A stretch of 64,000 nt of DNA, from positions 384,001 to 448,000 of the forward strand of contig CBDFJG010000002.1 in the NCBI GenBank assembly GCA_965248445.1, in the 5' to 3' direction. The translations under genes were made by a program, and so were the position numbers. Below the pieces are notes generated by a model. It did no database searches and had not been told where the DNA came from. It worked only from the letters and a program-made list of their open reading frames with translations. The DNA is from Planctomycetota bacterium (lineage in GTDB: Bacteria; Planctomycetota; JAJSAM01; JAJVHW01). Shown here one piece after another: positions 1-64,000 of the stretch. Numbering within the stretch: position 1 is the first letter of the stretch; every line of letters starts with the position of its first letter.

Positions 1-264
1 ACGAGCAACTCGAGCTTCCTGGCGAACCAGTTCCGCGTGCTGATGACCGCGGCGGCCTACGTACTCTTCCAGGAGTTACGCTACCAGTTGCGCGGCACCA
101 CGGCCGCAGTCTGGCAGGTGCACACGATCCGCGAACGGCTGCTCAAGATCGGCGCCCGCGTCGTGGAATCGGTGCGCCGCGTCGTCGTGCATCTCGCGGC
201 GGCCTGCCCATGGCGCGAGCTGTGGTGCCGCGTCGCGCGAAGGCTCGGCGCTGCGCCGGTCTGA
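1..264 (+). CDS. IS1380-family transposase, C-terminal part (runs in from window edge)
   Basis: Frame 1 open from base 1: SFLANQFRVLMTAAAYVLFQELR...IRERLLKIGARVVESVRRVVVHL, typical IS1380 DDE C-terminus. Confidence 0.85.
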   Translation, partial: TSNSSFLANQFRVLMTAAAYVLFQELRYQLRGTTAAVWQVHTIRERLLKIGARVVESVRRVVVHLAAACPWRELWCRVARRLGAAPV

Positions 265-476
265 GCGCAGCCGATGGCCAGAAGAACGACACGCTTCCGG
301 CTACCGGTCCGTCCAGACCTCGTCCGCGCGGCGGCAAATGGACTTGAACGCCCCCTCGGAACGAAGATCCCGCCGTCCGAGACCCCGCCGACCTCGGTGA
401 ACGCCGCAAGTCGAGCGCCCGGGCGCTCGGACCGGCCGAGGGACGCCATCGCGAGCGTCGTCATGAATAGTGCGGG
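1..476 (+). mobile_element. IS1380-family element, right end
   Basis: Transposase followed by ATGAATAGTGCGGG (463-476), resembling IS1380-type terminal IRs, then CTAG (477-480) as possible target site; left end is outside the window. Confidence 0.6.
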
Positions 477-574
477 CTAGACACACCAAGTCAACCTGAT
501 GGGGGAGGAGCCCGTGTGCGCGCCGCGCCGCGGGCTCTTCCGATTCCGACGCTCCGTCGCGCAGAATGCACGCG

Positions 575-1054
575 ATGCAGACCATCCTCGTTGCCGTGGA
601 CCTGTCCGAGTTCATGGAGAGCGTCGTGGACGCCGCCGCGGCGATCGCGGCCGGCTCCGGTGGCGTGCTGCATTTGCTCCACGTGATCCGCCCGCCGGCC
701 GGCTTCCACGACGTGCCACACAGCACTGACCTGGTGCGTGAGCAGGTAGAGCGGGACGAGGCGGCGTGCCTCGATCGATTGGCGGCGGAGGCGGCCCGCG
801 CAGGCGAGGCCGGGGTCCGCGTCGCCTCGACGACCGTCGTGCACGGCGAGCCCGCGGCGCAGATCCTCCAGCGGGGGCGCGAGCTGTCGGCGGATCTGAT
901 CGTGGTGGGGGCCGACGCGAAGGGTGTGCTGGAACGCACCCTGCTCGGGAGCACCAGTTCCGAGGTGCTGCGCGACGCCGGGCGGCCGGTGCTGATTGTC
1001 CCGACGCTCCGCGAAGCCGACGACGTCGACGCCGACGAGGGAGCTGCGCAGTGA
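575..1054 (+). CDS. Universal stress protein (UspA family)
   Basis: TILVAVDLS...LHLLHV...ADLIVVGA...LLGSTSSEVLRDAGRPVLIVP motifs; start 566 or 575. Confidence 0.9.
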   Translation: MQTILVAVDLSEFMESVVDAAAAIAAGSGGVLHLLHVIRPPAGFHDVPHSTDLVREQVERDEAACLDRLAAEAARAGEAGVRVASTTVVHGEPAAQILQRGRELSADLIVVGADAKGVLERTLLGSTSSEVLRDAGRPVLIVPTLREADDVDADEGAAQ

Positions 1055-2028
1055 GTCGCAAGCACCGCCGCATGCGGGAGCGCCAGATGCAGAGGCGCGG
1101 CGATACGAGGACTGCGCCCGGCGCCACGTCCGGGCCGCCGCGGTTCCTGCAGGAGCGCGCGCAGCGTTGGGCGCTCTGGGCGCGCAAGTCCCGTGGAGTC
1201 CCGTCGTCCGAGGACGTGCGCACGATGGTCGAGGCGGGCGAGCTCGCGGAGTTCGGACAGGACATGGTCGAGGCCGCCCAGGAGCTGGCGTTCGAGGCGC
1301 TCGAGACGGCGGACCCGGAGGCGGCCCACCAGCTCGCGCTGCGCGCGCTGCAGCACGACCCGCGCTGCGCCGACGCCCGCCGCGTGGTCGCCGAGCGCGA
1401 AGCACGCAGCGAGATCGATCGCGCGGGTTGGCTAAAGCGCACGCTGGACGACGAGTCGGAGCGACTGGGCGAGATACTGCTCGAGGAGTTCGGCGGCCGG
1501 TTGTCCGAGGCGGTGGAGGCGCGGCCGTACCTGCGGGTCCGGCTCGACCTCGCGTGCGCGTTGTGGACCGTGGGCCGGTACAAGCGCGCGCGAAAGCACC
1601 TCCGCACGATCCTGGACGACGACGCGGCGGACTTCCTCGGGGTGAAGTACCCGCTGGCGATGGCCGAGCTCTCTCTCGGCGAGCGCGAGCAGGCACGGGA
1701 GCTGCTGCACCGCGAGAACGAGGACGGCGCAGAGCTGCTGATCCACTGGTCGCGCATCCTCATCCGCGTGCTGGCCGGCGAGTTCGACGAGGCGGACGCG
1801 ATGTTCGCGCGGATCGTGAAGTCGCACGAGGCGGACGCCACGTCACTGGCGACGCCGCCGCCGCGGGACTTCCCGCACGTCCCGTACTACCGCGACGAGC
1901 TGGTGGAGTACGCGACGCTCTGCCTGCGCATGCTCCACCACGCGTGGCACGCCCACGAGTCGTCGGTGGCGTGGCTCGCGCGACACGCGGCGGCGGAAGC
2001 GGCCGGCGCCGAGTCCGCCGCGACGTAG
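1051..2028 (+). CDS. TPR-like helical repeat hypothetical protein
   Basis: GTG overlaps the Usp stop (GTGA); helical repeats ALQHDPRCADA, RPYLRVRLDLACALWTVG. Confidence 0.65.
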   Translation: MSRKHRRMRERQMQRRGDTRTAPGATSGPPRFLQERAQRWALWARKSRGVPSSEDVRTMVEAGELAEFGQDMVEAAQELAFEALETADPEAAHQLALRALQHDPRCADARRVVAEREARSEIDRAGWLKRTLDDESERLGEILLEEFGGRLSEAVEARPYLRVRLDLACALWTVGRYKRARKHLRTILDDDAADFLGVKYPLAMAELSLGEREQARELLHRENEDGAELLIHWSRILIRVLAGEFDEADAMFARIVKSHEADATSLATPPPRDFPHVPYYRDELVEYATLCLRMLHHAWHAHESSVAWLARHAAAEAAGAESAAT

Positions 2029-2036
2029 GCCGGTGC

Positions 2037-2061
2037 GGGCGGGGCAGCGCCCCGCCGCTAC
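2037..2061 (-). repeat. GTAG-type REP element
   Basis: Minus strand GTAG-CGGCGGGG-CGCTG-CCCCGCCC; between convergent genes; matches copies at 4971, 60523 and 62173. Confidence 0.7.
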
Positions 2062-2122
2062 AGCGGTTACCCAGCCTCGTCGCGTGAATCGCGAGGGCGC
2101 GACGCTTGCCACGCACGCGCCG

Positions 2123-3025
2123 TCACGCGTGGTCGTCTAGCTCGGAGAAGAGGAAGCCGAGTTCTTCCACCTGTGCGCGCACCGCGGCCTCGGCAGCGTT
2201 TACGCGGTCGATGGTCTCCTGCGCGCTGACGTCGAGGTCGTTCGGCTTCACCTTGCACGCGACGAGGATCTGGCCGGGTCCGGACCACACCGCGATCATC
2301 CGCGGGACTTCGAAGCCGTGGGCGTGCCAGATCCCCCGCACTTCCTCGGCAAGTTCCGGGCTCGCTGCGGAGCCCGCAATCAAGCGGCGCACCTGCGCAC
2401 CGAGGAACAGCGCGACGGTGAGGAGCAGCACGGCGAGGACGAGCGTCCCGATCGCGTCGCAGAGCGGGTTCTCCGTCCACATCGTGAGCAGCACGGCGAG
2501 CAGCGCGATGATCAGGCCGGCCATCGCCGCGAGATCCTCGAACGTGACGACCAGGAGGTTGACGTCGCCGGTGCGTCGCGCCCACGGGAGCAGTCCCATC
2601 GTGCCGCGGACACGCTTGCACTCCCTCCACGCGACCCAGAGGCTGCCGCCTTCGAGCACGACGCCGAGGAGCAGGACACTGATCGCCCAGCCCGGCGACT
2701 GGATCATCTCCGGCTCGTGCAACTTGTGCCATCCCTCGTAGGCGGAGAAGAGGCCGCCGGCGGAGAACAGGAACACCGCGACGAGCAGCGCCCAGAAGTA
2801 GGACTCGCGGCCGTAGCCGAGCGGGTGCCGCTCGTCGGGCTCGCGTTTCGCGCGCGCTCCACCGATCAGGAGGAGGACCTGGTTCCCTGTATCGGCGTAG
2901 CTGTGGATCGCCTCGGCGAGCATGGCGCCCGACTTCGTGATGACCGCCGCGACGGTCTTGGCGATGGCGATCCCCAGATTCGCGAACAGCGCGAACACGA
3001 CGACCTTGGTCGATCCTCCAGCCAT
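2123..3025 (-). CDS. Cation diffusion facilitator (CDF) family transporter
   Basis: ANLGIAIAK, MLAEAIHSYADTGNQ, HPLGYGRESYFW, EDLAA motifs; several TM segments; start MAGGSTKVV. Confidence 0.92.
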   Translation of the reverse strand: MAGGSTKVVVFALFANLGIAIAKTVAAVITKSGAMLAEAIHSYADTGNQVLLLIGGARAKREPDERHPLGYGRESYFWALLVAVFLFSAGGLFSAYEGWHKLHEPEMIQSPGWAISVLLLGVVLEGGSLWVAWRECKRVRGTMGLLPWARRTGDVNLLVVTFEDLAAMAGLIIALLAVLLTMWTENPLCDAIGTLVLAVLLLTVALFLGAQVRRLIAGSAASPELAEEVRGIWHAHGFEVPRMIAVWSGPGQILVACKVKPNDLDVSAQETIDRVNAAEAAVRAQVEELGFLFSELDDHA

Positions 3026-3137
3026 GACTCGCTCCTGCCTCCTCGCCGCACACGTTCTACGCACAGCGGCGAGTCGCGGCGAGTCTCGGCGGAGGGCGGC
3101 CCCTCCCGCGGCCGGCGAGGCATGCCGATGGGGAAGC

Positions 3138-3620
3138 ATGAGCCGACCGTACTCCGGGACAGTAGATCGCGACGCCGTGCGGGAGCGCATGGCCGAGCGG
3201 GAGCGCTCCGACCACTTCCGGTCACTGCCCGAGGACGTGCAGGGAGAGCTGCGGGGCCGGTGGCGGGCCGAGGAGCAGCGCTTCGACGCGCTGTACGCCG
3301 ACCGAAAGCGCTATCGCCTGCGCTCGGTGGGCGAGGGCGCGTTCGTGCTGGTCGCCGGGCGCCTGCTCTTCAGCTCTACGATCGTGGGGCTGATCCTGGC
3401 GGCCGTCATCGGTGCGCTGGTCGGCCTGGTCTGGTTCCAGGCGCGGGCACAGCGGTTCACGTGCATCGCGATCGTATTGCCGGCGTGGCTGCTCCTAGCA
3501 GTCATCTCGCCCACGTACTCGTACGGCCACGCGATGTTCGAGTGCGTGTTCGTGGTCGGCGTCTCGGCCATGATCGGGGCACTTCGCGAGTTCCGACTCG
3601 GCGACTCCTCCGTAATGTGA
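3138..3620 (+). CDS. Hypothetical membrane protein
   Basis: Charged N-terminus then about four hydrophobic segments; 4 bp upstream of next gene. Confidence 0.65.
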   Translation: MSRPYSGTVDRDAVRERMAERERSDHFRSLPEDVQGELRGRWRAEEQRFDALYADRKRYRLRSVGEGAFVLVAGRLLFSSTIVGLILAAVIGALVGLVWFQARAQRFTCIAIVLPAWLLLAVISPTYSYGHAMFECVFVVGVSAMIGALREFRLGDSSVM

Positions 3621-3624
3621 GGGT

Positions 3625-4128
3625 GTGACAGACCCGCACCCCGCGACGCTCCCCGACGACGCGCTGCTCGCAGCGTGCAAGCGGTCCGCCACGCGCTCCA
3701 GCGGACCGGGCGGACAGCACCGCAACCGTGTGAACACGAACGTCGTCCTCGTGCACCAGCCGAGCGGCGTCCGGGCCATGGCGGGCGAGCGCCGCAAGCG
3801 CCTCGACAACGAGCGGGTCGCGCTGCTGCGGCTGCGGCGTGCACTCGCCGCCGCCGTGCGCCGGGCGTGGACGGCGCCGTCGTCCGAGTGGAGCGCGCGC
3901 CTAAAGGGGGGCCGGCTCGTGTTGTCGGCCCGCAGTCCCGATGTGCCGCGCTGCCTGGCCGAGGCGCTCGACGCGCTGGCGGCAGCGGACTTCGACGGCC
4001 GGGTGGCGGCGGAGCGACTCGGCGTCACCCGTACGCAACTCGTCAAGCTGCTGGCTCTGCACCACCCGGCTCTCGAGGTCTGGAACGATGCGCGCCGCGC
4101 GAAGGGGCTGACGCCGTTGCGGAAGTGA
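3625..4128 (+). CDS. Peptide chain release factor-like protein (GGQ domain)
   Basis: SSGPGGQHRN...VVLVHQPSGVRAMAGERR; short RF-1 GGQ domain with C-terminal helix-turn-helix-like tail. Confidence 0.85.
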   Translation: MTDPHPATLPDDALLAACKRSATRSSGPGGQHRNRVNTNVVLVHQPSGVRAMAGERRKRLDNERVALLRLRRALAAAVRRAWTAPSSEWSARLKGGRLVLSARSPDVPRCLAEALDALAAADFDGRVAAERLGVTRTQLVKLLALHHPALEVWNDARRAKGLTPLRK

Positions 4129-4180
4129 CCCGACCGGGAGGTACCCTCTCGGACCGCCGAAGGTCCCCAGGAGAGTCGCG

Positions 4181-4954
4181 GTGCAAGTCGTCTCGTGGAA
4201 TGTGAACTCGATCCGCTCGCGCCTGGAGCGCGTGGTCGAGTGGGTGGACTACAACCAGCCGGATGCGCTGTGCCTTCAGGAGACGAAGGTGACGGACGAC
4301 ATCTTCCCGTTCGACGCGCTCGAGGAGATCGGGTACGGCGCCGAGGTGTACGGCCAGAAGACGTACAACGGCGTTGCGATCCTGACTCAGGAGATCTGCG
4401 AGGACGTGCGTCGCGGCTTCGACGACGGCGAGGACGAGGACCCGCAGGCCCGCATCATCCGCGCCACCGTCGGCGGCGTGCGCGTCGTGAACATCTACGT
4501 ACCGAACGGCAAGGCCGTGGGCGACGAGAAGTACGACTACAAGCTCGGGTGGCTCGACCGCCTGCACGCCATGCTCGTAGATCAGGAGGACCTGGACGGT
4601 CCGCTGGTGCTGCTCGGCGACTTCAACATCGCGCCCGCCGACATCGATGTGCACGACCCGGAGAGGTGGCGGGGCCGCATCCTGTTCAGCGAGGCCGAGC
4701 ACGCCGCGCTCGCTGCGCTGATGGACCTGGGGCTCGTGGACACCTTCCGGCAGCACCATCCGGACGAGGAAGGCGCGTTCTCGTGGTGGGACTACCGCCA
4801 GCTCGCGTTCCAGAAGCGCAAGGGGCTGCGCATCGACCTCGTGCTGGCGACGTCGTCACTCTCCGAGCGGTCGCTCGCGTGCGTTATCGACAAGGATGCG
4901 CGCCGCGGGAAGGGCGCTTCGGATCACGCACCGGTCGTCGCCGACTTCAATTGA
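4181..4954 (+). CDS. xth: Exodeoxyribonuclease III
   Basis: SWNVNSIR, LCLQETK, YNGVAIL, YVPNG, GDFNIAP, FSWWDYR, GLRIDL, SDHAPV. Confidence 0.96.
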   Translation: MQVVSWNVNSIRSRLERVVEWVDYNQPDALCLQETKVTDDIFPFDALEEIGYGAEVYGQKTYNGVAILTQEICEDVRRGFDDGEDEDPQARIIRATVGGVRVVNIYVPNGKAVGDEKYDYKLGWLDRLHAMLVDQEDLDGPLVLLGDFNIAPADIDVHDPERWRGRILFSEAEHAALAALMDLGLVDTFRQHHPDEEGAFSWWDYRQLAFQKRKGLRIDLVLATSSLSERSLACVIDKDARRGKGASDHAPVVADFN

Positions 4955-4970
4955 GTCCCGGCGCTTCGCC

Positions 4971-4996
4971 GTAGGGGCGGGCCGCCGCGCCCGCCC
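4971..4996 (+). repeat. GTAG-type REP element
   Basis: GTAG-GGGCGGG-CCGCCGCG-CCCGCCC downstream of xth, between convergent genes. Confidence 0.7.
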
Positions 4997-5090
4997 GCGC
5001 CACCGGGTGGGCGTCAGAATCCAAGTGGGGTGCTAGCGAACCGCTCATTCGCCGCACGCCGGGAGGAACGTAGCAGGACCGAAGTCCGCG

Positions 5091-5753
5091 CTACGACGCC
5101 CCTGCCGCGGCCGATCTGGCCAGACGGCGAAGGCGTTGTCGCGTCCACACTCCGAGTGCGACCACCGAGAGTCCGAGCATCGCCCACGTGGTCGGCTGGG
5201 GCAGCGAGTACGGGACGCCGCCGTCCGCGCGGTGATCGATCGCGCCCGTGATCCGGTCGCCGGTCGAGTAGACGGAGGTGCCGTCGCCGGGTGAGTTGAA
5301 CGTGACGCGGTTCATCCAGAAGTTCACGAGCCGGTCGCCGCCGTAACCGGAGCTCCTGTCCGCGATCTGCGGCGTGCTTCCGCGGACGGCGGCGAGGGAA
5401 GCGCCGCTGACACCCTGGATGAACAACTCGTCGTAGTGGAACGGGCCGTACGAGGTCGCCTCCGCGAAGATGTCCGCGTTGAAGTCGGACTGCGCCACAA
5501 TCCGGTCGGCGCCGCTGCTGTGGAACTTCCACAGGTTCGGGGTCAGCGACTGCGACGAGCCCGTCCCGCCGAACCGGCTCCTGACCCGGCCGCCGTGGAA
5601 GTTCGCCGTCCAATCGCCCCTGAGGCCGCCGTTCCTCGCGCTGACGGAACTGTCCCGGATGGTGGCCGTGACCGTGCCGGCCCGCGCTGCGGGTGTGGGC
5701 AGGGCCAGCAGCGTCGCGGCTGCGACGAGCACCGGGAGGAGGTAATTGCGCAT
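5091..5753 (-). CDS. Secreted protein with PEP-CTERM-like (PQP variant) sorting tail
   Basis: Signal peptide MRNYLLPVLVAAATLLALPTPAARA; C-terminal LPQPTTWAMLGLSVVALGVW plus basic RQRLRR. Confidence 0.75.
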   Translation of the reverse strand: MRNYLLPVLVAAATLLALPTPAARAGTVTATIRDSSVSARNGGLRGDWTANFHGGRVRSRFGGTGSSQSLTPNLWKFHSSGADRIVAQSDFNADIFAEATSYGPFHYDELFIQGVSGASLAAVRGSTPQIADRSSGYGGDRLVNFWMNRVTFNSPGDGTSVYSTGDRITGAIDHRADGGVPYSLPQPTTWAMLGLSVVALGVWTRQRLRRLARSAAAGAS

Positions 5754-5920
5754 GCGGCGGCCTGGCAGGCTGCGAAGCCCATGCCGGGAGCCCAGCGCCG
5801 CGATCGGCCTGCGGCCAGGCTCCAACAGGTCTCGGTGTGTGCGCCGGGCGATGTGCCGGCGCGTCGCGCCCGCACAGAATGTCGATTTCGGTCGACGCCG
5901 GGACCGGAGAGACTGACCGC

Positions 5921-7105
5921 ATGACCGATCCGCTGCTCCGCTTTCGCTCCCGCTACCCCATCCTCGAGCGCACCAATTACCTCATCTCGAACTCGCTCGG
6001 GGCCATGCCCGCGGCCACCCGCGACCGGCTCGTGGAGTACGCGGATACCTGGGCAACGCGCGGGGTGCGCGCGTGGGGCGAGGGTTGGTGGGAGATGTCG
6101 ATCGCGGTGGGGGACCTGCTCGCGCCGATCCTCGGCGTCGGTCCAGGCGAGACCTGCTTCCACCAGAACGTGACGCTTGCCTCGGCGGTGTTCCTGTCGT
6201 CGATCGACTTCCGCGGCCCACGCAACAAGCTCGTGATGGTGGACCTCGAGTTCCCGTCTCTGCAGTACCTCTACCACCAGCACCCGGACGCCGAGATCGT
6301 CACGATCAAGACGCACGACGGCATGACGATCGACGAAGACGAGTTGATCGCCGCGATCGACGAGCGCACGGCACTGGTCGCCGTCTCCCACGTGTTGTTC
6401 CGCAGCGCGTACGTGCTCGACGCGCAGCGTCTCGCTGCGCGCACCCGCGAGATGGGCGCGCTCCTTCTTCTCGACGCGTTCCAGTCCGCGGGCACGGTCC
6501 CGCTGCAACTCGCCGAGTGGGGCGTGGACGCCGCCGTCGGCGGGGGTCTCAAGTGGCTCTCCGGCGGGCCGGGCAATTGCTACTTGTGGGTTCGGCCCGA
6601 GCTGACGGATCAGCTCGAGCCGCGTATCACCGGGTGGCAGGCGCATCCGCGTCCGTTCAACTTCGAGCCGGGGCCGATCGAGTTCCGGAGCGGCATCGGC
6701 CGCTTCCTGACCGGCACGCCGAACATCCCGGCGCTCTACGCCGCGACCGCCGGACTCGAGGTCGTGAACGAGGCGGGCATGGATGCCATCCGCGCGAAGT
6801 CCGAGCGCCAGACCGCGCGCCTGGTCGAGTTGTTCGACTCGCGCGGGTACGAGGTGACGGCGCCCCGCGACCCCAAGAAGCGCGGCGGCACGGTCGCGGT
6901 GAACGTCCCGCACGGTCTCGAGGTCGCGACGGAACTGAACGCGCGGGACATCTGCGTGGACTACCGGCCGGGCGCCGGCGTCCGCGTGTCGCCGCACTTC
7001 TACACGCGCGACGACGAACTCGACGACGTGGCCGGGGCGATCGACGAGATCCTCGCGACCGGTGCGTGGGAGAAGCACGCGGGCGTGCAGCGGACGGTGA
7101 CATGA
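5921..7105 (+). CDS. kynU: Kynureninase (PLP-dependent, aminotransferase class V)
   Basis: YLISNSLGAMP, W..RGVRAW, LLDAFQSAG, GGGLKWLSGGPG, GTPNIP; overlaps the kynB-like gene. Confidence 0.82.
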   Translation: MTDPLLRFRSRYPILERTNYLISNSLGAMPAATRDRLVEYADTWATRGVRAWGEGWWEMSIAVGDLLAPILGVGPGETCFHQNVTLASAVFLSSIDFRGPRNKLVMVDLEFPSLQYLYHQHPDAEIVTIKTHDGMTIDEDELIAAIDERTALVAVSHVLFRSAYVLDAQRLAARTREMGALLLLDAFQSAGTVPLQLAEWGVDAAVGGGLKWLSGGPGNCYLWVRPELTDQLEPRITGWQAHPRPFNFEPGPIEFRSGIGRFLTGTPNIPALYAATAGLEVVNEAGMDAIRAKSERQTARLVELFDSRGYEVTAPRDPKKRGGTVAVNVPHGLEVATELNARDICVDYRPGAGVRVSPHFYTRDDELDDVAGAIDEILATGAWEKHAGVQRTVT

Positions 7106-7725
7106 GCCTGATCGACATCTCGCAGCGCGTCACGCAGACGACGGCGGTCTTCCCGGGGGACACGGAGTTCTCGCTGCGCAAGGTGATGAGCATGGAGGGC
7201 GGCGGCTCCTGCGACGTGGGCACGATCACGACGACGCTGCACATCGGGACGCATGCTGATGCGCCGTCGCACTTCGCGGCGGACGCGCCCGGCATCGGCG
7301 AGGTCCCGCTCGAGCGCTACTTCGGCCCCGCGAAGGTAGTCGAGCGAATCGGGGATGGTCCGATCACCGCGGACGAGGTCGCGACGTGGGGGATGATGCG
7401 CGGCATGCGGTACCTCGTGCGCACGCGCACGACGGTCGACCCGGACATCTTCCCGCCGGCGTTCGCCCACCTCGATCCCGCGGCTGCCACCGCACTCGCC
7501 CAGTCGGGCGTCACGCTCTTCGGTATCGACACGCCGTCGGTGGATCACCAGGACAGCAAGACGCTCGACGCGCACAAGGCGCTGCTCGCCGGTGACGTTG
7601 CAATCGTCGAGAACCTCGACCTCACCGCCGCCCGCCCCGGCCACTACGAGCTGATCGCGTTCCCGCTCAACCTCCCTGGCGCAGATGCGAGTCCCGTGCG
7701 CGCGGTTCTCCGCACCCTGATGTAG
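7102..7725 (+). CDS. kynB: Kynurenine formamidase (cyclase family)
   Basis: DISQ..VFPGDT, HIGTHADAPSH, GIDTPSVD, IVENLDL, DASPVRAVL; ATGA overlap with kynU. Confidence 0.85.
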   Translation: MSLIDISQRVTQTTAVFPGDTEFSLRKVMSMEGGGSCDVGTITTTLHIGTHADAPSHFAADAPGIGEVPLERYFGPAKVVERIGDGPITADEVATWGMMRGMRYLVRTRTTVDPDIFPPAFAHLDPAAATALAQSGVTLFGIDTPSVDHQDSKTLDAHKALLAGDVAIVENLDLTAARPGHYELIAFPLNLPGADASPVRAVLRTLM

Positions 7726-7771
7726 CCGCGCGTCGAATCCGTTACGCTGCCCGCGCAATGGAGGGGCAGCG

Positions 7772-8326
7772 ATGAGCATCTTCTCGCTCGAACGGGTGTG
7801 GCGCCTGAACGACGGCGAACGGACGTACCGCGTGGCGGCGAAGGTCTGGCAGGAACCGCCGACCACCGCGCTGCTCGTGACCGTGGACGACGTGCCCCAC
7901 GTCGATGGCAAGGCGTGGGTCATGGATCTGTCCGAGATCTGGCAGACGTACGGGATCGAGCTGGGCCCGCGAACGGTCGCACTGCGCGCGTTCAAGAAGG
8001 GCTTCCACGGCCATTGCACCGACTTCGAGCTGATCGCGGACGGACAGGTGCTGCCCGAGAGCGAGCATCGTTTGGTCCAGGCGGCACCGTCGACGCCGCC
8101 GCCCAACGCTGCCGCAGCCCCGGTTGCCGCCGCCACCGCACCGCCCGCCGGTCAGACGACGGTGCGCGAGGTCCCGACGGTCCCCGCGCTGCCGACGACG
8201 TGCCCGCACTGCCGCGCCCCGCTGCTCGCAGCCGAGACGAAGTGGACCGGCCCCCTCGCCGCGGAGTGCCCGTACTGCAAAGCGGGCATCGCTGCCGAGT
8301 GGCGCCGCGTCGCCCCGGACCAGTAG
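7772..8326 (+). CDS. Hypothetical protein with C-terminal zinc ribbon
   Basis: RBS-like GGAGG upstream; CPHC...CPYC after a Pro/Ala linker. Confidence 0.7.
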   Translation: MSIFSLERVWRLNDGERTYRVAAKVWQEPPTTALLVTVDDVPHVDGKAWVMDLSEIWQTYGIELGPRTVALRAFKKGFHGHCTDFELIADGQVLPESEHRLVQAAPSTPPPNAAAAPVAAATAPPAGQTTVREVPTVPALPTTCPHCRAPLLAAETKWTGPLAAECPYCKAGIAAEWRRVAPDQ

Positions 8327-8339
8327 GCGCGCGCGCGGC

Positions 8340-8645
8340 CTAGTCCGGGCGGGCTCCCCCGCACTGCCAGCACGTATCGAACGACTCGGTCTGCTCAAGG
8401 TTGCAGTCCCAGCAGTACCACTTGCGCTGCTTACGGATGCGCTCCTGGATCTCGGCCAGGATCGACAGCGCGCGAGTCGCGTCCGCCTCGCGTACCCAGA
8501 TCTCGGAGCGCTGGTGACCCTGCACGACCGACTCGTCCCAGAGGAGTTCGTCGCCCCGGACAACGGTCGGGATGCCCTCGGACTCGAGAACGCCTTTGAT
8601 CAGTTGTGCCCGAGTCGGGTCGTCAGCGACGTGGATTCGGCGCAC
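8340..8645 (-). CDS. DUF2007-like putative signal-transducing protein with C-terminal zinc finger
   Basis: AQLIKGVLESEGIPTVVRG, EIWVREADA..A, WYCWDC...FDTCWQCG; GTG start inferred. Confidence 0.75.
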   Translation of the reverse strand: MRRIHVADDPTRAQLIKGVLESEGIPTVVRGDELLWDESVVQGHQRSEIWVREADATRALSILAEIQERIRKQRKWYCWDCNLEQTESFDTCWQCGGARPD

Positions 8646-8678
8646 GCCCCAGATCGTACGAGTTTGCCCACGTGATGC

Positions 8679-8698
8679 CGGGGGCAGATCGGAATCGA
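8679..8698 (-). repeat. 20-bp direct copy of the tRNA-Sec 3' end (second att-like remnant)
   Basis: CGGGGGCAGATCGGAATCGA vs CGGGAGCAGATCGGAATCGA (8731-8750), 19/20 identical. Confidence 0.75.
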
Positions 8699-8730
8699 GA
8701 CGCAGTGAGGCGAAGCCGAACGAAGGCCGA

Positions 8731-8796
8731 CGGGAGCAGATCGGAATCGAACCGACCAACCGGGGATCGCCCGGCACACCGGTTTTGAAGTCCAGC
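8731..8796 (-). pseudogene. selC: tRNA-Sec 3' fragment (att-like remnant), not an intact tRNA
   Basis: Minus strand: loop CTTCAAA (TCA anticodon), long variable arm GCCGGG-CGATC-CCCGGT, T arm GTCGG-TTCGATT-CCGAT, 8-nt acceptor strand CTGCTCCC plus discriminator G; no 5' acceptor strand or D arm upstream. Confidence 0.85.
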
Positions 8797-8815
8797 CGGA
8801 ATCGACGTCCGCGGG

Positions 8816-11800
8816 CTACGCGACTCGCGTGGGGGACTCGCCGCCGCTCGGGTCGTCGTCTCCGAACTCGCGCTTCCACGCCGCCATGATCTCGCGGTTC
8901 CGGCGGAGGTTCGTGAGCATCGAGGTGCGCGTCTTCTCATCGACGTGCGCCACCCACTCGTCGAGCAGGCGCTTGGCTTCTTCGAGATGCGCGCGGTCGC
9001 CGGTCGCCTTCCAGAGGATGCGGCGGGCTTCGCGGCGCTCCTCGGGGTCGAGCCGCTCGTCGTGCTCGGCGAAGGCCGCGAGCGCGTCTGCGGCGTCTCC
9101 GCCGGGGAGGCACGCCAGTTCGCAGCGCGCGTGCGTCTCGCAGCCGGGGAGACTGACCTGCGCCGCGACATCCCGCGCCACGGCGAACGCCTCGCGCGCC
9201 CCGGCCTCGTCCCCCGCCGCGGCGCGCAGAGACCCGAGGGCCCCGCGCGTCACGGCCGCCAGGCGCCGGTCCCCGATCTCCTCGAGCACCGCGAGGCAGG
9301 CGAGCAATCGCTCCTCCGCGAGCGTCGGCTCTCCCGCCTCGCGCAGCAACTCGCCCAGGTTGTGCTGCGAGAGCGCCTCGCCGGTTCGGTCCCCGGCTTC
9401 GCAGCTGAGCGCGAGACACCGCTCGAACTGCGCACGCGCCTGAGCGAGGCGACCGCTGGCCAGGAAGACGATTCCCAGGTTCCCCAACGCGGAGATCTCC
9501 CGCGGTTGGTCTCCCATCTCACAGGCGAGCGCGCGCCGCCGCTCGAAGCGTGCCTCGGCCTCGGCGAGGCGCCCCTGGCTCAGGAAGACATGACCCAGGT
9601 TCCCCGTGGCGTTGGCCTCGTACTCCCGATGCCCGAGCTCGCCGCAGAGCGCGGCACCGCGCTCGTAGTGCTCCCTGGCCTCGTCGAGGCGGCCGTCGAC
9701 AAGGAGGACGTTCCCCAGATTCACCGTGGCGGCAGCCTCGCCGATCCGGTCACCGATCTCGCGGCGGAGCGCGAGACACCGCTCGTGGTGTTCCGTGGCC
9801 TCCGCGAGGCGGCCCTCCAGCTGCGAGACGGAGCCCAGGCCCCCCCTGGCGCGAGCCTCGCCGTCCGGATCACCGATCTGGCGGCTGAGCGCCAGGTCCC
9901 GCTCGTGATGCTCCCTGGCCTCCGCCAAGCGGCCATGGAACACCGACACGACCCCCAGATTGCTCCTCGCGTTGGCCTCGGCCATCCGGTCTCCGCACGC
10001 GATCGCGAACTCGAGCGTGCGGCGGCAGGCCGCCTCCGCCTCCCCGTGTCGTCCTGTCTGGCGGAGCACTTTGCCGAGCGCGTTGGCCGCCTCACCGCGG
10101 AGTCCGTCGTAGACCCCTTCCGCCGCCAGGCGCCCGGCCTCCCGCGCGCACTCCTCCTGACGCGCGCGGCGGCCCATCGTGTCCAGAGCGGCGGCGACTC
10201 GCAGCAGGGTCTTCGCACGCTCGCTGCCCGTGAGCAGACCGGGAACGGCAAGTGCGCGCTCGGTCAGCGCCACCACCTCTCCATGCACGTAGCCCTTGGC
10301 GAGGTGTGACCGCGCAGCAGGGAGGTAGCGCAGCGCCGACTCGCCTCGTGCGCCCTTCAGGTAGTGCCGACAGAGGTCGACGCACAGCGCGCCGTCGAGT
10401 GACGCGGGGTCCGTGTCCGCTGCCCCGGTACGGGTCTCGAGTGCCTCGGCGAGCGCTGCGTGGTACTCCTCGCGCAGCTGTTCGAGGAGACTGCCATAGA
10501 GCGCTTCCTGTACTTGGTGATGGTCGAACACCATCTTGCGACCCGCTGCACGAACCAGACGGTGCGCGCGTTCCAGTTGGCCGAACCGCTTCAGCGTCGG
10601 GATACGCCCGAGTCCGAGCACGTCGGCGATCAGTGCGGGGTCGAACTCGAACCCCCAGCAGGATGCCACATCCAGCAGATCGCGCTCTTCTTCGCTGAGA
10701 TCCGCGACACGCGCGTTTACCAGGTCCAGTACCGACGACGGGATCTGGATGTCGTCGATGACCTGCGTTCCGACCCAGCTGCCGTCTTTGAGTTGCGTGA
10801 TGAACTGCCCTTCGCGCAAGCCGCGGAGGATCTCGAAGACGAAGAACGGGTTTCCGTCGGACTTGACCGCAATCCGGTTGCCGAGTTCGCGCGCCAGTTG
10901 TTCGGACTGGAGCGTGTCCTCGAGCAACTGCACCAAGTCCTTCGGGCCGAGGCGGTTGAGCGCAACGTGGCTCGTCTGATCCAGCCGTGTGAGACCGGAC
11001 GTCCAGTCGTCGGAGACGCCGGGCCGTGTCGTGCCGATCAACAGCACGCGGTGCCCCGGCGCTGCCATCGCGAGCGACGTGAACAGCGCGCGGCCCTCGT
11101 CGGGGGCGAAGTGCAGGTCGTCGATCAGCACAACGGTCTGGCGTTCGGCGCCTAGTGCGCGGGTGGCGTTGACGAAGCAGGTCTGGAGCGAGTCCTTGGT
11201 GAGCGTCTCCTCGCCCTTCGGCGGCGGCTCACCGCGAAGCAGCGCGTCGAAGGCCGGCACGAGGACCGGCGTCGCCGTGAGGTACTCCGCACAGCCGTCC
11301 GCGCCGAACTGCTCGCGATACGCCGTCGAGAACCCGCCCGCCGCCGTGGCGGCTCCGCCCGGGGGGTAGCTTCCGAACAGGAAGTTGATGTCCTCCCCGT
11401 CCCGCTGCATCCGGCCGATCAACTCGTCGATGAGGCGGGACTTGCCGATGCCGGCCTCGCCCTCGATCAGCACGACGTTGCCGTCGCCGGACTTCGCTGC
11501 GTCGTAGAGCGCGCGGAGCTTCTTGAGTTCGTCCTCGCGGCCGTAGACCGCCGTCTCCCGCGGGATGCGGACACGGCGCAGCGGGCGCTTGGTAAGCGTG
11601 CGGATCATCGACGCGCGGCGACGCCACCACGCGGAGTCCTCGCCGGAGTCGAGCACGGCTCGCAGCGCCTCGGCGTCGGCGAACCGCCCCTCGCGGTCCT
11701 TGGCGAGCAGGCAGTGCACGACCTCCTCGAAGAACGCGGAGAGCTGGGGATTGATCTCCCCGAGCTTGCGCGGCTCCTCGTGCAGCACGCGCCGGACGAC

Positions 11801-12448
11801 CTGCGGGATCTCGTCGGCGTAGTAGGGGCTGACGCCGGACGCGAGTTCGTAGAGCACGAGTCCGAGCGCGTGCAGGTCGGCGCGGCCGTCGAGTCCTTTG
11901 CCGCCGCCCTGGAACTGCTCGGGTGCCGCGTAGTGCAGCGACCCAACGAACATCCCCGTCTGCGAGAGCCGCAGCGCGTCGTCCGTCGAGCGCGCGACGC
12001 CCAGATCCATGATCTTGACGACGTAGTCGGGCGTGATGAGGACGTTCTCGGGCTTCATGTCGCGGTGGATCGCACCGGCCGCGTGGATTGCCGCCAGCCC
12101 ACTGCTCACCTCGTGCCCAATGTGACGGCAGAGCTCCTCTGGCACGCGCTCGAGTTCGACGAGCAGTTCCGCGAGCGTCTGCCCTTCGACGTACTCCATC
12201 GCGAGGTAGTGCTGCCCGTCGATCTCCCCGCCGTCGAACGTGCTCACGACGTTCGGGTGCCGGACCGTCTTGCCGATCTCGACCTCGCGCCGGAACCGCT
12301 CCGTGGCGTCGCCGCCCGCGAGCAGTCGGTCGTGAACGATCTTGAGTGCGACGACGCCGTCGGGGCCGGTCGCGCGATACACGGTTCCCATCCCGCCCGA
12401 GCCGAGCTCGCGGTCGATCACGTACGGGCCGAGGCGCGTCCCCTCCAC
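8816..12448 (-). CDS. Ser/Thr protein kinase fused to AAA ATPase (STAND-like) and TPR repeats
   Basis: GSGGMG, ALK, HRDMKPEN, DLG, YAAPE; Walker A GEAGIGKS, Walker B VLIDDLH; C-terminal ~40-aa TPRs (NLG.V....GRL.EA..H.ER); GTG start 12448 or 12454. Confidence 0.9.
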   Translation of the reverse strand: MEGTRLGPYVIDRELGSGGMGTVYRATGPDGVVALKIVHDRLLAGGDATERFRREVEIGKTVRHPNVVSTFDGGEIDGQHYLAMEYVEGQTLAELLVELERVPEELCRHIGHEVSSGLAAIHAAGAIHRDMKPENVLITPDYVVKIMDLGVARSTDDALRLSQTGMFVGSLHYAAPEQFQGGGKGLDGRADLHALGLVLYELASGVSPYYADEIPQVVRRVLHEEPRKLGEINPQLSAFFEEVVHCLLAKDREGRFADAEALRAVLDSGEDSAWWRRRASMIRTLTKRPLRRVRIPRETAVYGREDELKKLRALYDAAKSGDGNVVLIEGEAGIGKSRLIDELIGRMQRDGEDINFLFGSYPPGGAATAAGGFSTAYREQFGADGCAEYLTATPVLVPAFDALLRGEPPPKGEETLTKDSLQTCFVNATRALGAERQTVVLIDDLHFAPDEGRALFTSLAMAAPGHRVLLIGTTRPGVSDDWTSGLTRLDQTSHVALNRLGPKDLVQLLEDTLQSEQLARELGNRIAVKSDGNPFFVFEILRGLREGQFITQLKDGSWVGTQVIDDIQIPSSVLDLVNARVADLSEEERDLLDVASCWGFEFDPALIADVLGLGRIPTLKRFGQLERAHRLVRAAGRKMVFDHHQVQEALYGSLLEQLREEYHAALAEALETRTGAADTDPASLDGALCVDLCRHYLKGARGESALRYLPAARSHLAKGYVHGEVVALTERALAVPGLLTGSERAKTLLRVAAALDTMGRRARQEECAREAGRLAAEGVYDGLRGEAANALGKVLRQTGRHGEAEAACRRTLEFAIACGDRMAEANARSNLGVVSVFHGRLAEAREHHERDLALSRQIGDPDGEARARGGLGSVSQLEGRLAEATEHHERCLALRREIGDRIGEAAATVNLGNVLLVDGRLDEAREHYERGAALCGELGHREYEANATGNLGHVFLSQGRLAEAEARFERRRALACEMGDQPREISALGNLGIVFLASGRLAQARAQFERCLALSCEAGDRTGEALSQHNLGELLREAGEPTLAEERLLACLAVLEEIGDRRLAAVTRGALGSLRAAAGDEAGAREAFAVARDVAAQVSLPGCETHARCELACLPGGDAADALAAFAEHDERLDPEERREARRILWKATGDRAHLEEAKRLLDEWVAHVDEKTRTSMLTNLRRNREIMAAWKREFGDDDPSGGESPTRVA

Positions 12449-12498
12449 GCGCACAGGCCGGGACGTGTCAACGACTTTGAGACACCGCGTCTTCGAGT

Positions 12499-13527
12499 TT
12501 AGTGAGCAGCCTCCTGTGTCGCAGTCTCCAGCGCCGCGAGTTCCCGGGCCGGCGGGTTGATCCACGTCTCGGTCGGCAGAGCCGGCGGCGTCGGCGCACG
12601 GCGCACGAAGCGCTCGGGATGCGCCGCGTACGCGGCATCGAGCACGACCGAGCGCGCGGCGACGGCCGCTTCGGCGCGGCCGTAGTGCACGGTCTCGGGC
12701 GTCAGCAGCCCGAGACTCGAGTGACGATGCTCGCGGTTGTACCAGTGGAAAAAGGCGCGGCAGTGCGCCCGCGCGTCCTCGATGCAGCCGAAGCGCGCTG
12801 GGAAGTCCGGCCGGTACTTCAGCGTGCGGAATTGGCTCTCGGAAAACGGATTGTCATTCGACGTGTACGGCCGGCTGTGCGACTTCGTCACGCCGAGATC
12901 GGCGAGCAGAAAGGCCACCGGCTTGCTGATCATCGGCGGCCCCCGATCGGAGTGGATCGTGAGCTGCTCCGCCGCGATCCCCTGCTTCTCGCAGGACTGC
13001 TCGATGAGTGCCGTCGCCAGCGCACCGCTCTCGCAGTCCGCCAGCATCCAGCCCACGACGTTGCGGGAGTAGATGTCGAGCACGACGTAGAGATAGAAGT
13101 AGCTCCACTTCACCGGGCCGCGGAGCTTGGTGATGTCCCAGCTCCAGACCTGGTTCGGGGAGGTCGCGAGGAGCTCGGGCTTCTTGTACGCGGGATGACG
13201 CAGCTGGTTGCGGCGCTCACGCACAGCACCAGCCGCACCGAGGATGCGGTACATCGTGCGCACCGAGCACAGGTAGCGTCCCTCGTCGAGCAGGATCGCC
13301 CACGCCGCAAGCGGTGACAGATCGCAGAAGCGCTCCTCGCTCAGCACCGCGAGTACGGTAAGACGCTCGTCGATCGTGAGGGCGCGCGGCGAGCGCCGGC
13401 GCGGCTGCTGGGGCCGGGGGCACGTGCGTGCCGTTCGGCGCCGATAGAGCGTGGCGCGCGTGACTCCGAGCGCGCGGCACGCGGGGGCGACGCCCACGCG
13501 TCCCCCCAGCTCCTCCGCCGCAATCAC
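12499..13527 (-). CDS. IS3-family transposase OrfB (DDE integrase core)
   Basis: PNQVWSWDIT, VLDIYSRNVVGW, IHSDRG, NDNPFSESQFRTLK, YNREHRHSSLGLLTP; GTG overlaps the orfA stop. Confidence 0.92.
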   Translation of the reverse strand: MIAAEELGGRVGVAPACRALGVTRATLYRRRTARTCPRPQQPRRRSPRALTIDERLTVLAVLSEERFCDLSPLAAWAILLDEGRYLCSVRTMYRILGAAGAVRERRNQLRHPAYKKPELLATSPNQVWSWDITKLRGPVKWSYFYLYVVLDIYSRNVVGWMLADCESGALATALIEQSCEKQGIAAEQLTIHSDRGPPMISKPVAFLLADLGVTKSHSRPYTSNDNPFSESQFRTLKYRPDFPARFGCIEDARAHCRAFFHWYNREHRHSSLGLLTPETVHYGRAEAAVAARSVVLDAAYAAHPERFVRRAPTPPALPTETWINPPARELAALETATQEAAH

Positions 13528-14027
13528 GTGTCGCTCCCGCTCGTCTCGGGCATCTCGATGCCCAGCAGCCGTGAGACTTTTCGCTGCACGTCGATGATCA
13601 CCTCGGCCGTCTCGAGCCGCTTCTCGAGACGGGCGACTTCGCGCTCGAGCTGCTCGTTGCGCTTCTTGAGCGCACGGTCCGGATCGGGCTTGGGACCACG
13701 CCGCTTGGGCGAGAGCGCCTCGAGCTGGCCCTGGTCCCGCGCGCGCCGCCACGTCAACAAGTGCGAGGAGTACAGCCCCTCACGGCGCAAGAGAGCGCCG
13801 ATCTCGCCGGGCTTCGTGCACGCGTCCGCCGCCTCGATGATCCGTAGCTTGTACGCGGCGCCAAAGCGCCGCCGCGAGGCGCGCGGCACGACCTCGGGGT
13901 CGCGCACCCCAACGTCCCCCGGGCCGCGCGCCCCGGGGGAGCCCCCTCCGCCTCGATCGCGCTCGCTATGCTCGCCCTCCCTCGGCTCCGGGATCTCCCC
14001 CGGCGCTGTGTTGTGGTTGTTCGTCAT
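13524..14027 (-). CDS. IS3-family OrfA (HTH plus coiled coil)
   Basis: RRRFGAAYKLRIIEAAD...IGALLRREGLYSSHLLTWR, then coiled coil; GGAGGA RBS before ATG 14027. Confidence 0.88.
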   Translation of the reverse strand: MTNNHNTAPGEIPEPREGEHSERDRGGGGSPGARGPGDVGVRDPEVVPRASRRRFGAAYKLRIIEAADACTKPGEIGALLRREGLYSSHLLTWRRARDQGQLEALSPKRRGPKPDPDRALKKRNEQLEREVARLEKRLETAEVIIDVQRKVSRLLGIEMPETSGSDT

Positions 14028-14098
14028 CGCTGGTTCCTCCACCGCCCTGCACAGTAATCATCCGTGGGGTCGGTGTCTCAGCCACGTTGGCACAGAGG

Positions 14099-14511
14099 GG
14101 GCCGCGGAGCTTGGTGATGTCCCAGCTCCAGACCTGGTTCGGGGAGGTCGCGAGGAGCTCGGGCTTCTTGTACGCGGGATGACGCAGCTGGTTGCGGCGC
14201 TCACGCACAGCACCAGCCGCACCGAGGATGCGGTACATCGTGCGCACCGAGCACAGGTAGCGTCCCTCGTCGAGCAGGATCGCCCACGCCGCAAGCGGTG
14301 ACAGATCGCAGAAGCGCTCCTCGCTCAGCACCGCGAGTACGGTAAGACGCTCGTCGATCGTGAGGGCGCGCGGCGAGCGCCGGCGCGGCTGCTGGGGCCG
14401 GGGGCACGTGCGTGCCGTTCGGCGCCGATAGAGCGTGGCGCGCGTGACTCCGAGCGCGCGGCACGCGGGGGCGACGCCCACGCGTCCCCCCAGCTCCTCC
14501 GCCGCAATCAC
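14099..14511 (-). pseudogene. Truncated IS3 orfB
   Basis: Identical to orfB up to WDITKLRGP, then runs into the IRL of the complete copy. Confidence 0.88.
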
Positions 14512-15011
14512 GTGTCGCTCCCGCTCGTCTCGGGCATCTCGATGCCCAGCAGCCGTGAGACTTTTCGCTGCACGTCGATGATCACCTCGGCCGTCTCGAG
14601 CCGCTTCTCGAGACGGGCGACTTCGCGCTCGAGCTGCTCGTTGCGCTTCTTGAGCGCACGGTCCGGATCGGGCTTGGGACCACGCCGCTTGGGCGAGAGC
14701 GCCTCGAGCTGGCCCTGGTCCCGCGCGCGCCGCCACGTCAACAAGTGCGAGGAGTACAGCCCCTCACGGCGCAAGAGAGCGCCGATCTCGCCGGGCTTCG
14801 TGCACGCGTCCGCCGCCTCGATGATCCGTAGCTTGTACGCGGCGCCAAAGCGCCGCCGCGAGGCGCGCGGCACGACCTCGGGGTCGCGCACCCCAACGTC
14901 CCCCGGGCCGCGCGCCCCGGGGGAGCCCCCTCCGCCTCGATCGCGCTCGCTATGCTCGCCCTCCCTCGGCTCCGGGATCTCCCCCGGCGCTGTGTTGTGG
15001 TTGTTCGTCAT
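14508..15011 (-). CDS. IS3-family OrfA, second identical copy
   Basis: Translation identical to 13524-14027. Confidence 0.88.
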   Translation of the reverse strand: MTNNHNTAPGEIPEPREGEHSERDRGGGGSPGARGPGDVGVRDPEVVPRASRRRFGAAYKLRIIEAADACTKPGEIGALLRREGLYSSHLLTWRRARDQGQLEALSPKRRGPKPDPDRALKKRNEQLEREVARLEKRLETAEVIIDVQRKVSRLLGIEMPETSGSDT

Positions 15012-15083
15012 CGCTGGTTCCTCCACCGCCCTGCACAGTAATCATCCGTGGGGTCGGTGTCTCAGCCACGTTGGCACAGAGGG

Positions 15084-15714
15084 CCCGCTTGAGCAGCTTC
15101 GGCGGGGTCGGCCCGAGGTCGTACAGGCGGAAGTTCGTCGAGTCTGAGTCGGACTGGAACGTCCAGGGCGGGGCCGCGAGGTAACCGCCCGAACGCTCGG
15201 TGTTCAGGGCCAGGATGACGCGAACCTGCACCTGATCCTCGTTACTGTGGGTGCTCTTGTCGCTGAAGCGCGTCTTGGATCCGCTGGCGGGAACCGTCAC
15301 GACGACGCTGTTGGTGAAGCGCATCGGGAGCATGCGGAAGCCGCTACGCAGCGCTTCCCAGGGGTCGTCCTTCAAGCCCTGCGGGAAGACCATGTCGATG
15401 CGCCGGTTGCTGACGGAGAACTTCACCACGTTGGTGCCGAACAGCGTCTCGCCGTCCGGCAGGCGGCGCCCCAAGTTGAAGATGCAGAGCTGCAGGTCGC
15501 GCTCGATCGACGCCGCATCGGCGACCACCCGGCGGTCCCCCTCGTACTGCGTGAACAGCGCCTCGTAGGCCGCGCGGCCCTTCTTCCAGCTGCGCTTGCG
15601 GACGAGCTCGCGACAGCGGTCGAGGTCCGCCGCGAACGTGTCCTTGTCCTGCGCCGCCACCGGCACTGCCGGCAGGAGGATCAGGAGACCGAGGAGCAGC
15701 GCAAGGTTCCGCAC
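15084..15714 (-). pseudogene. Secreted hypothetical protein, 3'-truncated by the IS
   Basis: Signal peptide (RNLALLLGLLILLPAVPVAAQ); frame runs straight into the IS end (..KLLKRA|LCANVAET); remainder not found beyond the IS. Confidence 0.75.
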
Positions 15715-15797
15715 GCCGCGAGCATACGCCATAGCACGCTACACCGGGATGGGAGGAGGGCCACTGGCTGGTCCCCCGGTCGGCGATCGGCGATACT

Positions 15798-17735
15798 GTG
15801 CGCGTGTCTCCCGACGCGCAGCCCTGGCGGTCCAGACACCCTGCCCGCAACCGCGCCGCGCAGGGCGGCGGCGCGGTTGCGGGTCGCACGCTTGTCCTCC
15901 TCGCGGTGCTGGCCGTGCTGGCAACAATCGTCACCCTCGTGCTCGTCGATCGGCCGCGGTCGCACACTGTCGAGCGGGAGACGATCAGCGACACGGAGCC
16001 GCCGCCAACACCGGAGGTCGAGTCACCGACGAGAGACCGGGTGGAGCTGCCGGCGGCGCCCGACGCACCGACGCCTGAGCCGGGTTGCGGTGTCAGCGAC
16101 GATCCGGCCCTGACGTTCAGCGGCCGCTTCGTCATGTCGGACGGCTCGACCCCGCCGTCCGACATCGACTTCTCTCTGGGCCCGATCGACGCCGGCTGGT
16201 TCTCCGAGCACGACGCCACCGACGGCGTGTTCCGCGGAGACGTCGACGAATCCGGTCGCTACCGGATCGACGAGGTCTTCTCCGGCTCCACGCGCCTCCG
16301 TCCAGAGCCGCGGACGATCACCGTCCCCGGAGCACCGGTGGAGGTGACACTCACGCCGGTCCTGCCGACGGTGCTGCACGTCGTGGATGCGGACACCGGG
16401 CTGCCCCTTCCCGGCGCGACCGCGCGCGTGACGGGCGATCACTCCTACTCTGGAGCCGGGTCGTGGTACCCCGACACCGAGACGCTCGCGGGGGCGGCGC
16501 TGACCGCCGATGACGAGGGTCGGATCGCCCTCCGGTACCTCACCGACGAGCAGCGCTGGATGTGCACGGCGCCGGGCTACGCCTGGCGGCGTGTCGTGAT
16601 CGCCCTCGAGGTGGGCGGCGAGCGCCGGGTGGAACTCGCGCACGGCGGCGACCTCCGCCTGCTCATCCCCGGTGCGGCGCGTCTCGATGAGCTTTTCATC
16701 TCGGCGAAGCTGCCCGAGCACGGCTCCGTCGCGCACCTGCCCTTGCCCGACGAGGATGGGCTCGTGGTGCTGGAGCGGCTACCCGCCGGACTGTGCCGCT
16801 TCACGTTGCGCCGCGGCGGGCGGTGGGAAGGCGGCGAGATCTACGGCGAGGGCGCCGTCGAAATCGTTTCGGGTGCGAGCAACACGCTGGTGATCGAGCC
16901 GAATGTCCGCGCGGGCGCCGATCGCTTTGTCGTGACCGGAACTGTGGTGCTCGATCCGGCGTGGGACGCCGCAAGCGGCCCCGATTTCGTGAGCCTCGGG
17001 CGGGTCGGGAGGAAGACGCCGCGTGCCCGCGCGCACGTGCGGCTCGAGCGCGGGTCGGAGCCGAACACATACCGCTTCGCGACCCCGCCGCTCCCCGCGG
17101 GCCGCTACGAGGCAGCGCTACGCGACGTGAGCTGGTGCGGCGACGTGACCGTCTCGCCCGAGTCGCCGGTCGTCCGGATCGTGGTCGGCGCTCCCGTGTC
17201 GCTCGTCGTGCACGTCGTGGACGACGAGTCCGGCGCGGTGCTCCCGGCGGCGGACGTGCTGTGGAGCCCCGTCGTCAACACCGAACGCGGCGGCGCGCAC
17301 GGCCCGCTGCAGCGCAGGAAAGATCGGGGGCCGGCGGCGTTCGGCCGGATGGTCGCGCCCGGTAGAGTCGAGCTGAAAGTCTCGGCCGCCGGCCACAAGA
17401 GTGTGGAACAGGTAGTCGACGTGCCGGAAGACGCGGGTGAGGTCGAAACGACGATCCGGCTGGGAGCCGCAGGAGTCGTCGTCGTCCGGGTCCTGGTCAA
17501 CGGGCGGCCGTACGCGGGGGAGCCGCTCTGGGCCGACGTCGAGACCTCGAGGAACCGCTCGACCTCCAAGAGCACGCGGGACGGGACGGCGCACTTCACG
17601 GGCGTCGCCGTTGGGACGCGCGAGGTCTCGCTCAAGGGGCGCGATCACATCGACCTCGTTCCGCCGCAGATCGTCGAGATCCGCCCGGGCGAGACGACCG
17701 AGGTGGTGTTCGAGATCGGTGAGGAGGGCGACTGA
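15798..17735 (+). CDS. Membrane-anchored protein with carboxypeptidase-regulatory-like (prealbumin-fold) beta-sandwich repeats
   Basis: N-terminal TM; repeats such as VVDADTGLPLPGAT, VVDDESGAVLPAAD, LPAGRYE; start uncertain. Confidence 0.7.
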   Translation: MRVSPDAQPWRSRHPARNRAAQGGGAVAGRTLVLLAVLAVLATIVTLVLVDRPRSHTVERETISDTEPPPTPEVESPTRDRVELPAAPDAPTPEPGCGVSDDPALTFSGRFVMSDGSTPPSDIDFSLGPIDAGWFSEHDATDGVFRGDVDESGRYRIDEVFSGSTRLRPEPRTITVPGAPVEVTLTPVLPTVLHVVDADTGLPLPGATARVTGDHSYSGAGSWYPDTETLAGAALTADDEGRIALRYLTDEQRWMCTAPGYAWRRVVIALEVGGERRVELAHGGDLRLLIPGAARLDELFISAKLPEHGSVAHLPLPDEDGLVVLERLPAGLCRFTLRRGGRWEGGEIYGEGAVEIVSGASNTLVIEPNVRAGADRFVVTGTVVLDPAWDAASGPDFVSLGRVGRKTPRARAHVRLERGSEPNTYRFATPPLPAGRYEAALRDVSWCGDVTVSPESPVVRIVVGAPVSLVVHVVDDESGAVLPAADVLWSPVVNTERGGAHGPLQRRKDRGPAAFGRMVAPGRVELKVSAAGHKSVEQVVDVPEDAGEVETTIRLGAAGVVVVRVLVNGRPYAGEPLWADVETSRNRSTSKSTRDGTAHFTGVAVGTREVSLKGRDHIDLVPPQIVEIRPGETTEVVFEIGEEGD

Positions 17736-17797
17736 CGGTGCGGCCCCTCGAACCGTAGAGCTGGGGACACCCCCAACTACTCGTCGTTGTGACCCGG

Positions 17798-17985
17798 GAA
17801 CACAGAGAACGGTCGCATCTCTCACCGTGCGCCGGATTCACGCTGCGAACACCAAGCCCGTGAGCGGCGTGCGTGATGCGCCCGACCATGAGCACGCGGC
17901 GCGCCAAGAGGGGCGAACGCCTGCGCACGGTGAAGGAATCCACCGTTCTCGGTATTCTCATCACCGTGTCACCGGTCTCGGCATC
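17798..17985. repeat. 34-bp hairpin repeat family, inverted doublet 1 plus half copy
   Basis: Reverse copy 17798-17831; forward copy 17924-17957 CGCACGGTGAAGGAATCCACCGTTCTCGGTATTC; half copy CACCGGTCTCGGCATC 17970-17985. Confidence 0.85.
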
Positions 17986-18018
17986 GGCACGGCGGTTCGA
18001 CTACGATGAGAGCGACGC

Positions 18019-19593
18019 ATGCGAATTGCGACGTTCACGATCTGCGCCCTCGTTGCCATCTCATCGGCGGCGGCGTCACCTGTTTGCGCTCAGGATCTCG
18101 GAGAGTCACCGTCGTTCGAGGAGCGTCGCCAGCGTGCTGTCGCCGCCGGGCTCAGCGTGGTGCGCGCTCGACTGCCGGGCGAGAAGGGGTACCACCGGAC
18201 GACGTATCCCGTCCGGGTGAACCTGGCACTCGACATGTACACGCTGCTCGAGACGGGCACCCCGGCAAGCGATCCGCTGCTGCGGGGGACGATGATCGCG
18301 CTGCGCAAGGCCGACGATCCCGACATCTGGTTCTCGTTACGGAACAACAACCCCCTCATTCGAATGCTCGCAGCCCACACGACTCTCGCTGCCGTCGCGT
18401 ATGACCGCGCGCTGCTGTCGGAGGATCCCCGCGCTGAGAGCAAGCAGTCGTACAAGAACCATCACAAGTGGGTCGAGAGTCTTGTCAGCCGACTCAGCGC
18501 GCTGCTCTCGCCCGACAACGAGCGCCTGGCTGTCCAGGCCGGCACTCACACCGATGGGACGTTCCACCTCGCGCTGGTGGCGCTACTCGAGGCGCGCGAC
18601 CTCGGGCTGCACGTGGAAGACCGCCAGTTGGCCCGATGGCTGTCCGCGTCGCTCGCTTCGCAGGTGCCCGCCGATCGGCGCAACGCAGCCACGGCCACGC
18701 CGCGCGGCTTCTCGTTCCTACCGACCCGTCCACAACACCCAGGCGCGCGCGCAGCGCTGCCATCGAGTTCGATGACCGGAGGCGCACTCGCGGCCATCAC
18801 CCGTCTCATAGACGCGCTGGGCGATTCCGACCTCCTCACGGATGCGCTGGCGCAGCGCAGTCGACACGCTCTCGAGGACGGTTTGCTGTACATCGAGAGA
18901 TCGCTCGCCGATCACACCGATCCGCGGCTGCGCGGCGAGGAACACGAGGCGGTGTTCGCGTACTTCTACTCACTTGCGTGCGCCTGTGACGCCCTGTCGC
19001 TCGACCTGCTCGGCCGCTACGACTGGTACCGCGACGGCGCCGACTACCTCCTCGCGACGCAGGATGCGGACGGGAGCTGGTTCACCCGTGGGCACCGCGG
19101 AAACGGTTCCGCCGACTGCTGGGCCCTGCTGTTCCTCACGCGGTCGCTCCCCCACGCAGGGGATCGCCCCGCGATCACGCGGAGCTCCCGCGGCGTCCGC
19201 GACGTCGAGTTCGCGAGCGTCCGTGAGCGTCCGGCCGCAGAACGACGTGCGTTCGTCCGTTCGCTCGTGCCGCGCCTCCATGACGCCACAACCCGACAAC
19301 GGCCATGGTTCTTCGCGGAGATCGCACGCCTCGGCGTGGCGGCGGCCGACGAGTTGGTCGACATCGTGGACGTCCACGCGGAGCCCGACGTTCGGGCTGC
19401 TGCCTACGAGATCCTGCGCCACGTCATCGAGCCATCGCTGGATCTGGATCCGCGAGCGACTCTCGGCCGCCGCCATGCGCAGATCGCGGCATGGCGCGCC
19501 TGGATCGACGAGCGCCGCGCGCGACTGGCGTACGACCACCGAACCGGACGTCTCGTCGAGGTCGACCGCGAGCAGCGCGTGCGCGACGGCTGA
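18019..19593 (+). CDS. Secreted alpha/alpha-barrel (prenyltransferase/squalene-cyclase-repeat-like) hypothetical protein with HEAT-like C-terminus
   Basis: Signal peptide; YFYSLACAC...GRYDWYRDGADYLLATQDADGSW...WALLFL QW-like motif. Confidence 0.7.
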   Translation: MRIATFTICALVAISSAAASPVCAQDLGESPSFEERRQRAVAAGLSVVRARLPGEKGYHRTTYPVRVNLALDMYTLLETGTPASDPLLRGTMIALRKADDPDIWFSLRNNNPLIRMLAAHTTLAAVAYDRALLSEDPRAESKQSYKNHHKWVESLVSRLSALLSPDNERLAVQAGTHTDGTFHLALVALLEARDLGLHVEDRQLARWLSASLASQVPADRRNAATATPRGFSFLPTRPQHPGARAALPSSSMTGGALAAITRLIDALGDSDLLTDALAQRSRHALEDGLLYIERSLADHTDPRLRGEEHEAVFAYFYSLACACDALSLDLLGRYDWYRDGADYLLATQDADGSWFTRGHRGNGSADCWALLFLTRSLPHAGDRPAITRSSRGVRDVEFASVRERPAAERRAFVRSLVPRLHDATTRQRPWFFAEIARLGVAAADELVDIVDVHAEPDVRAAAYEILRHVIEPSLDLDPRATLGRRHAQIAAWRAWIDERRARLAYDHRTGRLVEVDREQRVRDG

Positions 19594-19630
19594 CGGACGG
19601 CCGCGCAGTGCGATGCCGCGAAGTACGGCG

Positions 19631-19755
19631 CAGTACCGAGAACGGTAGATCTCCGTGAGCGTTCTTCCACTCGCGAAGGACGCACCGGAGGGGCGGAGGG
19701 CTACGCACGGTGGGGGAATTCACCGGTCTCCGTGTTCGCACCGGTCTCGGTATTC
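19631..19755. repeat. 34-bp hairpin repeat family, inverted doublet 2 plus half copy
   Basis: Reverse copy 19631-19660; forward copy 19704-19737 CGCACGGTGGGGGAATTCACCGGTCTCCGTGTTC; half copy CACCGGTCTCGGTATTC 19739-19755; between convergent genes. Confidence 0.85.
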
Positions 19756-19792
19756 GCGTCGAGACGGAGTGTCCCGCTTTCTACGGTAGCGA

Positions 19793-20668
19793 CTACTGCT
19801 CGAGTGCGTCGATCCGTCGCTGCGATGCCTCGGCACTGCCGCCGACATGTTTATCTGAGGATCCGGCAAACTCGTCGACGACGAGCTGGTGCTGCGCGAG
19901 TGCTCTGCGCACGTCCACATTCTCGAGGTTCAGTGCTGACAGATGTGTGAAGCGTGCGCGAAGTTCGTCGCCGGTGTCCGGCGCGTTCGCGATGTCGAGG
20001 AAGCGGTCGGCAGCGAGCTGAAAGTCCTGGCGGAACACGGCCGAGAAGCCGAGCTGCGCCAGCGCTTCTATTCGCTCGCGTTGCGACGCCGCGGCCGCCG
20101 ACACAGACAACCGCAGCGTCGCTTCGGCTCCGTCTGCGTCGCCGAGCTTCCGCTGCGCGATGGCCTTCAGCGTGAGGATGCGGGATCGCTCTGGTCCCTC
20201 CATCTCGCCAGTGAGGAGGACCTCTGCCGCAGCAAGTGCAGATCCGTAGGACCTGATTGCTGCCGACGCGGACATGCGGATCGGGTGGGCCGAACGGCGC
20301 AGCTCCTCGAAGAGAGCTGATCGCGTCATGCCGCGCATGCGCCGCTGTTCTGCGCGTTGAGCGGCCGTCGAGCCGCCGGTGACCACAGTGCCGTGGCGGC
20401 CGCGGACTTCCCGCAGCAGCTCGGCGGCCTCACTGCGGAGATCCGCGACGCGTGTCGCGGCGGACTCGCTGATCGAACGGCGCGCGACGGGCGTTTCGCC
20501 CCGTGCTGCGACCGAGGCCGGGTACGGTGCCGCCACCACCACGGTGCTGTGGCTCGGCGCATCGGTCGGCGCGGCCGCTGCACCGCTTCGACCGACGAAG
20601 AAGCCCGCGAGCAGGGCCAGCGCGGCGACGACCAGCGACGGGATTCCGAGAGAGACGCGATCGCTCAC
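19793..20668 (-). CDS. Membrane-anchored TPR-like protein, paralog of the sigma-factor C-terminal domain
   Basis: N-terminal TM; AAAEVLLTGEMEGPERSRILTLKAIAQRKLGD...AADRFLDIA; GTGA-coupled to the upstream gene. Confidence 0.75.
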   Translation of the reverse strand: MSDRVSLGIPSLVVAALALLAGFFVGRSGAAAAPTDAPSHSTVVVAAPYPASVAARGETPVARRSISESAATRVADLRSEAAELLREVRGRHGTVVTGGSTAAQRAEQRRMRGMTRSALFEELRRSAHPIRMSASAAIRSYGSALAAAEVLLTGEMEGPERSRILTLKAIAQRKLGDADGAEATLRLSVSAAAASQRERIEALAQLGFSAVFRQDFQLAADRFLDIANAPDTGDELRARFTHLSALNLENVDVRRALAQHQLVVDEFAGSSDKHVGGSAEASQRRIDALEQ

Positions 20669-21555
20669 TCGTCCGACTCCGGCACGGCGCTCTCGCGAAG
20701 CGCTGTGCGCGACAGCTCGACGAAGCGCTGGACGCCCGCGTCGTCGGAGGCGCCGTGGAGCTCGAGCACGCGCTCGTGCTGTTCACGCGCGGCGCTCGAC
20801 TCTCCGATGCGCTCCAGCGAGTACGCAGCTCGCGTGCGGTACTGTGCGCGCAGGATTGGGTGGGTCTCCGGGTGGTCGGCCACCGCGAGATACCACTCGG
20901 CCGCGCTTCTGTGGTCACCGTTGCGTGCGGCAGAGTGTCCGAGCTGAGCCTTCACCATCCCCTGAAGTCGCACGGACGTTCCGGCCGCCCGCAGCGCTTC
21001 CTGTAGCGTCGCATCCGCCTGGTCGCGCTCCGCGAGTGTCCAGTAGAGCGCGCGGGCGCGCCCGACGAGCGTGCCGACGCGTTCGTCTCGTCCAAGGTCG
21101 CGCGCGAGCAGGACGTCCGCCGCGCGGAGCAGCCGGTGCGCGTCCACGACCGCCCCGGGGTGGACTTGTTTGTTGCGCAGGGCAAGCGCCAGGCGCTTCT
21201 GGAACTCGCCGGACAGTTCGAGGTTCGGCAGCGACATCAGGTGAGCGACGTCGTCAGCGATGGGTGCATCTGCGGAGGACTCCACGTACGCGCGAACCGC
21301 GGCAAGGTCTTCCCTGAGTCGCTGCACGTCGGGGCCATCCGCGCGGGCTCGGTCGTCGGGAGCGTGTCGCGCACCGGAGCTGCTCGCGGCCGCCGCGGTA
21401 CGCTCAGTTCGGTCGGCTTCGAGACGGGCGACGCGCTCGATGATCCGTGAGTACTCGGCAGTCGCGGCTTGATCGCCGGCGTCTGCGGAGAACGTCCCAA
21501 GCGCCAGTCCGGCGGCCAGGGCGACAACCATGAGGAGCGCTCCGCGCGCGTTCAC
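20665..21555 (-). CDS. Membrane-anchored TPR-like protein, paralog of the sigma-factor C-terminal domain
   Basis: N-terminal TM; LRAADVLLARDLGRDERVGTLVGRARAL...AAEWYLAVA; GTGA-coupled to the sigma gene. Confidence 0.75.
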   Translation of the reverse strand: MNARGALLMVVALAAGLALGTFSADAGDQAATAEYSRIIERVARLEADRTERTAAAASSSGARHAPDDRARADGPDVQRLREDLAAVRAYVESSADAPIADDVAHLMSLPNLELSGEFQKRLALALRNKQVHPGAVVDAHRLLRAADVLLARDLGRDERVGTLVGRARALYWTLAERDQADATLQEALRAAGTSVRLQGMVKAQLGHSAARNGDHRSAAEWYLAVADHPETHPILRAQYRTRAAYSLERIGESSAAREQHERVLELHGASDDAGVQRFVELSRTALRESAVPESDE

Positions 21556-23048
21556 TTCTCCCTCGCGGCTTCGAGTTTCTTCGCCGCATCACGGGCGAAG
21601 TCGGCCCACTTGCGCGTGCCGGCGTCCTCCGACTCACCGAACTCCCCGATGACGATCCGATACTCCGCGAGCGCCCGCTCGATGTCGTTCACGGAGGCGA
21701 AGTCCGATGCGGCCATGTAGCGGTAGTACGCGCGCGTGTCGTCCGGGGCCGATGCCTGTTCCGCGATCCCGAGGAACCACCGAGCCGCCGCGAGGCCGTC
21801 ACCGTGTTCGCGGGCGATGTACCCGAGCGCGTGAGCCGCCTTCCGACCGTCGTTGGTGTCCGTGCCGACCACCGCGATGGCTTCGTTCAGCGCGGCTTCG
21901 GCAGCGGGGCGATCACCGAGCAGCGCGTGAGCGCGTCCGCGGTAGGTAAGCGCAACGGCTTGCTGTTCGGTCGTTACCTCACGGTCGAGGACGACATCGC
22001 ATGCCTGCAGAACGTTGTCGGCATCGGCGACCTGCTTCGTGTCGCGTGCCAGTCGCAGGAGTCGATCGATCTCGGCGATCAGCGCGACGGTGGACAGACC
22101 CTCGAAGCGCGCTGATTCCTTCACGGCAGTCGAGTCCGCGAGCGCGCGGATCGCCGCGAGCTCGACTTGGAGCTGGTCAATCTCGCTGTCGAGCCCGCTG
22201 CCGATGTCGACCGCGCTCTCGGACTCCGCTCCCCGGCGTCTGCTGTTCGCGCGCCTCGTCGTTTCGTCCGCGGCGGCTTCTGTCGGTCCCTGAGACTCGA
22301 GTCCCTCCAAGCGTGCGGACAGCGTCGCGAGATCTCCGGCGGACGGCGATTCGCTCTCGGACGCCGAGAGTCGTCCACCCGCGAGTCCGACCAGGAACGT
22401 GAGAGCCACCAGCGCGACCGTCGTCATCTTCGTGCCCATTGCTGCCGCTCCCACTGTCCCCGTGCCCGCTGCCGTCGCGGCACTCGTACCCATGGCTCTC
22501 TCGGGAGCCATTCCCGCCAGCGGAAGCAGCGCTCCGAGCCAACTCGCGCGACCGCCCTCGCGGTCCAGTCGCCGCCGCAGGATGGCCGCGGCGCGGCGGA
22601 GACGACTCCGCACGGTCTCCACCGGGACGTTCAAGCGCGTCGCCACATCTCGTGGCGGAAGATCTTCGAAGTACCGCAGAAGAACGGTGGAACGGTACGG
22701 CTCGTCGAGCGCGAGCACCGACACCACGAGCCTCCGGTGGATCTCCGCTTCCTCGACGACCTCCGCCGCGGATCGCGTTGCTTCCTGGCGAGCGCTGGAT
22801 CGCTCATGGACGACCCGGCGCTTGTTCCCTCGCGCAAGATTGAAGGCCTCGCGCCGGACTACGCGGAAGAGCCACGCACGTGCTGCGCGTTCGTGCGATG
22901 GCCGGGTACGCAGCGCGGAGAGCCACGTGCGCTGCTCGAGGTCGTCCGCCGTCGCGTGGTCATGCACAAGCGTGAGTGCCAACTGCCGCACCCACCTGCG
23001 GTGGGCGAGCAGCGTCTCGAACGGCACAGGCGTGTGAGCGGAACTCAT
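21552..23048 (-). CDS. ECF sigma-70 factor with TM segment and C-terminal TPR-like extension
   Basis: Region 2 ADDLEQRTWLSAL..RAWLFRVVR; region 4 LDEPYRSTVLLRYFEDLPPRDVATRLNVPVETVRSRLRRA; TM VALVALTFLVGLAGG. Confidence 0.9.
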   Translation of the reverse strand: MSSAHTPVPFETLLAHRRWVRQLALTLVHDHATADDLEQRTWLSALRTRPSHERAARAWLFRVVRREAFNLARGNKRRVVHERSSARQEATRSAAEVVEEAEIHRRLVVSVLALDEPYRSTVLLRYFEDLPPRDVATRLNVPVETVRSRLRRAAAILRRRLDREGGRASWLGALLPLAGMAPERAMGTSAATAAGTGTVGAAAMGTKMTTVALVALTFLVGLAGGRLSASESESPSAGDLATLSARLEGLESQGPTEAAADETTRRANSRRRGAESESAVDIGSGLDSEIDQLQVELAAIRALADSTAVKESARFEGLSTVALIAEIDRLLRLARDTKQVADADNVLQACDVVLDREVTTEQQAVALTYRGRAHALLGDRPAAEAALNEAIAVVGTDTNDGRKAAHALGYIAREHGDGLAAARWFLGIAEQASAPDDTRAYYRYMAASDFASVNDIERALAEYRIVIGEFGESEDAGTRKWADFARDAAKKLEAAREK

Positions 23049-23135
23049 CTCTTCAATGATAGAGACACCGGCCGCCGAAGATTCGGTCCCAGATGGTCGA
23101 CGGAATCCACTTCTCGTAGCAGCCGCGGTCCGTGC

Positions 23136-23169
23136 GAAGACCGAGAACGGTGGAATCTCTCACCGTGAG
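23136..23169 (-). repeat. 34-bp hairpin repeat family, single reverse copy
   Basis: Reverse complement CTCACGGTGAGAGATTCCACCGTTCTCGGTCTTC; degenerate pieces nearby (23102-23116). Confidence 0.85.
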
Positions 23170-23241
23170 CCGGCCGGTATTCCGAGCGTCATTGGTCGCG
23201 ACCGCTCTGTAGGGACCTCCCGTCCTCTAGGATGTCCGTGC

Positions 23242-24447
23242 ATGAAGCTCCGGTCCTTCGCCGTCGTCCTCGGCGTCCTTCTTGTCGTGTTGTGCGTACC
23301 GCAGGGCGCCGCTCAGGATGAGGCGGAGGGTTCCGGTGCGGCAGAGACGCCCGAGGAAAGCAAGCCACCCGCCGACGCTGCGAAACGGAAACCGGCGCCC
23401 TCGCGATCCGCGGGCGGGTACGTCTTCCACCTTGTCGTGAGCGCTGACGGCTCCCGGGTCGCGGCCTCGACAGCTGACCGTGTGCGCGTCTGGGACGTTG
23501 ACGACAAGGCTCCTCTTGTGGACCGACGCGATCGCGCCTCGCACATGGTGTTCCAGGACATCGGCCTGTCGAAGGACGGTCGGTGGCTGGTCACTCTCGA
23601 ACTGGGCGCAGATCGGGAGACGATGGCTGTGGAGGAGAGGGCGAAGGTGTGGTCCGTCACGAGCTCGAGCGTGCCCGCGGCGACATACGGGGCAGAGCGG
23701 TCGCGAGTAGATGGCGAGTCGTTCCGCTGGCCGATCCTCTTGGCGACGTTCGATGCGCCTAGTCCCGGGCTCTTGATCTGGCGGCACCTCGTCGGACCGG
23801 CGGTCGTGACACCAGAGACCGAGGAACGCGGCAGCCCCTGGACGACCGAGCCCCCGGTCCCCTGGAAGAGGCCAGACGCTCCTCGGCGGATGCTGAAAAC
23901 AGACGCGCCGTGGCCGAAGTACACCAAGACCGTGTCCTTCTCACCGGACGGGACGTCGGTGGCCGTCTCCGAGATCAGCGGAGTGCAGGTCTACTCCTGG
24001 CCGGAGAAGGAACTCCTGTTCACGGCGACGGGAGACGCAACTTCGTACGACGCCGAGTTCGGAGGCGGTGGATCGGTGATCCTGGCGACCGCCTGGGAGT
24101 ATGGGGACGACGGGCAGCAGGTGGTGATCGCATTCGACCAGAAGGGCCGACGACTGTGGCAGCGCCGTGGCGTAGAGCTGCTGGCGCTCTCGCGCGCCGG
24201 ACGTATCGTCACCCTCGGTGATCTTGACCCGCGCGGCCCGCCGTGCGACGCCGTGCTCCGAAGGAGGACGGGTGGCGTCGAGTTGATCGACGCCCAGACG
24301 GGCAAGGTCCGGGCCCGGTGCCCGGGGGGCGGAAGGGGCTCGGTCACCGCCGCCGTGTTCTCTCCTGACGGCCAGTTCCTCTGGCTGGCCCACCGCAAGG
24401 CGGGCGACGTCCGACAGTACGAGCTCCCGGCGCATGACCGGAAGTGA
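23242..24447 (+). CDS. Secreted WD40-like beta-propeller protein
   Basis: Signal peptide MKLRSFAVVLGVLLVV; VSADGSRVAA, LSKDGRWLVT, SFSPDGTSVAV, VFSPDGQFL. Confidence 0.8.
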   Translation: MKLRSFAVVLGVLLVVLCVPQGAAQDEAEGSGAAETPEESKPPADAAKRKPAPSRSAGGYVFHLVVSADGSRVAASTADRVRVWDVDDKAPLVDRRDRASHMVFQDIGLSKDGRWLVTLELGADRETMAVEERAKVWSVTSSSVPAATYGAERSRVDGESFRWPILLATFDAPSPGLLIWRHLVGPAVVTPETEERGSPWTTEPPVPWKRPDAPRRMLKTDAPWPKYTKTVSFSPDGTSVAVSEISGVQVYSWPEKELLFTATGDATSYDAEFGGGGSVILATAWEYGDDGQQVVIAFDQKGRRLWQRRGVELLALSRAGRIVTLGDLDPRGPPCDAVLRRRTGGVELIDAQTGKVRARCPGGGRGSVTAAVFSPDGQFLWLAHRKAGDVRQYELPAHDRK

Positions 24448-24548
24448 CCGAGTCGGGCCGAGCCAGGACAGAATCAGGAGCGTTCGCGCGTCTCCGCGCT
24501 ACGGATCCCGAAAGAACGAGTGCGGCACCGTCTCTCGGGTAGCCCGCC

Positions 24549-27500
24549 TCACTTGTCGGACGGGGGGGCAGCGAGCGTGACGTCGTCGGTGCCGCCGCGG
24601 ATGCTGCCGACGTCGATGCGCGTCGGATGGCCGTCGACGGTCAGCAGGGCGATCACGCGGTAATCGCGGTCGGCCAGGCCGTCGACGCGGAAGCTGCCGT
24701 CGGCGCTCGTGCGCGCCTCGCGGCGGAGGTGATCGGCGCCTTCGACCACGAAGTCTAGCCAACGATCGGGAATGGGGGCTCCGGCGGCGTCCGTGAGCGT
24801 CCCGCCGGCCGCGAGAGCGGGGCCGAGCCGCACGGTCGCCGGCGTGGACGGGTCGTGATCCGTCAGCCGTTCGGCCACGTGATCGGTTGCCGTGACGGTC
24901 AGGGTGACCGCGTCACGCGCGAGACCTGGGATGCGGAAGCGGCCGTCCTCGTCGGTAGTCACCGTCCGGCGAACGCGGCGTGGTGAAGTGAGTGTCACGG
25001 CGGCGCCAGCGATGCCGTGTCCGTTGGTGTCGGTGACGCTGCCGACGAGTTCCAGGCCTTCGCGCGCGATCAGTCGAACACCGGTCGCACCTGTTGCGAC
25101 GTCCTCGCCTCCGGTCACCTCGGCCGGAGCGCCGGGTGTGGAGGTGGGCAGTACCCGGATCCGGTAGCGCCCCGGCGGCAGCCCCGAGATCTCGAAGGTG
25201 CCGTCCGTTTCGCTTCGTGCGGTTCGGCCACCGGCCTCGAAGACCAGCCCGCCGACGGGGCGTGCGCCCTCGTCCACGACGACGCCGCCGATGGACTCGC
25301 CGTGGGTCAGCACGAGTTCCACGTCGCCGGCTCCCGCGTTCACTCCGACCGCGCGCGCGGGGAATGCGCCCGCGGCCTCTCTCGCGTACGGCGAGCTGCG
25401 GTTGGGTACCGCCACGAGGTCGTGCGGACCCGCCGCAAGGCCGGTCAGCACGAAGCGCCCGTCGCCGCTCGTCTGGGCGCGCGCCGCGAGCTCGCCCCTG
25501 GGTGCACCGGTCGGCGTGGCCTGCACGTCGACGTCGGCGACGCCGCCTCCACGGAATACGACGCGCCCCGCGATGCGCAGCCCGGGGTGGAGCGTCACGA
25601 CCAGATCGTCGCGCCCGGCCGCTACGTCACGCACTGTCGCGGACCGGACGTGGGGACCGTCGGCGGACGCCGGCGCGAAGTGCAGATCCACCGTCCCCGG
25701 GTGCAGGTCGCGCAGCACGAATGCGCCGTCGTGATCGGTCACGGTCGAGAGTCCGTGCAGACCGTGGCGGCTCACGCGCACACCGGCGAGGGGCGTGCCG
25801 TCCTCGGAGACGACGCGGCCACGGATCTCGGCGACGCGCACCAGACGCGCGGTCACCGGCTCGGGGGCTGCGGAGTCGACCGTGCTGCTCCACGTCAGGT
25901 AGCCGGCCGCGCGCACGTGCACCGCGACGCGCGGTGCGGATCCGTCTCCGCGGGCGGTGAACGTGCCGTCCTGCCGCGTCACTGCGGACACCAGGTCGAT
26001 CCGCGACGCCAGCGAGACGAGCGCGCCGGCGACCGCGCTTCCCGTCGCGCCGTCGACGACACGGCCGGTGACTTCCACGCCGTCACGCAGGACCATGTCG
26101 ATCTCGTAGAGATCTCGGCCGCGTGAGATGGGGATGTTGTCACTGCGCGTCGTCGGCAGGCCCGGTGTCTCGAGGTGGACGACGAAGCTGCCCGATGTAG
26201 TCCACTGCAGCTTTGCCTCGAACGTCCCGTCGGTGCCGACGGCCACGGGAGTCGAGACGCGCAGGTCCTCGGCTCCGGACGGACCGGCCACCACGCCGCC
26301 GGTGTGTGCGACGACGCGCGCGCGCACTTCGCGCGGCAGAGCGTCACCCGACTCGCTCCGCACGCTGCCGCGTACGCGCGCGAAGGGGAGCAGCGTGACG
26401 AGGACCTCGTCACTGTCGCCTTCCGCGGGCGCTGCGGCGCGGACGGTCGTGCGCACGTGACCCGGGGCCCAGACATACCACTCCTCGCTGGTCCCCGGGG
26501 CGACGCCCGCGAGCCGGAAGCGGCCCTCTGCGTCGGTCACCGCCGTGCCGAAGCGCGCTCCCGCGAGCGGTGTCTCGTCGGCGCCGACGATCCTCCCGAC
26601 GATCGCCGCCCCCGCCAAGACCGTGAGGTCGTGTGTCACAACAGCGCCGGGGCCGAGGTCCACGCTTGCGCCCGACCAGTCGCCGCGCGACGCGCCCAGC
26701 ATGAATGCCGGGTCGTAGAGATCGAGCCCGCGTGGGAGCGCGTACACCTTCCAGCTGCCCGACGTGAGTTCGGCGAACGCGAAGCTCCCGTCCTCCGCCG
26801 TGGTTGTGCGGCGGCGGCCCTGCGTGCCGGCGAGCCGCACCGAGACGCCGGCGATCACGCCGGCGGGACCGCGGACCACGCCCTCGATGCGAGCGGACGC
26901 GTCCGCAGCGCCCTCAGCCGCGTCGCGCAGCATGGCGATGTCGCGTCGCGTCGTCTGGCCCGCGGTCACGCTGATCTGTAGCCCGCGCGGTCCAGGCGGG
27001 CGGGGCGGAGACTTGTAGCCCGGGCGCGTCGCGGTGAGCTGGTTGAGGACACCCTCCGGCAGCGTGTCGATGCGGTACCTGCCGTCGGCGCCCGAGACGG
27101 CTTCGCCGCCGCCCTGCATGCCCCACCAGATCCCGGTGACGACGCGCACGCCCGAGAGCGGCGTGCCCGTCTCGGCGTCGGTCACCACGCCCTCGAGCAC
27201 CGCGGGCTCCGCGAGCACGATGTCGAGCGGGCCGTCCAGGGGCAGGATCACGTCTGCTCTGCGCAGCGGTTTCATCCCCGCGCGCCCGGCCCGGACCTCG
27301 TGACGGCCCCACGGCAGGTCGAGCAGCTCGTAGCCCCCGGCACCGTCGGTGACCGCGCGCCACGGGAAGCCGCGGCCGATCTGCACGACGGCGCGGGCGA
27401 TCCCGGTCCCGTCCGGTGACAGCACGCGTCCGCCGAGAGTGCATGCGGACGCGAGGAGCACATCGACGGTGAGCGAGACCCCGCGTCCCGGAGTGGTCAG

Positions 27501-27944
27501 CATCCGCACAGCGCGCGCATGGCGAGCGGCCGTCACGACGAGAGTGACCTCGGCGAACGGGGGGAGAGCGGCGACGTCGGCGACGCCGTCGGCACCCGTC
27601 GCGGCGCGGCCTTCGCGGTGCGGTGTGGCGGTGGCGATGTCCACATCGGAGTGGGGGACTCCCGTCCAGACGCTCACGTCGGCCGCGGCCACGGCGGCGC
27701 CGCTCGGGCCGCGGACGCGCACACGCAACGTGGCGCGTTCGTTCGCTTCGGCGGCCGGGGCGGGAGGCTCCGGTGCGGGCTCCCGGACGCGCCGGTCCGC
27801 CCCGTCATCGTGGGGCTCGACGGCCGGCCGGGGGGCAGGTGGCGCCGCGGTGCCGCCACCGCGCGTGGTCAGCCACACCAGGACGCCCAGGCCGATGACC
27901 AGCAGCAAGAGCACGCCCACCGCGGCGATCCTGCGGCCTCTCAT
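24549..27944 (-). CDS. Large membrane-anchored protein with many carboxypeptidase-regulatory-like domains
   Basis: N-terminal TM; about ten repeats of G.V.D..G.P..GA.V...T..DG.F.L.GL.PG; start 27944 or 27962. Confidence 0.85.
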   Translation of the reverse strand: MRGRRIAAVGVLLLLVIGLGVLVWLTTRGGGTAAPPAPRPAVEPHDDGADRRVREPAPEPPAPAAEANERATLRVRVRGPSGAAVAAADVSVWTGVPHSDVDIATATPHREGRAATGADGVADVAALPPFAEVTLVVTAARHARAVRMLTTPGRGVSLTVDVLLASACTLGGRVLSPDGTGIARAVVQIGRGFPWRAVTDGAGGYELLDLPWGRHEVRAGRAGMKPLRRADVILPLDGPLDIVLAEPAVLEGVVTDAETGTPLSGVRVVTGIWWGMQGGGEAVSGADGRYRIDTLPEGVLNQLTATRPGYKSPPRPPGPRGLQISVTAGQTTRRDIAMLRDAAEGAADASARIEGVVRGPAGVIAGVSVRLAGTQGRRRTTTAEDGSFAFAELTSGSWKVYALPRGLDLYDPAFMLGASRGDWSGASVDLGPGAVVTHDLTVLAGAAIVGRIVGADETPLAGARFGTAVTDAEGRFRLAGVAPGTSEEWYVWAPGHVRTTVRAAAPAEGDSDEVLVTLLPFARVRGSVRSESGDALPREVRARVVAHTGGVVAGPSGAEDLRVSTPVAVGTDGTFEAKLQWTTSGSFVVHLETPGLPTTRSDNIPISRGRDLYEIDMVLRDGVEVTGRVVDGATGSAVAGALVSLASRIDLVSAVTRQDGTFTARGDGSAPRVAVHVRAAGYLTWSSTVDSAAPEPVTARLVRVAEIRGRVVSEDGTPLAGVRVSRHGLHGLSTVTDHDGAFVLRDLHPGTVDLHFAPASADGPHVRSATVRDVAAGRDDLVVTLHPGLRIAGRVVFRGGGVADVDVQATPTGAPRGELAARAQTSGDGRFVLTGLAAGPHDLVAVPNRSSPYAREAAGAFPARAVGVNAGAGDVELVLTHGESIGGVVVDEGARPVGGLVFEAGGRTARSETDGTFEISGLPPGRYRIRVLPTSTPGAPAEVTGGEDVATGATGVRLIAREGLELVGSVTDTNGHGIAGAAVTLTSPRRVRRTVTTDEDGRFRIPGLARDAVTLTVTATDHVAERLTDHDPSTPATVRLGPALAAGGTLTDAAGAPIPDRWLDFVVEGADHLRREARTSADGSFRVDGLADRDYRVIALLTVDGHPTRIDVGSIRGGTDDVTLAAPPSDK

Positions 27945-28053
27945 TCCCGGTCCCTCCGACACGTCCCCTCGGGAGCGACCTGCTCAGACCGTCGCGCCCT
28001 TCACTCCATACAACGGACGAGGCCGGCGAGGGATCACTCGAGCGCCTGCCGAT

Positions 28054-28683
28054 TCAACGCCAAGCGACAAACCGCCCGTTCAGGAACGTGAAGCGATGTT
28101 CGGCTTTCGCCCCGCTCTCGTCTTCGAGCCAGTACGACCAGATCTCTGTGCCGCCCCCGCCCGCCCGTCCCGATCGCGGGACCCCGAAGTACTCGATCAC
28201 GTCGTCCGGCGACCTGTGGAACCACTTCCTGATGTAGTTCGAGTTCGCATGGTTGCTCGTCAGTTGACGGATGCGGTCGTCCCGCTGTGCCGACCGCAAC
28301 GGCGGTCCCTCGGCCGCCCAGCGCAGGAATCCGTCCGACTTCGTCCGTCGCTCGTCCGCGGTGAGTCCGTCCACAAGGTCCGGGTCCGGTTTCGGCGGGG
28401 GACTCACCCGTCCCGGTCGGGCTGCCGCGACGCGCGCGTCGGTCGGCGACACGGGCGCATCCCCTCGCGGCAGGTCGCCCAGCCGCCGGTGGATGCGCTC
28501 CAGCAGCTTGCGCATCTCTACGGTCTCTGCGTGCAACGCAGCGAACTCCGCGGAGGACTCGGCACCTGACGGCGCGTTGCGGGGATCGCCGTCTCCGGTC
28601 CGGGACAGCACAGCGAAGAGGATGGCAGCGGACACGCCCGCTCCCACGAGGAGCGCGGTGAGGACAGTGATCGTACGGTTCAT
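28054..28683 (-). CDS. Hypothetical membrane-anchored protein
   Basis: MNRTITVLTALLVGAGVSAAILFAVL, coiled coil, C-terminal SmpA-like segment (V..YFGVP...WSY...FTFLNG). Confidence 0.7.
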   Translation of the reverse strand: MNRTITVLTALLVGAGVSAAILFAVLSRTGDGDPRNAPSGAESSAEFAALHAETVEMRKLLERIHRRLGDLPRGDAPVSPTDARVAAARPGRVSPPPKPDPDLVDGLTADERRTKSDGFLRWAAEGPPLRSAQRDDRIRQLTSNHANSNYIRKWFHRSPDDVIEYFGVPRSGRAGGGGTEIWSYWLEDESGAKAEHRFTFLNGRFVAWR

Positions 28684-28761
28684 GAGAGCCCCCGGGTGAC
28701 TGAGCGCGCATCGTCGCGCGACGTCCAGTATCCACGGAGTCGGCCGGCTCGCGGAGCCGCG

Positions 28762-28795
28762 CGAACGGTGAAGGAATCCACCGGTCTCGGTCTTC
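28762..28795 (+). repeat. 34-bp hairpin repeat family, forward copy
   Basis: CGAACGGTGAAGGAATCCACCGGTCTCGGTCTTC. Confidence 0.88.
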
Positions 28796-28894
28796 ACTGC
28801 TCGCACCATCGAGGCCAGAACATTGCAAAGGCACGGGTGTCCCGAGTTCACGACGACTCCAGCTGCGGACGGTTCTCCGAGGTACGGTAGTGCC

Positions 28895-29617
28895 GTGGTG
28901 GTTCACACCTTCCATCTGGCGAAACCCGGGTTCGTTCCGGCGATGACGGCGCTGCTGCGACCGCCCGCGCCAGCCAAGGTTGCCGGCTTGCACCACGCCG
29001 AGTGCATGCTGCCGATGCAGCTCGGCACTGCCGTCATCTCGCCCGGGCGGTGGCAGGTCCGAGGCCTTGCGATGTTCGCGGCGTGGGAGGACGAGGCCGC
29101 GGTCGACGACTTCCTCGCGGGCACCCCTCTCGGCCGAACGCTGGCGAGAGGTTGGCACGTGCGCCTGCAGTTCCTCCGCCGCTGGGGCCATGTCTCCGAG
29201 TTCGATGGCCTGCCCCCGACCGCGGGCGAGACCGATCCCGGCGCGCCGGTGGTCGCGGTGACCCTCGCCCGCCTCGCGCTGCTGCAGGTCCCACGCTTCA
29301 TCCGGTGGGGGAAACCGGTCGAGCGCCTCGTCCGCGATCACCCCTCCACCACGTTCGCGCTGGCCGCCGCCCGGCCGTGGCGGACGATCTCGACGTTCAC
29401 GGTGTGGGAATCGGCCCGCGCAATGACCGACATGGTCCACGGCCGCAGCGCCGTCCCGACCCCCGACCGCCACGCCACGGCCATGGTCGAGCGGCGACGC
29501 AAGGACTTCCACGTCGAGTTCACCACGCTGCGCTTCACCTGCATCGCCGAGTACGGCGCGTGGGCGGGTCGGACTGCGATCGTGCCGCGTGGTCGTGACG
29601 CGGGGCCGGAGGTGTAG
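28895..29617 (+). CDS. CrtA (spheroidene monooxygenase)-like dimeric alpha/beta-barrel protein
   Basis: Duplicated domain with AMFAAWEDEAAVDDF and ISTFTVWESARAM...H..AM; start uncertain. Confidence 0.55.
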   Translation: MVVHTFHLAKPGFVPAMTALLRPPAPAKVAGLHHAECMLPMQLGTAVISPGRWQVRGLAMFAAWEDEAAVDDFLAGTPLGRTLARGWHVRLQFLRRWGHVSEFDGLPPTAGETDPGAPVVAVTLARLALLQVPRFIRWGKPVERLVRDHPSTTFALAAARPWRTISTFTVWESARAMTDMVHGRSAVPTPDRHATAMVERRRKDFHVEFTTLRFTCIAEYGAWAGRTAIVPRGRDAGPEV

Positions 29618-29699
29618 CGCGCCCGCTTGGAAGGCTCGGGGCGGTCGCAACCAAGCCAACCTAGAGGGTCTCGATCTCGCTCCGGCGATCTGGCCATCC

Positions 29700-29825
29700 C
29701 ACCGTTCTCGCTATTCGAGGTCGACCCGGACGCCGGCACCGCGTGTGGTTCGGACGACTCTGGATAGCCGCCCGGTGTGGGGCGAACACCACCCACGGTG
29801 ATGGAATTCACCGCTCTCCGTATTC
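29700..29825 (+). repeat. 34-bp hairpin repeat family, half copy plus full forward copy
   Basis: CACCGTTCTCGCTATTC 29700-29716; CCCACGGTGATGGAATTCACCGCTCTCCGTATTC 29792-29825. Confidence 0.82.
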
Positions 29826-29869
29826 GAGACGGCTCCCGTAGGGTAGCGGGCGAGGGAGGTCGGCGCCGG

Positions 29870-32302
29870 GTGCGACTGCATGGGGCCGTGGTGACGGGTC
29901 TGTTGGCGATCGCGCTCGCCGTATGCCCGAGCGTCGAGCCCGCCGTGGCGCGCGGGCCGGCGGACGCCGCGAAGAAGCTCCTGGCCGAGGGCAAGCACGG
30001 CGAGGCACTGCAGACGGCGCTCACTGCGCTGCGTACGCAGCCCGACGACCTCGACCTGCTGGAGATCGCGGCGCGCGGAGCGGCGGGCGCCGACCGCAAG
30101 GACGATGCGCTGTGGCTAGTGCTCGAAGCCACGCGGATCGCGACCGGTCGCCGCCGCGACCACCCGAAGCTCGCCGCGCTCGGGACGTTGCGTGAGGAGC
30201 TGGATCCCCTTCCGGCCGAACAACGACCCGACATCGCGCGCCATGCGGAGCAGATCCTGGCACTTGGGCGGCGGTCGCTCGAGAAGCGCTACTTCGTCAA
30301 CGCGGTGGAGTTGCTTGCGCGCCTCGAGTACTCCCACGTCGCCGTGCACGCGGAGTCGCTGCTCGAGCGGATCTACGCGGACGAGAATGCCGTCGCGGCG
30401 CTGCTGGACTCCTCCGTGCCGCTGCCGGTCACCACGACGTTCGAGAAGCGCCGCCGCAAGAGTGCGCGGGAGGAGGCGAAGCACACCGATTGGAAGAAGG
30501 CCTGGAAGCTCAAGTCGCGCAACTACACCGTCCTGTGCAACGCGGGGTACGAGCTGACCGAGCGTGCCTCGCTCGCCATGGAGCGCATCAACGGCTTCTA
30601 CCGCGGGGTCTTCGACTACAAGGCGAAGAAGCGCCGGAGCAAGACCAAGCACTGCCAGGTGCGGATCATGAAGTCACGGGCGGAGTACCTCGCGAACGGG
30701 GGCCTGGAACGCGCACTCGCGCACTACTCCCCGAGCGAGGTCGCGGTCGTCGGCTACGACCCACGCTCGCAAGGACGGCCTCTCTCGTCATTGTGGCCCA
30801 TGCTCTTCCACGAGGCCTCGCACCAGTTCACGGACTTGATCGCGAAGGCGCCCGTACCCAGCTGGCTCAACGAGGGCACGGCGTCGTACTTCGAAGGCAC
30901 GCAGCTGCGGGTGGACGGGGGGATCGACACGAACCTCGTGCCGATGGGCCGTCTGGACGATCTCGTGACCGCGCTGCAGACGGGGGAGCCGTCCGTCAAG
31001 GCGGTTGTCTCCCACGACCTGCCTGGCTCCTATCCGACCGAGTACTACTCCGTCGGCTGGGGACTCGTGTACTTCGCGCTCAACTACGAGGACGAGAAGG
31101 GCGAGCGCGTCTACGAGATGCCCTACCGGGAGTTCATGGACACGTACCGGCAGGGCAAGACCAAGCCGAAGGCGTACGAGCGCTTCGTCGAGCACTTCGT
31201 CGAGGGACCCGCGCAGGAGGGAGTCACCACGTTCGACGAGTTTGCGGAGCGCTTCACCGACTGGATCTACGCGCTGAACGACCTGCACCGCGGTCCGCCC
31301 GATCGGTCGCACGACCTACTTCTCCAGGCACGCGTCCGGCGGGAGCGCGGCCATCTGGAGCGGGCCGACGCGAGTCTGCGCCATGCCATCCGCAAGGACC
31401 CGGGCAACGTTGCGGCGCTGCTCGAGCTGGCGGAGCTCTGCACGGCCCGCGGACAGAAGGACGAGGCGCTCGCCCGGTTGCGCATGGTGGTCGAGCAGGC
31501 GGCAAGGGTCGGCGAAGTCGCCCTCCGCAACGAGGGGCTCGACTACGAGACGGTCGAGGCGCTGCTCGCGGACGCTTCCGCGCGCATCGTGGCACTCGAC
31601 GCGGACTTTGGCGCGACGCTGTCCGAGGTGGATGCCGGGTTCGCAGTGAGAATCGAGGCGTCGGCGGACGCCTACCGGGACGCGGGCTACTCACGTACCG
31701 CGACGCGGGTCATCGACGACGCGATCTCGATCCTCGACGGGCACGACGATCTCGAGATGGAACGACAGATCATCTGGGATCAGGACGGCCTCGCCGTCCT
31801 GCTCTGGCGGGAGGTCACGGTCGGTGACGACCTTGTCGGTTGGTGGAGCACGCCGGAGTTCAAGGCCGAGGGAGGCGCGCTGATCGGGAGCGTGCCCGAA
31901 GACGAGCTGCGCGCAGCGCTCCGGCAGGGCAACCTCCCGCCGCGCTACCACTTCGAGGCCCTGCTCACCGCGACGCGTCGCGGGGAGTACGGGATGTTCG
32001 GACTGGTGGTCGGCGTCGACCCCGACGGTGCGTGGGAACTCGTCGGCCCCGGAGGGGAGTGGGTCGAGGTCTCGCAGGTGTTCCAGTCGCTCGACGTACT
32101 GGGCTCCCCCCGCGGCCTCAGCCCCGAGGAGCAGAAGCACCTGCGGCTGGGCGTCGAGGTGATCCCCGGCCGGGCGCGCATCTACGTCAACGGGATGTTC
32201 TGCGGCGAGCAGGACTTCGAGCGCGGCGCGCTACGCGGCGGCATTGGAGTGTTCGCCAGCGACGCCGACGTGCGGGTGAGCGAGCTGCGCCTGGCTTACT
32301 GA
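29870..32302 (+). CDS. Secreted gluzincin-like (DUF1570/peptidase MA-like) protein with TPRs and C-terminal beta-sandwich
   Basis: LFHEASHQF plus WLNEGTASYFE; TPR segments; signal peptide; start uncertain. Confidence 0.78.
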   Translation: MRLHGAVVTGLLAIALAVCPSVEPAVARGPADAAKKLLAEGKHGEALQTALTALRTQPDDLDLLEIAARGAAGADRKDDALWLVLEATRIATGRRRDHPKLAALGTLREELDPLPAEQRPDIARHAEQILALGRRSLEKRYFVNAVELLARLEYSHVAVHAESLLERIYADENAVAALLDSSVPLPVTTTFEKRRRKSAREEAKHTDWKKAWKLKSRNYTVLCNAGYELTERASLAMERINGFYRGVFDYKAKKRRSKTKHCQVRIMKSRAEYLANGGLERALAHYSPSEVAVVGYDPRSQGRPLSSLWPMLFHEASHQFTDLIAKAPVPSWLNEGTASYFEGTQLRVDGGIDTNLVPMGRLDDLVTALQTGEPSVKAVVSHDLPGSYPTEYYSVGWGLVYFALNYEDEKGERVYEMPYREFMDTYRQGKTKPKAYERFVEHFVEGPAQEGVTTFDEFAERFTDWIYALNDLHRGPPDRSHDLLLQARVRRERGHLERADASLRHAIRKDPGNVAALLELAELCTARGQKDEALARLRMVVEQAARVGEVALRNEGLDYETVEALLADASARIVALDADFGATLSEVDAGFAVRIEASADAYRDAGYSRTATRVIDDAISILDGHDDLEMERQIIWDQDGLAVLLWREVTVGDDLVGWWSTPEFKAEGGALIGSVPEDELRAALRQGNLPPRYHFEALLTATRRGEYGMFGLVVGVDPDGAWELVGPGGEWVEVSQVFQSLDVLGSPRGLSPEEQKHLRLGVEVIPGRARIYVNGMFCGEQDFERGALRGGIGVFASDADVRVSELRLAY

Positions 32303-32338
32303 TAACGCGCGAAGAGGTAGAAGGCGGGACACCCGGAA

Positions 32339-32731
32339 CTAGTCCGAGTCACCGGCGCGGAACTCCGCGACGAGGTCGCTCTCGAGCGTCTCGAAGCGGC
32401 CCTCGAAGATCGCCCCGGTCTCGGGCATGCACTCGACCGGGCACTTCTCCTCGTCCAGGTCGCGCACCTCGGTGATCCGCTTGCCGCGCAGGAACACGCC
32501 GACCTGGCGGCTGCTGCCGGACATCGTGACGATTTCGATGTGATCGTTGGGCCACTTCCCGTCGTCCGGCTCCGGGTACACGTCGACGAGACCGAGCGCG
32601 TAGAAGCGACCGTCCTCGAGATCGAAGAACGTCGTGTCGACGTGGACGCCGTGTTCCTCTTCTCCGTGGACGGCCCGCCGCGACACGATGCGTTCGACCG
32701 TGACGGAGCCGTCCTCGAGGTCGGCCTTCAC
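32339..32731 (-). CDS. Acidic hypothetical protein
   Basis: 130-aa ORF with protein-like composition and GC-ending codons; no family recognised. Confidence 0.6.
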   Translation of the reverse strand: MKADLEDGSVTVERIVSRRAVHGEEEHGVHVDTTFFDLEDGRFYALGLVDVYPEPDDGKWPNDHIEIVTMSGSSRQVGVFLRGKRITEVRDLDEEKCPVECMPETGAIFEGRFETLESDLVAEFRAGDSD

Positions 32732-32915
32732 TCGCGCTGCGCGCTTGCGGTAGTCCGCGACGAAATCGGCCCAACGACGACAGCGCGAGCCTGCGCTGGG
32801 TCAGTGCGGGATAGACTGCACCCAACGCGACCACCGCTCGGACATCAACCAGTCTGAGTCGAATTGGCTCCGTAGACCGGCGATAACCCGCGATGCGACT
32901 GGCAAGGAGGAAGCG

Positions 32916-33854
32916 ATGGCGAGAGCTGCCACGGACTCGCGACGATTGGTTCGGCTAACCCGCGTGGGAGCGGCTATCGGAGCGTGTCTCATCGCCTACG
33001 TCCAACCGTTCGCGCATGCGGCCGACCCGGTGTTCGATCCCGGGTTCTCGTACGTCGACGTGAACCACGACCAGATGTTCGACGAGGACGACGGCGACGT
33101 CGCGCTCGTCGCCGGTGAGGTCGCCGACGGCCGCTTCGACACTCGGCGGACGGAGGGCGGCTACAAGAAGGTCGTGCGGGATGCGAGCCTCGTCATCCTC
33201 ACCACACCGGCAGCGAGGCCGAGGAGGATCAGCTATCGGACCGACGCAACACTGGTGATCGCCGCCGACCTCTCAGCGAAGCACGGCATGCTGCTCCGGG
33301 CACGCGACGCAGTGTTCATCGGTACTTACCTCGACGGCAGCACAACGACGTTGCGGGCGCGACGGATTGCCATCAGGACCAGAGGCTCAATCTTCAGCGA
33401 CATGGATGTGTTCGAGGGCGTCGGTCGAGGGTCACGCGTGTCGATACAGTCGCAGCAGAACTTCGTGCTGAGCAACGGCGTTTTCGTGGCGGACCGCTCC
33501 GTAAAGGTGAATTCGAAGAGGGGCCGCGCAGGGATCGTAGGGTGTCGACTGGCCGCCTGCGCACCACGAGGGAGGGTCCGCGTCCTCGCGTTCGGCATCG
33601 CGGACGCCAGGGCGGCGACGCTTCGTGCGCACAAGACAATCCAGATCCGAGGCAGCACTTTCGTCGATCTGAGCGACGCAAGCGCGGCCATTGTGGATGG
33701 CAGCGAAAACGGAACGATCCAGATCAACGGAGAACGCGTAGTCGTCGACGGCGCGACCATACTGGCTCCGAACGGCCCGCGAATTCAGGGCGAGCAGTCT
33801 CTGACACCGACGCTGATCGGTGAGGGGACTCTCCCGTGCGCAGCCGACGGCTAA
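32916..33854 (+). CDS. Secreted hypothetical protein (beta-helix-like, possible Ca-binding loop)
   Basis: AGGAGG RBS; signal peptide; YVDVNHDQMFDEDDGD. Confidence 0.7.
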   Translation: MARAATDSRRLVRLTRVGAAIGACLIAYVQPFAHAADPVFDPGFSYVDVNHDQMFDEDDGDVALVAGEVADGRFDTRRTEGGYKKVVRDASLVILTTPAARPRRISYRTDATLVIAADLSAKHGMLLRARDAVFIGTYLDGSTTTLRARRIAIRTRGSIFSDMDVFEGVGRGSRVSIQSQQNFVLSNGVFVADRSVKVNSKRGRAGIVGCRLAACAPRGRVRVLAFGIADARAATLRAHKTIQIRGSTFVDLSDASAAIVDGSENGTIQINGERVVVDGATILAPNGPRIQGEQSLTPTLIGEGTLPCAADG

Positions 33855-33895
33855 CCGGGCACGACGCAGTAGAAACTAAGCACACTTCTGGTCGG

Positions 33896-34135
33896 TCAGG
33901 CCGCGCCACAGGCCAACATGTGTACTTCGTTGCCAGTGTCCCGCTTCGTAACGGCGCTGAGTAAGGACCGCCGCCCGACGGATCCGGCTGCCGTCGGCCC
34001 AGCGATCACTTCATCTTGCGCATCTGGGAGCGGTGCCGCATCGGGCTCCGCGACACCGGCGAGGTGGAGCCCCGCCCCGACGCCCATCGCGAAGCCGACG
34101 ATCAGCATTCCGGCGGCGATGGCCAAACGGCTCAT
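33896..34135 (-). CDS. Short ORF with signal/TM segment, possibly a gene remnant
   Basis: MSRLAIAAGMLIVGFAMGVGAGLHL then degenerate-looking tail. Confidence 0.3.
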   Translation of the reverse strand: MSRLAIAAGMLIVGFAMGVGAGLHLAGVAEPDAAPLPDAQDEVIAGPTAAGSVGRRSLLSAVTKRDTGNEVHMLACGAA

Positions 34136-34165
34136 GTCACCCACGCTAGCACGACTGCGCCGCAC

Positions 34166-34295
34166 GTACTGAGACCGGCGAACGTCTTCGACCTGTGTAC
34201 CCGCGCGCGCCCCAGTCGGCTCTGAGCACTCGCGCGAGGCATCGACTCGCCACCGCCGAGTTACACGGGGCGAAAACGTCCACCGGTCTCGGTAC
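34166..34295. repeat. 34-bp hairpin repeat family, inverted doublet 3 (divergent)
   Basis: 34166-34200 reverse complement GTACACAGGTCGAAGACGTTCGCCGGTCTCAGTAC vs 34260-34295 GTTACACGGGGCGAAAACGTCCACCGGTCTCGGTAC. Confidence 0.8.
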
Positions 34296-34362
34296 GACCA
34301 CGGCGACGGAGCCGCGTGTTGGGGGGCGCGCGGGGAGATCTCGAGTGATGGTGGGGGAGGGT

Positions 34363-37131
34363 TCAGGGCGATGCGAGCGTGTCACGGCGGCGACGGCGGC
34401 CGGCGCGTGTGAACGGCAAGCCCATGAACAGGTGGCCGATGAGCGCGCCGACGAACGCGTACGGGATCGCGGCCATCACAAGGAACGGCTGCAGGTAGCT
34501 GCGGAAGACCGTCGCGAGGATGCCGTAGATCACGAGCAGCGCGAGCGGGAACAGGAACTTGAGAGAGCCGACCGACTCGGCTGTGCGCTTCTGCTGGCCC
34601 TCGAAGGAGACGGAGACGCCCGGGTAGCGGGCGCCGATGTCGGTGAGGTCCTCTGCGATGCCCGCGGTGACACCGCGGACGTTCGCGACGGCCTCGTCGA
34701 CCGACGCCTTGACCGTGATCGCGCGCTGGCCGTCCACGCGGGCGAGCGAGGCGTAGCCGCGGCCGGTCTCGACGTGCGCGACCTCCTCGAGCGGCACGCG
34801 CTTACCGGCGGGGGTGGCGACGCGCAGGCGGCCGAGGTCGGCCAGTGACGTGCGCGCGGACTCGGGCAGGACGACGCGCACCGTGACCTCGCCGTCTGAC
34901 TCCTGCAGGTCCTGCGCCTCGTTGCCGAAGAACGCGTTCCGCATCTGCACGGCCAGGTCGTCCTCGAGTTCGTAGACGCCCTGGTAGCTCGAAACGACGT
35001 CGCGCACGTGCGCGACGGCCCGCTCGAGCGTCTCGATGTCGCTGCCGCGCACGCGGATCTCGAGGTCAACACCCTGCGGGCCGCCGCCGCGCTCGATGAA
35101 CGACATCTTGGCGACGCCGGGGATCTCCGCGGTCAGGTCGCGGAGCTCTGCGACGACGTCCTTCGAGGTGCGCAGGCCCTGCGCCTCGCGGTCGTCGGCG
35201 GCGAGCATCTCGATGTTGACCTGGGCGACCGTGGCGGGGTCGGCGGCGGACTCGCGGCCGCGCTCGCTGAACGAGCTGCCGACGACGGAGAACGCGGAGT
35301 CGACCTCAGCTTGCGCGAGGACGTGTCCTTCGATCTCGCTGAGGACGGCTTCGGTCACTTCGACGGGTGTGCCCGCGGCCATCTCGATGTCGATCGACAC
35401 GTTCTCCGCGTCCATCGACTGGATCAGCACGAAGGGGACGATGCCGCCCGCGAGCGTGCCCACGAGCGCGAGGCTGAACGAGAAGAGCGCCGTCATCGAC
35501 ACGTAGCGCCAGCGCAGCACGAAGCGGAGCAGGCGCTCGAGGAGGTCGGGCAGCGTCTCTTCGAGCAGCCACGCGCGCATGCGCTGGACGCGGCCGCCGA
35601 ACGAGAAGAAGCGCGTGATCCAGCCGACAGCCTTGGACACCGCGCCCTCGTGGCCGAGGTGCGCGGGCAGGATGATGAACGCCTCGACCAGCGACACCGC
35701 CAGCGCGGCGATGACCACGAGCGGGAGCTGCTTCAAGAACGTCCCGAGTGTGCCCGACAGGAACGCCAGCGGGCCGAACGCGGCCACCGACGTCATGACC
35801 GCGGCGAGCACCGGGAGTCCGACCTCTCTCGTGCCCTCGATCGCGGCCCTGGCGAGCGGCACTCCCTGCCGCGTGCGCGTAAACACATTTTCGGCGATGA
35901 CAATCGCGTCGTCGACGATCAGGCCGAGCACCACGATCAACCCGAAGAGGCTGATCAGGTTGACCGTCATGCCGGTGACGTACATGAGCACGAACGTGCC
36001 AAGGAACGCCACCGGCAGGCCGAGCGCGACCCAGAACGCGATGCGCGCGTCAAGGAACAGCGCCAGCGCGATGCAGACGAGAATGAGCCCCATGCGCGCG
36101 TTGCGGAACATGAGGTCGAGCCGCTGCACGACGAAGCGGGAGAGGTCGGACGCGGCCTCGACACGGATTGCACCGCCGACCATGGTGGGGTTGTCCGCTA
36201 CGTACGCCTTGACGGTGTCGGCGATGTCGATCGCGTCCTGCTCGGGGGTCTTGAAGACCGTGATGGCCGCTGCGGGCAGGCCGTTGAAGCGGCCCTTCTC
36301 GATCTTGTCCTCGAACGTCTCGCGCAGCGTGGCGATGTCGGACAGGCGGATCAGCGAACCGTCCGGGCGGGCGCGCACGACCAGCTTCTCGAGGTCGAGT
36401 GCGCGGTCCTCCTCGCCCATGGTGCGCACGCGCACGTTGCCGGTCGCTGACTCGAGCTGGCCGCCGGGGAGGTCGAGGTTCCCCGCGCTGATCGCGCGGC
36501 CGACCTCGCCGAAGGTGAGCCTGTGCTCCTCGAGCTTCTCGGGGAGGATCTCGATCCAGATCTCCTTCTCCCGCGTGCCGGCGACGGTGACCTCGGAGAT
36601 GTCGGGCAGATCCACCAGGTCGTCGCGCACGTTCTGCGCCGCTTCGCGCAGGCGCTCCTCGGCGACGTCGCCGTAGACGTACACCGAGATGACCGGGAAG
36701 AACGGCCGCAGTGCGGTGATCTCCGGTTCCTTCGAGCCCTCGGGGAGGTCCGGCTTGACGCGGTCGATCTCGTTGCGGAGCTCGTTGAGCAAGCGGTCCT
36801 GGTCGACGCCCGCGTCGAGCGAGACGCGCACGGCGCAGACGCCCTCGAGGATCTCCGATGCGATCTCGTCGATGCCGGACACACCGCGGATCTCGCGCTC
36901 GATGCGGAGCGCGATGGACTTCTCGACCTCGTCGGGGGTGGCGCCGGGGTAGGCGACGGTGATGACGATCTGCTCGGGGTCGCTGTTGGGCAGCACCTCG
37001 CGCACGAGCGAGAACCACGACGCGAAGCCCGCCACGATGATCGCGACCATCAGCAGGTTGACGGCGACGGGGTTTCTGACCGCCCAGCCGACCGTGCCGC
37101 CCGTGCGTTGGTCGGAACGGCGGCCGGTCAT
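34363..37131 (-). pseudogene. RND efflux permease (AcrB/AcrD/AcrF family) with apparent in-frame deletions
   Basis: YPGATPDEVE, GLIVDDAIVIAEN, AVMTSVAAFGPL; only 922 aa; last TM helices missing after GLPFT; short junction ELEDDL|AVQMR. Confidence 0.75.
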
Positions 37132-38429
37132 CGCAGCGCGTCGGCCTGGCGTACCACGCGGACACGCGAGCCGTCGGCCACCTGCTCGACGTTGGTGATG
37201 ACGACCAGCTCGCCCTTCGCGAGTCCCTCGCGCACGAGCGCCACGTCGGCCAGGCGGCGCAGGATCGTGGGCCGCCGCTCCTCGATGACCGCTTCCTCAC
37301 CGTCCATGCGCGCCACGTACACGACGTCGCCCACGAACGCCTCGCGGGGGACCGCGAAGCAGTCCGGCGTCGAGCGCCCGGTGACGGTGGCGGTCACGAA
37401 CGACCCGGGCGCCGGAACGCGCGTCTCTCCGGCGGAGGTGATCTCGATGTAGGCCGCGAACGTGCGGGTCTCCGGATCGACGCTCGGGTCCACGCGGGCG
37501 ATGTCGCCGCTCCAGCGCAGGTCCTCGCGGCCGGGGACGTTCAGCGTCGCCGCCACGCCCGGTTCCACGTCCGCGTGACGGGAGGCGGGCAGCTCGACGG
37601 GCACTTCGATCCGCGACAGGTCCACCAGGTCGACGAGCGTCGTGCCCGGCGTGACGCGCTCGCCGATGCGCGCGTGGCGCATCTCGATCACGCCCGCGAA
37701 CGGCGCGCGGATCGTGGTGCGCTCGAGATCCAGCTGCGCCTGCGCGAGGTCCGCTCCGGCCGCCGCGATGTCTGCGTCGGCACGCGTCACGTCCGCGCCC
37801 GCCGTGCCGCTGCGGGTCTCGAGCGCCGCGAGAATCTGGCGGCGGGCGGACACCGCGATGCGCTGGCGATCGACGTCGCTCTTCGAGGCGGCGTGCGGGA
37901 CCATCCCGCGAATGCGGTCGAGTTCACGCTCCGCGGCGGCGAGTTCCGTCTCAGCCTCTCGGATCTGGGCGACCAGGCCGTCCTGGTCTACGCGCGCGCG
38001 CACCCTGGACGCCTCGGCTTGCCTGCGGCGGGCCTCGAGCACCGCGAGCCGGTTCTTCGCGTCCCGGTCGTCGAGGCGGACGAGTTCCTCGTTCGCCGTC
38101 ACCGAGGCGCCGGCCTCGAGTCCCTCGCGCAGCCAGATCACGGTGCCCGCGACCTCGGCGGGGACGCGGGCCATCTCGAGAGCGCGCACGCGTCCGTAGC
38201 CCGAGATCACCTCGGTGTGCGTGCCGCGCTCGAGTGCCAGGACGCGGACGGAGGTGCGAATGGGGGAGGTCGCGCCCTTCTGAGGCTCTTCCTTCATCCC
38301 CTTGAGCATCAGGAAGGCGAAGGCGCCGACGGCGAGGAAGACGACGATCAGAACCGCCGAGACGACGACGTGCGCGATGCCCCCGACCTTCGGGGGGCTC
38401 GGCTCAGGCGGTGAGGGAGCGTCCTCCAT
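37128..38429 (-). CDS. RND efflux periplasmic adaptor (membrane fusion protein)
   Basis: VPAEVAGTV, LDLERTTIRAPFAGVI, VDPETRTF, GLAKGELVV; start MEDAPS. Confidence 0.92.
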   Translation of the reverse strand: MEDAPSPPEPSPPKVGGIAHVVVSAVLIVVFLAVGAFAFLMLKGMKEEPQKGATSPIRTSVRVLALERGTHTEVISGYGRVRALEMARVPAEVAGTVIWLREGLEAGASVTANEELVRLDDRDAKNRLAVLEARRRQAEASRVRARVDQDGLVAQIREAETELAAAERELDRIRGMVPHAASKSDVDRQRIAVSARRQILAALETRSGTAGADVTRADADIAAAGADLAQAQLDLERTTIRAPFAGVIEMRHARIGERVTPGTTLVDLVDLSRIEVPVELPASRHADVEPGVAATLNVPGREDLRWSGDIARVDPSVDPETRTFAAYIEITSAGETRVPAPGSFVTATVTGRSTPDCFAVPREAFVGDVVYVARMDGEEAVIEERRPTILRRLADVALVREGLAKGELVVITNVEQVADGSRVRVVRQADALR

Positions 38430-38509
38430 CTCGTCTTTATACCCGCCTCCTGCAGGCGGGCTTCCCGAGTTCGAGACCTGACGCAGGGGGGCCGAGCGTG
38501 CGTCGCGCG

Positions 38510-39823
38510 TCAGCCGCGCAGGTCGGCCACGTCGAGGCCGGTGCGCCGCGCCGCCGCCGCGTACATGACGTCGTCGTTCACGACGGACGCGCCCTCCGAG
38601 CGGGCCCATGTGCCGGCCTCGTCCACCAGATCGAGCGCGGAGTCGGGCAGCGCACGGTCCGTGACGTACGTGGCTGCGAGATCGACCGCCAGCCGGAGCG
38701 CGGAGTCGTCGTAGGTGACGGCGTGGTGAGTCGCGAAGAGCCCGGCGCGCCGGGCGATGAGACGGTGTGAGTCCTCGACGGGGAGAGGTTGCACCTCCAC
38801 GAACTGGAAGTGCCGGCTGAGCGCCGGGTCCCGCGCGAACCCACCGTCATGCTCCGCTAGCGTCATGGCGCCTATGCACTGGATCTCGCCGCGGCGGAGC
38901 ACCGGCTTGAGCCCGGCCGCCAGCTCCGCCACGTGCGCGGGCGACCCCGCGTCCGCCGCCCTGTGCAGGTCCGGCAGGAACAGGAGGATGTCGCCCGAGC
39001 GACGGGTCTCGCGGAGGACCGCCTGGAGCCGCTCGGCGAACTGGCCGACGCTCCGCGTGCCCGCGACCAGACTCGAGGCATCGACCTCGACGATCCGCAT
39101 GCCGCGCAGCGGATCGGTCGCATCGCCGGAGGCGGTGAGCCGTGCAAGCTCCTCGACGATCGCCGTCTTGCCTGCACCCGCCGGACCGACGAGCAACGGG
39201 TTGTTGCCGCGGAGGCGCGCCAGCGTGCGCAGCGTGCGCCGGATCTCGTCACGGCGTCCTACGAAGTCCTCGAACAGCCCCTCACGCGCCTGCGCCGAGA
39301 GGTCGCGACCCAGGAGGTCGAGCGCCGGCGTCTTCGATGGCCCGGGCAGCTCCGCGAGGCGGGGGTCGTCCATCGCGTCGTCACCACTGTGCTCGAGCAG
39401 TTCCACGACTTGTTCGCGGACCCACTCGACGCGGACGCCGAGGGCACCGAGCGCCGCCGCGGCGATGCCCTTCTCCTCCCGGATCAGGCCGAGCAGCAAG
39501 TGCTCGGAGCCGATGTAGTTGTGGCCCAGGTGCTGCGCCTCCTCCAGGCAGCACTCGAGCACGACCTTGGCCCGCGGGGTGAACGGGAGCTGCCCGAACG
39601 TGACCATGCTGGTGCCGTGGGCGACGCGCTTCTCCACCTCGATGCGGATCGTCTTCAGCTCGATGTCGAGGCGCTTGAGAACGCGCGCCCCGACGCCACG
39701 TCCCTCCTGCACCAGGCCGAGCAGTCTGTGCTCGGTCCCGATGTAGTCGTGGTTGAAGCGCTGCGCCTCCTGCAGCGCCAGACTCATGATCTTGCGAGCA
39801 CGCTCTGTGAACCGGTCGAACAT
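38510..39823 (-). CDS. ClpC-like protein: Clp N domain plus first AAA+ module only
   Basis: MFDRFTERARK...HDYIGTEH, LPFTPRAK, NNPLLVGPAGAGKT, LPDSALDLVDEAG; ends before NBD2; Walker B reads LLFLPDLH. Confidence 0.88.
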   Translation of the reverse strand: MFDRFTERARKIMSLALQEAQRFNHDYIGTEHRLLGLVQEGRGVGARVLKRLDIELKTIRIEVEKRVAHGTSMVTFGQLPFTPRAKVVLECCLEEAQHLGHNYIGSEHLLLGLIREEKGIAAAALGALGVRVEWVREQVVELLEHSGDDAMDDPRLAELPGPSKTPALDLLGRDLSAQAREGLFEDFVGRRDEIRRTLRTLARLRGNNPLLVGPAGAGKTAIVEELARLTASGDATDPLRGMRIVEVDASSLVAGTRSVGQFAERLQAVLRETRRSGDILLFLPDLHRAADAGSPAHVAELAAGLKPVLRRGEIQCIGAMTLAEHDGGFARDPALSRHFQFVEVQPLPVEDSHRLIARRAGLFATHHAVTYDDSALRLAVDLAATYVTDRALPDSALDLVDEAGTWARSEGASVVNDDVMYAAAARRTGLDVADLRG

Positions 39824-39901
39824 CGATGCCTGCCCTCCGCGCGGGGGGAGACCGCACATCGTACGGGTATACGCGTCTCCCGGGAGGGCTACGGTCTCGC
39901 G

Positions 39902-41413
39902 GTGAGCCTGCTCGATTGGCTGGTGTTGGGTGCGTACGGCGTGATCGTGTTCTCGATCGGTGCGTGGGCGGCGCGGCGGCAGAAGAGCGGGGAGGACTAC
40001 TTCCTCGGGGGCCGCAACCTCGCGTGGTGGGCGGTCGGGCTGTCGCTCCTCGCCACGTCGTTCAGCGCGGCGTCGCTCGTGTCCGGCGCGCAGTTCGGGT
40101 TCCGCAACGGGATGGCGTGGATCCAGCTGCAGATGGGCGACGTCCTCGCGATGGTCATCGTTGTGGTGGTCTTTCTGCCGTTCTTCTCGTCGCTGCGGCT
40201 GACCACCGCGTACGAGTACCTCGGCCGACGGTTCGGACGGGCGACCCGCTCGGTTGCGAGCGCGCTGTTCATCCTGCAGACGCTCGCGCGCGTCGCGATC
40301 CTCGTGTACGTGCCTGCGATCACGCTGTCGGCCATGGTGGGGTGGAGCGTCGAGACCTGCATCGTGGCCACGGCGGTCGTGGCGAGCGCGTACAGCGCGA
40401 CCGGCGGGATGGCCGCGGTCGTGTGGACCGACACGCTCCAGATGCTGATCGTGGTGGGGGCGATCATCGCGTCGCTCGTCCTCATGTCCGGCGACGTCGA
40501 GGGCGGCCTGGGCGCGCTCTACACCCATGCCTCCGAGGCCGGGCGCATGGAGTTCGTGACGTGGCCGGAGAGCCGGCAGCACGCGTTCAGCAACCTGTTC
40601 ACCGTGACCGGCGCGCTCGTGCCGTATGCCGTGCTCGCGACGTCGTTGTTCGGGACGGGGCAGCAGGCCGTCCAGCGGTACCTGTCGTGCAAGGACCTGG
40701 CCGGCGCGCGCCGCGCGGCGTTGACGGGACCCGTCGTCGGCACTCTGGTGCTCGGGCTGTCGCTCCTGCTGGGTGCGCTCCTGGCGTCGTGGGCGGACAT
40801 GACCGGGGTGGTGCTCGCCGCCGACGGCGACGCGAAGGTGCTGCCGGAGTTCGTCATGCTTCGGCTGCCGGTGGGGCTGCGCGGGCTGATGCTCGCCGCA
40901 GTGTTCGCGGCGGCGATGTCGAGCCTCGACTCCGCGGTGCACTCCATGTCCACCGCCGTCCTCGTGGACTTCGTGAGGCCGAGCCGCAAGAACGCGCTCG
41001 CGCCGTCGCAGGAACTCAAGCTTGCGCGTGTGTTGACCGTCGTGTTCGGCGTCGTTGCCATCCTCGGCGCTCTCTACGCCGAGACCGTCGAGCGCACGAT
41101 CCTCGATCAACTCGTGACCTGGCTCGGCTACGCGGCCGGGCCGCTGCTCGGGATGTTCCTGCTGGGCATCACGTCGCGGCGGACGAACGAGACGGGCGTT
41201 CTTTCCGGCGTGCTCGTGGGCGTGCTGGTGGTGATCGTGCTCGTCCTCGCGGACGTGCCGTCACTCGGCGGGTTCCACCCGCTCTGGCTGGCACCCGCTT
41301 CGTGCGCGATCACCTGGCTGATCGGACGCGTGGTGAGCTCGTCGTTCCCCGCGCCGGCGCCGGAGGACATCGACGGGCTCACGTGGGCTACTCGGCCGAA
41401 GTCGCGTCCCTGA
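39902..41413 (+). CDS. Sodium:solute symporter (SSS family)
   Basis: [54 protein letters not shown]. Confidence 0.95.
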
Positions 41414-44330
41414 CACAGCGGAAGCCGATGAGCAGCTCGGCGTCGGCGTTGGTCTCGTCCACGAAGTGGAACGACTCTCCGGTGATCCCGGTGCGTCCGC
41501 TCTTGGCGGAGCCGCCCCGCACGACGCGTGCAGCGGCGCCGTCCGGCGCCTTCGCTTCGTCGGTAGTCCACTCCGCGGCGTTGCCCGCCATGTGCTGTGC
41601 TCCGTAAAGCGAAGCGCCGCCGGGGAACGAGTCGGCAGTCGCGAGCGTCTTACGCTCGCTGTCCTGGGACACGCAGCGCGTCTCTTCGAACACGTTGCCC
41701 CATGGGTACGTCCAGCCGTCGGTGCCGCGCGCGGCCTTCTCCCATTCGTCGGACGTCGGCAGGCGCTTGCCCCGCCACTTCGCGTAAGCCGCGGCCTGCG
41801 CGTACGACACGCCGACGACGGGCAGGTTGCGGAGGTGCGCCGGAGGAGTCGTGCCCTTCCAGTTGGCCGGGGGAGTGCCGTCGGCGCCCGCCACGAATTC
41901 GGCGTACTCGCGGTTGCTGACCTCCGTGCGGTCGATCAGGAAGTGCGCGACGTCCGTGGGACGTCCCTCGCCCGGACCGAGCAGGGCGGCGCCGCCCGGC
42001 ACGAAGACCATGCCGGTGCGCGAGAGCTGCTCGACGTACCTTGCGTACTCCTCCATCCAGCGGGTGCCGAAGTCGCCCTGTCGCAGGTCCTCGGGGAACG
42101 CGAGGATCACGAGCATGCCGCTGACGGCATTGCCCTCGAGCGCGGCCTTGCGGGCCGCGTTCACGGCCGCCGTGAAGGCCTTCGAGACGGCAGCGTCGTA
42201 ACGCGAGCGCGCGTCACTGCGTGCGGTGCCGATGTCCGCCGGCGGGAGGACGGGGTGACTCTCGGTGAGTGCATCCAGCTTCGCGAGCGTGGCTTCCACC
42301 TCGAGAGGGTTCGCGGCTGCCGCTGCCTTGACTTCCGCGAGCGCCGCTGTCGCGGCCTTCATCTCGGCCTCGCGGCGCACGGCGATGTGGTCCACGGGCG
42401 AGGGGCCGGGCGCCTCGGCGGGCGGCATCAGCATGAACGCGGCGGCGCCGAGCGCGCCGAGTGCCAGCAGCACGATCACCACGACGGCCAGCACGCCGCC
42501 GCGCTTCTTCGGCTTGTGCACGCGCGCCGACACCTGCTGCATCTTCTCGACGGCGGTGTCGATCTGCTGCGCCACGTGCGGCTTGCCGCCGCGGAGCAGG
42601 CGGTCGACCTCGTCGATGAACTCGCGAGCGCGTGCGTAGCGCGCGCGCGGGTCCTTCGCCATCAGCTTCTCGACGATGGTCGAGACGGTCGGCGGGACGG
42701 CGCGGTTGACCTGCTGCACTGGCACGGCCTGCTCGCGTGACTGCTTCGTCATCACCTCGATGGCCGTCTCGCCGGCGAACGGCTTGTCGCCGGTGAGCAG
42801 CTCGTAGAGCGTGCAACCGAGCGAGTAGAGATCGCTGCGTCCGTCCAGCTCTCGCCCGGCGATCTGCTCGGGCGACATGTAGAACGGCGTGCCCATCACG
42901 TCGCCGTTCTCCTCCCCGGCGCGTTGTGCGTACGCCGCGAGGCCGAAGTCGGCGACGCGCACCTCGCCCAGCGGCGTGAGCATCAGGTTGGCGGGCTTCA
43001 CGTCGCGGTGGACGATCTTCTTGCGGTGCGCAACGGCGAGGCCCTCTGCAGTCTGCTTCGCGATCAGAAGAGCCTCTTCCCACGTGAGAGAGCCCTTCTC
43101 GATGAGGACGTCGGCGACGCTGCGGCCGGCGAGCAACTGCATCACGATGTAGTGGTGTCCGCGCTCGTAGCCGACGTCGTGCACCTGGACGATGTTCGCG
43201 TGCTCGATCTGCGCGAGTGCGCGTGCCTCGACGAGGAACTGGTCGGTCTCGCGCTGCGCGTCGTCGAGCAGGACCTTCACCGCCACGCGGCGTTGCAACT
43301 GCTCGTGCATGCCCTCGTAGACGACGCCCATCGCGCCGCGTCCGATCTCGCGATCCAGCCGGCAACCACCGAGTGACGTCCCGAGCAGATCGTCGTGCTC
43401 CACCTCGGCGGCCGTCGATGCCGTCGAACTCTCGTGCACTGCCTCGGGGGCCAGCGGCTCGGGAGCGACCGGGGCCTCCTGTCCGGCGTCCGCTTCCATC
43501 GCTCGCGCGAGGTCGTGCACGTCGAACTGCTGGGTGGCGTCGGCATCGGGCACCGGTGCGCGGGCGGCTGCGGGGGCGGCTGCGGCAGCGGCGAACGCGC
43601 GCGATGCATGCAGGGAGGCATCGCCGAACTTCTCGGTCTCGCCGGGCTCGTGGTCCTCGCGCTGGCGGAACATCTCGGTGCGGCCGACGAGCTGCTCCTG
43701 TGAGGTGTCGCTCTGCGGTGCGGCCGGCGCGACGGGAGCGGATCCGGCGGTGCCGGCGAACATGCCGGGTTCGGGATCGTGGGCTGCCGACACGTCGCCA
43801 GGAACGAAACGGCCGTGACGCGCGCCGTCGAAGTTCATCGTACCCTTGTCCGATCCGCTGGTGTCAGGGGCCGGAGACGCGGGAGCAGGAGAAGCCGGAG
43901 TAGGAGAAGCCGGAGGAGACACGGCTGCGGGCGCAGCGGGGGCAGCAGGCGTCGCGGGCTTGGGACCGAACGGCGAGGGCGACGCCGCTGCGCGCCCGTC
44001 TGGTGCGCTGCTTCCGAACGGCGAAGCCTGGACAGGCACTGTCGTCTGCATCGGCGCCGTCTGCATCGGGGCCGGTTGGAGTTGCGCCGGCTGGAGGCCC
44101 GCGGCCGCGGCGGCGGGGAGCGCATGCGTCGGCGGCGGGAGTGCCTCGCGGAGCATCGCCACCGTCGCCGCGTCGAGACCTCCGGTGCGCTCGAGAGCGG
44201 CCAGGAGGTCGACGGTCTCACCGCCCTCGATCAGTTCGTCGCGGAGCTTCTCGGCCGCGTCGAGCGCCTGTTCGTCGCACAGGCCCGCCTCGAGGCAGGA
44301 CTCGCGCAGTTCCAGATCGGCGTTGTGCAT
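41388..44330 (-). CDS. Ser/Thr kinase with TM segment and C-terminal FGE-sulfatase (SUMF1-like) domain
   Basis: [56 protein letters not shown]; long Pro/Ala-rich N-terminus. Confidence 0.9.
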
Positions 44331-44493
44331 CGGCTCGCTCCCGCTTCCTGGGTTCGGCCTCGCGCAACGAGGCCTCTCGTCACATCGAGATGCCGCGGGC
44401 CCGGGCTTGAGCCAGGCACGAGCCTGAATGGGGCTGAGATCGGTGGGGATCGGCGGCCTCAAGGCCCTCTCGTCCGGCTACCGATCCACTCTC

Positions 44494-47209
44494 ATGGACA
44501 GTGCACGTCTGGCCGACGTCGCCCAGGAGCCCCTGGTCGAGGCGTTGAACCGCATCGCCGGGTCGCGCGGTGTGTGCACGCTCACGGCGTCGGACGGCAT
44601 CAGCGAGCGGATCGTGTACTTCGCCGACGGCGGGGTGCGGATATTCAGCGCGGGTGTCTACGCGCCGGCCCGCCTCGAGGACGTCCTCGTCTCGATGGGC
44701 GTGTTGGAGGCGGACGGCGTCGATGCCCTGCTGGCGGCGGCACGCGATGCGCACAAGCCGGTCGGCGAAACGGCCGTCGCGCGCGGCATGGCGCGCCTGC
44801 GGGACCTCTCTGCGGGGCTGCACGAACTGATCGTCGAGGAACTGCTCGCGATGCTCGTCTGGCACGGCGCGCAGTTCCGGTCGGCGGAGGGCGTGCCGCC
44901 CGAGGACGTACACGGCGAGCGCTTCACGTCCGTGTCCGTCACATGCGACTCCCGAGAGTTCATTCAAGCGGTGCTGCGGCGGATCGATGCCTGCCGTCCC
45001 GCGAGTGGCCGGTTGCCCGCAGCGACCGACTACCTCGAGGCCGTGGTAGACGCGTCTCCTCACACGGCACCGGACGTCTGGCGTTTCCTCACGTCGCTGG
45101 ACGGTGAACGTCCGCCGCCGGCTGGCGGGCGCATACGAGCGCGCCGGCGAGAAGTCGCGCGCCGCGGGACAGTGGCGATGGCTGGGCGACCAGCACCGCG
45201 CGAGACGCGAGTTCGATGCAGCACTCTCGTGCTACCGCGCGGCTGTCCGACAGGTGCCCGCGGACTTCCAGACCCGCGAGCTGATCCTCGAGATCCACCG
45301 GCACCGTCGGGACGACAAGCAACTCGTCGCCGACGGTCGCCCGCTCGCAGACCTCCTGCTGCGTCACAACCTCGCGGACCGCGCGCGGAAGCTGCTGCAG
45401 CAACTGGTGCAGCTGCTCCCGGACGACGCGGCACTCCGGCGGGAGTACGCGCTCGTGCTGACGGCGCTCGGCCACGGCGGAGCGGCCATCGAACAACTGC
45501 ACAAGCTCGCCGAGATCCTGAAGAAGCGCCGCGCGCCGGATCACGAGCTGCGCGACGTACACCTGCGCGTGCTCGCGCTCGACTCGAGCAACCGTCCCTC
45601 CGGCATCGCGTACGCCAAGCTGACCGGGACGCGTGCCTATCGGCGGCTCCTGCTGGCGGCGACCGGCGTGATCGTCGTGGCTGCCATCGGGGCAGGTCTG
45701 TTCGTGATGCGCGAGTACCAGAGCCGCGAGGAGCTCGCCATCGCCCTCGCCCAAGTGGACGAACTCGTGCGCGACGGCCGGTACGAGGACGCTGCGACTG
45801 AGCTGTCACGCCTCGAAGTCGAGCACCGCTTCACGCGCTCCGCCGAGATGGTGCGCGCGTACCGCGAGTCCGTGGACGCCGCGCGACAGGCGAGCGTGCC
45901 CGTGGTGAAGCCGGTGGGCACTTCGCTGACGACGCTCGCTGCGGAGCACATGGCGACAGCGGCGTTCGACGCCGAGGACGCCGGCGACCTCGAGAAGGCG
46001 CACGAGATCCTCGCGCGACTCGTTGCCACCCACCCGGACACCGAGGCGGCGCAGACTGCCGAGGTCCCGCTGCGCGTCACGCCGATACCGAGCGACGCGA
46101 CGGTCTACCTAGACGGAGTGGAGCTTGGTCAGGGCGATGTGGAGCTTCGCTACACGCCGGCGAGACCCGCCGTGCTCCGCGTGGAGCGTCTGCGCTTCGA
46201 GCCGGTCGAGAGGACGCTGTCGGCGGTCGAGGAACTGGACCTCACCGTCGCACTCTCCAAGCCCATGCTCTGGCGCCAGGCCTATGATGCCGAGATCGTG
46301 GCGCAGCCACTCGTGCTGCACCGACGCCTTGTGATCGCACTCTCGGATCGCACGGTCGCGTCCGTGCATCCGGGCGCCGGCGACGTGCTCTGGCGCACGC
46401 CGCTTGGTATGTACGACGAGATCACCGCCGGACCGATCGAGTCGGTGCAGGGCGTGCTCGTCGGTACTGCTGCGGGCAACGTGTTCTGCCTCGACGTGGC
46501 GACGGGCGAAGTGCGATGGAGCGCCACCCTCGAGAAGCCCGTGGTCGGTCCGTTCCTCGGAGGTGTGGTTCCCTCGGTCACGCTCGCGGACGGGTCGTTC
46601 CATGCGCCGGCTTCCGCGGGCCTGCCTCCGACCGATCCCGGTGCGGTGACACCTGGTACGCAGCTGGTCCTGTCCGGCAACAGATCGGTCGCGTTCGCCG
46701 ACGGTGACGGACACCTCCGTGTGGGGCCTGCCTTTGATCCTGCGAAGTGGTCGGCTCCCGGGAGCGCGGTGCTCATCGCACCCCCGGCAGCGGAAGAGGG
46801 CGCCCGGCGTATCTGGGGCCTCTGCGCCGACGGCCAGCTCCGGCTCTACACGAAGAGCGCCCGCATGCTCCGCGCGCTCCCGGCTCCGGATGCCCTGCCG
46901 CTCGCGCCGTGCGCGGTGGCGGACACCGCGATCATCGCCTGCGAAGGAGGGCGGCTCCTCGCCTACCGCGCGAGCGGCGAGGTCGTCTTCGACATCTCGC
47001 TGCCGGAGGAGGCTGCGAAGACGCCGGTGCTCTCCGCCGGGCGCCTCCTCGTGTGCGGCACCGGCGGCACGCTGTTCGTCCTCGACGCGGAGACCGGCCA
47101 GGAGAAGTGGCGCCTCGCAACGGGCACGCCGATGACGCAGCAGGCCGCGGCGACCACCTCACGCATCTACGTCGCCGCGGGCGATTCGGTCTTCGCCGTC
47201 GAGCGGTAG
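44494..47209 (+). pseudogene. DUF4388-like, TPR, PEGA and PQQ-like propeller protein, frame broken near 45100
   Basis: N-part (RIVYFADGGVR, MLVWHGAQF) protein-like to FLTSLDG; continues in another frame (VRRRLAGAYERAG, TM, PEGA, PQQ repeats). Confidence 0.72.
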
Positions 47210-47292
47210 CGGAGGCCCTCTAGAACGAGCTTGCACTCGTTGCGTGAATAGCGGAAGGCGCGACGGTTGCGAAGCAAGCGGCGTGACTGGAG

Positions 47293-47325
47293 CCCTTCGT
47301 AGCCGCCGGAGGCGGCGTAGAAGGG
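47293..47325. other. Strong intergenic hairpin (terminator or small repeat element)
   Basis: CCCTTC-GTA-GCCGCC-GGA-GGCGGC-GTA-GAAGGG between convergent genes. Confidence 0.55.
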
Positions 47326-47384
47326 ACACAAACTAGATGTAGCGAGGCGCGCTGGGCGCCCCGCGCCCGGCGTGACCGCTGCAG

Positions 47385-50300
47385 CTAGTCGAGCCAGTCG
47401 AAGACGCGCAGGTACTCGCCGTTCGTGCTCGTGTCGGGGTAGAACTCGGTCAGCAGGATCAGCGAGTACCCCGAGCTGCCTGCCACGTCTCCGAGCAACA
47501 GCTCGTGCACATCGCCCGTGTCGGTCGTGGTCGGCGGCAGGAAGTCGTTCCCGACCGCGAAGGTGAGACCCCCGGGCCGGCCGAACAGTAGGCGGGTTGC
47601 ACGAACACGCGCCGCGCCGGCGTCCTCCAGCGCCTCGAGGGTCCCCACCAGGATGTCCACCTCGCCGTCACCGTTCACATCCCTCACCGCGAGCGTGAAG
47701 CCCCGCAGGTTGTCGTCTTTCGTGCCCGGCAACGGGACGGACGGCAGCGCGGTAGCCGTCACGTCCGTGAATCCGGTGGCGGCACCGTCATTCCGCAGGA
47801 CACGCAGCGCGTGCGCCGTGAACGTCGGCCCGGCGCTCGTGTGCGCGTCGAGTGAGACGCCGTGGACCAGCACGAGGTCGAGGTCGGAGTCTCCGTCGAG
47901 ATCGACCAATTCCAGAGCGTGCCCCTGCCAGAGTTCGTTGCCGCTGACGGCCGGCAGCCACGTCGAGGTGGCGTCGGTGAAGAACCCCCTGCCATCGTTC
48001 GTCAACACGGCTGCCGAGACCCGCGCCGTGTCGTAGCTCCCGCCGTAGTAGTCCGCCGAGAACAGACCATACGGGGTCGTGGTCAGCGGGTTCGACCACG
48101 TGAGGACGATGTCGAGGTCGTTGTCGTTGTCGATGTCGCCGAGAGCGACGTCGTTCGCGGGGAACGCCGGGAGAACCGACGGTATTGTGCCCGCCAGCGG
48201 GAGACGCGGGAACGAGACGTTCACGAGGCCGTTGGCGTTGGCGATATCGTTGTCGAAGATGAGGAGTGCCGACGCGTACTGATACGTCGGTGTGACGTTG
48301 TTGTAGAAGTAGCCCGCGTAGTAGCTCGCCGTGTAGCTGCCGGCTGTGCTCGTGTTGACATAGGCGGGCGGGACCACGAGGCTGCCTGCGCGGTAGCGCG
48401 TCGTTCCGACGACGACGTCGAGGTCGTTGTCGTTGTCCAGGTCGCCGAGAGCCAGGGACGTCGATGTCCCCATCGGTAGGTACGTACTCTGCGATACGAA
48501 GAACGGGTAGTTGTTCAGGTAGTACGTGTCGTAGACCTGCACGTATTGCCCGGGGTAGATCACGGAATTCGCCGTGTCGAACGTGAACGTCCCCGTGCCG
48601 TTGTTCTTGAAGACGCGGACGTCATCGTAGAACGCGCCGTAGTTCGGGTCGTAGACGGAACCCACGGATACGATCTCCGGACCATTGGAGCCGTCCAGAT
48701 CTCCGATCGCGAGGGCGTCGGCGATCCACGGATCCACACTGCCGGGATCGCCGTACGCGGCCGGGAAGTTCGTGCCGGTCCTGTCCTGCAGCGTCGTTCC
48801 GTTTCCGAGGAGCAGGCGCGTCAGTTCGGTCCGCGTCCCGGGCGGGTAGACGTAGGCGTCGTACGAACCGATCACGAGGTCGTTCGCGGCGCCGCCGCCG
48901 TCGAGGTCGCCGAGAGCAGCGCAGAACGCGCTGAAGTCGTCCACCGAAGAGCCCGCCGGCGCGCGCGTGGTGGTTCGCATCCGAGAAGCCCACGTACTTC
49001 ACGGCGTCGCTCAGCGCGCCCTGCTGACCGGCAATGTCGGTCACGAGGAGCGGCTTCCCTCCGAACGTCGTGGACGACGGAGCGGCGAAGTCGAACGACG
49101 TGGCCGTGACGTTGGAGACTGTGAGCGGACTCCCGTCGAACTCGAACGTGTTGGTCGCGCGGAACCCGGTGCCTGTCGCGCGCATCGTCGTTCCACCCGC
49201 GAGCGGCACCTCGTCGGGCGCGGCGAACGGTCCAGAGATAGCGGCGACGCTGCGGATCGTCGGCGGTGCCTCGATCACGAAAATCGGTCCGAACACGATG
49301 GTGCCCACGCGATCGACCAGTTGCGACGTATACAGGCCGGCCGGCAGCGCCGGCGACGAGAACGTCGCCGTCGTCGAGTTCACGTTCGCCAGAGTGACGC
49401 CCACCCCGGCGAACGACAGGGCGTCGTCGATCTCGAAGCCCGTGCCGGACAGTGTGACAGTCGTGCCTCCCACGACCGCCGCGAACAGCGGATCGAATGG
49501 CGTGGCCGCGAATGCGGGCGGCACCTTGTAGGTGAACATGAACGGCGCGACAGCGTCTCGGCCGAACGCGTCGGTCAGCACGATGGCCGCGTCGCCTATC
49601 GCTCCGGCCGGAGTCGTCACCGTTGCCGAAGAGCCGTCCCCCGCGAGCGCAGTCACCGCGGCTGAGTTGAGCCCGAATCGCACGGTCACCGGCGCGGCGA
49701 AGTTCGCGCCCAAGAGCCTGAACGACTGTCCCCCGGCGGTCGATCCGCCGCGCCGGACGGCGTCGGTCACGTCGCGCAGGTCGGCGATCACGGGAGGCGG
49801 CGGGTACAGGAAGTACGCGCCGCGTCGCGATGCCTGGCCATCCGGATTCTGGACCGCTAGCGAGACCACCGTGCCGTCGGTTCCGGCAGGAACGTCCACG
49901 TCGAGGAACGCGCCGCCGCCCCCCACCGACACGCCCGTGCCGGGTGTGTCACCGAAGAACACGCTGGGCGCGCCGGACGTCGAGAAGTTGCTGCCCGTCA
50001 CGCGCAGCCGCGATCCCTCGATGCCGACGAGCGGGTCGGCGCGGATCGCGAGAATCGGCTCGGTGCTCGAGACCTCCTCCGGCTTTTTGCCGGACTTCGG
50101 GCGGTCCTGCGGCGTGACGGAGTACGAGATCGCGTAGTTGGCTGTGCCCGCGTCGACCGCCGTGCGGAGGACGTACGATCCGACGCCGGTGGAAAGGGGC
50201 GCCTTCTTCAACAGGAGCTTGTTCGCGCCCTTGGCCTGGACCGCGGCGGCGGCCCCGGGCACCGCGTCGCTCTGCGGGTCCTCGAGCGCATCCGCGCGCA

Positions 50301-50913
50301 CGGGGCTCTGCTTCTTGCTCCATGTCAGCTTGAAGGAGAAGAGCGCGCCGTCGGTCCCGCCGAACACGTGGTCCCGCGTTCCCGGACCCGCAGCGTCGAG
50401 GTCCTGGTCTTTGAGCTTTGTCTTCCGCGCCTTCGAGATCTTGGTGCTGATCGTGTACGTACCGGTCGTCACACCGGCGCCGGTCACACGCACTCCCCAG
50501 ATGCCCGTGGTGAGGACGTCGAATTTCGAGAGCTTCAGCTTGGTGCGCTTCTTGTTCGCCTTCACGCCCAGCGCGTCTCCGGTGATCAGAGTGCCGTCCG
50601 GTTGCACCAGAGACAGCACGGGCTGGAGTGTTCCCTTTTTCGGGATGGCGAGCGTCACCGTCAGCCGCTCGCCGGCCAGGAGCGGCGCGGCGAACACGTC
50701 TTCGTCGGTCTCTCCCGATCGCAGGTCGATCGACGACGTGAACTTCGACTTGCCGAATTCCACGCCGAGCGGCGTCTCAGCGCGCGCCGGCGCGCCCTGC
50801 AAGAGCGGCAACAGGATCAGCACGAGCGTCGCCCACGTACTCGCGTGTCGCGAGGCGCGTGGCTCGGACGGCCGGATAGCAAGCGTTCCAGGAACGTGGA
50901 GCGGCGTCATCAA
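47385..50913 (-). pseudogene. Large secreted IPT/TIG plus FG-GAP repeat protein with +1 frameshift at 48974-48975
   Basis: IPT-like repeats (GGTTVTLSGTGF) in 48622..50913; FG-GAP repeats (GDLDNDNDLDVVVG) in 47385..48980; removing one base gives VGFSDATTTRAP. Confidence 0.82.
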
Positions 50914-51053
50914 GAGGTCCTCCCCTGAACCACCGCCCGGCCGTTTGCCCGCGCGCGGCGGATACTTGGAGCCTAGACGGGAGTCGCAATCTTGTGCAAC
51001 TGCCGTATTCGCGCACTGCTGGGTGTCCCGAGGAGTCCCGTTAGACTCCGCGC

Positions 51054-51485
51054 ATGGCCACCTATCAGAGCGTCACCACCGGCGATGTCATCGACGTCGC
51101 ACCCCACATGGACCGCGCCGCGCGCGCTCTGGCCGCGGCCGAACTGTTGGCCCGGGAGGGCTTCTTCGCGGATGCAGTCGTGCGAGCCCACCAGTCCACC
51201 GTGCACGCGGAGCGGGCGCTGCTCGCCACGGAGAACCGCAGTCCGAGTACCACGTGGTCGGTCCATCGCATGGCGACGTCTCACTTCCACGGCCGGGACG
51301 AACTGAGCCGCAACCACGCACCGGACCTCGAAGCGCTGGCCGCACAGCGGGCGCGCGTGGACGAGCAGCCGGTCGGCGACGCAGACGCCCCGGACGCAGA
51401 GAACGCAGTGGGGCTCGCGCGGGAGCTCCACGACGAGGTGCGCGGCTGGCTCGCGACCTCCGGATACCTGGAAACAGACGCATGA
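51054..51485 (+). CDS. HEPN-domain protein (UPF0332/COG1895-like), degenerate
   Basis: RAARALAAAELLAREGFFADAVVRAHQSTVHAERALL...RARVDE; family pattern recognisable with substitutions. Confidence 0.72.
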   Translation: MATYQSVTTGDVIDVAPHMDRAARALAAAELLAREGFFADAVVRAHQSTVHAERALLATENRSPSTTWSVHRMATSHFHGRDELSRNHAPDLEALAAQRARVDEQPVGDADAPDAENAVGLARELHDEVRGWLATSGYLETDA

Positions 51486-51820
51486 CATCCAGCGGAAGAG
51501 CGGGCGATGCGACGGTCTACCGCATCAGCGACAAGGGGCACCTGCACGTGCCGCGCAGCATCCTCGAGCAGGTCGGACTGGACGCCAAGATGCGCGTGCA
51601 GTTCGTCGTCGAGGGCAAGACGCTCGTGATCCAGCGCTCGGCCGGCGGCGACAACCCGCTCGACGGCGCGCTCGGCAAGAAGCCCGACCGCGACCTGTTC
51701 GGCAAGATCCACGAGGAGCAGGCCGAACGCAAACGCCGCCAGCTCGACGCGTTCGGCGACAAGGTGAAGGAAGCCGCCGACGACCCCGAGCCGCCGAGCC
51801 ACCCGTTCGGGCGCGACTGA
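51482..51820 (+). CDS. AbrB/MazE/SpoVT-family DNA-binding protein
   Basis: RISDKGHLHVPRSILEQVGL....RVQFVVEGKTLVI; ATGA overlap with the HEPN gene. Confidence 0.8.
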   Translation: MTSSGRAGDATVYRISDKGHLHVPRSILEQVGLDAKMRVQFVVEGKTLVIQRSAGGDNPLDGALGKKPDRDLFGKIHEEQAERKRRQLDAFGDKVKEAADDPEPPSHPFGRD

Positions 51821-51824
51821 GCCC

Positions 51825-52718
51825 ATGGCCGCCGGGGGGGCCATGTCCGCGGGGGAGAACGGCGAGCGTAAGCCGAAGGCCGGCGCCGTCGGCGCGGTCA
51901 AGAACGCCGCGGCGGGTGCAGCACGCGCGACCGTGACGAGCAGCGTCACGTTCACGACGGGGGCGCTCTGCATCCTGCGCGGTCTGAAGCGCATGTTCCA
52001 CACCCCGTGGTTGTGGCCGTATGCCGCCGCGCCGGTGTTCATTGCGTTCCTGACGTTTGTCGGAACGATGTACTGGCTCGTCACGTGGCTCGCGCCCGCG
52101 GTGCACGAATTCGTTGCGTCGCATCTGTGGGACTGGGCAGCCTCTATTGCGGGGATCTTCACGGCGACCGGTCTGATCGGGGCGGGGCTGATCGCGATGT
52201 ACTTCGCGTTCCCGGCTATCGTGCGCGTCGTCGCCGCACCGTTCCTCGCGCTGCTCGCCGACAAGACGTACCAGAACGTGTCCGGCCGGCCCGCGCCGAC
52301 ACCGCCGGGCTCGAAGTTCGTGCGCTGGATCGTGCGACCGGTCTTCGAGGCGCTCGTGCTGCTCGGCATTCGCGTGCTGGTGACGGCCCCCGCCCTGCTG
52401 CTGCTGTGCATTCCGGTGGCCGGCCCGATCCTGTTCTTCGTTGTCATGCTGCCGCTCGAGGGCATGGATCTGATGGACCTCGCGCAGTCGGCACGCGCGC
52501 TTCCGTTCGGCCAGCGTCTGCGCTTCGTCCGCGGGAACCTCCTTGCCACGTCCGGGCTCGGACTGGGCGCCGCTGGCGTGCTCCTGATCCCGTTCGTGAA
52601 CGTGTTCCTCCTGCCGTCGCTCGTCGTGGGCGCGGTTCTGCTCGACGAACGCATGTCGCCGGACTTCGCGCCGGACGTCAATGCACCGCCCGAACTGCCG
52701 CCTCCGGAGCAGCTGTGA
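51825..52718 (+). CDS. EI24/CysZ-like membrane protein
   Basis: LWPYAAAP, VAAPFLALLADK, LLLCIPVAG, LLIPFVNVFLLP; start 51825 or 51843. Confidence 0.78.
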   Translation: MAAGGAMSAGENGERKPKAGAVGAVKNAAAGAARATVTSSVTFTTGALCILRGLKRMFHTPWLWPYAAAPVFIAFLTFVGTMYWLVTWLAPAVHEFVASHLWDWAASIAGIFTATGLIGAGLIAMYFAFPAIVRVVAAPFLALLADKTYQNVSGRPAPTPPGSKFVRWIVRPVFEALVLLGIRVLVTAPALLLLCIPVAGPILFFVVMLPLEGMDLMDLAQSARALPFGQRLRFVRGNLLATSGLGLGAAGVLLIPFVNVFLLPSLVVGAVLLDERMSPDFAPDVNAPPELPPPEQL

Positions 52719-53449
52719 GCCGGCCGCTCTACGAACGGATCGCCGCGGACCCCCGCGTGGACATCAGCGACGATCCGTCCGGAGCGCGCGACCTGGAGGG
52801 TGTCGCGGCCGCGCTCTCGCGCGCGGCGAGCGCGACCGATGACCATGCGGCGAGCGCGGCCTTCGACGAGGCGGGTGCGCTCCACGACCTGGCGACGCTC
52901 GATGCGGTCCTCGCGAAGACGGTCGGCGGCGGGCCGCTCGCCTTCCTGCGCGGTGTGCGCCGCCGCCGCTTGCGCGACCTGGCGCGGGCCGCGCTCGAGG
53001 GGACGGCCCACCCGGGAGCGTTGCGCTTGGCCGCCGCCCTGCTCGGCGCCGTTGGCGACAAGTCGGACGTCGAGGGCCTCGAGACCGTCGCCGCGCACCC
53101 GTCCTTCACACTTCACGGCGCCACGGCACTCGCGAACATGAGCAACCGCGCCGCGCTGGGCGCGCTCCTGCGCCTGCTCACCCGCACCGACGGTGACGCG
53201 CGGGTCATCGTCATCGACCGCCTCCTCGCCCACATCCGCGAGCCGGCCGTCCGCCTGGCGCTCTTGCGCGATGCTCTGACCGGTCTGGACGACCGCCCGG
53301 CGAGCGAGATCGCTCCCGCCATCGTGCAGGCGATGGACGTCCGTTCCATCGCGACCGACAGCGCTGCACCCGACGACTTGCGTGCGGCCGCAGACCGCCT
53401 GCTGGACCTGGCCGGGCGCCCGCCGGCACCGCGCGACGAAGCCTTCTGA
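52715..53449 (+). CDS. HEAT-like helical hypothetical protein
   Basis: GTGA overlap with the upstream gene; AAALLGAVGDKSDV, GATALANM. Confidence 0.65.
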   Translation: MSRPLYERIAADPRVDISDDPSGARDLEGVAAALSRAASATDDHAASAAFDEAGALHDLATLDAVLAKTVGGGPLAFLRGVRRRRLRDLARAALEGTAHPGALRLAAALLGAVGDKSDVEGLETVAAHPSFTLHGATALANMSNRAALGALLRLLTRTDGDARVIVIDRLLAHIREPAVRLALLRDALTGLDDRPASEIAPAIVQAMDVRSIATDSAAPDDLRAAADRLLDLAGRPPAPRDEAF

Positions 53450-53564
53450 GCCGCGGCTCCTCGTCCGGTGGGCGTGGTAGCGTCGGACGCTCGTGCACCT
53501 TCGGGCTATCGGTGCGCATGCACGCGTCCGCAGCGTGGCAGTCGAGAACGGGTCAGGAGAGCGC

Positions 53565-55433
53565 ATGGTGAGCAGAGCGGGGTCCGGAAAGGGTGCGAAG
53601 CGATCGAACGGGAAGGCCGCCGCCCGGCCCAAGAAGTCGCCGGCCCGCCAGAAGCGCACCGCGGAGCAGCTCGCCAGCAAGCAGCGCGAGATCAGCGTCT
53701 CGGAGTTCTTCGAGAAGAACCGGCACCTGCTGGGGTTCGACAACCCGCTCAAAGCGCTCCTCACGACCGTCAAGGAGGGCGTCGACAACGCACTCGATGC
53801 TTGCGAGGAAGCCGGCGTCCTGCCCGACGTGATCGTCGAGATCACGCGCAAGGAGGACCTCAAGCAGTTCGACGCGACGACGCCGAAGTACGCCGACGGC
53901 TTCACCGGGGAGGTCGTCGCGGCCGCCGACCTCGATACGGTTCGCAAGACCGACGGCAAGCGGTCCGCCGCGGCGGGGAGCCTCTTCGCCTCACTTGCCG
54001 ACGAAGACCTGACGGAGGAAGAGGAGAACGCGCTCGAGGAGGCCGCCAAAAGGAAGCCCAAGGGCCGCGGAAAGGGCATCGCGGCGCCGCCCGAGATCTT
54101 CGTCATCGCGATCGAGGACAACGGCCCGGGCATTGTCGCGGCGCAGGTGGCCAAGATCTTCGGCAAGCTGCTCTACGGCTCGAAGTTCCACCGGCTGCGC
54201 CAGAGCCGCGGCCAGCAGGGCATCGGCATCTCGGCGGCAGGCATGTACGGCCAGCAGACGACGGGACGCCCGGTGCGCATCCTGTCCCGGACCTCCAAGC
54301 GCGCCCAGGCGCACTACATGGAGGTCGCGCTCGATGTGAAGCGCAACCAGCCCGACGTGCGTGTGGACGAGAAGCGGGAGTGGCACAAGTCGCGCGGCAC
54401 GCGCGTCGAGATCGAGATGAAGGCGCGCTACCAGCGCGGCCGCCGGTCGGTGGACGACTACCTGCGCGCCACGGCGATGGCCAACCCGCACGTCACGCTT
54501 CGTTACCGCGATCCGGACGGCAGGTGGACCGTGTACCGCCGGGCGACCAAGACCCTGCCGCCGGAGCCGCGCGAGGTGAAGCCCCACCCGTACGGCGTCG
54601 AGCTCGGCATGTTCCTGCGCATGCTGGGGACGTCCGAGTCGCAGAAGGTCGGCGCGTTCCTGCAGAGCGAGTTCTCCCGCGTCTCGCGCAAGTCCGCGCA
54701 GGAGATCTGCAAGCTGTCGGGCGCCAACATGACGACCTGGCTCTCGCGGGTGCAGGGAGACGACGCCCGCGAACTGCACGCGGCGCTCTCCAAGGTCAAG
54801 CTGATGAACCCGCCGACGGACTGCATCAGCCCGATCGGCGAGGACCTCCTGATCGAGAGCCTGGCGCGCGAGTACCCGGACGCGTTCCTGCGCGCCGTCA
54901 CCCGGCCGCCGACCGTCTACCGCGGCAACCCGTTCCAGATCGAGGTGGCGCTGGCGTACGGCAAGGGTTTGCCGGCCGAGGGGTCCGCCACCGTCTGGCG
55001 CTTCGCCAACCGCGTCCCGCTGCTCTACCAGCACGGCGCGTGCGCCATCACGAAGCAGGTCAACTCGGTGCCGTGGAAGAACTACGGCATCGAGCAGTCC
55101 CGCGGCGGCCCGCCCGGCGGCCCGCTGATGCTGATCGTGCACCTCGCGTCGGTGTGGGTGCCGTTCACCTCCGAGTCAAAGGAGGCGGTGGCGCACTACC
55201 CCGAGATCTTGAAGGAGCTGCGGCTCGCGGTCATGGACTGCGGCCGCGCGCTCGGACGTCACGTGCGGGCCGAGAAGAAGCGCGCCGACGCGATCAAGAA
55301 GCGCGACTACATCGCGCGCTACATCCCCAAGATCGCGCTGGCGCTGCAGAACATCCTGGAGTTCGACACCAAGGAACGGGACCGCACGGCGGCGACGCTG
55401 CGCCAGGTCCTCGACAAGAGCAGGAACCTCTGA
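53565..55433 (+). CDS. top6B: DNA topoisomerase VI subunit B
   Basis: QREISVSEFFEKNRHLLGF, VKEGVDNALDACEEAG, EDNGPG, LLYGSKF, SRGQQGIGIS, PHPYG, RFANRVPLLY, VPFTSESKEA; AGGAG RBS. Confidence 0.96.
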   Translation: MVSRAGSGKGAKRSNGKAAARPKKSPARQKRTAEQLASKQREISVSEFFEKNRHLLGFDNPLKALLTTVKEGVDNALDACEEAGVLPDVIVEITRKEDLKQFDATTPKYADGFTGEVVAAADLDTVRKTDGKRSAAAGSLFASLADEDLTEEEENALEEAAKRKPKGRGKGIAAPPEIFVIAIEDNGPGIVAAQVAKIFGKLLYGSKFHRLRQSRGQQGIGISAAGMYGQQTTGRPVRILSRTSKRAQAHYMEVALDVKRNQPDVRVDEKREWHKSRGTRVEIEMKARYQRGRRSVDDYLRATAMANPHVTLRYRDPDGRWTVYRRATKTLPPEPREVKPHPYGVELGMFLRMLGTSESQKVGAFLQSEFSRVSRKSAQEICKLSGANMTTWLSRVQGDDARELHAALSKVKLMNPPTDCISPIGEDLLIESLAREYPDAFLRAVTRPPTVYRGNPFQIEVALAYGKGLPAEGSATVWRFANRVPLLYQHGACAITKQVNSVPWKNYGIEQSRGGPPGGPLMLIVHLASVWVPFTSESKEAVAHYPEILKELRLAVMDCGRALGRHVRAEKKRADAIKKRDYIARYIPKIALALQNILEFDTKERDRTAATLRQVLDKSRNL

Positions 55434-55434
55434 G

Positions 55435-56568
55435 ATGACTGCCAAGAGACGACGCCGCGCGCCGCCCAAGAAGTCCCGCGCCGAGCTGGACGAAGTGACG
55501 ATCGAGCAGATCGAGAACGTCGCGAAGAACGTGCACCAGACGGTCAAGGCGTTGGACCGTCCGCGTCTCGTCTTCCCGCAGCGCTCGCTGTCGAACGTGT
55601 CGTATGACCCGAAGATCGGTTACTTCGAGCTCGGCGAAGCCACGTCCGAGCGAACGCTGACGTACAACACGGCGAAGAGCTTCGCGCAGACGCTGCTGAT
55701 GATGAACGAGGTCCGGCGGCACATCCGCGCAGACGAGCACGCCACCAAGCGAGAGATGTACTACATCTCGAAGAACTGGGACGACACGGCGTTCAAGGAC
55801 CAGCCCGAGTCCGACACCGTCATCGACGACATCGAGGCCATGTTCGCGTCCAACGGGATCACGCGCGAGCAGCTCCGAATCATCGCCGAGCAGCACGGTG
55901 GGTCGGTGGTTGGCAATCTCGTCGTGCTCGACAAGGGCACTCACATCGACTGCTCGCAGCAGGGTTCCGGCGCGTGGAGCATCCCGAAGGACGTCGAGGG
56001 ACTACGCTTCGAGACGAACGCCAAGTTCATCCTGTGCATCGAGACCGGCGGCACGTTCAACCGGCTACACGAGGCGAACTTCTGGGAGACGGCCAACTCC
56101 AACTGCATCCTGGTGCAGATGAGCGGCGTCCCCTCGCGCATGTGCCGCCGCTTCGTGCGTCGCCTGGCCGACGACTGCAATCTGCCGGTGTACGTCTTCA
56201 CCGACTGCGACCCGTACGGCTTCGCGAACATCTACCGCACGCTGAAGGTCGGCTCGGGCAACGCGGCCCACATGAACCGCCACTACTGCGTACCCCAAGC
56301 GCAGTTCCTCGGCGTGACGCCGGAGGACGTGGACCGCTACGAGCTGCCGACGCACAAGATGGCGGCCGTCGACATCAAGCGCGCCAACGACGCCATCAAG
56401 AACGACCCGTTCTTCAAGGCGCACAAGCCCTGGACCCGCGCCATCAAGCGGCTGATCGCGACGGGAAACCGCGCCGAGCAGCAGGCCTTCGCGAAGCACG
56501 GCCTCTCGTTCGTCTACGACACGTACTTGCCCGAGAAACTCGCCAACCCCCGCAAGTTCCTCCCGTAG
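55435..56568 (+). CDS. top6A: DNA topoisomerase VI subunit A (Spo11-like)
   Basis: TKREMYY catalytic-Tyr motif, FKDQPESD..IDDIE, Toprim CIETGG and FTDCDPYG. Confidence 0.95.
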   Translation: MTAKRRRRAPPKKSRAELDEVTIEQIENVAKNVHQTVKALDRPRLVFPQRSLSNVSYDPKIGYFELGEATSERTLTYNTAKSFAQTLLMMNEVRRHIRADEHATKREMYYISKNWDDTAFKDQPESDTVIDDIEAMFASNGITREQLRIIAEQHGGSVVGNLVVLDKGTHIDCSQQGSGAWSIPKDVEGLRFETNAKFILCIETGGTFNRLHEANFWETANSNCILVQMSGVPSRMCRRFVRRLADDCNLPVYVFTDCDPYGFANIYRTLKVGSGNAAHMNRHYCVPQAQFLGVTPEDVDRYELPTHKMAAVDIKRANDAIKNDPFFKAHKPWTRAIKRLIATGNRAEQQAFAKHGLSFVYDTYLPEKLANPRKFLP

Positions 56569-56601
56569 CTCGTTCGTTGGTGGGCCGCTTACGATGAGGG
56601 T

Positions 56602-58089
56602 GTGAGCACTGTGCGAGCCGCCGTCGTCCTGCTTCCCGCGCTTCTGGTGGGGTGTGCCACGCAGTCCCCGCTGCCTGCACCGACGGAGACGACCGAGGTG
56701 AACGGCATCCCCATCGCTGCGATGGAGCAGCCGGGGGTCTCCGATGGCGCGGCCGGCGTCCGCTTCCCGCTGATCGTTCCTGCAGCAGCGGACGGTTCCG
56801 AGGACTTCGCGGACCTGCCGCTCACGGTGTATCCGACCCCGATCGAGGCCGCGTACGAGGACACGATGATCCGTGTCGACGACGCCGCATTCGTCGGCCC
56901 CGGGCACCCGGAATTGGGCGACGCTCTCTCGGCGCTGGCCCTCGATGCCGCGTATGCGGAGCTGCCCGCGGGCGGCTACGTCCTGCGCGTCACAGTCGCG
57001 GAGGGCGGCGGACTGATCGTGCTAGCCGCCCAGGATGCGTCCGGCGAGGCGCACGCCCGGCGCGCGCTGCTTCAACTCTCGCGCGGTGGCCCGGACGGAT
57101 CCGTGCTCGCGCGCGAGTGCCTGATCGTCGACCGCCCGGGGTTTCCTCTACGGGGGAGCAAGCGGCCGGAGCCCTGGGAACTCGAGTACGGGGCCAACTT
57201 CGTGTGGGGCGCCGGGGTCAAGGCGAAGCACGTTGGCCGCACCATGCTGCCGTTCTACGCCCCCGGCGCGACGCTCGACGCCGGAGCCGAGGGAATCGAG
57301 CGCGCCCTCCGCGCGCTCAGGCCGTGGCAGGACCGCGGCGTGACCGCGTTCGCCGTCAAGTTCGACGACGTCGGCTTCGGGCTGTCACCCGAGTCGCGGT
57401 TGCGCTTCGGCTCGTACCCGACTGCGGCGGTGCACTTCATGGCAGAGGTGCAGGCGGCGCTGCGCGCACGGGATACCACCACGCGGGTCTACTACCTCCC
57501 GCAGACCTACTGGTGGAACGACGACCGCCTCGAGTCGTTCGCGCGGGCTCTGCGCATGGCGGGAGGCCTTCCGGTCGACGCCGGTCTCGTGATGACCGGT
57601 CCCGAAGTCATCAGCGGCGAGATCGACTCGATCGGTCTGGCCACCTCCCGTGCTGCGTTCGGTCTCACGAAGACCAAGGCACTGATCTACGACAACCTCG
57701 GCCGCGAGGGCGACTGGGGACCACTCACCGGGCGGGATGCCGGCCTGACGGAACAGGCCGACGCCGTGTTCGGCGAGCGGGGCACCACCGTCAACCGGAT
57801 GACCCGACTCGACTGGTCGTGGAACCCGTGGGCCTACGACGCGGAGACGTCCTGGCGGCGCGCGATCTACGAACTGGCCGGTCCGGAGGGTTACGAACGG
57901 TTGCGTGCCGCGTGCGCCGCGTTCCGCGAGCGAGCGTCCCGCCCGGAAGCGGAGCGGGCGGTGCAGCGCTTCGCCGTGGCCGACCTGGGCGGCTGGCCGT
58001 CCCCTGTGCCCCAGGACGAACTCGTCCGCCTGCTCCGCAAGGACCTGCCGCGGCTCGAGCCGGACGTCTCGGTCGACGCCACGCGTTGA
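56602..58089 (+). CDS. Lipoprotein with GH84 (O-GlcNAcase/hyaluronidase)-like domain
   Basis: Lipobox LVGC; GH20b-like N-domain (GGYVLRV..IVDRPGFPLRG); FAVKFDDV, YYLPQTYW, MTGPEVIS, LIYDN, WSWNP. Confidence 0.72.
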   Translation: MSTVRAAVVLLPALLVGCATQSPLPAPTETTEVNGIPIAAMEQPGVSDGAAGVRFPLIVPAAADGSEDFADLPLTVYPTPIEAAYEDTMIRVDDAAFVGPGHPELGDALSALALDAAYAELPAGGYVLRVTVAEGGGLIVLAAQDASGEAHARRALLQLSRGGPDGSVLARECLIVDRPGFPLRGSKRPEPWELEYGANFVWGAGVKAKHVGRTMLPFYAPGATLDAGAEGIERALRALRPWQDRGVTAFAVKFDDVGFGLSPESRLRFGSYPTAAVHFMAEVQAALRARDTTTRVYYLPQTYWWNDDRLESFARALRMAGGLPVDAGLVMTGPEVISGEIDSIGLATSRAAFGLTKTKALIYDNLGREGDWGPLTGRDAGLTEQADAVFGERGTTVNRMTRLDWSWNPWAYDAETSWRRAIYELAGPEGYERLRAACAAFRERASRPEAERAVQRFAVADLGGWPSPVPQDELVRLLRKDLPRLEPDVSVDATR

Positions 58090-58309
58090 CCCTCCTCCTG
58101 TGCGGCCGATCAGACAGGTTGAGCCCCGGCCAGTGACTCCGCTCACCCGAAGCTGCCCAGGCTCGACTTTCTGCTGCCGCCTTCCGCCCCGCGGGGCGCC
58201 GGGTACCGGATGATGGGGGGACCGCGGCACAGAGTTGCGGCACAGAGTTTGTGCCACGGAGTGCTCGGAGGGTCGTGTGCCCTCCCCGTCGCATCCACGA
58301 GGAGACACC

Positions 58310-58924
58310 ATGCCCACTCACCAGGTCACCCGACGCATCCGGCGCGCCGTTCTCGGGGCCGCCGTAGTCACATCCGCTCTCGCCCTGACCGCCTGCGCAG
58401 GGGCGTCGTCGCATCGCGTCGATCCGCGCGTGGACGACGATCTGGGCGGGACCATGATCGACTCGTCCGACGTGATCGTGGCTTCGGAGGCCGCCGTCGA
58501 TGATCTCGCCGCCGTGCTGCTCGCCTCGCCGCAGAACGACATGATCGTTGCGGTGGCGACCATCAAGAACGAGTCCATCCAGCCCATCAACATGGCGCTG
58601 CTCACGGACCGGATGCGCAACTCTCTCGTCCGCCGCACCTCGCCCCGCGTGCGCTACCTGGCGCGGGAGCACATCGACGACGTGCTGCGGGAGCGCGCAG
58701 GCAAGCGCGAGGGCGTCTACGCAGGCAAGCAACTGAAGGCGCTGCTCGGCGCGGACTACCTCCTCGTCGGGCGCATCAACAGCCTCTCGAAGCGCTACGA
58801 AGGGGACCGCGCGGACTACTTCCAGCTCAACTTCCAGCTGATCGACTCGGAGACGAGTGTGATCACGTGGAGCGACGCCTACGAGTTCAAGAAGGTCGGC
58901 GACGCCGGCGTGATCTACCAGTAG
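58310..58924 (+). CDS. LpoB/CsgG-like lipoprotein
   Basis: AGGAG RBS; lipobox LTAC; IKNES, GADYLLVGRINS, FQLIDSETSVITWSD. Confidence 0.8.
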   Translation: MPTHQVTRRIRRAVLGAAVVTSALALTACAGASSHRVDPRVDDDLGGTMIDSSDVIVASEAAVDDLAAVLLASPQNDMIVAVATIKNESIQPINMALLTDRMRNSLVRRTSPRVRYLAREHIDDVLRERAGKREGVYAGKQLKALLGADYLLVGRINSLSKRYEGDRADYFQLNFQLIDSETSVITWSDAYEFKKVGDAGVIYQ

Positions 58925-58927
58925 GTC

Positions 58928-60100
58928 GTGCGTCACGGGGGGAGTCTGACGGTTCTCGCGCTCGCTGCGATCCTCGGGTTGGCCGCGTGCGCCGCGACCG
59001 AGACGCGGGGCGGCCAGGGTCTGTACCGCTCGCGGCGGTACGACGAAGTGCGCAAGCTCTACGAGGCCGGCATCGTGCGCGAGCCGCGCAACGCGGCGCT
59101 CGATCGCAACGAGGCCGGCGTGATGGCACTGCTCGACGGCGACGTCGACGGCGCACACCGTCACTTCCGCCAGGCGTTCGATGACCTGGACGATCTCAGT
59201 TCGAACACCGCCGAGACGGTCGGCGCGTTCGCCGGCTCCGCGGCGTCCAGGCGCTGGAAGGGCGAGCCGTACGAACGCTGCATGAACGCCTACTACCTCG
59301 GCGTCACCTACTGGTTGCGGGGCGACGCCGACAACGCTGCGGCCTCGTTCAAGGCGGGCGTGTTGCGCGATGCCGACAGCCAGCACGGCGCCGCGCAGTC
59401 CGACTTCTCGATCCTCTGGTACCTGCTCGGGCAGGCGCAGCGCACGGCGCACCACTCCGATCGCGGGGACGCCGCACTGCGCGCCGCGGCGCGGCTCCTG
59501 CCGCGGCACGAGCAACTCCGCAGCGGTTCCGCCGCCACGGGGAACGTGCTGGTCCTTGTCGAAACGGGAACCGGACCCCGGAAGCTCGCCGAAGGGCCCG
59601 GGGGCGCGTGGCTGCGCTTCTCCGATCGCGCGCGCGGCCGCGGCCTCGTGCCGCGCGTGACGCTTGCGAACCGGTACCTCGGCGATACGGCCTCACTCGG
59701 CGACGTCTTCCATCAGGCGATGACGCGCGGAGAGAAGGTCGTCGACCACGTGAACAAGGGGAAGGCCGTGTTCGCGGAGGCGGTCAAGGTCGCCGGCGCG
59801 GTCAAGTCCACGAAGGCGCGCACCGACGAGGAGCGACTGGCCGGAGTGGGGGCTGTCCTCATCGGGGCGGCGATCCCGACAGAGGCCGACACCCGCACGT
59901 GGCGCAGCCTCCCCGGCGAAGTGCATGCGCTCACCGCGGATCTGCCCCCTGGGCAGCACGTGCTCAAAATCGAATTCCTGAACGGCGGGAAGGCGGACCC
60001 GTCACTGACCACGGAGGTGCCGGTCACGGTGCGTCCGGGGCACGTCGCGCTGGCCTGGGGCCGCGCGGTCCCCGGCTACATCGTGCCGCGCTTCCGATAG
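58928..60100 (+). CDS. TPR-containing lipoprotein (COG3014-like)
   Basis: Lipobox LAAC; WKGEPYERCM..YYLG; ADTRTWRSLP. Confidence 0.75.
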   Translation: MRHGGSLTVLALAAILGLAACAATETRGGQGLYRSRRYDEVRKLYEAGIVREPRNAALDRNEAGVMALLDGDVDGAHRHFRQAFDDLDDLSSNTAETVGAFAGSAASRRWKGEPYERCMNAYYLGVTYWLRGDADNAAASFKAGVLRDADSQHGAAQSDFSILWYLLGQAQRTAHHSDRGDAALRAAARLLPRHEQLRSGSAATGNVLVLVETGTGPRKLAEGPGGAWLRFSDRARGRGLVPRVTLANRYLGDTASLGDVFHQAMTRGEKVVDHVNKGKAVFAEAVKVAGAVKSTKARTDEERLAGVGAVLIGAAIPTEADTRTWRSLPGEVHALTADLPPGQHVLKIEFLNGGKADPSLTTEVPVTVRPGHVALAWGRAVPGYIVPRFR

Positions 60101-60109
60101 GAGACAGAC

Positions 60110-60523
60110 ATGCAGTTCTCTCGTATCGCGCCGCTCGCCGCGGCGGCCCTGCTCGCCGGTTGCGCGACGCACCACCACGACCACGGTGCGCCCGTCGTCT
60201 ATCGCACTGACACGACACCTTCGACGACGCTCCCGGCCCAGGCGGGCGAGCAGGTCGTGTTCGACAACCGGATGAGCGAGGCCGATCGCGCTGCGTGGGT
60301 CCGCCAAAACGCTGTGCCCGTCGAGTACGAACGGGTGTACGACCAGACGCTCCAGCCCCGCGTCATCCGCGTTGTCGAAGAACGGCCCGTATACGTCCGC
60401 TCGCACTACTCGCCGGTGCACCTGAACATCGGATACAGCAGCGGTCGCCGTGGCGGACACCACGGCCGACACCACGGCGGATGGCACACAGGGATCGGCT
60501 GGTCGCTGCCGCTGTACTGGTAG
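60110..60523 (+). CDS. Small hypothetical lipoprotein
   Basis: AGGAG RBS; lipobox LAGC; His/Gly-rich tail. Confidence 0.7.
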   Translation: MQFSRIAPLAAAALLAGCATHHHDHGAPVVYRTDTTPSTTLPAQAGEQVVFDNRMSEADRAAWVRQNAVPVEYERVYDQTLQPRVIRVVEERPVYVRSHYSPVHLNIGYSSGRRGGHHGRHHGGWHTGIGWSLPLYW

Positions 60524-60548
60524 TAGGGGCGGGGTTCCACGCCCGCCC
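60523..60548 (+). repeat. GTAG-type REP element
   Basis: GTAG-GGGCGGG-GTTCCACG-CCCGCCC. Confidence 0.75.
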
Positions 60549-60575
60549 GCAGGTCGCGACGATCCGATGGACGGG

Positions 60576-62135
60576 TCAGCGCCCTCGGACGGTGAACGAC
60601 GTCTGCCAGTCGGCGAACTCGCTCGCCAGGACGTCGTACGTGCCCTCGCGTGACGGCACCCAGGTGGCCGAGTAGCTCGGAGCGGTCGCGTCGGCCGTCA
60701 GCCTGACGGTCGTGGACTCGTGAGTCTCGTCGTGGAAGACGCTCAGTTCGAGCGACTCCGGAGACGTGAACGGCGGTGGAACCAAGCGCACTGTGACGCT
60801 TTCTCCGAGCGCGACCTCCGGGCGCAGCATGCTCACGAGGGTGCGGTTCTCGCCGCGATGCCGCGACGCGTCGGCCAGGCCCTCGATGGCGCGGCCGTAG
60901 AAACGGAGGAAGTACAGGTCGCCGACGCCCTTACGCAGCCGCCAGAGGTCGTCGGCGCCGACGAACATCACCGCGCCGAGCCCGTATGGCCGGGAGGCGA
61001 ACACGGGCCGAGGGCCGTGCTTGTTGTCGTACAGCGCGTGGTCGGCAGTTGCGAAGACGGTGGCATCGTCGTGCGCGCGCAGCGAGGGAAACACCCAGAA
61101 CTGCCGCGCGGCCGACGACTCCTCCCAGAGGGCGCGGGAGTAGTCGAGGTCGACGTCGATCTGCATCCACGGACTACGCAGTCCAGCCGGAGTGAGTCGC
61201 AGCGAGAACCCGCTGAGAGGGGTCTCCGGATCGAGCAGCTCGGACTGACGATCGAGGACGACCGGGAGCAGTTCCTCGACCGCGGTACCCGCGTAGCTCG
61301 AAGGGTTGTCGCCCGCACCCGCGATCAACATCAGCCCGCCGCCCTCGGCGACGAAGTCGCGCAGACTCACGAACTGTTCGGCGATGTCGTCACGGTGCCG
61401 CGCCAGCGTTCGTGGAGCGACGTCGCCGAGGACGATGACGTCGTACTCGCGCAGCGCGCCACCCTGCGGCACGCCGTCTCGCAACGTGAGAGCGCTCCAC
61501 TTGAGCACGTTCGTCGCGGGCTGTGGAGTGTCGTCGTCGCCGTCCGTGAGAAGCGCGTGGACCCGGAAGCGGGCGTGGTCGCGAGCCAGTGCGTTCGAGA
61601 GGTAGATGTAGTCGTAACGCGGAGCTGACTCGAGGTACAGCACGCGAGTGTGGGTCCCAGCCGCCGTCGCCAGAACTGGGTGGAGACCGGCATCGAGCAC
61701 GACAGTGCCGTCGTCGGATGCCGCCGACACGACGATCCGGAATAGCCTGGCGCCCGGCTTGGACGGCGAGACGGTGAGCACGACGTGCAGCAGACCGTCC
61801 TCGCGGCGCTCGATCGACTTCACCGTCGCCGCTTCGGACCTGGCCGACGAATCGGGCACGCGCGACGTCTCGACGACAGCGACGCTGATGGTTCCCGCGG
61901 CGACGCGCTCCGCCGACGCGGTCAATTCGAGCCGCATCGGTGCACCTGTTCTGCCGCGGTGGGGACCGACCACGGACTCGATGCGCAACAGCGGGGGCGC
62001 TGTTGCGGGCGCCTGCCCGGTGGGTGCTGCCGCGCTGGGCGGAGTGGCGGGTTGCGGCCGGTCACCGCAGGCGGTCAGAGCCGCGCCAAGGACGACGACG
62101 GCGAGCGGAACCAGAGCGCCAGGCCGGATGTGCAT
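60576..62135 (-). CDS. Lipoprotein with class I glutamine amidotransferase-like domain
   Basis: Lipobox LTAC; RVLYLESAPRYDY, YDVIVLGDV, FVAEGGGLMLIAG, LLPV, YGLGAVMFVGADDLWR. Confidence 0.75.
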   Translation of the reverse strand: MHIRPGALVPLAVVVLGAALTACGDRPQPATPPSAAAPTGQAPATAPPLLRIESVVGPHRGRTGAPMRLELTASAERVAAGTISVAVVETSRVPDSSARSEAATVKSIERREDGLLHVVLTVSPSKPGARLFRIVVSAASDDGTVVLDAGLHPVLATAAGTHTRVLYLESAPRYDYIYLSNALARDHARFRVHALLTDGDDDTPQPATNVLKWSALTLRDGVPQGGALREYDVIVLGDVAPRTLARHRDDIAEQFVSLRDFVAEGGGLMLIAGAGDNPSSYAGTAVEELLPVVLDRQSELLDPETPLSGFSLRLTPAGLRSPWMQIDVDLDYSRALWEESSAARQFWVFPSLRAHDDATVFATADHALYDNKHGPRPVFASRPYGLGAVMFVGADDLWRLRKGVGDLYFLRFYGRAIEGLADASRHRGENRTLVSMLRPEVALGESVTVRLVPPPFTSPESLELSVFHDETHESTTVRLTADATAPSYSATWVPSREGTYDVLASEFADWQTSFTVRGR

Positions 62136-62172
62136 CCAGCCCGAGTGTAGAGGGGGGTGTGCGGCCGTTCGA

Positions 62173-62198
62173 GGGCGGGGGTGGAACCCCGCCGCTAC
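62173..62198 (-). repeat. GTAG-type REP element
   Basis: Minus strand GTAG-CGGCGGGG-TTCCAC-CCCCGCCC; 24/26 identical to the 60523 copy. Confidence 0.75.
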
Positions 62199-62202
62199 TC
62201 AG

Positions 62203-63243
62203 CTACTCAGCCGCGACTCTTGCGCAGCGGAACCCGATGTTGTCGTACTTGTCCTTCGGGTACGCGGCCAGGTGCTGGTCCACACGGACGAAGGACTCGG
62301 GGTCGCACCACGAGCCGCCGCAGATGACGCGCTGCTCCGAATCGGCCGGGTCCGGGCTGTCCGTCCACTCCCAGACGTTGCCGATCGCCTCGCGCACACC
62401 GAAGACGCTCACGTTGTCCGGGTGGGCGCCGTTCCTCGCGATGGTGATGTCGTCTTCGGAGTTGCCGTAGTTCGCCTTCTCCGGATCGAGCGGGCCGTCC
62501 CAAGGGTACGGCTGGCCCTTCGTGCCGCGGACGGCCTTCTCCCACTCGTCCTTGGTCGGGAGTGACTTGCCCGCGAACGCGGCGAACTTGAACGCGTCGT
62601 ACCACGACACGCCCACCACGGGAGCCTCCGGCTCCTTCAGCCCATCATCGTTCCAGAACTTGGGAGACCGGTACCCGGTCGACTCGACGAAGCTCTTGTA
62701 CTCGGCGTTCGTGACCGGGAACTCGTCGATCCAGAACGCCTTCACGTCGCGTGGCTGGTTCGTCGGACCCGACAGGAACGACCCGCCGCCGACGAACACC
62801 ATGCCGTCCACGACCTGCGGTCCGACTTCGTCTTCGTCGACCGCTTCCGATGCCGCGTCGGACATCGCGTCGACTTCCTTCAACACCTTCGCGAGGAGCT
62901 TGTCGCGAGCACCGTCGTCCATGTCTGCGAGAGCGTCGTGCGCTTCCTCGATGCGGTCGACGATCGCGTCCCAGTCGTCCTCGCCAGAACGGTCGCGGTA
63001 GTTCGACAGGATGAGGTGAGCACGCGCGAGGAACAGGTTGGTGGAGTCCGCCTTCAGGAACGCCTGCTCGAAGTAGAGGATGCCGAGGTAGTACGTCTCA
63101 CCGTCCACCGCGATGGGGTGGGAACGGTGGTACCTCTCGAGCATCACGAGGGCCTTGGCCTCGTCGATCTCATCGACATGGGCGTAGTCGACATACTTCG
63201 CCCATACGTATTCGCGAATCGCTTTGACGTCGTCGTCGACCAT
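62203..63243 (-). CDS. FGE-sulfatase (SUMF1/EgtB/PvdO-like) domain protein
   Basis: PVTNAEYKSF, PVVGVSWYDA, LPTKDEWEKA, GNVWEW, GGSW, IGFRCA. Confidence 0.9.
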   Translation of the reverse strand: MVDDDVKAIREYVWAKYVDYAHVDEIDEAKALVMLERYHRSHPIAVDGETYYLGILYFEQAFLKADSTNLFLARAHLILSNYRDRSGEDDWDAIVDRIEEAHDALADMDDGARDKLLAKVLKEVDAMSDAASEAVDEDEVGPQVVDGMVFVGGGSFLSGPTNQPRDVKAFWIDEFPVTNAEYKSFVESTGYRSPKFWNDDGLKEPEAPVVGVSWYDAFKFAAFAGKSLPTKDEWEKAVRGTKGQPYPWDGPLDPEKANYGNSEDDITIARNGAHPDNVSVFGVREAIGNVWEWTDSPDPADSEQRVICGGSWCDPESFVRVDQHLAAYPKDKYDNIGFRCARVAAE

Positions 63244-63354
63244 GCGCTGCTGGGTTCCTAGGTACCTGTTCTGGGGCGGCCCTGCGGCCGCGAACGCAGC
63301 ACATTACCCAGGCTCCTGAGGGGGACCAACGGAAAGGGAGACCCCTCGGTGAGG

Positions 63355-64000
63355 GTAACCGTTCACCCCTTGACAGCGTGTGAGCCTCAGCGTGCGACGG
63401 GCAGCGGGACCATGACGGGCGGGTCGGCGCCGGTGAGGTGCGCGGCGACCGAGTCGGCGAGGAAGTCGAAGACTTGGTCGCCACGGCGTCGCAGCGTGGC
63501 CGCGGCGGTCAACACGCGCTCGGCGAAGCGGAGTCCGCGAGCGGACTGGCTTCCGAAGGAGCCCTTGCGCCAGAGCACCGCTTTGCGGACCGCGCGCTCG
63601 GCGGCGTTGTTCGTCGGACTCACGTCCTGGGTCCGCGCATAGGTGAAGAGGGCGACCACGCGGGGGCGCAGATGGTTGGCCAGAGCCGAGTCGTCGTTCG
63701 CGATCAGTCGCTCGAGCCGTCCGCGCAGCACAGCGGCTTCGCCTTGCAGCCGGTCACGGTCGCCGTGCTCACCGAAGAGCCGGTAGCTGCGCATGACCGA
63801 CTGCGCGATCATGACGCCCTTGTTGCCGAAGCGGCGATGTTCTCGCGGGCCTTCGGCCAGCGCACGGAAGGCGCGCTCGATGTGCGCCCAGCAGAGCTGG
63901 CGGCGGGCAAGTGGGTGTGACTCGTAGGCACCCATCCGGTCGCTGATCACCGTGCCACCGAAGCGCCGCCCGATCAGCCGCCCTTTCGCCTTGGCACTGC
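63355..64000 (-). mobile_element. IS66-family element, right end
   Basis: GTAACCGTTCACCCC at 63355 (GTAA-type IS66 terminus) just past the transposase stop. Confidence 0.75.
63387..64000 (-). CDS. IS66-family transposase, C-terminal part (runs off window)
   Basis: ISDRMGAY, QLCWAH, PTNNAAERAVRKAVLWRKGSFGSQSARG. Confidence 0.92.
   Translation of the reverse strand, partial: SAKAKGRLIGRRFGGTVISDRMGAYESHPLARRQLCWAHIERAFRALAEGPREHRRFGNKGVMIAQSVMRSYRLFGEHGDRDRLQGEAAVLRGRLERLIANDDSALANHLRPRVVALFTYARTQDVSPTNNAAERAVRKAVLWRKGSFGSQSARGLRFAERVLTAAATLRRRGDQVFDFLADSVAAHLTGADPPVMVPLPVAR

Follow-up and report, generated by a model that had tools for sequence, protein, structure and literature searches.

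A dispersed intergenic repeat of a planctomycete genome is probably a terminal-inverted-repeat element of a Y1 (HUH) transposase system

We analyzed a 64-kb stretch of planctomycete DNA (the window) in which a short repeat recurs between genes, and we conclude with good confidence that this repeat is a ~50-nt terminal-inverted-repeat element of a Y1 (HUH) system, of the TIRtron/TIRYT kind and a relative of REP-RAYT, whose copies most likely spread in trans through intergenic DNA. Because the same motif forms the inverted ends of a Y1 gene in a genome of the sister genus (G005), it most likely belongs to a known kind of small mobile repeat rather than representing a new system of gene capture. 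The "cassette boundaries" of the original prediction are explained as end-repeats of a Y1 tyrosine transposase rather than as a new recombination system.

The link to the enzyme comes from G005 locus L185 (contig C40), where a 332-aa Y1 gene (701-1696) is flanked by two copies of the repeat (family A) at 616-667(-) (49.4 bits) and 1737-1774(+) (38.7 bits), with their tails pointing outward as in the (-)(+) doublets found elsewhere. The genome that contains the window (G000) encodes a single Y1 homologue (C4:497095-498096), located on a contig other than the window's and 44% identical to the C40 protein. Its HUH and tyrosine motifs (H60, H62, and Y119) are invariant in an alignment of four clade members, whose Y motif belongs to the class 2 type (two of the four have Y---NP). 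Pfam Y1_Tnp matched this gene with 25.5 bits in the genome search and 22.8 bits in the ORF (cut-off, 23), and the NCBIfam model for REP-associated tyrosine transposases (NF047646) matched it with 58.1 bits (E = 8.6e-16), below the cut-off of 80. The C-terminal 136 aa gave weak matches to HTH_28 (E = 0.03) and HTH_23 (E = 0.051), and a second Y1 protein of G005 (C78) matched HTH_23 with E = 4.1e-4, all below the curated cut-offs.

The G000 Y1 gene lies between the arms of a perfect 36-nt inverted repeat (100% complementary, arms 1,080 nt apart) that belongs to family B rather than family A. Family B is a sister of family A and carries its tail and arm sequence. It is dispersed too (20 copies listed), forms the same (-)(+) doublets and small arrays, and often lies directly after stop codons and between convergent genes. 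Other Y1 genes of the clade are similarly bracketed: the C78 gene by 57-nt inverted repeats at 77%, which are not dispersed in G005, and that of G004 by a 49-nt inverted repeat at 86%; in G004, G006, and G007, the Y1-flanking repeats are dispersed and form doublets. Of 46 Y1-clade loci, 28 have C[CG]GTA within the outermost 30 nt of the inverted repeat around the gene, versus 36 of 920 control windows; across Planctomycetota, the inverted repeats of this Y1 clade have the tail as their conserved outer end. Since copies of the motif itself enclose the G005 Y1 gene, the repeat around the sole G000 Y1 gene has the same tail, and this tail recurs throughout the clade, the original proposal that a hairpin with a conserved tail indicates an HUH/Y1 enzyme working in trans holds.

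By analogy with IS200/IS605 and RAYT enzymes, the Y1 enzyme would recognize the arms and tail, probably as a single-stranded hairpin, and would copy or move the units; some copies may also have a secondary effect on transcription. The shared tail is a candidate recognition or cleavage site; the available portions of PMC3733652 and PMC6006769 define no such site for subclass 2.1. The spacers of the doublets are dissimilar, and because only one of eight is similar to the inner flank of the Y1 element in G005, the doublets are not plainly deletion derivatives of it. The two genomes make a natural pair for this under-studied HUH branch (TIRYT, subclass 2.1): in G005 the motif flanks the enzyme gene, whereas in G000 the motif is orphaned and the enzyme has a rearranged repeat with the same tail.

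The family A unit is ~50 nt long with sharp edges and consists of a 5′ GGGGCG box, 8-bp inverted arms flanking a GGAA-type center, and a conserved 3′ tail (CTCGGTAT). In an alignment of 15 copies from the two genomes, the flanks were alignable only from the GGGGCG box to the tail, which marks the unit as a discrete element; it occurs singly and in (-)(+) doublets with outward tails. The original description of a 34-bp hairpin was partly borne out: the hairpin can be drawn and the conserved tail is real, but the predicted stability is ordinary for this genome (z = −0.4 and −0.5). Paired changes gave weak support for the stem (79.5% of cells paired versus 77.9% after shuffling, a level reached by 15 of 500 shuffles), and a small hairpin in the tail had no support from paired changes.

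We searched the window and the whole genome with a sequence profile built from 13 copies (R1). All units in the window (six full copies, one degenerate copy, and four tail-only units) lie within 17797-34294, as follows, with one neighboring gene given for context:

17797..17844 (-): full family A copy; R1 37.3 bits, E = 1.0e-8; left half of a (-)(+) doublet, oriented toward the 3′ end of gene 15798-17735
17909..17958 (+): top-scoring full family A copy of the genome; R1 52.8 bits, E = 1.4e-13; matches the 34-nt consensus without mismatch; right half of that doublet, with start 18019 61 nt downstream
17970..17982 (+): tail-only unit; 13-nt tail pattern with 1 mismatch; R1 9 bits, E = 8.5
19632..19673 (-): degenerate copy; R1 14.8 bits, E = 0.13; tail pattern at 19635-19647 (1 mismatch); left half of a doublet between convergent genes
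19687..19738 (+): full family A copy; R1 47.4 bits; oriented toward the 3′ end of gene 19793-20668(-)
19739..19756 (+): tail-only unit that repeats the tail of copy 19687-19738 in tandem; exact 13-nt tail pattern; R1 12.9 bits
21552..23048 (-): gene for an ECF-type sigma factor that has a long extension at its C terminus; given as context and separate from the repeat; Pfam Sigma70_r2 and r4_2, NCBIfam sigma70-ECF 65.1 bits
23135..23175 (-): family A copy lacking the GGGGCG box at its 5′ end; R1 41.1 bits over model positions 13-53; the ECF sigma start 23048 is 87 nt downstream and the divergent start 23243 is ~68 nt away
28748..28796 (+): full family A copy; R1 43.5 bits; start 28823 is 27 nt downstream
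29700..29712 (+): tail-only unit; 13-nt tail pattern with 1 mismatch; no R1 match at E ≤ 10
29776..29826 (+): full family A copy; R1 43.4 bits; in-frame start 29870 is 44 nt downstream
34279..34294 (+): tail-only unit; exact 13-nt tail pattern at 34281-34293; R1 10.7 bits, E = 2.5; the only profile-backed part of a copy originally placed at 34260(+)

The searches show a real repeat, but one less extensive than originally described. The 34-nt consensus matched two sites at ≤3 mismatches (17924+ and 28762+, versus 0 expected) and six at ≤7 mismatches (17798-, 17924+, 19704+, 23136-, 28762+, and 29792+). The R1 profile recovered the identical six (whole-genome E values of 1.4e-13 to 1.0e-8), and returned them again at E ≤ 0.001. 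The 13-nt tail pattern gave 10 matches versus 0.93 expected, all confined to 17941-34293. Six of the nine full copies originally listed were thereby recovered, each with an R1 E value of ≤1.0e-8; of the others, 19631(-) is degenerate, 34260(+) is a tail only, and 34166(-) has no R1 match at E ≤ 10. The half copies reported at 17970, 19739, and 29700 are genuine tail-only units by the tail pattern, whereas the remnants proposed near 24526 and 27983 gave no R1 match at E ≤ 10. As had been stated, the profile found no copies in the rest of the 64-kb window. Every full copy is also intergenic, provided that the shorter starts 18019, 23048, 23243, 28683, 28823, and 29870 are used (gene calls in the window are GC3 based and were made in this analysis, not taken from an annotation). 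The description of the neighboring genes as mostly encoding exported proteins is consistent with the hydrophobic N termini of the array genes, judged by eye only.

Beyond the window, family A is sparse and lineage restricted. The 5.4-Mb genome contains 14 copies at E ≤ 1e-4, a low number for a REP-like family, and the sister-genus genome contains 31 (38 at E < 1e-3). The profile found none at E ≤ 1e-4 in the other 15 of 17 genomes of the order, leaving two carriers. A stretch of 12 kb contains six of the 14 copies, a concentration that is not usual for a dispersed repeat. The 16.5-kb cluster in the window would have built up by local accumulation among poorly conserved low-GC3 genes.

These features can be compared with those of two known systems. 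Di Nocera et al. 2013 (PMC3733652) describe Y1 genes with long flanking inverted repeats, in repeat families that are moderately abundant and occur as dimers or clusters, and Quentin et al. 2018 (PMC6006769) describe TnpA-Y1 subclass 2.1, with which TIRtrons/TIRYT are equated. A GGGG[AT][CG]A[CG] motif is reported for most, but not all, TIRtron/TIRYT inverted repeats, and a C-terminal helix-turn-helix domain (Bac_DnaA_C, HTH_23, or HTH_28) for the TIRYT proteins. The elements described here resemble this group in having a single-copy Y1/HUH gene between 36-50-nt inverted repeats; flanking repeats that are moderately abundant genome-wide, in dimers and clusters (families A and B; G004, G006, and G007); a long protein whose C-terminal extension matches helix-turn-helix models weakly; and a Y motif of the class 2 type. 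They differ in that the GGGG[AT][CG]A[CG] motif is not found, since family A begins with GGGGCG[AG]A and family B lacks a GGGG box; the conserved feature is instead the outer tail, C[CG]GTA[CT]. This tail is also common to two repeat families with unlike inner halves, and the family in the G000 window (A) is not the one that flanks its Y1 gene (B).

The likeness to REP and REPIN elements with RAYT transposases, reportedly the subject of work by Nunvar in 2010 and by Bertels and Rainey in 2011, lies in short, lineage-specific intergenic imperfect palindromes in both orientations, in inverted doublets whose spacer is not conserved, in repeats that bracket the transposase gene in inverted orientation, and, for family B, in the position just after stop codons and between convergent genes. 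Several features set the present elements apart: the unit, at ~50 nt, is longer and has a box and a tail beyond the palindrome; copies number in the tens and not hundreds (14 in G000 and 31-38 in G005); and the G000 protein falls under the cut-off of the NCBIfam RAYT model. REP palindromes are 20-40 nt long, carry a GTAG or CGTC tag at one end, and are present in hundreds of copies per genome. Neither tag is conserved in the alignments that we checked, in accord with the original remark that the motif lacks the GTAG of classic REPs.

The orientation of copies relative to genes bears on a different explanation, in which the motif is mainly regulatory, either a promoter for the ECF sigma factor encoded at 21552-23048 or an operator bound by a dimeric transcription factor, with the array genes as an exported-protein regulon. 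We consider this unlikely. Among 58 family A copies in the two genomes, 35 are directed at a gene start and 17 at a gene end, with 6 unclear (gene calls made in this analysis). Family A is not a strict promoter, in line with the earlier doubt about a simple promoter role. A downstream start is indeed faced by 35 of the 52 classifiable copies, mostly 10-240 nt away; copy 23135-23175(-) precedes the sigma gene by 87 nt, and two sigma paralogues in G005 (L068 and L073) have a co-oriented copy 81-84 nt upstream; and ankyrin genes that are 69% identical between G000 and G005 each have an upstream copy. Conservation of the arms as sequence, with little paired change, is what a protein site on duplex DNA would be expected to show, and low copy number with clustering is compatible with a regulon. 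However, the 17 classifiable copies aimed at a gene's 3′ end include copies of 52.1, 48.3, and 47.4 bits, and gaps between convergent genes hold at least 6 family A sites and 7 of 20 family B copies. The fixed orientation and distance to a downstream start that an ECF sigma-dependent promoter needs were not seen among the 58 copies. Inspection of the alignments revealed no conserved pair of blocks at −35/−10 spacing, and a sigma-70 scan returned 0 sites. The best full-length homologue of the sigma factor in G005 has no copy nearby (best, 5.3 bits), and the motif is present at none of 41 metagenome loci that hold relatives of gene 28823-29617 (up to 82% identity). The motif also brackets a transposase gene, with both copies pointing outward from it. 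Compared with autoregulated ECF sigma promoters, the likeness is a conserved motif that precedes an ECF sigma gene, and exported-protein genes, by ~85 nt; the differences are that one third of classifiable copies face gene ends and that all 50 nt are conserved, including the would-be spacer. ECF promoters have a consensus with AAC...CGT spacing, which family A lacks.

The integron-like gene accretion originally proposed fared less well. It would make the copies recombination sites of a cassette system (capture, excision, and reshuffling) served by a tyrosine recombinase, or have a Y1 enzyme move cargo between tail-outward repeats, and we regard it as very improbable. The window does show what such a system might leave: from 17.8 to 34.3 kb, every block of genes has a copy or tail unit at its boundaries, the 23135(-) and 28748(+) pair encloses three genes in the tail-outward geometry seen at the transposase gene, and 7 of 10 array genes fall in the lowest 15% of GC3 among 3,519 called genes, versus the 46th to 99th percentile for flanking genes. 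Conserved gene neighborhoods are lacking in relatives, and another array (C3:252.9-256.25 kb) is abutted by a tyrosine recombinase gene. That recombinase, however, is generic and Xer-like, scores 32.7 bits on the integron integrase model, and adjoins an IS1595 transposase; among 22 tyrosine recombinase matches in G000, the two that lie closest to repeat clusters reach 32.7 and 44.8 bits (TIGR02249; cut-off, 265). No recombinase is present among the window's array genes, as had been noted, and the copies are in mixed orientation relative to genes. Outside the window locus, the genes beside copies have ordinary GC3 (median percentile, 50.3; n = 42) and ordinary functions; the repeat is spread through ordinary intergenic regions there, an outcome that the original prediction had itself named as contradicting capture. 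In 32 fetched motif-bearing loci of G005, only the sigma paralogues and gene 28823-29617 recur among the window's array genes, and the G005 homologue of the latter is unbracketed, ~2.2 kb downstream of a four-copy cluster. A check for junctions in contigs of four runs from one sample found no joints or variants with breakpoints at the repeats.

Integron attC sites share with family A imperfect inverted repeats with a variable center that lie between unrelated genes and act in trans. The present system differs in lacking IntI, R/L boxes, a uniform cassette orientation, and an attI-like end, and in having copies scattered singly over the genome. The attC core boxes are RYYYAAC and GTTRRRY, and, as originally stated, none occurs in the family A consensus. 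Since tail-outward pairs also bracket ordinary genes (23135-28796: three exported-protein genes, 5.7 kb), a Y1 enzyme might shift whole gene blocks in trans, building arrays of lineage-specific surface-protein genes, although we consider this very unlikely. If true, this would amount to cassette shuffling by a single-strand tyrosine transposase instead of an integron integrase.

In several genes of the window locus, the repeats cause false N-terminal extensions, and masking them during annotation is advised.

Six of the window sites claimed as copies of a 34-nt consensus in the original prediction were recovered as full copies, whereas the sites at 19631, 34166, and 34260 were reduced to a degenerate copy, no match, and a tail unit, respectively. 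All six full copies lie within 7 mismatches of the consensus, and two of them (17924 and 28762, both plus strand) are the only window sites with at most 3 mismatches, against 0 expected by chance. The same six sites were recovered by R1, a sequence-only profile of this repeat (family A) built from 13 copies in the genome that carries the window (G000), with whole-genome E-values of 1.4e-13 to 1.0e-8. The sites are as follows.

17798, minus strand, full copy
17924, plus strand, full copy
19631, minus strand, degenerate copy (R1, 14.8 bits, E 0.13)
19704, plus strand, full copy
23136, minus strand, full copy
28762, plus strand, full copy
29792, plus strand, full copy
34166, minus strand, claimed copy without an R1 match at E ≤ 10
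34260, plus strand, tail unit (R1 search)

Remnants claimed at 24526 and 27983 had no R1 match at E ≤ 10. The half copies proved genuine: a 13-nt pattern of the tail, the conserved 3′ end of the repeat, occurs 10 times in the window against 0.93 expected, always within 17941-34293. R1 searches found no family A copy in the remainder of the 64-kb window.

When 15 copies from two genomes were aligned with 150 nt of flanking sequence, similarity began abruptly at a GGGGCG box and stopped abruptly at the end of the tail, which puts the unit length at about 50 nt rather than 34. From its 5′ end, it consists of a box (GGGGCG[AG]A), a variable stretch of about 6 bases, inverted arms (CGCACGGTGA and TYCACCG) around a centre of GGAA or GAGA type, and the tail TCTCGGTAT, followed by T/G and C/G. 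The arms are conserved at the level of sequence. Across 64 copies, 79.5% of arm cells were paired compared with 77.9% after shuffling (15 of 500 shuffles were equally high), and genuine two-sided changes occurred at just 3 of the 8 arm pairs; paired-change support for the main stem is weak, and a search for paired changes in the small tail hairpin found none. Hairpin energy was ordinary in G000 (z = −0.41 and −0.49) and moderate in G005, a genome of the sister genus (z = −2.8 and −2.5). Rfam gave no relevant match across window positions 15000-37000 (one unrelated match at E 0.3), and terminator-like sites numbered 3, compared with 4.7 expected. At 19721-19756 the tail is tandemly duplicated, as an 18-nt unit present twice.

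Across the 5.4 Mb of G000 (four contigs, with the window on C2), R1 returned 14 family A copies at E ≤ 1e-4, 6 of which fall within 12 kb at the window locus, a clustering far beyond chance by Poisson arithmetic. The neighbours of the remaining copies are ordinary, encoding a Bax-inhibitor-like protein, an FAD monooxygenase, a methyltransferase, an ankyrin protein, a VWA protein, and two IS transposases. Of 17 genomes of the order, just two carry the repeat: G000 and G005, the latter from another genus of the same family. At E ≤ 1e-4, G005 has 31 copies, and the number rises to 38 at E < 1e-3. In both genomes copies are often paired as (−)(+) doublets with their tails outward. The inner-end gaps of nine doublets were 62, 48, 56, 61, 55, 92, 89, 56, and 114 nt (48 to 62 nt in 6 of the 9), and the spacer shows no sequence conservation, its likeness being no greater than in shuffles except at one G005 locus, L067, compared with the inner flank of the Y1 (HUH tyrosine transposase) element of that genome. 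A MITE with a conserved body was ruled out, since the sequence between paired copies does not align. Two local arrangements were also seen. A four-copy (−)(+)(−)(+) cluster between two divergent genes in G005 contains a microsatellite with a 7-nt unit repeated about five times (L055, 3905-3945). Both genomes have an IS66-family transposase gene with a divergently oriented copy upstream, about 125 nt away in G000 (L022, 1123-2697) and about 39 nt in G005 (L049, 3065-4083, where the match is limited to the C-terminal part of the transposase).

The original prediction had also invoked an HUH/Y1 enzyme, and this idea was borne out in G005. At locus L185 (contig C40), a 332-aa Y1 gene has a family A copy on either side (49.4 and 38.7 bits), both with the tail pointing outward; in the sister genus, the window motif therefore forms the inverted termini of a Y1 element. 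L185 is the decisive locus for the link. A short extra palindrome just inside the 5′ box of a Y1-flanking copy (L185, 668-700) recurs at two other G005 loci, on the inner side of the copy at 202-251 in L051 and at 3353-3439 in L067, which suggests that these copies derive from the left end of the transposase element.

The only G000 homologue of the L185 protein (44% identity) is the product of the single Y1 gene found there by a Pfam Y1_Tnp search (C4:497.1-498.1 kb; 337 aa, with HFH and RYIDGN motifs). This gene lies in the 1080 nt that separate the arms of a perfect 36-nt inverted repeat. The flanking repeat (family B) combines the family A tail with the reverse complement of the family A left arm in a different arrangement, and its tails around the gene point outward, like those of doublets. 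Family B is itself dispersed in G000: of 20 copies listed, 12 point into gene ends and 7 lie between convergent genes, and the family includes one doublet and two small arrays. Tail pieces of 10-15 nt are repeated two to three times at two of its sites (C3:1685246-1685300 and C1:380472-380510).

Three relatives of the G000 Y1 protein (38-40% identity), in G005 and the related genomes G004 and G007, are likewise flanked by inverted repeats with a similar tail at the outer ends, and the Y1-flanking repeats of G004, G006, and G007 are also dispersed, with doublets. A scan of the clade in one genome per species yielded 252 relatives, of which 80 were kept, mostly from records titled Planctomycetota. 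Among the 46 of these loci with enough flank, 28 carried C[CG]GTA within the outermost 30 nt of their best flanking inverted repeat, compared with 36 of 920 control windows. Comparison of the Y1 protein with solved structures gave no sequence match. In the same bacterial family, more distantly related Y1 genes (L080, L081, and L082, in G007, G006, and G001, respectively) each lie between unrelated inverted repeats of their own, 38-54 nt long and 91-96% complementary, about 1.1 kb apart.

Y1 genes with long flanking inverted repeats are described as TIRtrons (TIRYT) by Di Nocera et al. 2013 (PMC3733652), who found the repeat families to be moderately abundant and to occur in dimers or clusters, with a planctomycete named among the rich cases. 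Quentin et al. 2018 (PMC6006769) treat these as the same as TnpA-Y1 subclass 2.1, whose members are long and carry a helix-turn-helix at the C-terminus; the class 2 signature that they give is Y---NP. The clade of the G000 Y1 protein resembles subclass 2.1 in protein length and class 2 in carrying Y---NP in 2 of 4 members, and it gives weak HTH_23/HTH_28 matches where that subclass has its helix-turn-helix. Its repeats differ from most TIRtron repeats in lacking the GGGG[AT][CG]A[CG] motif and from classical REPs in lacking the GTAG tag, and the G000 protein falls under the curated cut-off of the NCBIfam RAYT (REP-associated tyrosine transposase) model. Among the top matches listed for literature on RAYT/REPIN and Planctomycetes, nothing was specific to this repeat family.

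A regulatory reading was tested because an ECF sigma factor gene in the array (21552-23048) has a copy 87 nt upstream; family A could then be the promoter of an ECF sigma regulon, or an operator. Two G005 sigma paralogues have a co-oriented copy 81-84 nt upstream, and ankyrin genes of G000 and G005 that are 69% identical both have the motif upstream, though the architecture differs. However, the best full-length G005 homologue of the window sigma gene has no copy, and the motif was found in 0 of 41 metagenome loci scanned that encode relatives (up to 82% identity) of the window gene at 28823-29617. We examined gene context for 58 copies (14 in G000 and 44 in G005), using our own gene calls by third-position GC (GC3) and orientation classes judged by eye: 35 are directed towards a gene start and 17 into a gene 3′ end, with 6 unclear. 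The 3′-end-facing copies include strong ones (52.1, 48.3, and 47.4 bits), and at least 6 sites lie between convergent genes, including window positions 19632-19756. Such a distribution does not fit a promoter regulon and is difficult to square with an operator. A sigma-70 promoter scan returned 0 sites.

The proposal of integron-like gene accretion was likewise not sustained, as we found no integron integrase beside the arrays and, in contigs of one sample, no joints or variants at the repeats. The window encodes no recombinase; of 22 tyrosine recombinase matches in G000, two are near repeat clusters, both generic Xer-like and far below the integron integrase cut-off. Contigs from 4 runs of one sample, which drop rare variants, were compared with window positions 16000-35500: the whole stretch was present without differences in 3 of the 4 runs, and no excision or variant at the repeats was seen in any. 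Listed contig joints have sides of just 20-34 letters. The sole joint touching a repeat (23169 to 17909) involves a 57-kb contig whose match to the window is confined to 17909-17954, with 4 differences, and is probably the C3 doublet of G000. In metagenome contigs, 113 stretches encode relatives of the gene at 28823-29617, and none of the 80 loci kept shares a neighbouring array gene.

Seven of the 10 array genes (18019-33854) rank in the bottom 15% for GC3 among 3519 called genes, compared with the 46th to 99th percentile for the genes flanking the array. Across the genome, however, the idea that repeats mark genes of odd composition was rejected, since genes next to copies elsewhere are ordinary (median GC3 percentile 50.3, n = 42, p = 0.98). 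Elsewhere, a five-copy repeat array (C3:252898-256254) is directly adjoined by genes for an Xer-like recombinase and then an IS1595-family transposase (6839-7951 and 8181-9179 of L169, C3:249500-262000).

Family A is a discrete repeat with a conserved tail, doublet geometry, and no fixed relation to genes. It is the same repeat that terminates a Y1 transposase element in G005, and its tail is conserved at the repeat ends of this Y1 clade. The steps that we propose are based on what is established for IS200/IS605 TnpA and RAYT enzymes. The Y1 enzyme would recognise the hairpin that the arms form in single-stranded DNA and cut at or near the tail, and by cutting may copy or move units and doublets in trans. 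We speculate that the tandem tail duplications at 19721-19756 and at two family B sites are traces of such events. The simplest guess for the pile-up of copies at the window locus is that insertions are tolerated among non-conserved, low-GC3 genes.

The plus-strand gene at 28823-29617 has no Pfam match, resembles the NCBIfam spheroidene monooxygenase model only faintly (30.8 bits; cut-off 300), and belongs to a widespread family (46-82% identity among 80 of the 113 metagenome stretches). Immediately downstream of the ECF sigma gene are two genes, at 20665-21555 (E 5.7e-19) and 19793-20668 (E 1.6e-10), for exported proteins that are paralogous to the C-terminal half of the sigma protein (residues about 213-491); the whole region spans 19793-23048 on the minus strand. 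This sigma family is greatly expanded, with 18 matches in G000 and, in related genomes, up to 37 among the matches listed per genome, the open frames reaching about 2600 aa.
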